From positions 1-13,074 of IMG/VR virus record IMGVR_UViG_3300045988_024578: a stretch of DNA of 13,074 nucleotides. One strand, 5' to 3'. The stretch is from a virus. The notes under the pieces are model-generated. The model ran no database searches, was not told where the DNA came from, and saw only the letters and a program-made list of their open reading frames with translations. Within the stretch, counting starts at the first letter, position 1, and every line of letters starts with the position of its first letter. This document shows positions 1 to 13,074 of the stretch, one piece after another. The position numbers were made by a program, and so were the translations under genes.

Positions 1-106
1 CACGTAATAGCAGATTGCACAAAATTTTCTTCCCCGACCCCCTATTTTTTGTGCAAAATGTCAATAGACACAAAATATAGTACCCCCGCCCCATAGGGTA
101 GGGGAG
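1..106. repeat. Left inverted terminal repeat (106 bp)
   Basis: Bases 1-106 equal the reverse complement of 12969-13074 with no mismatch on manual comparison. Identity stops at 107 (T, versus A in the right copy). Confidence 0.95.
15..56. repeat. Perfect 10-bp inverted repeat inside the ITR (potential hairpin in displaced ssDNA); mirrored at 13019-13060
   Basis: TTGCACAAAA (15-24) and TTTTGTGCAA (47-56) are exact reverse complements with a 22-nt spacer. Related CACAAAAT words recur at 18-25 and 69-76. Confidence 0.85.
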
Positions 107-117
107 TATAGCAATTT

Positions 118-171
118 TTGCAATGTATAAAGCAACATATACAATTTAGTATGTGGTATACTATATATAAT
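118..171 (+). promoter_or_regulatory. Early promoter cluster (sigma-A/sigma-70 type)
   Basis: TTGCAA (118-123), a 16-nt spacer, then TACAAT (140-145). Also an extended -10 TGgTATACT (154-162) and a perfect TATAAT (166-171). It is an AT-rich non-coding stretch just upstream of the first RBS. Confidence 0.55.
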
Positions 172-200
172 CCATTAAGACGAAGGGAGGCTATAGTACT

Positions 201-353
201 ATGAAGAAAAAAAAAGTCACGATTAAAATCACTTTAACCGATGATAAGACTACTCTGGACGGTGAGAATTTACCAGAACTGACCGAGGACGACATTATTG
301 ACAGTATCAAGGTGCTTGTCGCTCTTGCAAAGACTTTGAATTTTTTACAGTAA
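201..353 (+). CDS. Hypothetical early protein, 50 aa (below the ORF-track size cutoff)
   Basis: ATG at 201 follows GAAGGGAGG (182-190). Manual translation gives MKKKKVTIKITLTDDKTTLDGENLPELTEDDIIDSIKVLVALAKTLNFLQ, with stop TAA at 351-353. It packs tightly against the next gene. Confidence 0.55.
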   Translation: MKKKKVTIKITLTDDKTTLDGENLPELTEDDIIDSIKVLVALAKTLNFLQ

Positions 354-373
354 ACAGTAAGGAGACACGCCAA

Positions 374-646
374 ATGGAAATGCGTAAATTCATTATTGAG
401 ATTCATCCGGACGGCACACTGACATGCTGCGAATATGAGGACCCCAAGGATGCCAACAGAGCAGCAACGGACCGTGCATGGTTGGCCGGTTATCAGCAGG
501 CCCTTAAGCATTGTGAAGATCAGGTAGAATACTTAAAGAATTTTAAAGGTATTTGCCGGTCAGCCGATCTTATGTATCAGGGAGCCGAATCCGTTCGTTA
601 CGAGGTGTTATCTGCATATCGTGAATACATTAACGCCAAACATTAA
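374..646 (+). CDS. Hypothetical early protein, 90 aa
   Basis: ORF track entry; AAGGAG RBS at 359-364 about 9 nt upstream of the ATG. No motif recognised. Confidence 0.6.
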   Translation: MEMRKFIIEIHPDGTLTCCEYEDPKDANRAATDRAWLAGYQQALKHCEDQVEYLKNFKGICRSADLMYQGAESVRYEVLSAYREYINAKH

Positions 647-652
647 GTCGAA

Positions 653-691
653 ACGGCCCGCGGGCCGTCCACCGGGACCGCCCGCCCGGTG
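653..691 (+). other. Two tandem GC-rich hairpins after the second early ORF (RNA stabiliser or weak terminator)
   Basis: ACGGCCCGCGGGCCGT (653-668) is a perfect palindrome. CACCGGG (670-676) pairs with CCCGGTG (685-691). No T-tract follows, so it is not called an intrinsic terminator. Confidence 0.35.
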
Positions 692-728
692 TTGATAAGA
701 CAGGGCACATATTGAAAGGAGTTATGTT

Positions 729-1037
729 ATGGATTATCGTAACAAAAAGAGTGCAACCAGCAAGGGCGCCCGTAAATCCATCATGAGATACGTCAAGCTG
801 CCAGAATTTGAAGGCACGGTGCAGATTGAAGATGGTGAAATGTGGCTGAAATCCGGCAAATATGATGCGCCGTCTGTGTCCGTCAAGATCGACCCCGAGG
901 AGACCATTTCCGACTGGGTTCGCAAGATCACTTTGCGCAATGTTGAGCTGTCCGTTGAGGAGAACGAGAAGGGCTTTCCAGAATTGGTCATCTCTGGCCA
1001 GAGCGGCACCGATGATACCGGCGATCTGCCATTCTAA
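729..1037 (+). CDS. Early protein, 102 aa, with an SSB-like acidic C-terminal tip (candidate ssDNA-binding protein or SSB-tip mimic)
   Basis: AAGGAG (716-721) lies 7 nt before the ATG. The C-terminus ...SGTDDTGDLPF resembles the bacterial SSB tip (DDDIPF in E. coli, DDDLPF in B. subtilis). A strong terminator follows. Confidence 0.7.
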   Translation: MDYRNKKSATSKGARKSIMRYVKLPEFEGTVQIEDGEMWLKSGKYDAPSVSVKIDPEETISDWVRKITLRNVELSVEENEKGFPELVISGQSGTDDTGDLPF

Positions 1038-1042
1038 ACGGC

Positions 1043-1070
1043 GGGCGGCCTATGGCCGCCCTTATTTTTT
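1043..1070 (+). terminator. Rho-independent terminator after the SSB-tip gene
   Basis: GGGCGGCC (1043-1050), loop TAT, GGCCGCCC (1054-1061), then TTATTTTTT (1062-1070). Confidence 0.8.
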
Positions 1071-1082
1071 ATAGGAGGCCCC

Positions 1083-1313
1083 ATGAAAAGTAAAGATAAC
1101 AGACTATCCTTGCTGAACTGTGATGACTCCGTGATATATCTTGCATCTGCCATTGTATACAGTGGAGTCACAAACAAAGATGTCGATTTTTTCCGTTCCG
1201 AATGGGTAAAAATCATCTTTGACGGTCTTGGCATTGAAATGGACCCTCTGGACTGGTATTATATGATCTTAGATAGGAAGGAGAGACAGAAGCATGGCAG
1301 TAGGCGCAGCTAA
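1083..1313 (+). CDS. Hypothetical early protein, 76 aa
   Basis: AGGAGG at 1073-1078, ATG at 1083. Overlaps the next ORF by 20 nt. No motif recognised. Confidence 0.55.
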   Translation: MKSKDNRLSLLNCDDSVIYLASAIVYSGVTNKDVDFFRSEWVKIIFDGLGIEMDPLDWYYMILDRKERQKHGSRRS

Positions 1314-1893
1314 AGCAAGCGCAACCCTCAAATACAGCTCCGAGCTGTACACTCCCTATGCCTTGGAGTCTTGGCCTGATAATCAGATGCGCAAAGAGTA
1401 TTCCCGATTGCGTGACATTGCCCAGAAACGTATTAAGCGCCTATCAAAAGACCCCATAAGCGGCACAAGCGACGTTTATAAAGAATTCGCTGGAGGTTTC
1501 CCGACGCTAAAATCTATGCGGGGAGACCGTAAAGCATTGGAGCAGGCCCTAGCGGATGTATCGCGTTTTGTGCGCTCCAAAGGCTCCACCGTTGGCGGTG
1601 CGCGTGCTGAGTTCGAACAAAAAATGAAAGTCGGTGGCATTGACATTGCTGACGTTCCCGAAGATCAATACATAGCCCTGTCTGAGTGGTGGGAGATCGT
1701 TAAAGCGTCGGGCGTGTATTACTATCCGTCTGACCAGCCGGTCATGTACTGGCGCGAGAAAGGCGGCTACAACGTCAGTATTGACGATTTTGTAAAGTGG
1801 CAGCAAGGTGAGGTCAATTATGGCAAAGAGTGGGACTATAGCGAGGGGAGCAGTTCTGCCGACCTGCGCGGAGGCTTTGGTGGAGGCTTGTGA
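1294..1893 (+). CDS. Candidate terminal protein (TP) for protein-primed replication, 199 aa
   Basis: It lies immediately upstream of, and overlapping, the protein-primed PolB, like phi29 gene 3 before gene 2. N-terminal KEYSRLRDIAQKRIKRL resembles phi29 TP AEYARLVKNTKAKIAR. C-terminal WDYSEG resembles the phi29 priming-loop FDSEG (Ser232). Both phi29 sequences are recalled from memory. Confidence 0.55.
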   Translation: MAVGAAKASATLKYSSELYTPYALESWPDNQMRKEYSRLRDIAQKRIKRLSKDPISGTSDVYKEFAGGFPTLKSMRGDRKALEQALADVSRFVRSKGSTVGGARAEFEQKMKVGGIDIADVPEDQYIALSEWWEIVKASGVYYYPSDQPVMYWREKGGYNVSIDDFVKWQQGEVNYGKEWDYSEGSSSADLRGGFGGGL

Positions 1894-3910
1894 CTACAAT
1901 CCGGTCCCCTGGCTCATGGAGCACTTGGACAGGAAGCACACTAAAGGCAAAAAGCGCAAAACGAACAAGAAGCGTTTGTATGTTGATATGCCGTGCGCGT
2001 TTGATATTGAGACAAGCCGCGTGTGTGTTGACGCCGACGACAACCCCCACACCATTATGTATATCTGGCAATGTCAATTAGGTCTGGATATTACCATTAT
2101 CGGCAGGACGTGGGACGAGTGGTTGAACTTTACGGGGGCGATCAGCGATTATTTACAGGCGAACAGCGGCCCTCAAGGTAACTGGTTTTTGTGTATGTAT
2201 GTCCATAATCTCGCCCATGAATTTCAATACTTATCGGGTGTTCTGGATTTTGGCCCGGGCGATGTGTTTGCCAGCAAGCCCCGCCGGGTCTTAAAATGTG
2301 ACAACCGAGCTATTGAATACCGATGCAGTATGCGTCATAGCAACTTGTCCCTTGATGCTTGGGGCAAGCAGCTGGGTGCACCTCATGCCAAATTGACCGG
2401 TACACTCGATTATTCAAGAGTGCGGTATCCCTGGACTCCCCTGACATCTACAGAATTAGCGTATTGCATCAACGATGTTCGGTGCATTGTGGAGTGCCTG
2501 TTAATCGAGATGAAGCGAGACGGTGACGACCTGTATACAATACCATTAACGCGCACCGGCTATGTTAGACGGATGGCCCGCGAAGCAATGTATAAATGGG
2601 GCATTAAAAAAGCCAAGCGCCTACTGCCATCATGGGACCTATACCAGATGTTGCGGGAAGCCTTCCGAGGCGGCGACACCCACGCCAATCGGTATTATGT
2701 TGGGCTCCATCTGGAAAACGTCGGATCCGTGGATATGTCGAGTGCATACCCAGCCGTACAATGTGAATGCTACTTCCCGATGACTCCATTTAGGCAGGAG
2801 CCGGCCACTGTCGAACGGCTGATGCAATGTATGAGACACGGCAAGGCGTGCTTAATTCGCTTGCAACTAAAAGGTCTACGCCAGCGCTTTAAGTGGTGGG
2901 GGTTTCCGTATATCCCCCTTGCGAAGGTCCGGCACTGTGAAGGATACATAAACGACAATGGCCGGCTGTTGTCTGCTGAGCATCTCGAGATCACAATAAC
3001 AGATATTGACTTTAGAATCATTGCAAAAGAATATGATTGGGACGCTCTTAACGTTCTGGACCTTTACACATCTGATTATGGCAGATTGCCTAAACCGTTG
3101 ACGGATTGTGTAAAAGAGAGCTACGCCGGCAAGACATCCCTTAAAGGCGTAGCCGGTCAAGATTTGTATTATGTCAAAGCCAAGGGCGATCTTAACAGTT
3201 ACTATGGTATGACCGCGCAGGACCCCTTGCAGCTGGACACACTTTTTGACGAGGACGACCCCGACAATCTTTGGAGCGAATGCACCGACGACCCAGAGGG
3301 CAGTTATAACGATCACCGCCCTCATTTGTATCTCCCGTACCAATGGGGCGTATGGACTACTGCCCATACTCGCAAGCGCCTTAAAATAGCGCAGTGGGCC
3401 GCGGGCAAGAATGGCGTGTACTGCGACACCGACAGTGTCAAATATATGGGTAGTATTGATTTGTCGGAGTTTAACAAAGCCGTAAAGCAGCTCGCAAAAG
3501 ACAATGGCGCTTGCGCTACAGACCCCAAAGGCAACACTCATTATATGGGCGTATACGAGCAGGAGCGCAGCTATGCGGAGTTTATGACGTGGGGCGCTAA
3601 AAAATACGCAACTACCTATAAAAAAGGCGGGCCGATCACTACTACCATAGCAGGAGTCAGCAAGCGGAAGGGCGGTCTAGAGCTGGCCCTGTGGGGTGGT
3701 TTTGAAGTGTTCAAACCTGGATTCACTTTTTGTTTTGCGGCAGGCAATCAGGTTATCTATAATGACCGCCCCAATGTGCCCGATTTTGTGGTTGACGGGC
3801 ATACGGTACACATCACAAGAAACCTGTGTATTTGTGATAATACCTATACGTTGGGTATTACTGACGAATACGCAAAGATATTAGGGTACAAGATTATGGA
3901 GGTTATCTGA
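1820..3910 (+). CDS. Family-B DNA polymerase, protein-primed (phi29 gp2-like)
   Basis: ExoI FDIETS, ExoII-like HNLAHEF, ExoIII YCINDV, motif A DMSSAYP, motif B KGDLNSYYG, motif C YCDTDS and KxY (AKKYA), all in canonical order. Start set at ATG 1820, 6 nt after AAGGTGAGG (1805-1813). The ORF opens at GTG 1808, and ATG 1916 is an RBS-less alternative. Confidence 0.93.
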   Translation: MAKSGTIARGAVLPTCAEALVEACDYNPVPWLMEHLDRKHTKGKKRKTNKKRLYVDMPCAFDIETSRVCVDADDNPHTIMYIWQCQLGLDITIIGRTWDEWLNFTGAISDYLQANSGPQGNWFLCMYVHNLAHEFQYLSGVLDFGPGDVFASKPRRVLKCDNRAIEYRCSMRHSNLSLDAWGKQLGAPHAKLTGTLDYSRVRYPWTPLTSTELAYCINDVRCIVECLLIEMKRDGDDLYTIPLTRTGYVRRMAREAMYKWGIKKAKRLLPSWDLYQMLREAFRGGDTHANRYYVGLHLENVGSVDMSSAYPAVQCECYFPMTPFRQEPATVERLMQCMRHGKACLIRLQLKGLRQRFKWWGFPYIPLAKVRHCEGYINDNGRLLSAEHLEITITDIDFRIIAKEYDWDALNVLDLYTSDYGRLPKPLTDCVKESYAGKTSLKGVAGQDLYYVKAKGDLNSYYGMTAQDPLQLDTLFDEDDPDNLWSECTDDPEGSYNDHRPHLYLPYQWGVWTTAHTRKRLKIAQWAAGKNGVYCDTDSVKYMGSIDLSEFNKAVKQLAKDNGACATDPKGNTHYMGVYEQERSYAEFMTWGAKKYATTYKKGGPITTTIAGVSKRKGGLELALWGGFEVFKPGFTFCFAAGNQVIYNDRPNVPDFVVDGHTVHITRNLCICDNTYTLGITDEYAKILGYKIMEVI

Positions 3911-4971
3911 TGATTAAACTGTACACCGATGAAGGTTGGCCGAACTTTTCCGAGAAGGACGGCATCTTGTCAACTGGGGCACCCATTATTTTTATATGGG
4001 GCGGACGTGGCACCGGAAAGACCTATGGAGCGCTAAAGCACGTCCACCAGACCGAAGAGGAATTTCTGTATTTGCGTCGCACGCCACAGCAGGCGGAACT
4101 TATTTGTGCATCACCCAGTATGTGGCCGTGGTCTCCGTTGAACGACGATCTACAAACGCATTATGCCCCGTTCAAATTGCCCAAGATAGCGGGACTATAT
4201 GAAGTGGGCAACGCAGGAGCCTACACGGATACAGGAGCGCCCATTAAACCAGCCAAGATGTCGGGCGTCGTGGGAAGTGTGGTCACTCTGGCTCGCACCC
4301 GTGGTTTTTCAAGTCCTCATACCAACATAATCATTTTAGACGAATACCAGAAAGAAGAATCCGACTATTACCGACGCGGCGAGGGCGTGGGCCTTGCCAA
4401 CATTTATGAAACGGTCAACCGTAACCGCGAACTGCAAGGGCAAAAGCCCTTGACGCTGTTGTGTATGTCAAACGCTGTTGGCATGGCAAACCCCTATTAT
4501 ATGCAATGGGAGATCACAGACACAGTAGAAAAGATGATCGGGACTAAAGAGCGCGTAAAGCTGCTTGCTGATAAAGGCATTTTGCTGATTGATCTTGTCG
4601 ATAGTCCCATCTCAAAGGAAAAAGCAAATACGGCCCTCTATAGGTCCATGACCGGCACAGACTTTTACAGATCAGCTATTGAAAACCAATACAGCGCAGA
4701 AGAAAAGAGTTTGGTTGTGTCCCGGCCCCTCAGGGAATACTACCCGCTTGTACAAATTGGCCGGTGCTGCATCTACGAGCACAAGAGCAAGCCGTTATAC
4801 TATGTTTGCCGTCACAGATCGGGCGAGATGCCCACTTACGGCACCGGCGACTATGAGCGGAAACGTTTTAGGGCCGCGTATGGGTACATCTGGCCCGCGT
4901 ACTTGCAGCGGCAACTTGAATTTGAGCGGTACTCGGATGAAATTTTCTTCCGCGAGTATTGCGGTACTTGA
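3910..4971 (+). CDS. DNA encapsidation (packaging) ATPase, phi29 gp16-like
   Basis: Walker A GGRGTGKT and Walker B IIILDEY. LYLRRTPQQAE and VNRNRE...LLCMSNAVGMANPYY match recalled gp16 segments IYVRRYKPELA and FRNRERVRCICLSNAVSVVNPYF. The start overlaps the polymerase stop (TGATG). Confidence 0.9.
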   Translation: MIKLYTDEGWPNFSEKDGILSTGAPIIFIWGGRGTGKTYGALKHVHQTEEEFLYLRRTPQQAELICASPSMWPWSPLNDDLQTHYAPFKLPKIAGLYEVGNAGAYTDTGAPIKPAKMSGVVGSVVTLARTRGFSSPHTNIIILDEYQKEESDYYRRGEGVGLANIYETVNRNRELQGQKPLTLLCMSNAVGMANPYYMQWEITDTVEKMIGTKERVKLLADKGILLIDLVDSPISKEKANTALYRSMTGTDFYRSAIENQYSAEEKSLVVSRPLREYYPLVQIGRCCIYEHKSKPLYYVCRHRSGEMPTYGTGDYERKRFRAAYGYIWPAYLQRQLEFERYSDEIFFREYCGT

Positions 4972-4995
4972 CTTTTTACGCAGTTGTTATATAAT
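4968..4995 (+). promoter_or_regulatory. Near-consensus sigma-A promoter (probable late / structural-operon promoter)
   Basis: TTGACT (4968-4973, overlapping the ATPase stop codon), a 16-nt spacer, then TATAAT (4990-4995). Confidence 0.65.
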
Positions 4996-5001
4996 AAAGT
5001 T

Positions 5002-5071
5002 AATCCCCGGTGCCCACAGGCAGCCCCCAGAAGGGGCGGGCAGGCGTCAGCCAGCGCAAGAACCGGGGATT
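5002..5071 (+). ncRNA. Candidate structured RNA element in the leader of the late operon
   Basis: AATCCCCGGT (5002-5011) is the exact reverse complement of ACCGGGGATT (5062-5071), a 10-bp closing helix. Inside, GCCCC (5023-5027) pairs with GGGGC (5033-5037), extended by GCCC (5012-5015) with GGGC (5038-5041). It lies 7 nt past the -10 box and about 13 nt before the next RBS. Confidence 0.35.
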
Positions 5072-5098
5072 TACTTGTACCTGCAAGGAGGTGCTCAT

Positions 5099-5257
5099 AT
5101 GGATGCTAATACTGTGATACAGGCTATTTCTAACGTTGGTTTTCCCATTGCCGCGTTCTTGCTGATGTGGTATCAGTGTAACACCGTGGTTAAGGAGAAT
5201 ACCGCGGCTATTACTGAAATGCGACTCGCTCTGGACGAGATCAAGAAGGAGAGCTAA
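5099..5257 (+). CDS. YvrJ-like small membrane protein, 52 aa (possible holin-like lysis or membrane factor)
   Basis: AAGGAGG (5085-5091) then ATG at 5099. MDANTVIQAISNVGFPIAAFLLMWYQCNTVVKENTAAITEMRLALDEIKKES has one hydrophobic helix plus an amphipathic tail. The NVGFPI...LL pattern matches my recollection of the YvrJ family. The track ORF 4679-5257 is the same frame over-extended upstream. Confidence 0.6.
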   Translation: MDANTVIQAISNVGFPIAAFLLMWYQCNTVVKENTAAITEMRLALDEIKKES

Positions 5258-5260
5258 CTT

Positions 5261-5494
5261 ATGGGTTGCTATATCATTTTTGCCCAAGCGATCACAAACG
5301 AACGTGCGTTCCTGCTGGCTGATTTGTGCGCTCGTTTGAGTATCGGCTATTATAGCGACTGGGCAGACGTTGCTCACACGCGGCAGTGCTGCGCAGTGGG
5401 CCCCGTCACCAAAGGAGACAAAGACCAGGTCATTAAATGCCTGGCGCATGACACATACGTTGTAATGGAGGCGACTAAAGTTGAGAATCAGTGA
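5261..5494 (+). CDS. Hypothetical protein, 77 aa (weak call)
   Basis: This is the only + strand ORF filling the gap. AAGGAG lies about 11 nt upstream. It is Cys-rich with no recognisable motif. Confidence 0.35.
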   Translation: MGCYIIFAQAITNERAFLLADLCARLSIGYYSDWADVAHTRQCCAVGPVTKGDKDQVIKCLAHDTYVVMEATKVENQ

Positions 5495-5846
5495 AAAAGC
5501 GGCCCTCGCTATGGCCGGATACACCAAAGCAGAGATCGAAGCAATGGAGAAGCCCCAGCCCGCGCCGCAGCCTGCTCCGCAGCCCGCTCCCCAGCCCGCG
5601 CCGCAGCCTGCTCCGCAGCCCGCTCCGCAGCCCGCACCGCAGCCCGTCCAGCAGTACGATGGCCTTGAGACCCTGTTGCAGCAGCTTTTGCAGGGTCAAC
5701 AGACGACAGCGCAGGCAATGCAGACTATGACCCAGACGTTGCAGGCAAACGCGCTGGGCCTTGGCATCCAGCAGCAGCCGACGGCAGATGCCGCCACTGT
5801 GACGGCCCGAATTATCGACCCGACCTATGGAAAGGAAGTGAAGTAA
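5481..5846 (+). CDS. Candidate scaffolding protein with a (PQPA)n linker, 121 aa
   Basis: TTG start 9 nt after GGAGG (5467-5471). It lies directly upstream of the capsid gene, as phi29 gp7 does. It has a Gln-rich helical C-terminal half, and its stop abuts the MCP start. Confidence 0.45.
   Translation: MRISEKAALAMAGYTKAEIEAMEKPQPAPQPAPQPAPQPAPQPAPQPAPQPAPQPVQQYDGLETLLQQLLQGQQTTAQAMQTMTQTLQANALGLGIQQQPTADAATVTARIIDPTYGKEVK
5553..5648 (+). repeat. In-frame tandem repeat encoding PQPA x7 plus PQPV
   Basis: The 36-nt unit CCCCAGCCCGCGCCGCAGCCTGCTCCGCAGCCCGCT occurs twice identically (5553-5588 and 5589-5624). A 24-nt partial copy follows. Confidence 0.9.
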
Positions 5847-5847
5847 T

Positions 5848-7122
5848 ATGCCCCTTGGCATGGATTTTGCGGACATTGCCGCCATTTTGACCGAGATCAA
5901 CAAACTGGCCACGGGCCAGACACCAACGTCGCCCATCGTGGATACGTCTAGTTTCGTTTCCGTGGCGCAGGCCACTTTGCTGACCGGCACCGACAACTAC
6001 ACCAAAGCGATCAGTCAGGTGCTAGGCAATACCATTTTTGCCGTACGGCCCTACGATGCCCCGCTCAAGCGCTTGCAGGTCACGGGCGACGACTGGTCCA
6101 ACCATGTGCGGAAGATCAATTTCTGCGACACGGACCCCGTCACAGACGAGGCGTGGGCGCTGGAGGACGGACAGAGTGTCGATATGTACGAAGTCCACAA
6201 ACCTAAAGTCCTTCAGACAAACTACTACGGCCAGACCAACTACAGCCGCGTGTACACCCAGGCAGACACCCAGATGGAAGCGGCCTTCAAGGGCCCCGAG
6301 GAACTGGCGCAGTTCTGGTCCTCGTTCGTGCTGCATCTGTCGAATCAGATCGAGGCCGACCGGCGCAACCTCGCAAACAACCTGATGGCCAACCATCTGA
6401 CCGGCATGACTGCGACCAGCCCGCACAGTGTTGTGTATCTGCTCGATGAGTACAACTCCCAGCAGGGCACCAGCCTGACGGTGAAGGACGCCTACAAAGA
6501 AGCGAATTTTCCTGGTTTTGCAAAATACGCCTATGGCCGAATCAACGATATCTCCCGCCTTATGAAGGAGCGGTCGACCAAATGGCATCAGAATTGGACT
6601 ATCGGCGGCACGACGTACAACATCATGCGCCACACTCCGTATGATCGTCAGCACCTCTATTTGTACAGCGGCACGCAGAGCCAGATCGACGCCCGCGTGA
6701 TTCCCGAGGTGTTCCATGACAACATGCTGAAATACCGCGATGCCGAGCAGGTCACGTTCTGGCAGGACCTCAAAAACCGTGAGACTATCTCCGCGACGCC
6801 TGTTATCACCGATAATACTGGAAAGGCATCCAAACATGACGCGGTGCAGCTGACCAATGTGTTCGGTTGTCTGTTGGACTGGGATGCCATCGGGTACACT
6901 CCGAAGCTGTCTCGTGTGGTCTCGACTCCCATGAACGCCCGCGGCCTGTATACAAACTTCTGGTATCACTACGGTTGGTCGTGGTACGATGACTTCACCG
7001 AGAACGCCGTTCTGTTCCTGATGACCGCCGGCGACGTCTCCGCGCCCAGCTCGGGCAAAGAGGCCAGAGCCTCCACCCTGAAAACTACCACTCATAAGGA
7101 CGCGGACCCATCTAAGTCCTGA
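5848..7122 (+). CDS. Major capsid protein (phi29 gp8-like, without the C-terminal Ig-like domain)
   Basis: ARGLYTNFWYHYGWSWYDDFTENAVLFL matches the recalled gp8 segment [28 protein letters not shown]. Size is 424 aa. It sits after the scaffold candidate and is followed by a strong terminator. Confidence 0.88.
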   Translation: MPLGMDFADIAAILTEINKLATGQTPTSPIVDTSSFVSVAQATLLTGTDNYTKAISQVLGNTIFAVRPYDAPLKRLQVTGDDWSNHVRKINFCDTDPVTDEAWALEDGQSVDMYEVHKPKVLQTNYYGQTNYSRVYTQADTQMEAAFKGPEELAQFWSSFVLHLSNQIEADRRNLANNLMANHLTGMTATSPHSVVYLLDEYNSQQGTSLTVKDAYKEANFPGFAKYAYGRINDISRLMKERSTKWHQNWTIGGTTYNIMRHTPYDRQHLYLYSGTQSQIDARVIPEVFHDNMLKYRDAEQVTFWQDLKNRETISATPVITDNTGKASKHDAVQLTNVFGCLLDWDAIGYTPKLSRVVSTPMNARGLYTNFWYHYGWSWYDDFTENAVLFLMTAGDVSAPSSGKEARASTLKTTTHKDADPSKS

Positions 7123-7127
7123 CCAGC

Positions 7128-7158
7128 ACCGGCGGGCATCTGCCCGCCGGTTATTTTT
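7128..7158 (+). terminator. Rho-independent terminator after the capsid gene
   Basis: ACCGGCGGGCA (7128-7138) and TGCCCGCCGGT (7141-7151) form a perfect 11-bp stem. TTATTTTT follows. Confidence 0.85.
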
Positions 7159-7172
7159 ATAGGAGGTGCAAA

Positions 7173-8588
7173 ATGCAAGCTACCTTTTATCAGTTTGCAA
7201 AGCGCACAAATAGCACAAAGCGGCCCAGCGGTGGGCAGGGGTTTGGAATTGACCTTAAAGCCCCTTGTAATATCATTGACCCGGAGATCAACATTGCAAC
7301 CCAGAGCGACCCCACCGGGTACAATTATTGCTACCTCCCCACATTCAGCCGGTATTACTGGGTGAAGAACTGGACATATTCGGACGGGCTTTGGAATGCG
7401 TCGCTGACTGTTGACACGCTTGCAAGCTATCGCGACCAGATCGGCAATTCCACTGAATACGTTGTGAGATCTTCCGCCAAATATGACCCTAAAATCGTAG
7501 ATAATTTGTATCCGACCAAAGCAACGATTAGCACGAGAACCATCTATACAAATTCTACACCGTTTACGGACGACCCGGAAAATGGTGGGCAAGGATTCTT
7601 CGTTGTGGTGGTCAATGCACCCGGGTATGTGTCTTTTGGCGGCGCCATTTATCTTGCAATGAGCGGGACCACATTTCAAAAGCTGATGGCGGCTCTTTTA
7701 CAAAATACGGATTACTTGAATATCAGTGCGGACGAAATCAGCAGCAACTTGACTAAAGCGTTGTTTAACCCTATTCAGTACATTTCAAAAGCGTTTTGGA
7801 TACCGTGTGGCAATGCCGCTATTGGTACTCCAATCACTGAAATTCCCGTCGGTTGGTGGAAACTGCAGAATATTGGGAATGCTTATGTCATAGCGAATAA
7901 TAATGACAAGCAGGTATTCACGTTTAGCATTTATACCCCTCATCATCCGCAGCACATTACAAGAGGAGTTTATACAGACGGGGCCCCCTATTCCGAGTAC
8001 ACGTTGTATTGTCCGCCCTTTGGGGAAATTAAATTAAATGCAAACTTGTTTGTACTGCAAAGTACATTGCATTGCCGCTTAACTGTTGACTACCGCACAG
8101 GCGACGCAATACTGGACTTGTCATTTAATAAAGATTTTAACACTATCTTTTTCTCCACGTCAAGCAACGTCTCGGTACCTGTACAGCTGGCACAGATCGC
8201 CACCAATGTAGATGAATTGGCAAGCCTTGGCGGACTAGTTCAAACCGCCGTTGGTGCCATTGCCGGCGGTATTGAATCCTTTTTTGGCGGGGGCGATATT
8301 GCCAACGGTATCGCCTCAGGTGCCCAGCAGATGACCGTTTCGAGTCAATCTAAAGGAGGAGGGGCCAGCGTCGCAAAATATGGCATCACGCCATATTTAA
8401 CAGGGGCTTTTTATGATCTTGTCGACGACAACAACGAGCACCACGGTCGGCCCCTGTGTCAGCGGGTGCAACTGTTCAGTATCCCGGGGTTTATCATGGT
8501 GGACGACCCTGACATTGCGCTGCCCGCAACAGCCGCCGAGATTGACAGCGTTAAAAGCTATATGAGAAATGGATTCTTTTTAGAGTAG
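7173..8588 (+). CDS. Tail knob / distal tail tube protein (phi29 gp9-like)
   Basis: The N-terminal YCYLPTFSRYYWVKNWTY...LTVDTLASY resembles the gp9 N-domain. A Gly-rich hydrophobic loop (GGLVQTAVGAIAGGIESFFGGGDIANGIASGAQ) resembles the gp9 membrane-active loop. The C-terminal HGRPL...IPGF...EIDSVKSYMRNGF resembles the gp9 C-terminus. Confidence 0.72.
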   Translation: MQATFYQFAKRTNSTKRPSGGQGFGIDLKAPCNIIDPEINIATQSDPTGYNYCYLPTFSRYYWVKNWTYSDGLWNASLTVDTLASYRDQIGNSTEYVVRSSAKYDPKIVDNLYPTKATISTRTIYTNSTPFTDDPENGGQGFFVVVVNAPGYVSFGGAIYLAMSGTTFQKLMAALLQNTDYLNISADEISSNLTKALFNPIQYISKAFWIPCGNAAIGTPITEIPVGWWKLQNIGNAYVIANNNDKQVFTFSIYTPHHPQHITRGVYTDGAPYSEYTLYCPPFGEIKLNANLFVLQSTLHCRLTVDYRTGDAILDLSFNKDFNTIFFSTSSNVSVPVQLAQIATNVDELASLGGLVQTAVGAIAGGIESFFGGGDIANGIASGAQQMTVSSQSKGGGASVAKYGITPYLTGAFYDLVDDNNEHHGRPLCQRVQLFSIPGFIMVDDPDIALPATAAEIDSVKSYMRNGFFLE

Positions 8589-8600
8589 GAGGCGTAAACA

Positions 8601-9140
8601 ATGGCAGTATATAAACAGTGCATTACTGATGTATCACCGATCAGAGTGACCGCCGGTTATCCTGCGTACTCTGACGGCAGCCCTCACCGGGGCATTGACA
8701 CCGTCCACGGAGACCATAAAGCCTACGCGCCCGAGGCGGGCACCGTGGTAGTGGCCCAGCATTGGAATGGCAGCACCTCGGGCGACCAGTCATGGGGCAA
8801 TATGATTAAAGTGCGAATGGCCGACGGCACGACATGGCGAGCCGCACACTTTGCCTCGCAGATTTGGAACGTGGGAGATACCATCACAAAGGGGCAGTTT
8901 ATCGGCACCCAGGGAGAGACCGGCAACGCAACGGGCATTCACACACACTGGGAATATGCCGATGCAGCCGGAAACCTGATGGACCCTGCCGGCATTATCA
9001 GGATCCCGAATCAGGTGGGCACTTGGGACGTCGAATGGGACTCCGGCGGAGGCCCTGGCCCGGGTCCCGGGCCGTGGCCTACTGGCAAATTGCCGGTATG
9101 GTTGCTGTTTAAGATGGCGAAGGGAGGTCGGCTGTTGTGA
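8601..9140 (+). CDS. Peptidase M23 (LytM-type peptidoglycan endopeptidase), probably virion-associated and/or lytic
   Basis: HxxxD (H29-RGI-D33) and HxH (H114-T-H116) zinc motifs, plus GETGNATG upstream of HTHWE. A C-terminal GGGPGPGPGP linker is followed by KLPVWLLFKMAKGGRLL. Confidence 0.85.
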   Translation: MAVYKQCITDVSPIRVTAGYPAYSDGSPHRGIDTVHGDHKAYAPEAGTVVVAQHWNGSTSGDQSWGNMIKVRMADGTTWRAAHFASQIWNVGDTITKGQFIGTQGETGNATGIHTHWEYADAAGNLMDPAGIIRIPNQVGTWDVEWDSGGGPGPGPGPWPTGKLPVWLLFKMAKGGRLL

Positions 9141-10078
9141 GTGCTCCCTACAGCTACGAACAGATTAACGCCCATGTGTCGCCGGTGACTCCCTCCGTGA
9201 TGCACACAAAAGGAAATAGCCTGTCCTATTATTTCCGCAAGTATCTATTTCTTGAGGCCGTGTCTATGGTACGATGGACGCTCCCCGACACGTGGCCCAG
9301 TAACCGCTTGCAGTATCTGGTCTTTGGCGCGGGCGGTGTTACGGTGTTTAAAACTGACCGTTATGGCATGGTATATGACAGAATGGGACTGACCGGCATT
9401 AACATTTTTTACAATCCCACACACTCCATTATTGCCAACCCTTTTATTAAAGGGTCCCATTATTTGCAAATCGGGAAACAATGCGAAATCATCAATTTAC
9501 AGCCCGATTACCGCGGGATGGTTGATATTGTGGCATATTACGGGGACCTGATGGCACTTGCCGCCCAGACCATCCAGAGCAATTTAATCAATAGCCGCCT
9601 TGCCTATGTGTTTGCCGCCGGCAACAAGGCCGGCGCAGAATCTTTTAAAAAGATGTTTGACCAGATCATGCAGGGCGACCCCGCGGTATTCGTTGATTCG
9701 TCTTTGCTCAAAGCACCCAAAAATGGGGCATCCGGGCAAGCCCCTTGGATGTATTTTGCAACCGACCTTAAAGGGAACTTCATCACAAACGAATTGCTTA
9801 CAGCCCTTAAAACCATTAAAGCGCTGTTCGATACGGAAGTTGGCATTCCGAACACAAATACCAGCAAGAAAGAACGGATGCTGACCGATGAAGTTAATTC
9901 TAACAACGTTGAAACAGCCGCTAAGGCGTCGCTCTGGTTGGACAACTTGCAGCGCGGTTGTGAGCGGGTGCACAAGCTGTTTGGAATTGACAAATCTACT
10001 TTGTGGGTAGATTGGCGTTTTCCGCCCAATACTGGCGCACAGGAGGTGAATAACGATGCAAGCAACCTTGAGCTTTAA
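9137..10078 (+). CDS. Portal / upper collar connector protein (phi29 gp10-like)
   Basis: GIPNTNTSKKERMLTDEVNSNNVETAAKASLWLDNLQRGCERVHKLFGI matches recalled gp10 [49 protein letters not shown]. Size is 313 aa versus 309 aa. GTG start 9 nt after GGGAGG, overlapping the upstream stop (GTGA). Confidence 0.9.
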   Translation: MSAPYSYEQINAHVSPVTPSVMHTKGNSLSYYFRKYLFLEAVSMVRWTLPDTWPSNRLQYLVFGAGGVTVFKTDRYGMVYDRMGLTGINIFYNPTHSIIANPFIKGSHYLQIGKQCEIINLQPDYRGMVDIVAYYGDLMALAAQTIQSNLINSRLAYVFAAGNKAGAESFKKMFDQIMQGDPAVFVDSSLLKAPKNGASGQAPWMYFATDLKGNFITNELLTALKTIKALFDTEVGIPNTNTSKKERMLTDEVNSNNVETAAKASLWLDNLQRGCERVHKLFGIDKSTLWVDWRFPPNTGAQEVNNDASNLEL

Positions 10079-10721
10079 CGGGTTATTGGCAGGTTATCCG
10101 GAACTGTTCGACGATTTAAAAGTTCCCGATAGTGTATCTAAAAATACTGTCTGCAATCAATTACTGTTTGATACACTGGAATTAGAAGTATTGTATGCGG
10201 ACGGCCCCACGATGCGCAGGGCACTGGGAGTCTATTCTGAAACCATGCTGCCGAGCTGGACCCGGTACGCTGAGGCCCTGGGCCTTGAATACGACGCTTT
10301 GGCGTCCGATGACCGAACCAGAACAACCGACCACTCAGGGACCGGCACCGGCACAAACGGCGTCAAGGGAACGACAACCAGAGTGCCGAACTTGACCACC
10401 ACTGGCCAGAATAACGGCAGTGACAGCACTACCCGGGATGTTACGGGTTTTGACAGCGGGACATTGCAAACCGCAGAGAGGAGCACTACGGCCCTCGGTA
10501 CTGGGAACACCATTACCAGCAGCGGTACGGATACGACCACAACCGATCAGACAACCACCTCGGAGTCGCACGACGGCTACAACGATACCGTGACCGAGAA
10601 GGGCCGAGCAGGGCGAGACCCTCAAGACCTCATCGAAAAAGAGTTGACCCTTGCAATGGAAAATGCAGTTCATAAAATCGTTATGGACATCCGGGCTAAC
10701 TTTTGCCTGCTGGTATATTAA
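10056..10721 (+). CDS. Lower collar / head-tail adaptor candidate (phi29 gp11-like position)
   Basis: It follows the portal with a 23-nt overlap, with AGGAGG at 10041-10046. It has a helical N-domain, then a divergent LEYDALASDDRT motif where collar proteins carry EYNP-x-NYDR-like motifs (from memory). A long T/S/G/N-rich beta-hairpin-like segment and a C-terminal helix follow. Confidence 0.55.
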   Translation: MQATLSFNGLLAGYPELFDDLKVPDSVSKNTVCNQLLFDTLELEVLYADGPTMRRALGVYSETMLPSWTRYAEALGLEYDALASDDRTRTTDHSGTGTGTNGVKGTTTRVPNLTTTGQNNGSDSTTRDVTGFDSGTLQTAERSTTALGTGNTITSSGTDTTTTDQTTTSESHDGYNDTVTEKGRAGRDPQDLIEKELTLAMENAVHKIVMDIRANFCLLVY

Positions 10722-10733
10722 GGAGATGCAATT

Positions 10734-12896
10734 ATGAGTGTCAATCCTATTCACAAAGCACCCTACACCAATTTCCATGACCTCAATCTTGATTGGATTA
10801 TTGAGGTTTTGAATGAGTTTAATACCAAACTGACGGATTTCGTCAGTTTGGCCACAATCAAGTACGCGGACCCCATCCAGTGGGACATCACTAGCCAGTA
10901 CGAGGCTAACACCGTTGTAGTGGATAGCAACGGCAACGCATATCTGTCAGTGCGGCCGGTGCCGTCCGGTGTTTCTCTGGACCGCTCAGAGTACTGGACC
11001 AAGATTGGTAATTTCGACGAGCTGTGGGCTGATGTGAAACGGGCCATTACTCCCCTCGACGAGGGCCACAGCCCCACCGCCACAGCCGATAGAGCTGTCA
11101 ACGATCTTGTCTGGGTCAATGGGGCGCTGGTGCGCGTCACAAAAGCAATGACCGCCGGTGACGCCTACGTGCCCGGCTCTAACTGCGTGAGCAGCTCCAC
11201 AAATGAAGTCTTGCATTACCTTATCACGGCATTTAATGATGGCCTGAGCGCCGAGCAGACGGCCCGGGAAGAGGCCGACACAAAGCTCCAGACGGCTATT
11301 GGAGCGGAGACAACGGCCCGGGAGAACGCCGACACGAAGCTCCAGACGGCTATTGACGCGGAGAAAACGGCCCGGGAGAACGCCGACAGCGACCTTCAGA
11401 CAGCCATCGACACTGAGAAACAGACCCGGGAGGATGCCGACAACCAGCTACAAAATAGCATCAATCAAATGCAGACATATGTGTCGGCACCGGGAGCAGG
11501 TATTAAAGCTAACGACCAGAGTGCAGCAGCACAAAATACATCGACGCTACAACAGCTGTTGGATGCCGGAGAAACAGTATATTTTCCAAGCGGAACGTAT
11601 TATATGTCGGCAGCCCTATATATGAAGAGAGGTTGCGGAATAATCGGCGAGAACATGCGTGACACCGCCCTTATATGGACTACCGCCAGCAATGGAATTA
11701 TTTACGACCTCGAGTACAAGGCCCCCAATACATACGATGACATTTATTTTACGATTCGTATCGAATCGATGGCGCTTTATGGAGTAGGGGCCCTCAACGG
11801 GGCAGGATCTGGCATTTATATCCGTAACAAAACATGGATGGTCACGGCAAACCAAAATCACGAAGAATATCGCAAGATCAAAGGCGATTCCTATGCGCTG
11901 GAGTGCCGCAATAGTGTTATCAGGGACATTATCGTCTCTGGGTGGTCCATTGGCATCAATTCGAGCTTATATATTGCATATGTATCCATTATCAACGCTT
12001 TTGTGGATACATGCGATTTGGGAATCGACGCAAAATTTTCTGATTCGGAATTATGTAATATTGTAGTGACTTTTTGCTATAATGGCGTTTTGTGCGAAAC
12101 CGAGGCAAACAAATGGTGTAACCTGGCGATTAAGATGAACGGATGGCGTGCATCTTATGATGCTACGCACACCATTACGGGCTCGATCGCTTTGCATTTG
12201 TATCACGCAAAACGTGAACTATTTTGCAACACTGAGGTACAGGAGAGCTACGCTAACGGAGTTGTTGTAGAACAATCAAGTAACAACATCGTGTTTTCTG
12301 GACTGCTGCTCGATGCAAATGGATTTAAAGTTCCTGTAGGAACAGAGGCGAATAATATTGGCGCACAAATATTGGGAGGTTGCTACAATATTCGGGGCAC
12401 GATCCTTGCTACAAACAAAAATGATACAAAATGTCAGCGCGTCGGCATTTATGTATCACACGATTGTGGCAATATTGATCTCCAATATGCCGAATATGAA
12501 CAACAGATCAGCGCATGGACCCTTGGACAGAATACTTGCCGCAGCATCACGACGGCAAGGATCAACAACATTACAAAGATTACAGCAACCAACTTTACAA
12601 ACATGGTTGATGCAAGTTTTGCGTCTTTTGATGGCAGGCATTTGCATATTGCAATTCACGGCTATTTCATCAATAATGTCCCTAAAGGCAGCACATTTTC
12701 AGTTGCGCCCGCGTTTGGTGATATACCTTTTGCAAGTCTCCCCGGTAACGTTTACAGAGATATTTATCTGTATAATTCCACTGACAACGAACTTGTTCCC
12801 GCATCCTATGATAACACTACCGCAAGTGTTATCATTCAAGCCCCTGTACCAACAGGTAAACAAATCAACTGTGAGATCACTTTTGATATGCTTTAA
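10734..12896 (+). CDS. Tailspike / pre-neck appendage-like receptor-binding depolymerase (pectate-lyase-type beta-helix)
   Basis: An N-terminal anchor (FHDLNLDWIIEVLNEF) is followed by a coiled-coil repeat stalk. GIKANDQSAAAQNTSTLQQLLDAGETVYFPSGTYY is typical of the Pectate_lyase_3-type beta-helix N-cap. It is the largest and last gene, analogous to phi29 gp12. Confidence 0.8.
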   Translation: MSVNPIHKAPYTNFHDLNLDWIIEVLNEFNTKLTDFVSLATIKYADPIQWDITSQYEANTVVVDSNGNAYLSVRPVPSGVSLDRSEYWTKIGNFDELWADVKRAITPLDEGHSPTATADRAVNDLVWVNGALVRVTKAMTAGDAYVPGSNCVSSSTNEVLHYLITAFNDGLSAEQTAREEADTKLQTAIGAETTARENADTKLQTAIDAEKTARENADSDLQTAIDTEKQTREDADNQLQNSINQMQTYVSAPGAGIKANDQSAAAQNTSTLQQLLDAGETVYFPSGTYYMSAALYMKRGCGIIGENMRDTALIWTTASNGIIYDLEYKAPNTYDDIYFTIRIESMALYGVGALNGAGSGIYIRNKTWMVTANQNHEEYRKIKGDSYALECRNSVIRDIIVSGWSIGINSSLYIAYVSIINAFVDTCDLGIDAKFSDSELCNIVVTFCYNGVLCETEANKWCNLAIKMNGWRASYDATHTITGSIALHLYHAKRELFCNTEVQESYANGVVVEQSSNNIVFSGLLLDANGFKVPVGTEANNIGAQILGGCYNIRGTILATNKNDTKCQRVGIYVSHDCGNIDLQYAEYEQQISAWTLGQNTCRSITTARINNITKITATNFTNMVDASFASFDGRHLHIAIHGYFINNVPKGSTFSVAPAFGDIPFASLPGNVYRDIYLYNSTDNELVPASYDNTTASVIIQAPVPTGKQINCEITFDML
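11259..11460 (+). repeat. About 3.5 tandem 54-nt (18-aa) repeats inside the tailspike gene
   Basis: Units start at 11259, 11313, 11367 and about 11424, each beginning AC(G)GCCCGGGA. They encode TAREEADTKLQTAIGAET / TARENADTKLQTAIDAEK / TARENADSDLQTAIDTEKQ / TREDADNQLQNSI. Confidence 0.9.
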
Positions 12897-12900
12897 TATC

Positions 12901-12919
12901 TAGGAATAGTTCCTATTTT
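12901..12919 (+). terminator. Weak rho-independent terminator after the tailspike gene
   Basis: TAGGAA (12901-12906), loop TAG, TTCCTA (12910-12915), then TTTT. The stem is short and AT-rich. Confidence 0.4.
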
Positions 12920-13006
12920 GTGCCCTCTCCCCTACCCTATGGGGCGGGGGTACTATATTTTGTGCCCTCTCCCCTACCCTATGGGGCGGGGGTACTATAT
13001 TTTGTG
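12914..13006. repeat. 42-bp direct tandem repeat, 2 identical copies plus a 9-nt partial third, spanning the right ITR boundary
   Basis: TATTTTGTGCCCTCTCCCCTACCCTATGGGGCGGGGGTACTA occurs at 12914-12955 and again at 12956-12997. TATTTTGTG occurs at 12998-13006. The left end (78-106) carries only one truncated copy. Confidence 0.92.
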
Positions 13007-13074
13007 TCTATTGACATTTTGCACAAAAAATAGGGGGTCGGGGAAGAAAATTTTGTGCAATCTGCTATTACGTG
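12969..13074. repeat. Right inverted terminal repeat (106 bp)
   Basis: Reverse complement is identical to 1-106. Confidence 0.95.

What the first reader, a model, noticed from the sequence alone, without database searches (positions are those of the whole stretch)
1..13074. Entire 13.07-kb protein-primed podophage genome, near the lower size limit for tailed phages
The ITRs coincide exactly with the window ends. Between them are only about 16 genes. Even so, TP, PolB, packaging ATPase, capsid, tail knob, portal, collar and tailspike are all identifiable. phi29 and Cp-1 are about 19.3 kb, so this is roughly a third smaller; Mycoplasma phage P1 at about 11.7 kb is the smallest I recall. It may represent a minimal tailed-virion blueprint and possibly an undescribed lineage. 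I saw no integrase or repressor, which suggests a virulent lifestyle.
Basis: partly seen in the sequence, partly recalled or inferred. Interest (0 to 1): 0.7.

Follow-up and report, generated by a model that had tools for sequence, protein, structure and literature searches.

The report
Common small gut phi29-like phage genome
The window is an essentially complete 13-kb genome of a protein-primed, phi29-like short-tailed phage from a very common, already heavily sampled human-gut lineage, so its small size is ordinary; it also carries a hammerhead ribozyme and a conserved, undescribed folded RNA ahead of its late genes.

Summary
A perfect 106-nt inverted terminal repeat sits exactly at both window ends, and 16 same-strand genes lie between. 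PolB, gp16-type ATPase, phi29-type capsid protein, gp10-type portal, gp11-type lower collar, holin and M23 peptidase are supported by profiles. Terminal protein and tail knob are supported by position only. Independent assemblies stop at the same place, most often 4 nt further out (5'-GGGACACG), so the window probably lacks about 4 nt per end.

The lineage is not undescribed: 184 IMG/VR contigs share 92-96% PolB identity, GenBank MT836263 is 87% identical, and a 2024 review probably already clusters it. It is not near a size record either, because cultured relatives of 10.4-12.3 kb exist. It is a new species-level member of a known kind.

Two side findings matter more. A type II hammerhead ribozyme lies at 646-709. 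A 70-nt three-way-junction RNA lies at 5002-5071, between a strong promoter and the holin gene. This RNA is conserved with covariation across phages sharing only about 30% ATPase identity, and it has no Rfam match. Its topology and covarying bulge/loop complementarity resemble phi29 pRNA. A cis-acting late-operon leader is the more likely reading.

The parts
1..106 (.). Left inverted terminal repeat. It contains repeated GCACAAAAT / TTTTGTGC motifs. The true end is probably 4 nt further out (GGGA).
201..353 (+). g1, a 50-aa early protein of unknown function
   Evidence: ORF; intact in 47 relatives; no family hit
374..646 (+). g2, a 90-aa early protein of unknown function
646..709 (+). Type II hammerhead ribozyme with a U3-A8 core variant. 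Predicted cleavage is after C669 (GUC|C). A pseudoknot joins loop I (GCCC) to the 3' tail (GGGC).
729..1037 (+). g3, a 102-aa variable early gene found in only about a quarter of relatives
1043..1061 (+). Intrinsic-terminator-like hairpin with a U run
1083..1313 (+). g4, a 76-aa early protein of unknown function
1294..1893 (+). Terminal-protein candidate, 199 aa, all-alpha, with a basic EYxRLRDIAQKRIKRL helix and an invariant Ser146. Assigned by position immediately upstream of, and overlapping, PolB.
   Evidence: no similarity to phi29 TP
1808..3910 (+). Protein-primed family B DNA polymerase. The start codon is ambiguous: GTG 1808, ATG 1820, or a later in-frame ATG near 1916.
3910..4971 (+). 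gp16-type DNA packaging ATPase, 353 aa
4968..4995 (+). Strong sigma-70-like promoter (TTGACT-16-TATAAT, 11 of 12 matches), taken as the late promoter
   Evidence: conserved in relatives
5002..5071 (+). Conserved 70-nt three-way-junction RNA. P1 5002-5010/5063-5071. P2 5011-5015/5038-5042. 7-nt bulge 5016-5022. P3 5023-5027/5033-5037 with loop CAGAA. P4 5044-5047/5054-5057 with loop CAGCCA. The bulge GGC is complementary to the loop GCC.
5099..5257 (+). Holin, 52 aa
   Evidence: phrog_4898, E 1.9e-6
5261..5494 (+). g9, a 77-aa conserved protein of unknown function
   Evidence: intact in 82 of 82 relatives
5481..5846 (+). Scaffold-protein candidate, 121 aa, with a (PQPA)n repeat encoded by a 12-nt tandem repeat at 5540-5660. 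Assigned by position upstream of the MCP.
5848..7122 (+). phi29-type major capsid protein
7128..7151 (+). Strong intrinsic-terminator-like hairpin inside the late operon
7173..8588 (+). Tail-knob (gp9) candidate, 471 aa, with a hypervariable central part
   Evidence: Position and synteny. Divergent homologs weakly hit phrog_2248, which is the phi29 gp9 family. No direct hit.
8601..9140 (+). M23 metallopeptidase; cell-wall hydrolase, tail-associated and/or endolysin
9137..10078 (+). gp10-type portal (upper collar/connector), with a GTG start
10056..10721 (+). gp11-type lower collar / tail tube protein
10734..12896 (+). Tailspike with a conserved N-terminal anchor, 18-aa coiled-coil repeats (11249-11452), a pectate-lyase-like beta-helix and a variable C-terminus
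12914..12997 (+). Two perfect 42-nt tandem copies of the inner ITR segment. Copy number varies in relatives.
12969..13074 (.). Right inverted terminal repeat

Best explanation
The window is a near-complete linear genome (about 13,082 bp once the four missing terminal bases per end are added). It belongs to a probably virulent phi29-like podophage from an abundant human-gut lineage.

Shown:
- 106-nt ITRs sit at the physical ends.
- The genome encodes a protein-primed-type PolB, a gp16-type ATPase, a phi29-type capsid protein, a gp10 portal, a gp11 lower collar, a holin and an M23 peptidase.
- All genes lie on one strand, the same layout as the cultured Amedibacillus phages AD70P2/P3.

Inferred mechanism:
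- A terminal protein, most likely the 199-aa product at 1294-1893 with Ser146 as the candidate priming residue, primes PolB at both ends. The 5'-GGG terminal reiteration would allow sliding-back.
- Host RNA polymerase transcribes a left (early) unit. The type II hammerhead at 646-709 cuts that transcript between g2 and g3.
- A consensus promoter at 4968-4995 starts the structural and lysis unit.
- The first 70 nt of that unit fold into a conserved three-way-junction RNA. I think this most likely acts in cis on late expression, through attenuation, antitermination or stability. P1 followed by a U run looks terminator-like in about half of the lineages, and a strong terminator at 7128-7151 must be read through to reach the portal and tail genes.
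- Unit-length DNA is packaged by the gp16-type ATPase.
- Lysis uses the holin plus the M23 peptidase.
For: ITR at the ends. Ends reproduced in independent assemblies and never read through. Protein families. All 16 ORFs intact in relatives. Synteny with AD70P2 and with phi29 gp8-gp9-gp10-gp11-gp12. No integrase or repressor hits. Hammerhead: full-length Rfam match, with homologous copies above the gathering score, 99.4% of cells paired and C3-G8 covariation. U3-A8 is a known active natural variant, and prophage hammerheads are thought to process long transcripts (PMC3088659). Leader RNA: z-score -4.8; 99.4% of cells paired with 5 compensatory pairs; found at the same promoter-to-first-late-gene position in divergent phages, including one with a different genome layout.
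Against: - No read mapping and no protein-linked-end evidence is available.
- The terminal protein and tail knob have no detectable similarity to phi29 gp3 or gp9.
- The host is unknown. MAG bins name Collinsella, Prevotella and Butyricicoccus, which are mutually inconsistent.
- One related contig (L005) carries 55 extra bases at both ends.
- The role of the 70-nt RNA is entirely inferred. Its topology equally fits a trans-acting pRNA-like RNA.
Confidence: 0.85

Rival explanations
1. The 70-nt three-way-junction RNA (5002-5071) is the counterpart of phi29 prohead RNA (pRNA). On this reading it is a small trans-acting RNA that multimerises through bulge/loop kissing and bridges the portal vertex and the gp16-type ATPase during packaging.
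For: - The order of elements matches pRNA domain I. P1 corresponds to the A helix; P2, the 5'-side bulge and the P3 hairpin correspond to the C helix, CE loop and E hairpin; P4 corresponds to the D hairpin (pRNA anatomy from PMC5066667).
- The bulge and the P4 loop are Watson-Crick complementary, and the pairing covaries between lineages. Examples are GAGC/GCUC, GGAC/GUCC, CACC/GGUG, AAUCA/UGAUU and UAUGG/CCAUA. Cognate pairs average 3.93 bp against 2.12 bp for non-cognate pairs, and 0 of 200,000 permutations reach the observed sum.
- These phages have a short gp16-type ATPase, which in phi29 docks on the prohead through pRNA.
- The RNA has its own promoter, and in several lineages a terminator-like end.
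- The apical loop CGGAA is conserved.
Against: - No Rfam pRNA hit.
- It is only 70 nt, with a 9-14-bp P1, against 120-174 nt in phi29.
- It always lies between a promoter and the first late gene, even when the ATPase gene is elsewhere (L087). That position suits a cis leader.
- The portals of these phages lack the basic N-terminus of phi29 gp10. K+R in the first 25 residues is 8 for phi29, 1 for the window, 2 for AD70P2 and 0 for L087.
- A bulge/loop contact can equally be intramolecular.
- The helices were annotated by hand.
Confidence: 0.3
2. The contig is not a complete genome. On this reading it is a fragment, or the ITR is an assembly artefact such as a fold-back or chimera.
For: Fold-back artefacts do occur in this lineage. 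The 18-kb contig L006/L095 turns back on itself at the equivalent of window position 9079. L005 has extra bases at both ends.
Against: About 25 independent contigs of 13.1-13.9 kb carry ITRs of 55-189 nt at both ends. 77 contig ends stop within 0-9 nt of the same sequence and none reads through. Some ends are fused directly to sequencing adapters. The gene set is complete and syntenic with cultured phages.
Confidence: 0.03
3. The phage is helper-dependent, like Acinetobacter phage Phanie, whose virions must bind an unrelated myophage tail to be infectious. It would then not be an autonomous minimal virion.
For: The 2024 review suggests that small phi29-like phages of Gram-negative hosts may share Phanie's strategy (PMC11476376). 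PolB is about 35% identical to Phanie's.
Against: The window encodes its own knob candidate, a full-length lower collar, a 720-aa tailspike, a holin and a peptidase. Its closest cultured relatives by gene order are the Amedibacillus phages. The review links the helper strategy to shortened lower-collar proteins.
Confidence: 0.05

Closest known systems
Uncultured gut phage contigs of the same genus-level lineage (GenBank MT836263.1; IMG/VR contigs such as IMGVR_UViG_3300045988_090747 = L041; probably 'Virus sp. ctxAI8', MCP cluster 13 of PMC11476376)
   Same: Same gene order. PolB 92-96%, ATPase 95-99% and portal 93-96% identical. Same ITR sequence, hammerhead and leader RNA.
   Different: The best whole-genome similarity is 88% (L041). 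I read that, on the usual ICTV nucleotide-similarity thresholds (my knowledge), as a different species within the same genus. g3, the middle of the knob gene and the tailspike C-terminus are swapped. MT836263 is truncated at both ends.
Amedibacillus phages AD70P2/AD70P3 (cultured, 12.2-12.3 kb, filed under Guelinviridae in NCBI taxonomy)
   Same: Nearly unidirectional genome with the order TP candidate, PolB, ATPase, MCP, knob, portal, lower collar, spike. The same three-way-junction RNA follows the ATPase gene.
   Different: PolB is only about 35% identical and the knob about 27%. GC is 27% against 50%. No hammerhead passed the Rfam gathering threshold in AD70P2. The endolysin is placed differently.
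Bacillus phage phi29 (Salasmaviridae)
   Same: Protein-primed PolB, gp16 ATPase, MCP, portal and lower-collar families. The late-gene order gp8-gp9-gp10-gp11-gp12 is shared.
   Different: phi29 is 19.3 kb with 6-bp ITRs, divergent early and late transcription, a head fibre and proteins p4, p5 and p6, none of which was detected here. TP and knob are not detectably similar. There is no RF00044 pRNA match. The portal lacks the basic N-terminus.
Type II hammerhead ribozymes of bacteria and prophages (Rfam RF02276; Perreault et al. 2011, PMC3088659)
   Same: Conserved core, stems I and III closed by loops, an open short stem II, and a loop-I/3'-tail pseudoknot. The location between phage genes is also typical.
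   Different: The window copy has the U3-A8 core variant and scores 35.1 bits, just under the 37-bit gathering score. Homologous copies with CUGAUGA score 44-48 bits.
phi29-family prohead RNA (pRNA, Rfam RF00044)
   Same: A three-way junction with the same order of helices, and a 5'-side bulge and a hairpin loop that are complementary and covary.
   Different: About half the size. No sequence or covariance-model similarity. It is placed as the 5' leader of the late operon rather than as a separate early gene near a genome end. No function has been tested.

Membership tests
phi29-like protein-primed podophages (Salasmaviridae / Guelinviridae / Rountreeviridae and allies) | Linear dsDNA genome with inverted terminal repeats at the physical ends | tested here: met
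   106-nt perfect ITR at the window ends. The ends are reproduced in 77 contig ends and never occur internally.
phi29-like protein-primed podophages (Salasmaviridae / Guelinviridae / Rountreeviridae and allies) | Protein-primed family B DNA polymerase | tested here: met
   PF03175 at 35.6 bits against a 25.8-bit cut-off; phrog_1907 at E 1.8e-41. The motifs FDIET, DMSSAYP, LNSYYG, YCDTDS and KKY are visible in the translation.
phi29-like protein-primed podophages (Salasmaviridae / Guelinviridae / Rountreeviridae and allies) | Terminal protein covalently bound to the 5' ends | not testable with these tools
   There is only a positional candidate (1294-1893). It is all-alpha with pLDDT 77 and an invariant Ser146. 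It shows no similarity to phi29 gp3.
phi29-like protein-primed podophages (Salasmaviridae / Guelinviridae / Rountreeviridae and allies) | gp16-type packaging ATPase, phi29-type MCP and gp10-type portal | tested here: met
   PF05894, PF25622 and PF05352 are all above their curated cut-offs.
phi29-like protein-primed podophages (Salasmaviridae / Guelinviridae / Rountreeviridae and allies) | gp11-type lower collar | tested here: met
   The family profile hits phi29 gp11 (6qz9, E 5.7e-7) and the P68 lower collar (E 0.071). PHROG 'adaptor Ad4' or 'lower collar' matches 19 and 8 of 45 members. hhalign gives 92%.
phi29-like protein-primed podophages (Salasmaviridae / Guelinviridae / Rountreeviridae and allies) | gp9-type tail knob | tested here: inconclusive
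   No PDB, Foldseek or hhalign match; the model is poor (pLDDT 59.6). There are only transitive weak hits of two divergent homologs to phrog_2248, the phi29 gp9 family (E 1.2e-4 and 5e-3), plus synteny.
Guelinviridae (as NCBI files the Amedibacillus phages) | Proteome-level relatedness to Clostridium phage members (ICTV demarcation) | not tested
   Only PolB at 35% identity and shared gene order with AD70P2 were seen. No proteomic tree was built. The review notes that the placement of the Amedibacillus phages needs clarification.
Type II hammerhead ribozyme (RF02276) | Conserved catalytic core (CUGAUGA ... GAAA ... cleavage triplet) with a C3-G8 pair | tested here: met
   The window has UUGAUAA / CGAAAC / GUC. 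Positions 3 and 8 covary: UA 23, CG 11, UG 10, other 1. U3-A8 is a known active natural variant (PMC3088659).
Type II hammerhead ribozyme (RF02276) | Stems I, II and III and the loop-I/3'-tail pseudoknot | tested here: met
   99.4% of 945 cells are paired, against 28-44% when partners are slid. Stem I shows compensatory U-A to C-G changes.
Type II hammerhead ribozyme (RF02276) | Score at or above the Rfam gathering threshold (37 bits) | tested here: inconclusive
   The window copy scores 35.1 bits (E 8.3e-6 on the local region). Homologous copies in L080, L014, L078 and L074 score 44.3-48.5 bits.
Type II hammerhead ribozyme (RF02276) | Self-cleavage | not testable with these tools
   This needs in vitro transcription of 640-715.
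Prohead/packaging RNA (pRNA, RF00044) | Match to the Rfam covariance model | tested here: not met
   No hit at E <= 1 in the window, and none at E <= 5 in 12 divergent loci.
Prohead/packaging RNA (pRNA, RF00044) | Three-way junction with an A-helix, a C-helix/CE-bulge/E-hairpin arm and a D-hairpin arm | tested here: met
   Predicted folds of more than 12 lineages. In the window lineage 99.4% of cells are paired with 5 compensatory pairs. These are predictions only.
Prohead/packaging RNA (pRNA, RF00044) | Complementary, covarying CE-bulge and D-loop | tested here: met
   Cognate pairs average 3.93 bp and non-cognate pairs 2.12 bp. 9 of 13 lineages have at least 4 bp. 0 of 200,000 permutations reach the observed sum. 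Whether the pairing is inter- or intramolecular is unknown.
Prohead/packaging RNA (pRNA, RF00044) | Binds proheads and the ATPase and is required for packaging | not testable with these tools
   Indirect evidence against: the portals lack the basic N-terminus of phi29 gp10.

The most novel reading that the evidence does not exclude
The conserved 70-nt three-way-junction RNA at 5002-5071 is the pRNA counterpart of non-Bacillus phi29-like phages. It is also present in the cultured Amedibacillus phage AD70P2. If so, a packaging RNA, so far known only from Bacillus phages, would be widespread in gut podophages that carry gp16-type ATPases.
Probability: 0.3. Interest if true: 0.85.

Novelty: new member of a known kind. 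Interest (0 to 1): 0.5.

Why it matters
The genome itself adds one more species-level member to a very common, uncultured, unclassified lineage of small gut podophages. It is useful for taxonomy, and it fixes the true termini at 5'-GGGACACG. It does not redefine the lower size limit of tailed phages.

The RNAs carry the greater value. The lineage provides a natural covariation series for the hammerhead C3-G8 pair.

It also reveals a structured RNA family with no Rfam match at the head of the late operon in many 12-14-kb phages. That RNA has the topology and the covarying bulge/loop complementarity that define pRNA. The 2016 and 2024 reviews state that pRNA is known only in Bacillus phi29-like phages. 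Other phages with gp16-type ATPases, which lack a nuclease or docking domain, are therefore left without a known adaptor.

Because a cultured phage (AD70P2) carries the motif, the question can be tested directly.

Tried and rejected
- phmmer of the TP, knob, collar and spike proteins against PDB found nothing.
- The AlphaFold model of the knob was poor (pLDDT 59.6), and Foldseek returned only noise such as lectins.
- The TP model was decent (pLDDT 77) but had no Foldseek match, including to phi29 TP.
- hhalign of the knob and TP families against phi29 gp9 and gp3 found no similarity.
- Host inference from genome contigs failed. The bins are Collinsella, Prevotella and Butyricicoccus MAGs, which are mutually inconsistent and probably binning noise.
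- An exact ITR-segment search in IMG/VR gave 0 hits, so the window itself is not in IMG/VR.
- The third homologous-protein search (lower collar) returned only relatives at 83% identity or more. The exhaustive representative search was needed to get diversity.
- Covariance model R1, built from one lineage, at first missed the distant GenBank relatives. L087 and AD70P2 were recovered only by a motif scan, an MFE fold and reading the sequences, L087 also with the descriptor.
- RNAalifold's small P2 hairpin was replaced by the P2/bulge fold that all lineages share.
- The descriptor hit in L089 at 12217-12294 looked like a stand-alone terminal RNA gene, but it lies inside an ORF and was rejected.
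- A degenerate pattern scan of IMG/VR returned only the same lineage.
- Salmonella phage Astrid has no intergenic gap after its ATPase gene, so it has no motif there.

Full report
**1. Observation**

The two ends of the window are a perfect 106-nt inverted repeat (1-106 and 12969-13074). Sixteen ORFs, all on the plus strand, fill the space between them. No tRNA is present.

Pfam and PHROG profiles identify the following:
- a protein-primed family B DNA polymerase (1808-3910; PF03175; phrog_1907, E 1.8e-41);
- a gp16-type packaging ATPase (3910-4971; PF05894);
- a phi29-type major capsid protein (5848-7122; PF25622);
- an M23 peptidase (8601-9140);
- a gp10-type portal (9137-10078; PF05352);
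- a holin (5099-5257; phrog_4898).

The 720-aa last gene has only a sub-threshold pectate-lyase-like match plus 18-aa coiled-coil repeats.

None of the 16 proteins matches an integrase or repressor family. All 16 ORFs are preserved without stop codons across dozens of related contigs, so they are real genes.

**2. The three proteins with no profile hit**

*Lower collar (10056-10721).* This assignment is confirmed. An exhaustive search found 1,379 clusters of relatives. A 45-member profile hits phi29 gp11 (PDB 6qz9, E 5.7e-7) and, more weakly, the P68 lower collar. 19 and 8 members hit the two PHROGs that contain phi29 gp11. hhalign gives 92% probability.

*Tail knob (7173-8588).* This is not confirmed by similarity.
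- No PDB hit was found with the single sequence or with the profile.
- The structural model was poor, and Foldseek returned only noise.
- hhalign against phi29 gp9 found nothing.
- The support consists of position, since the order MCP, this gene, portal, collar, spike mirrors phi29 gp8-gp9-gp10-gp11-gp12, plus weak hits of two divergent homologs to the gp9 PHROG.

*Terminal protein (1294-1893).* This is positional only.
- It overlaps the start of PolB.
- It belongs to a diverse family with a basic EYxRLRDIAQKRIKRL helix and an invariant Ser146.
- It models as all-alpha at pLDDT 77.
- It resembles phi29 TP neither by fold nor by profile.

**3. Are the ends real?**

Yes. A PolB-based scan of IMG/VR returned 184 contigs with 92-96% identical PolB. 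About 25 of the 80 fetched contigs carry ITRs of 55-189 nt at both ends and measure 13.1-13.9 kb.

Among 144 distinct related loci, 77 contig ends contain the terminal motif within a few bases of the contig end. No contig contains it internally. The commonest longest form is 5'-GGGACACGTAATAG (19 ends). The window starts at CACG, so it probably lacks GGGA at each end.

A few ends are fused to Nextera or TruSeq adapter remnants, as expected for physical DNA ends. A GGG terminal reiteration fits the sliding-back initiation known for protein-primed replication (established knowledge for phi29 and PRD1; inference here).

There are two exceptions. L005 carries 55 extra bases at both ends. The 18-kb contig L006 is a fold-back chimera that turns at the equivalent of window position 9079, not at the ITR.

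**4. Novelty of the genome**

- GenBank already has MT836263.1 (human faeces, Mexico, unannotated), 87.4% identical over 84% of the window. That record is truncated at both ends.
- The best IMG/VR match (L041) is 88% similar over 99.8% of the window. On the usual ICTV nucleotide-similarity thresholds (my knowledge), this would be a new species in an already sampled genus.
- Protein clusters of this lineage hold up to 4,426 member sequences.
- The review PMC11476376 counted more than 2,000 phi29-like entries. Its MCP cluster 13 is represented by 'Virus sp. ctxAI8' at 13,382 bp, 49.8% GC and 'Clostridia (suggested)'. Those are the length and GC of locus L017.
- On size, cultured relatives found with the PolB are smaller: Vibrio phage K58 g2 at 10,390 bp, Salmonella Astrid/astrithr at 11.6-11.7 kb, Acinetobacter Phanie at 11.9 kb and Amedibacillus AD70P2/P3 at 12.2-12.3 kb.
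- The one-directional gene layout is shared with AD70P2.

The host is unresolved. MAG bins name Collinsella, Prevotella and Butyricicoccus.

**5. Hammerhead ribozyme (side finding)**

An E-value Rfam scan gave a single hit: a full-length type II hammerhead at 646-709, starting at the stop codon of g2 and ending 20 nt before g3 (35.1 bits against a gathering score of 37).
- It is present in 73 of the 81 loci then held.
- Copies with the canonical CUGAUGA core score 44-48 bits, above the gathering threshold.
- On 45 distinct sequences, 99.4% of cells pair, against 28-44% when partners are slid. Stem I shows U-A to C-G exchanges.
- The tertiary C3-G8 pair is U-A in 23 sequences, C-G in 11, U-G in 10 and unpaired in 1.
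- The loop-I/3'-tail pseudoknot (GCCC/GGGC) is the one described for type II hammerheads.
- U3-A8 is a documented active natural variant, and hammerheads flanking prophage genes were proposed to process long transcripts (PMC3088659).

The predicted cut is after C669. This is a new member of a known kind.

**6. A conserved three-way-junction RNA (side finding)**

*Location and fold.* A consensus promoter (TTGACT-16-TATAAT, 4968-4995) follows the ATPase stop codon. The next 70 nt fold very stably (-52.8 kcal/mol for 4996-5100, z -4.8).

*Within the lineage.* The element is nearly invariant while its flanks vary. The refined structure pairs 99.4% of cells and has five compensatory pairs.

*Beyond the lineage.*
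- In a 61%-PolB relative (L084), every helix has a different sequence but the fold and position are kept.
- A covariance model built from the window lineage then found it, at the same place and on the same strand, in phages whose ATPase is only 28-37% identical to L084's. L191 scored E 3e-8, and L200, L202, L201, L192 and others were also found.
- A descriptor scan recovered it in 16 loci, against 3 hits in 423 kb of shuffled sequence.
- It is present in the cultured phage AD70P2.
- It is present in MT835998, where the ATPase lies on the other arm but the order promoter, RNA, holin, late genes is preserved.
- Rfam has no match, either in the window or in 12 divergent loci.

*Common anatomy.*
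- P1 is formed by the 5' and 3' ends (9-14 bp).
- One arm consists of P2, a 7-12-nt 5'-side bulge and a P3 hairpin capped by CGGAA (CAGAA in the window).
- A second hairpin, P4, forms the other arm.
- A junction segment, often AAGAAC, precedes the 3' strand of P1.

*Bulge/loop complementarity.* The bulge and the P4 loop are complementary, and the complementary letters differ between lineages. Examples are GAGC/GCUC, GGCA/UGCC, GGAC/GUCC, CACC/GGUG, GACC/GGUC, AAUCA/UGAUU, UAUGG/CCAUA and, in the window, GGC/GCC. Cognate pairs average 3.93 bp and non-cognate pairs 2.12 bp, and no permutation out of 200,000 reaches the observed sum. The helices were annotated by hand, and the lineages are related, so this is not a formal probability.

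**7. What the RNA does**

This helix order, together with the covarying bulge/loop complementarity, describes phi29 pRNA domain I (A helix; C helix, CE loop, E hairpin; D hairpin; PMC5066667). The reviews state that pRNA is known only in Bacillus phi29-like phages. In phi29 the gp16-type ATPase attaches to the prohead through pRNA.

Several points argue against a pRNA role:
- The RNA is half the size of pRNA.
- It always sits as the 5' leader of the first late gene.
- Its P1 is followed by a U run in about half of the lineages, which looks like a terminator or attenuator.
- The portals of these phages lack the basic N-terminus of phi29 gp10. I recall, as established knowledge, that this segment is involved in pRNA binding.
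- A bulge/loop contact can be an intramolecular tertiary contact, as in three-way-junction riboswitches.

My estimates are about 0.5 for a cis-acting leader (attenuation, antitermination or stability of the late transcript), about 0.3 for a pRNA-type packaging RNA, and the rest for other roles. The strong terminator at 7128-7151 must be read through to reach the portal and tail genes, which fits a cis role.

**8. Verdict**

The finding as written is correct in substance but ordinary. It is a near-complete genome of a common gut phi29-like podophage and a new species-level member of a known kind. It is neither record-small nor an unsampled lineage.

The unexpected content is RNA: a type II hammerhead in the early unit, and a widely conserved RNA motif with no Rfam match at the head of the late unit. 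The motif's pRNA-like anatomy makes an old question experimentally approachable, namely whether non-Bacillus phi29-like phages use a packaging RNA.

Noticed in passing
window 646-709 (+): Type II hammerhead ribozyme between g2 and g3. The core is the U3-A8 variant. It is conserved in 73 of the 81 loci held at that point, with covariation of the C3-G8 pair. Relatives with the canonical core pass the Rfam gathering score.
   Followed up: yes
window 5002-5071 (+); also L084 4267-4336, L087 1045-1125, L085 (AD70P2) about 6400-6470 (-), and L183-L206 just 3' of the ATPase gene: Conserved 70-nt three-way-junction RNA directly after a strong promoter and before the holin gene. It has no Rfam match. 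Helices covary across phages with about 30% ATPase identity. The bulge and the P4 loop are complementary and covary, giving a pRNA-like topology.
   Followed up: yes
window ends; L030, L038, L070, L071, L074, L075 and others: Related contigs most often begin GGGACACGTAATAG, four bases beyond the window's CACG. The true genome probably ends in 5'-GGG, a terminal reiteration suited to sliding-back. A few contig ends are fused to Nextera or TruSeq adapter remnants.
   Followed up: yes
window 12914-12997: Two perfect 42-nt tandem copies of the inner ITR segment sit at the right end only, each containing a hairpin TACCCTATGGGGCGGGGGTA. Relatives such as L078 and L057 carry more copies, so the copy number varies.
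   Followed up: partly
window 729-1037, 7500-8400 and 11500-12900: There are three hypervariable modules. g3 is present in only 24 of 83 relatives. The middle of the knob candidate occurs in two allelic types, about 55% and about 95% identical. The tailspike C-terminus is shared by only 15 of 63 relatives. This looks like mosaic exchange of host-interaction parts.
   Followed up: partly
L006 / L095 (IMGVR_UViG_3300045988_033841, 18,010 bp): The only relative much longer than 14 kb is a fold-back assembly chimera. The sequence reverses on itself at the equivalent of window position 9079.
   Followed up: yes
window 5540-5660: A 12-nt tandem repeat encodes (PQPA)n in the scaffold-protein candidate.
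   Followed up: no
window 11249-11452: 54-nt (18-aa) tandem coiled-coil repeats (TAREEADTKLQTAIxAE) lie in the tailspike neck. The copy number seems to differ in relatives, with extra repeat matches in L005 and L080 ending inside the repeats.
   Followed up: partly
window 1043-1078 and 7128-7166: Two similar units consist of a GC-rich terminator hairpin followed by TTATTTTT(T)ATAGGAGG (terminator plus ribosome-binding site). One follows g3 and one follows the capsid gene. The second lies in the middle of the late operon, upstream of the knob, portal and tail genes.
   Followed up: no
window 9137-9260; L085, L087 portals: Portal N-termini in this group are not basic. K+R in the first 25 residues is 0-2, against 8 in phi29 gp10.
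   Followed up: partly
window 8601-9140: After a (GP)n linker, the M23 peptidase ends in a hydrophobic/basic tail (WPTGKLPVWLLFKMAKGGRLL). This could be a membrane or virion anchor.
   Followed up: no
L088 (MT836587.1) 8491-8563 (-): A related 13.7-kb gut podophage carries a tRNA gene (64.8 bits), which is unusual for such small genomes.
   Followed up: no
L087 (MT835998.1): A relative with 45% PolB identity has a different layout, with convergent arms: TP, PolB and ATPase lie on one strand and the late genes on the other. It also has a tandem repeated hairpin unit directly downstream of PolB (10917-10990).
   Followed up: partly

What the first reader, a model, noticed from the sequence alone, without database searches (positions are those of the whole stretch)
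4968..5073. Near-consensus promoter immediately followed by a 70-nt GC-rich multi-helix RNA, between the packaging ATPase and the late genes
TTGACT-16-TATAAT is the best promoter in the genome. The transcript would begin with a structure closed by a perfect 10-bp helix (5002-5011 / 5062-5071) that encloses further GC helices. The structure ends about 13 nt before the next RBS. Four roles seem possible. (a) A cis-acting antitermination RNA, like HK022 put, letting late transcription read through the internal terminator at 7128-7158. (b) A regulated attenuator, since the closing helix is followed by UUUA. (c) A 5' stabiliser. (d) A small packaging RNA: phi29-type motors need a pRNA, none is evident at the left end, and the element abuts the ATPase gene.
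Basis: partly seen in the sequence, partly recalled or inferred. Interest (0 to 1): 0.6.

Follow-up and report, generated by a model that had tools for sequence, protein, structure and literature searches.

The report
Miniature pRNA-like RNA heading late genes
A strongly conserved 70-nucleotide folded RNA, made from the best promoter of this 13-kb phi29-like gut phage at the very start of its late genes, has the same fold plan as the DNA-packaging RNA (pRNA) so far shown experimentally only in Bacillus phi29-type phages, and is probably a miniature version of it.

Summary
TTGACT-16-TATAAT (4968-4995) is the best promoter match in the window, and the RNA starting about 5002 folds far better than shuffles (z = -4.4). 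The conserved fold is not the single-sequence cloverleaf. It is a three-way junction:
- P1: 5002-5010 / 5063-5071.
- P2: 5012-5015 / 5038-5041.
- A 7-nt bulge on the 5' side.
- P3 hairpin with a C-N-G-A-A loop.
- P4 hairpin, whose loop pairs with the bulge.

All five helices covary across 63 distinct sequences (94.7% paired; covariation 0.96, against 0.20 shuffled and 0.12-0.15 slid). There is one copy per genome. It always lies behind a near-consensus promoter at the head of the late operon, in three different genome arrangements and in the cultured Amedibacillus phage AD70P3. Rfam has no match.

The topology equals that of phi29 pRNA (A, C, CE bulge, E, D helices, CE/D loop pairing), at the size of the pRNA prohead-binding domain. 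My best reading is a miniature packaging RNA co-transcribed with the late genes (about 0.5). The rivals are cis-acting leader roles (antitermination, attenuation or translation control, stabiliser; about 0.4 together).

About a third of lineages also carry a covarying complement of the P3 loop just before the ribosome-binding site.

An earlier follow-up in this scan reached the same reading on another genome.

The parts
4968..4973 (+). -35 hexamer TTGACT; it overlaps the ATPase stop codon TGA (4969-4971).
   Evidence: top-scoring promoter-like site, 11 of 12. A TTGACA-like -35 is conserved upstream of the element in relatives.
4990..4995 (+). -10 hexamer TATAAT. The predicted transcription start is about 5002, the first base of P1.
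   Evidence: In 64 of 67 distinct upstream contexts a promoter matching at least 9 of 12 precedes the element. The distance from the -10 hexamer to P1 is most often 6-8 nt. The start site is inferred, not measured.
5002..5010 (+). P1 5' strand (AAUCCCCGG). It corresponds to the A helix of pRNA.
   Evidence: It pairs with 5063-5071. All 10 model pairs show changes on both sides across relatives.
5012..5015 (+). P2 5' strand (GCCC). It corresponds to the C helix.
   Evidence: It pairs with 5038-5041 (GGGC). All cells are paired and all 4 pairs covary. Examples are GGAC/GUCC, GUCC/GGAC and GCAC/GUGC.
5016..5022 (+). Bulge on the 5' side only (ACAGGCA). It corresponds to the CE loop. GGC (5019-5021) pairs with the P4 loop.
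   Evidence: Bulge-loop pairing of 3-6 bp in relatives, for example GCACA/UGUGC, AGUCA/UGACU and AACCA/UGGUU. The pseudoknot columns are 99% paired in A2 and 83% in A3, and 3 of the 5 pairs covary.
5023..5037 (+). P3 hairpin GCCCC-CAGAA-GGGGC. It corresponds to the E helix and loop. The loop is the near-universal C-N-G-A-A.
   Evidence: All 4 pairs covary and 99.6% of cells are paired. The loop is CGGAA, CAGAA or CUGAA in almost all relatives.
5038..5041 (+). P2 3' strand (GGGC). It follows P3 directly, with no bulge on the 3' side.
5044..5057 (+). P4 hairpin GCGU-CAGCCA-GCGC. It corresponds to the D helix and loop. Loop GCC (5050-5052) pairs with the bulge.
   Evidence: All 4 pairs covary and 99.6% of cells are paired. 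The single-sequence fold draws this region differently; relatives support this version.
5058..5062 (+). Junction J4/1 (AAGAA), purine-rich with a conserved GA.
   Evidence: The consensus is A-R-G-A-A in alignments A2 and A3. phi29 pRNA has no counterpart.
5063..5071 (+). P1 3' strand (CCGGGGAUU).
   Evidence: Compensatory variants occur even among near-identical relatives: CCUCGG/CCGAGG, CCCAGG/CCUGGG, CCUUGG/CCAAGG and CUCAGG/CCUGAG.
5072..5084 (+). U-rich spacer (UACUUGUACCUGC) holding CUG (5081-5083), a partial complement of the P3 loop CAG. Most close relatives have UCUG here.
   Evidence: the exact 4-nt complement of the P3 loop lies 6-14 nt after the element in 10 of 33 sequence clusters, and it follows the loop sequence (CGGAA/UCCG, CAGAA/UCUG, CUGAA/UCAG). 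The pairing itself is inferred.
5085..5101 (+). RBS AAGGAGG (5085-5091) and the start codon (5099-5101) of the first late gene, a 52-aa holin-like membrane protein (5099-5257).
   Evidence: phrog_4898 holin, E = 2e-6; weak YvrJ match.
3910..4971 (+). gp16-type DNA-packaging ATPase. In phi29 this is the protein that docks on pRNA.
   Evidence: Pfam Podovirus_Gp16 at 2.1e-14. PDB 7jqq_A (phi29 packaging ATPase) at E = 7.3e-11.

Best explanation
The element is a member of a previously unnamed family of about 70-nt structured RNAs. The family is encoded once per genome in a large clade of 12-15-kb protein-primed, phi29-like podophages of the gut.

A near-consensus sigma-70/sigma-A promoter starts transcription at the first base of helix P1. 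The first 70 nt fold into a three-way junction:
- P1.
- A P2-P3 arm, interrupted by a bulge on the 5' side.
- A P4 hairpin whose loop is complementary to the last bases of the bulge.

This is the fold plan of phi29 prohead RNA (A helix; C helix, CE bulge and E hairpin; D hairpin; CE/D loop pairing), reduced to the size of the pRNA prohead-binding domain.

The most likely function is therefore that of a miniature packaging RNA:
2. The invariant C-N-G-A-A loop of P3 touches the prohead.
3. P1 offers the docking site for the gp16-type ATPase.
4. The 3' end is made by termination at P1 plus its U tract, by a separate terminator in some lineages, or by nuclease processing.
5. Read-through transcripts carry the late genes.

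What is shown: the fold, its covariation, the one-per-genome distribution, the promoter, and the position at the head of the late operon.

What is inferred: the transcription start, the release of a discrete small RNA, the intermolecular nature of the loop pairing, and any role in packaging.
For: - The fold is real. On 63 distinct sequences, 94.7% of cells are paired and 25 of 27 pairs change on both sides. The covariation score is 0.958, against 0.200 for shuffles and 0.12-0.15 for slid controls. The ungapped seed gives the same picture. RNAalifold predicts the same nested fold on its own.
- The bulge-loop pairing was not part of the covariance model, yet it is 83% paired and 3 of its 5 pairs covary.
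- G-U pairs occur at many positions, so the folded strand is the sense RNA.
- There is one hit per genome. Model R1 found 81 of 92 sources and R2 added 7 more. The window's own complete record has a single hit of 55 bits.
- The element is kept down to about 25-35% ATPase identity, including the cultured Amedibacillus phage AD70P3.
- The topology is identical to the Rfam pRNA consensus drawn on phi29. Both have a 5'-side bulge only. In both, the pairing bases are the last bases of that bulge, next to the E/P3 helix, and the partner lies in the D/P4 hairpin loop. Both have 0-1 nt between A and C, and 2-3 nt between C and D.
- The size (66-86 nt) matches the 71-74-nt prohead-binding domain of pRNA (PMC5066667; PMC8104870).
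- The phage has the phi29 motor set: a gp16-type ATPase, a Phi29_MCP capsid protein and a gp10-type connector.
- The genome has no other non-coding stretch able to hold a structured RNA, apart from a hammerhead and the terminal repeats.
- The promoter is of the strong constitutive kind, as is A1, the phi29 promoter that drives pRNA.
- Several lineages have a terminator directly after the element.
Against:
- P1 is only about 10 bp and has no CCA-type bulge. phi29 needs a long A helix (bases 1-28 and 92-117) with that bulge for ATPase binding and packaging (PMC5066667).
- There is no sequence or covariance-model similarity to RF00044.
- The element is always the 5' leader of the late operon, through three genome rearrangements. 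A cis-acting element must be there; a trans-acting RNA need not be.
- About a third of lineages have a covarying complement of the P3 loop just upstream of the RBS. This points to an interaction within the mRNA.
- Many lineages have no terminator after P1, so release would need processing.
- The connector N-terminus is not basic. phi29 gp10 is recalled from memory, not tested here, to use an N-terminal RKR to bind pRNA.
- Covariation cannot tell intramolecular from intermolecular pairing.
Confidence: 0.5

Rival explanations
1. The element is a cis-acting operator or attenuator of the late operon. The folded leader, perhaps bound by a phage or host protein or by a small ligand at the invariant P3 loop and junction purines, sets how much transcription passes the terminator that follows it. 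It may also set how well the first late gene is translated. That would work through pairing of the P3 loop with the UCCG/UCUG box a few bases upstream of the ribosome-binding site.
For: - The element is always the 5' leader of the late operon, whatever the genome arrangement.
- P1 plus a U tract, or a separate canonical terminator (L152, L154, L157, L159, L162), lies between the element and the late genes in many lineages.
- The complement of the P3 loop lies 6-14 nt after the element in 10 of 33 clusters and follows the loop sequence. For CGGAA loops, UCCG occurs in 27 of 67, against 7, 6 and 2 for control words. For CAGAA loops, UCUG occurs in 27 of 44, against 0.
- The late promoter is constitutive in form, so some other brake on late genes would make sense.
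Against: - No alternative (anti-terminator or anti-sequestor) pairing is evident.
- P1 closes independently of the downstream sequence.
- The U tract and the loop complement are each absent from many lineages, while the fold is universal.
- No riboswitch or leader family of Rfam matches.
- The match to the pRNA fold plan would then be a coincidence.
Confidence: 0.22
2. The element is a processive antitermination RNA, working like HK022 put or the Bacillus EAR element. The nascent folded leader binds the RNA polymerase that made it. That polymerase then resists the terminators downstream, both those just after the element and the strong one after the capsid gene at 7128-7158.
For: - The element lies at the very 5' end of the transcript, directly behind the promoter.
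- Terminators follow it in several lineages. L086 has P1 plus U6 and a second hairpin with a U run (read by eye). The L159 group has a dedicated terminator.
- A strong terminator sits inside the late operon, with essential genes behind it.
- Universal retention fits an essential role.
Against: - put consists of two stem-loops without a three-way junction or pseudoknot (recalled from memory, not tested here).
- No similarity to any antitermination RNA in Rfam.
- A terminator after the capsid gene is common in phages without any antitermination and can work by partial read-through.
- The hypothesis does not explain the bulge-loop pairing of the pRNA type.
Confidence: 0.15
3. The element is only a 5' stabiliser. 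A base-paired 5' end protects the late mRNA from 5'-end-dependent RNases.
For: The predicted transcription start is the first base of P1. A paired 5' end is a known stabiliser in Firmicutes (general knowledge).
Against: A simple hairpin would do. The conserved junction, the invariant C-N-G-A-A loop and the covarying pseudoknot are far more than this role requires.
Confidence: 0.04
4. The element is a new self-cleaving ribozyme that processes the late transcript.
For: These genomes already use a hammerhead in the early region. The element is compact, with a junction, a pseudoknot and invariant purines.
Against: It matches no ribozyme class in Rfam. The junction strands (0-1, 2 and 4-5 nt) do not fit the hammerhead core. 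No candidate cleavage site is conserved.
Confidence: 0.03

Closest known systems
phi29 prohead / packaging RNA (pRNA; Rfam RF00044). Demonstrated in Bacillus phages of the phi29 group and predicted for Cp-1.
   Same: - The host virus type is the same: protein-primed polymerase, gp16-type ATPase, phi29-type capsid protein and connector.
- The secondary-structure topology is the same. A closing helix is formed by the 5' and 3' ends. It opens into a three-way junction. One arm is interrupted by a bulge on the 5' side only and ends in a hairpin. The other arm is a hairpin.
- In both, the last bases of the bulge are Watson-Crick complementary to the hairpin loop, and that pairing covaries.
- The size equals the 71-74-nt prohead-binding domain.
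- Both are driven by a strong host-type promoter.
   Different: - No sequence or covariance-model similarity.
- The helices are much shorter: C 4 against 9 bp, D 4-5 against 6 bp, and A about 10 against about 26 bp.
- There is no CCA bulge and no domain II.
- A 4-5-nt purine junction lies between P4 and P1, where pRNA has none.
- The P3 loop is an invariant C-N-G-A-A.
- The element sits in sense orientation as the 5' leader of the late operon. phi29 pRNA is a separate gene at the left genome end.
- Whether a discrete RNA is made, whether the pairing is intermolecular, and whether it acts in packaging are all untested.
HK022 put RNA and the Bacillus EAR element (processive antitermination RNAs).
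   Same: A folded RNA of about 70-120 nt lies near the start of a transcript that must pass terminators. It acts without needing translation.
   Different: The fold plan is different (recalled from memory). There is no Rfam match. No evidence here bears on polymerase binding.
Riboswitch-type or protein-binding 5' leaders.
   Same: A compact junction-plus-pseudoknot fold with invariant unpaired purines lies directly upstream of an operon. In some lineages a terminator follows.
   Different: No expression platform with alternative pairing is seen. P1 starts at the transcription start. The terminator and the downstream box are facultative. No known class matches.
Anonymous candidate structured RNAs catalogued from IMG/VR intergenic regions (PMC10690425).
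   Same: The data source is the same (IMG/VR gut phage contigs) and the size range is the same (median 65 nt). A motif this abundant and this well covarying may be in that list.
   Different: Membership could not be checked, because the supplementary tables are not held. That paper's main text holds no occurrence of 'pRNA' or 'prohead RNA' (word counts).

Membership tests
pRNA (phi29 prohead RNA, RF00044) | Encoded by a phage with the phi29-type packaging motor (gp16 ATPase, gp10 connector). | tested here: met
   Pfam Podovirus_Gp16 at 2.1e-14, Phage_connector at 7.8e-17 and Phi29_MCP at 2.1e-18. PDB 7jqq_A at E = 7.3e-11.
pRNA (phi29 prohead RNA, RF00044) | A three-way junction of a terminal helix (A), a C-E arm and a D hairpin. 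| tested here: met
   The consensus fold is ((((<<<<-------<<<<_____>>>>>>>>,<<<<_______>>>>,,)))), supported by covariation. The Rfam pRNA structure line on phi29 has the same order of elements.
pRNA (phi29 prohead RNA, RF00044) | Bases of the CE bulge loop are complementary to the D loop, and this pairing covaries. | tested here: met
   The 5-column pairing is 99% paired in A2 and 83% in A3, and 3 of its pairs change on both sides in 26-35 sequences.
pRNA (phi29 prohead RNA, RF00044) | The loop pairing is intermolecular and builds a ring on the prohead. | not testable with these tools
   Covariation cannot separate pairing in cis from pairing in trans. This needs native gels, trans-complementation of loop mutants, or cryo-EM.
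pRNA (phi29 prohead RNA, RF00044) | A long A helix with a CCA bulge that binds the ATPase. | tested here: not met
   P1 is about 9-12 bp without a conserved bulge. phi29 needs bases 1-28 and 92-117 and the C18C19A20 bulge (PMC5066667).
pRNA (phi29 prohead RNA, RF00044) | A match to the family covariance model. | tested here: not met
   No RF00044 hit in the window at E <= 1, nor in 4940-5130 at E <= 10. The same model scores 145 bits on phi29.
pRNA (phi29 prohead RNA, RF00044) | A discrete small transcript with its own promoter and 3' end. | tested here: inconclusive
   A promoter is present in 64 of 67 contexts. A terminator-like U tract or a separate terminator occurs in many lineages but not all. 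No RNA data could be obtained.
pRNA (phi29 prohead RNA, RF00044) | Required for DNA packaging, and present on proheads but not in virions. | not testable with these tools
   Experimental only.
Intrinsic terminator / attenuator | A GC-rich stem directly followed by a run of U, conserved across relatives. | tested here: inconclusive
   The window has UUUACUUGUA after the stem. L086 and the L092 group have good U runs. L097, L112, L161 and L167 have none. The L159 group has a separate terminator.
HK022 put-type antitermination RNA | Two adjacent stem-loops that act on the transcribing polymerase. | tested here: not met
   The conserved fold is a three-way junction with a pseudoknot. The put architecture is recalled from memory. 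Polymerase binding is not testable here.
tRNA / tRNA-like | Cloverleaf recognised by a tRNA finder. | tested here: not met
   ARAGORN finds nothing in the window. The cloverleaf-like single-sequence fold is not the conserved fold.
Known self-cleaving ribozyme classes | A match to the Rfam models for hammerhead, twister, twister-sister, pistol, hatchet, HDV and the rest. | tested here: not met
   No hit on 4940-5130 at E <= 10 with lax filters.

The most novel reading that the evidence does not exclude
The element is a true minimal prohead RNA. A 70-nt RNA, co-transcribed as the 5' leader of the late mRNA, forms the ring of a phi29-type packaging motor in one of the most abundant groups of small human-gut phages. 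Its prohead-binding loop can also pair with the late mRNA just before the first ribosome-binding site, which would link the supply of packaging RNA to late gene expression. pRNA would then be a general feature of phi29-like phages rather than a Bacillus-phage oddity, and much smaller than thought possible.
Probability: 0.45. Interest if true: 0.85.

Novelty: new variant of a known kind. Interest (0 to 1): 0.78.

Why it matters
Reviews describe pRNA as unique to phi29 and related Bacillus phages (PMC5066667; PMC11476376). Its origin, and the reason an RNA sits in a DNA-packaging motor, are open questions.

A covarying RNA with the same fold plan at half the size would bear on this in three ways. 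It is present once in every genome of a large, highly prevalent clade of gut podophages; the 90%-identity cluster of the nearest ATPase representative holds 5,613 sequences.
- It would show that the RNA component is ancient and widespread.
- It would define which parts of pRNA are truly needed: the junction, the interlocking loops and the E-type loop, but not the long A helix.
- It would give a cultured test system, Amedibacillus phage AD70P3.

If the element instead proves to be a cis-acting leader, it is a new class of phage regulatory RNA governing the late operon of these phages.

Either way, it is a well-supported RNA family that is missing from Rfam.

Tried and rejected
- **Rfam.** No family matches, either in the whole window at E <= 1 or in the 191-nt region at E <= 10 with lax filters. 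The only hit was a chance GNAS-AS1 match at E = 3.6.
- **tRNA or tmRNA.** None found.
- **Single-sequence cloverleaf fold.** Rejected as the functional fold. Its first and third hairpins are not kept in relatives. In the window it is 5.8 kcal/mol better than the nested consensus without the pseudoknot, because GGC can pair with either of two GCC words. This is specific to the lineage.
- **P1 plus U tract as a defining terminator.** Rejected, because it is not universal.
- **'The element belongs to the ATPase gene.'** Rejected. In L086, L092, L134, L140-142, L145-146 and L165 the ATPase lies on the other strand, far away.
- **Coding potential.** The holin frame happens to be open through the element in the window (ORF 4679-5257). 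Length changes and compensatory changes in relatives exclude a coding role.
- **Single distant ATPases as queries in IMG/VR.** These found little or nothing. An alignment query was needed.
- **Basic N-terminus of the connector, as in phi29 gp10.** Not present.
- **Models R1 and R2 on other phages.** No hit on the phi29 left end, Cp-1 or Clostridium phage CI461P1.
- **Larger pRNA-like fold in CI461P1.** A candidate lies between the polymerase and ATPase genes. The only relatives are 93-100% identical and give no compensatory changes, so it stays a lead.
- **Martin et al. 1996 on the Cp-1 pRNA.** Not held.
- **Supplements of the IMG/VR structured-RNA catalogue.** Not held.
Full report
**The observation**

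The window is a complete 13,074-nt virus record with inverted terminal repeats. At 4968-4995 lies TTGACT, a 16-nt spacer and TATAAT. This matches 11 of 12 positions and is the best promoter-like site in the whole window. Its -35 hexamer overlaps the stop codon of the preceding gene.

The 10-bp helix 5002-5011 / 5062-5071 is perfect. The 70-nt stretch folds at -39.8 kcal/mol, against -26.2 +/- 3.1 for shuffles (z = -4.4). The RBS AAGGAGG begins 13 nt after the helix, and the start codon of a 52-aa holin-like gene is at 5099. The description is therefore correct.

**Context**

The genome is a small phi29-like podophage. All of the following genes lie on the + strand:

| Coordinates | Gene |
|---|---|
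| 1808-3910 | Protein-primed type-B DNA polymerase |
| 3910-4971 | gp16-type packaging ATPase |
| 5099-5257 | Holin-like small membrane protein |
| 5848-7122 | Phi29-type major capsid protein |
| 8601-9140 | M23 peptidase |
| 9137-10078 | gp10-type connector |

The ATPase also matches the phi29 ATPase chain of the solved packaging motor (7jqq_A, E = 7e-11). The nearest GenBank record is an unannotated human-faecal phage, 88% identical. IMG/VR holds at least 176 contigs with a near-identical ATPase. The 90%-identity cluster of the nearest ATPase representative has 5,613 members.

**What relatives show**

Among 80 close relatives the core of the element is almost invariant, while the promoter spacer and the downstream spacer vary. 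The closing helix shows compensatory changes: CCCCGG/CCGGGG, CCUCGG/CCGAGG, CCCAGG/CCUGGG, CCUUGG/CCAAGG and CUCAGG/CCUGAG.

In relatives with 25-60% ATPase identity the sequence is largely different, but one fold is kept. It runs as follows:
- P1.
- 0-1 nt.
- P2 (4 bp).
- A bulge of about 7 nt on the 5' side only.
- P3 (4-5 bp), with a C-N-G-A-A loop.
- The P2 3' strand, following directly.
- 2 nt (A-N).
- P4 (4-5 bp), with a 6-9-nt loop.
- 4-5 nt (A-R-G-A-A).
- The P1 3' strand.

The last 3-6 bases of the bulge are Watson-Crick complementary to the P4 loop, and the two change together. Examples are GGC/GCC in the window, and GAGC/GCUC, AGGC/GCCU, GUGC/GCAC, UAGC/GCUA, GCACA/UGUGC, AGUCA/UGACU, AACCA/UGGUU and GAAACA/UGUUUC elsewhere.

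In window coordinates:

| Part | Coordinates |
|---|---|
| P1 | 5002-5010 / 5063-5071 |
| P2 | 5012-5015 / 5038-5041 |
| Bulge | 5016-5022 |
| P3 | 5023-5027 / 5033-5037 |
| P3 loop | 5028-5032 |
| P4 | 5044-5047 / 5054-5057 |
| P4 loop | 5048-5053 |
| Bulge-loop pairing | 5019-5021 with 5050-5052 |

The single-sequence fold of the window draws the inside differently. Its GGC can also pair with the GCC of P2, giving -39.8 kcal/mol against -34.0 for the nested consensus without the pseudoknot. For relatives such as L097 the minimum-energy fold is essentially the consensus, with P1 and P4 each one pair longer.

**Statistics**

On an ungapped 20-sequence seed (A2):
- 96.9% of cells are paired, against 63.6% in shuffles.
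- 23 of 27 pairs change on both sides.
- The covariation score is 0.876, against 0.199 for shuffles (0 of 500 as high) and 0.08-0.15 for slid partners.

That seed was picked with a descriptor that demanded pairing, so I repeated the count. The second alignment was made by a covariance model that knows nothing of the pseudoknot (A3, 63 distinct sequences):
- 94.7% of cells are paired.
- 25 of 27 pairs change on both sides.
- The covariation score is 0.958, against 0.200 for shuffles and 0.12-0.15 for slid partners.
- The pseudoknot columns are 83% paired, with 26-35 sequences changed on both sides at three of its five pairs.

RNAalifold predicts the same nested fold on its own. G-U pairs at many positions show that the sense strand is the one that folds.

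**Distribution**

Model R1 gives exactly one hit in each of 81 of 92 sources; the window scores 40.3 bits, E = 9e-8. Model R2 adds seven more sources. It scores the window at 55 bits, as its only match in the complete record.

Four sources remain:
- L087 has the element by the descriptor scan, identical to that of L086.
- L095, the cultured Amedibacillus phage AD70P3 of the Guelinviridae, has the element by the descriptor scan.
- L094 has a variant that I read by eye.
- L123 has no element. There the ATPase gene is followed directly by a terminator-like hairpin, and no promoter or leader follows it. I infer that the contig does not reach the head of the late operon.

A further relative, L176, has a more divergent version with other loops.

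The element lies right after the ATPase gene in the common, co-directional arrangement. In genomes where the early genes and the ATPase are on the other strand, it stays at the head of the late operon, kilobases from the ATPase. This holds for L086 and L165 (divergent) and for L092, L134, L140-142 and L145-146 (convergent).

**Flanks**

A promoter matching at least 9 of 12 positions of TTGACA-16/18-TATAAT precedes the element in 64 of 67 distinct contexts. P1 most often begins 6-8 nt after the -10 hexamer, so the transcript should start with P1. This is inferred; no start site was measured.

What follows P1 is not uniform (the L086 tail is):
- In many lineages a U-rich run follows directly. 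L086 has AUUUUUUGAG, the L092 group has UUUUUGUAU, and the window has UUUACUUGUA.
- One lineage (L152, L154, L157, L159, L162) has a separate canonical terminator hairpin.
- Others (L097, L112, L161, L167) have no U run at all.

A second feature emerged. In 10 of 33 sequence clusters the exact 4-nt complement of the P3 loop lies 6-14 nt after the element, just upstream of the RBS, and it follows the loop sequence:
- For CGGAA loops, UCCG occurs in 27 of 67, against 7, 6 and 2 for control words.
- For CAGAA loops, UCUG occurs in 27 of 44, against 0 for controls.
- For the CUGAA loop of L164, the word is UCAG.
- L175 and L093 carry the full UUCCG.

The window itself has CCUG (5080-5083), a 3-bp version.

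**Comparison with pRNA**

The Rfam pRNA model scores 145 bits on phi29. Its structure line there reads as follows:
- A helix, then 1 nt.
- C helix.
- A 9-nt bulge on the 5' side only (the CE loop).
- E hairpin.
- The C helix 3' strand, following directly.
- 3 nt.
- D hairpin.
- A helix 3' strand.

In pRNA the last four bases of the CE bulge (AACC), directly beside the E helix, pair with GGUU in the D loop of a neighbouring molecule to form the ring on the prohead. The bases and their position are my reading of the alignment, plus recall. PMC5066667 documents the intermolecular CE/D pairing. The E loop touches the capsid protein (PMC8104870).

The present family has the same order of elements, the same one-sided bulge, the same placement of the pairing bases and the same kind of partner loop. 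Its size (66-86 nt) is that of the pRNA prohead-binding domain (71-74 nt; PMC5066667, PMC8104870).

It differs in several ways:
- The helices are shorter (C 4 bp, D 4-5 bp, A about 10 bp).
- There is no CCA bulge and no domain II.
- An A-R-G-A-A junction lies between P4 and P1.
- There is no detectable sequence or model similarity.
- It sits as a sense leader of the late operon, not as a separate gene at the genome end.

**Interpretation**

Four things are shown. This is a real structured RNA family that is missing from Rfam. It is universal in this phage clade. It is driven by a strong promoter. It is fixed at the start of the late transcription unit.

My best reading, at about 0.5, is a miniature pRNA. 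The reasons:
- The same virus type needs such an RNA in the archetype.
- The fold plan matches in every topological detail.
- The element is never lost, even at 25-35% ATPase identity.
- The genome offers no other candidate RNA besides a hammerhead.

Against this reading:
- The A-helix equivalent is short.
- The link to the late operon is obligatory.
- The P3 loop has a facultative partner in the mRNA.
- Many lineages lack a terminator after P1.
- The connector N-terminus is not basic.

The main rivals are cis-acting roles:
- An operator or attenuator that uses the terminator and the loop-to-RBS-proximal pairing (about 0.22).
- A put- or EAR-like antitermination RNA (about 0.15).
- A plain stabiliser (about 0.04).
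- A new ribozyme (about 0.03).

The readings do not exclude one another. A packaging RNA made as the leader of the late mRNA could also act on that mRNA.

**Novelty and literature**

Two reviews state that pRNA is known only from phi29 and related Bacillus phages (PMC5066667; PMC11476376). A pRNA was predicted for Cp-1, but covariance models do not recover it (PMC6266182). A catalogue of 8,495 anonymous candidate structured RNAs from IMG/VR exists (PMC10690425) and may contain this motif. Its tables are not held. Its main text holds no occurrence of 'pRNA' or 'prohead RNA' (word counts).

An earlier follow-up in this scan, on another genome (e1-3467462), reached the same 'miniature pRNA-like leader' reading. 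I saw it, after writing down the same idea. It is not independent evidence.

I class the finding as a new variant of a known kind, with high interest.

Noticed in passing
window 646-709 (+); L088 564-628; L090 779-845: A type II hammerhead ribozyme candidate lies between two small early ORFs. In the window it scores 35.1 bits, just under the gathering score of 37 (E = 4.5e-4). Syntenic copies in two relatives score 55.1 and 50.0 bits, above the threshold. The window copy reads UUGAUAA where the consensus has CUGAUGA: U in place of core C3 and A in place of core G8. I recall from memory that these two positions pair with each other in the active fold.
   Followed up: partly
window 5080-5083; close relatives L002-L081 have UCUG at the same place; L118, L098, L099, L090, L092, L093, L138, L175, L164: A short box complementary to the P3 loop lies 6-14 nt after the element, just before the RBS, in 10 of 33 sequence clusters. 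It changes with the loop (CGGAA/UCCG, CAGAA/UCUG, CUGAA/UCAG). It may form a second pseudoknot between the leader and the late mRNA.
   Followed up: partly
L152 4891-4925, and the same place in L154, L157, L159 and L162: One lineage has a separate canonical terminator hairpin (AGGCGG...CCGCCU plus UGUUUUAUU) directly after the element and before the first late gene. No promoter lies in between. Late genes there depend on read-through.
   Followed up: no
L173 (Clostridium phage CI461P1, NC_073481.1) 9905-10018, minus strand: A larger candidate RNA of about 110 nt lies behind TTTACA-17-TATAAT, between the polymerase and ATPase genes. It has a long closing helix, a three-way junction, an arm with a 5' bulge (CCACA) and a hairpin loop (CUGGUAA) with 3 complementary bases, then a U run. 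The fold z-score is only -2.7. The only relatives are 93-100% identical, and their few differences are not compensatory.
   Followed up: partly
L086, L165, L092, L134, L140-142, L145-146 compared with the window: Phages of this clade have at least three genome arrangements of the early block (including the ATPase) and the late block: co-directional, divergent and convergent. The RNA element moves with the late block in all of them.
   Followed up: partly
window 81-100 (-), 12933-12952 (+), 12975-12994 (+): A 20-nt hairpin-forming word, TACCCTATGGGGCGGGGGTA, each time followed by CTATATTTTG, occurs once near the left end in inverted orientation and twice near the right end. It is probably part of the inverted terminal repeats or origins.
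   Followed up: no
window 5012-5021: In the window's lineage only, the bulge GGC can pair with the GCC of P2 as well as with the GCC of the P4 loop. The single-sequence minimum-energy fold is therefore a cloverleaf that competes with the conserved fold. This may be an alternative conformer or an accident of a GC-rich sequence.
   Followed up: partly
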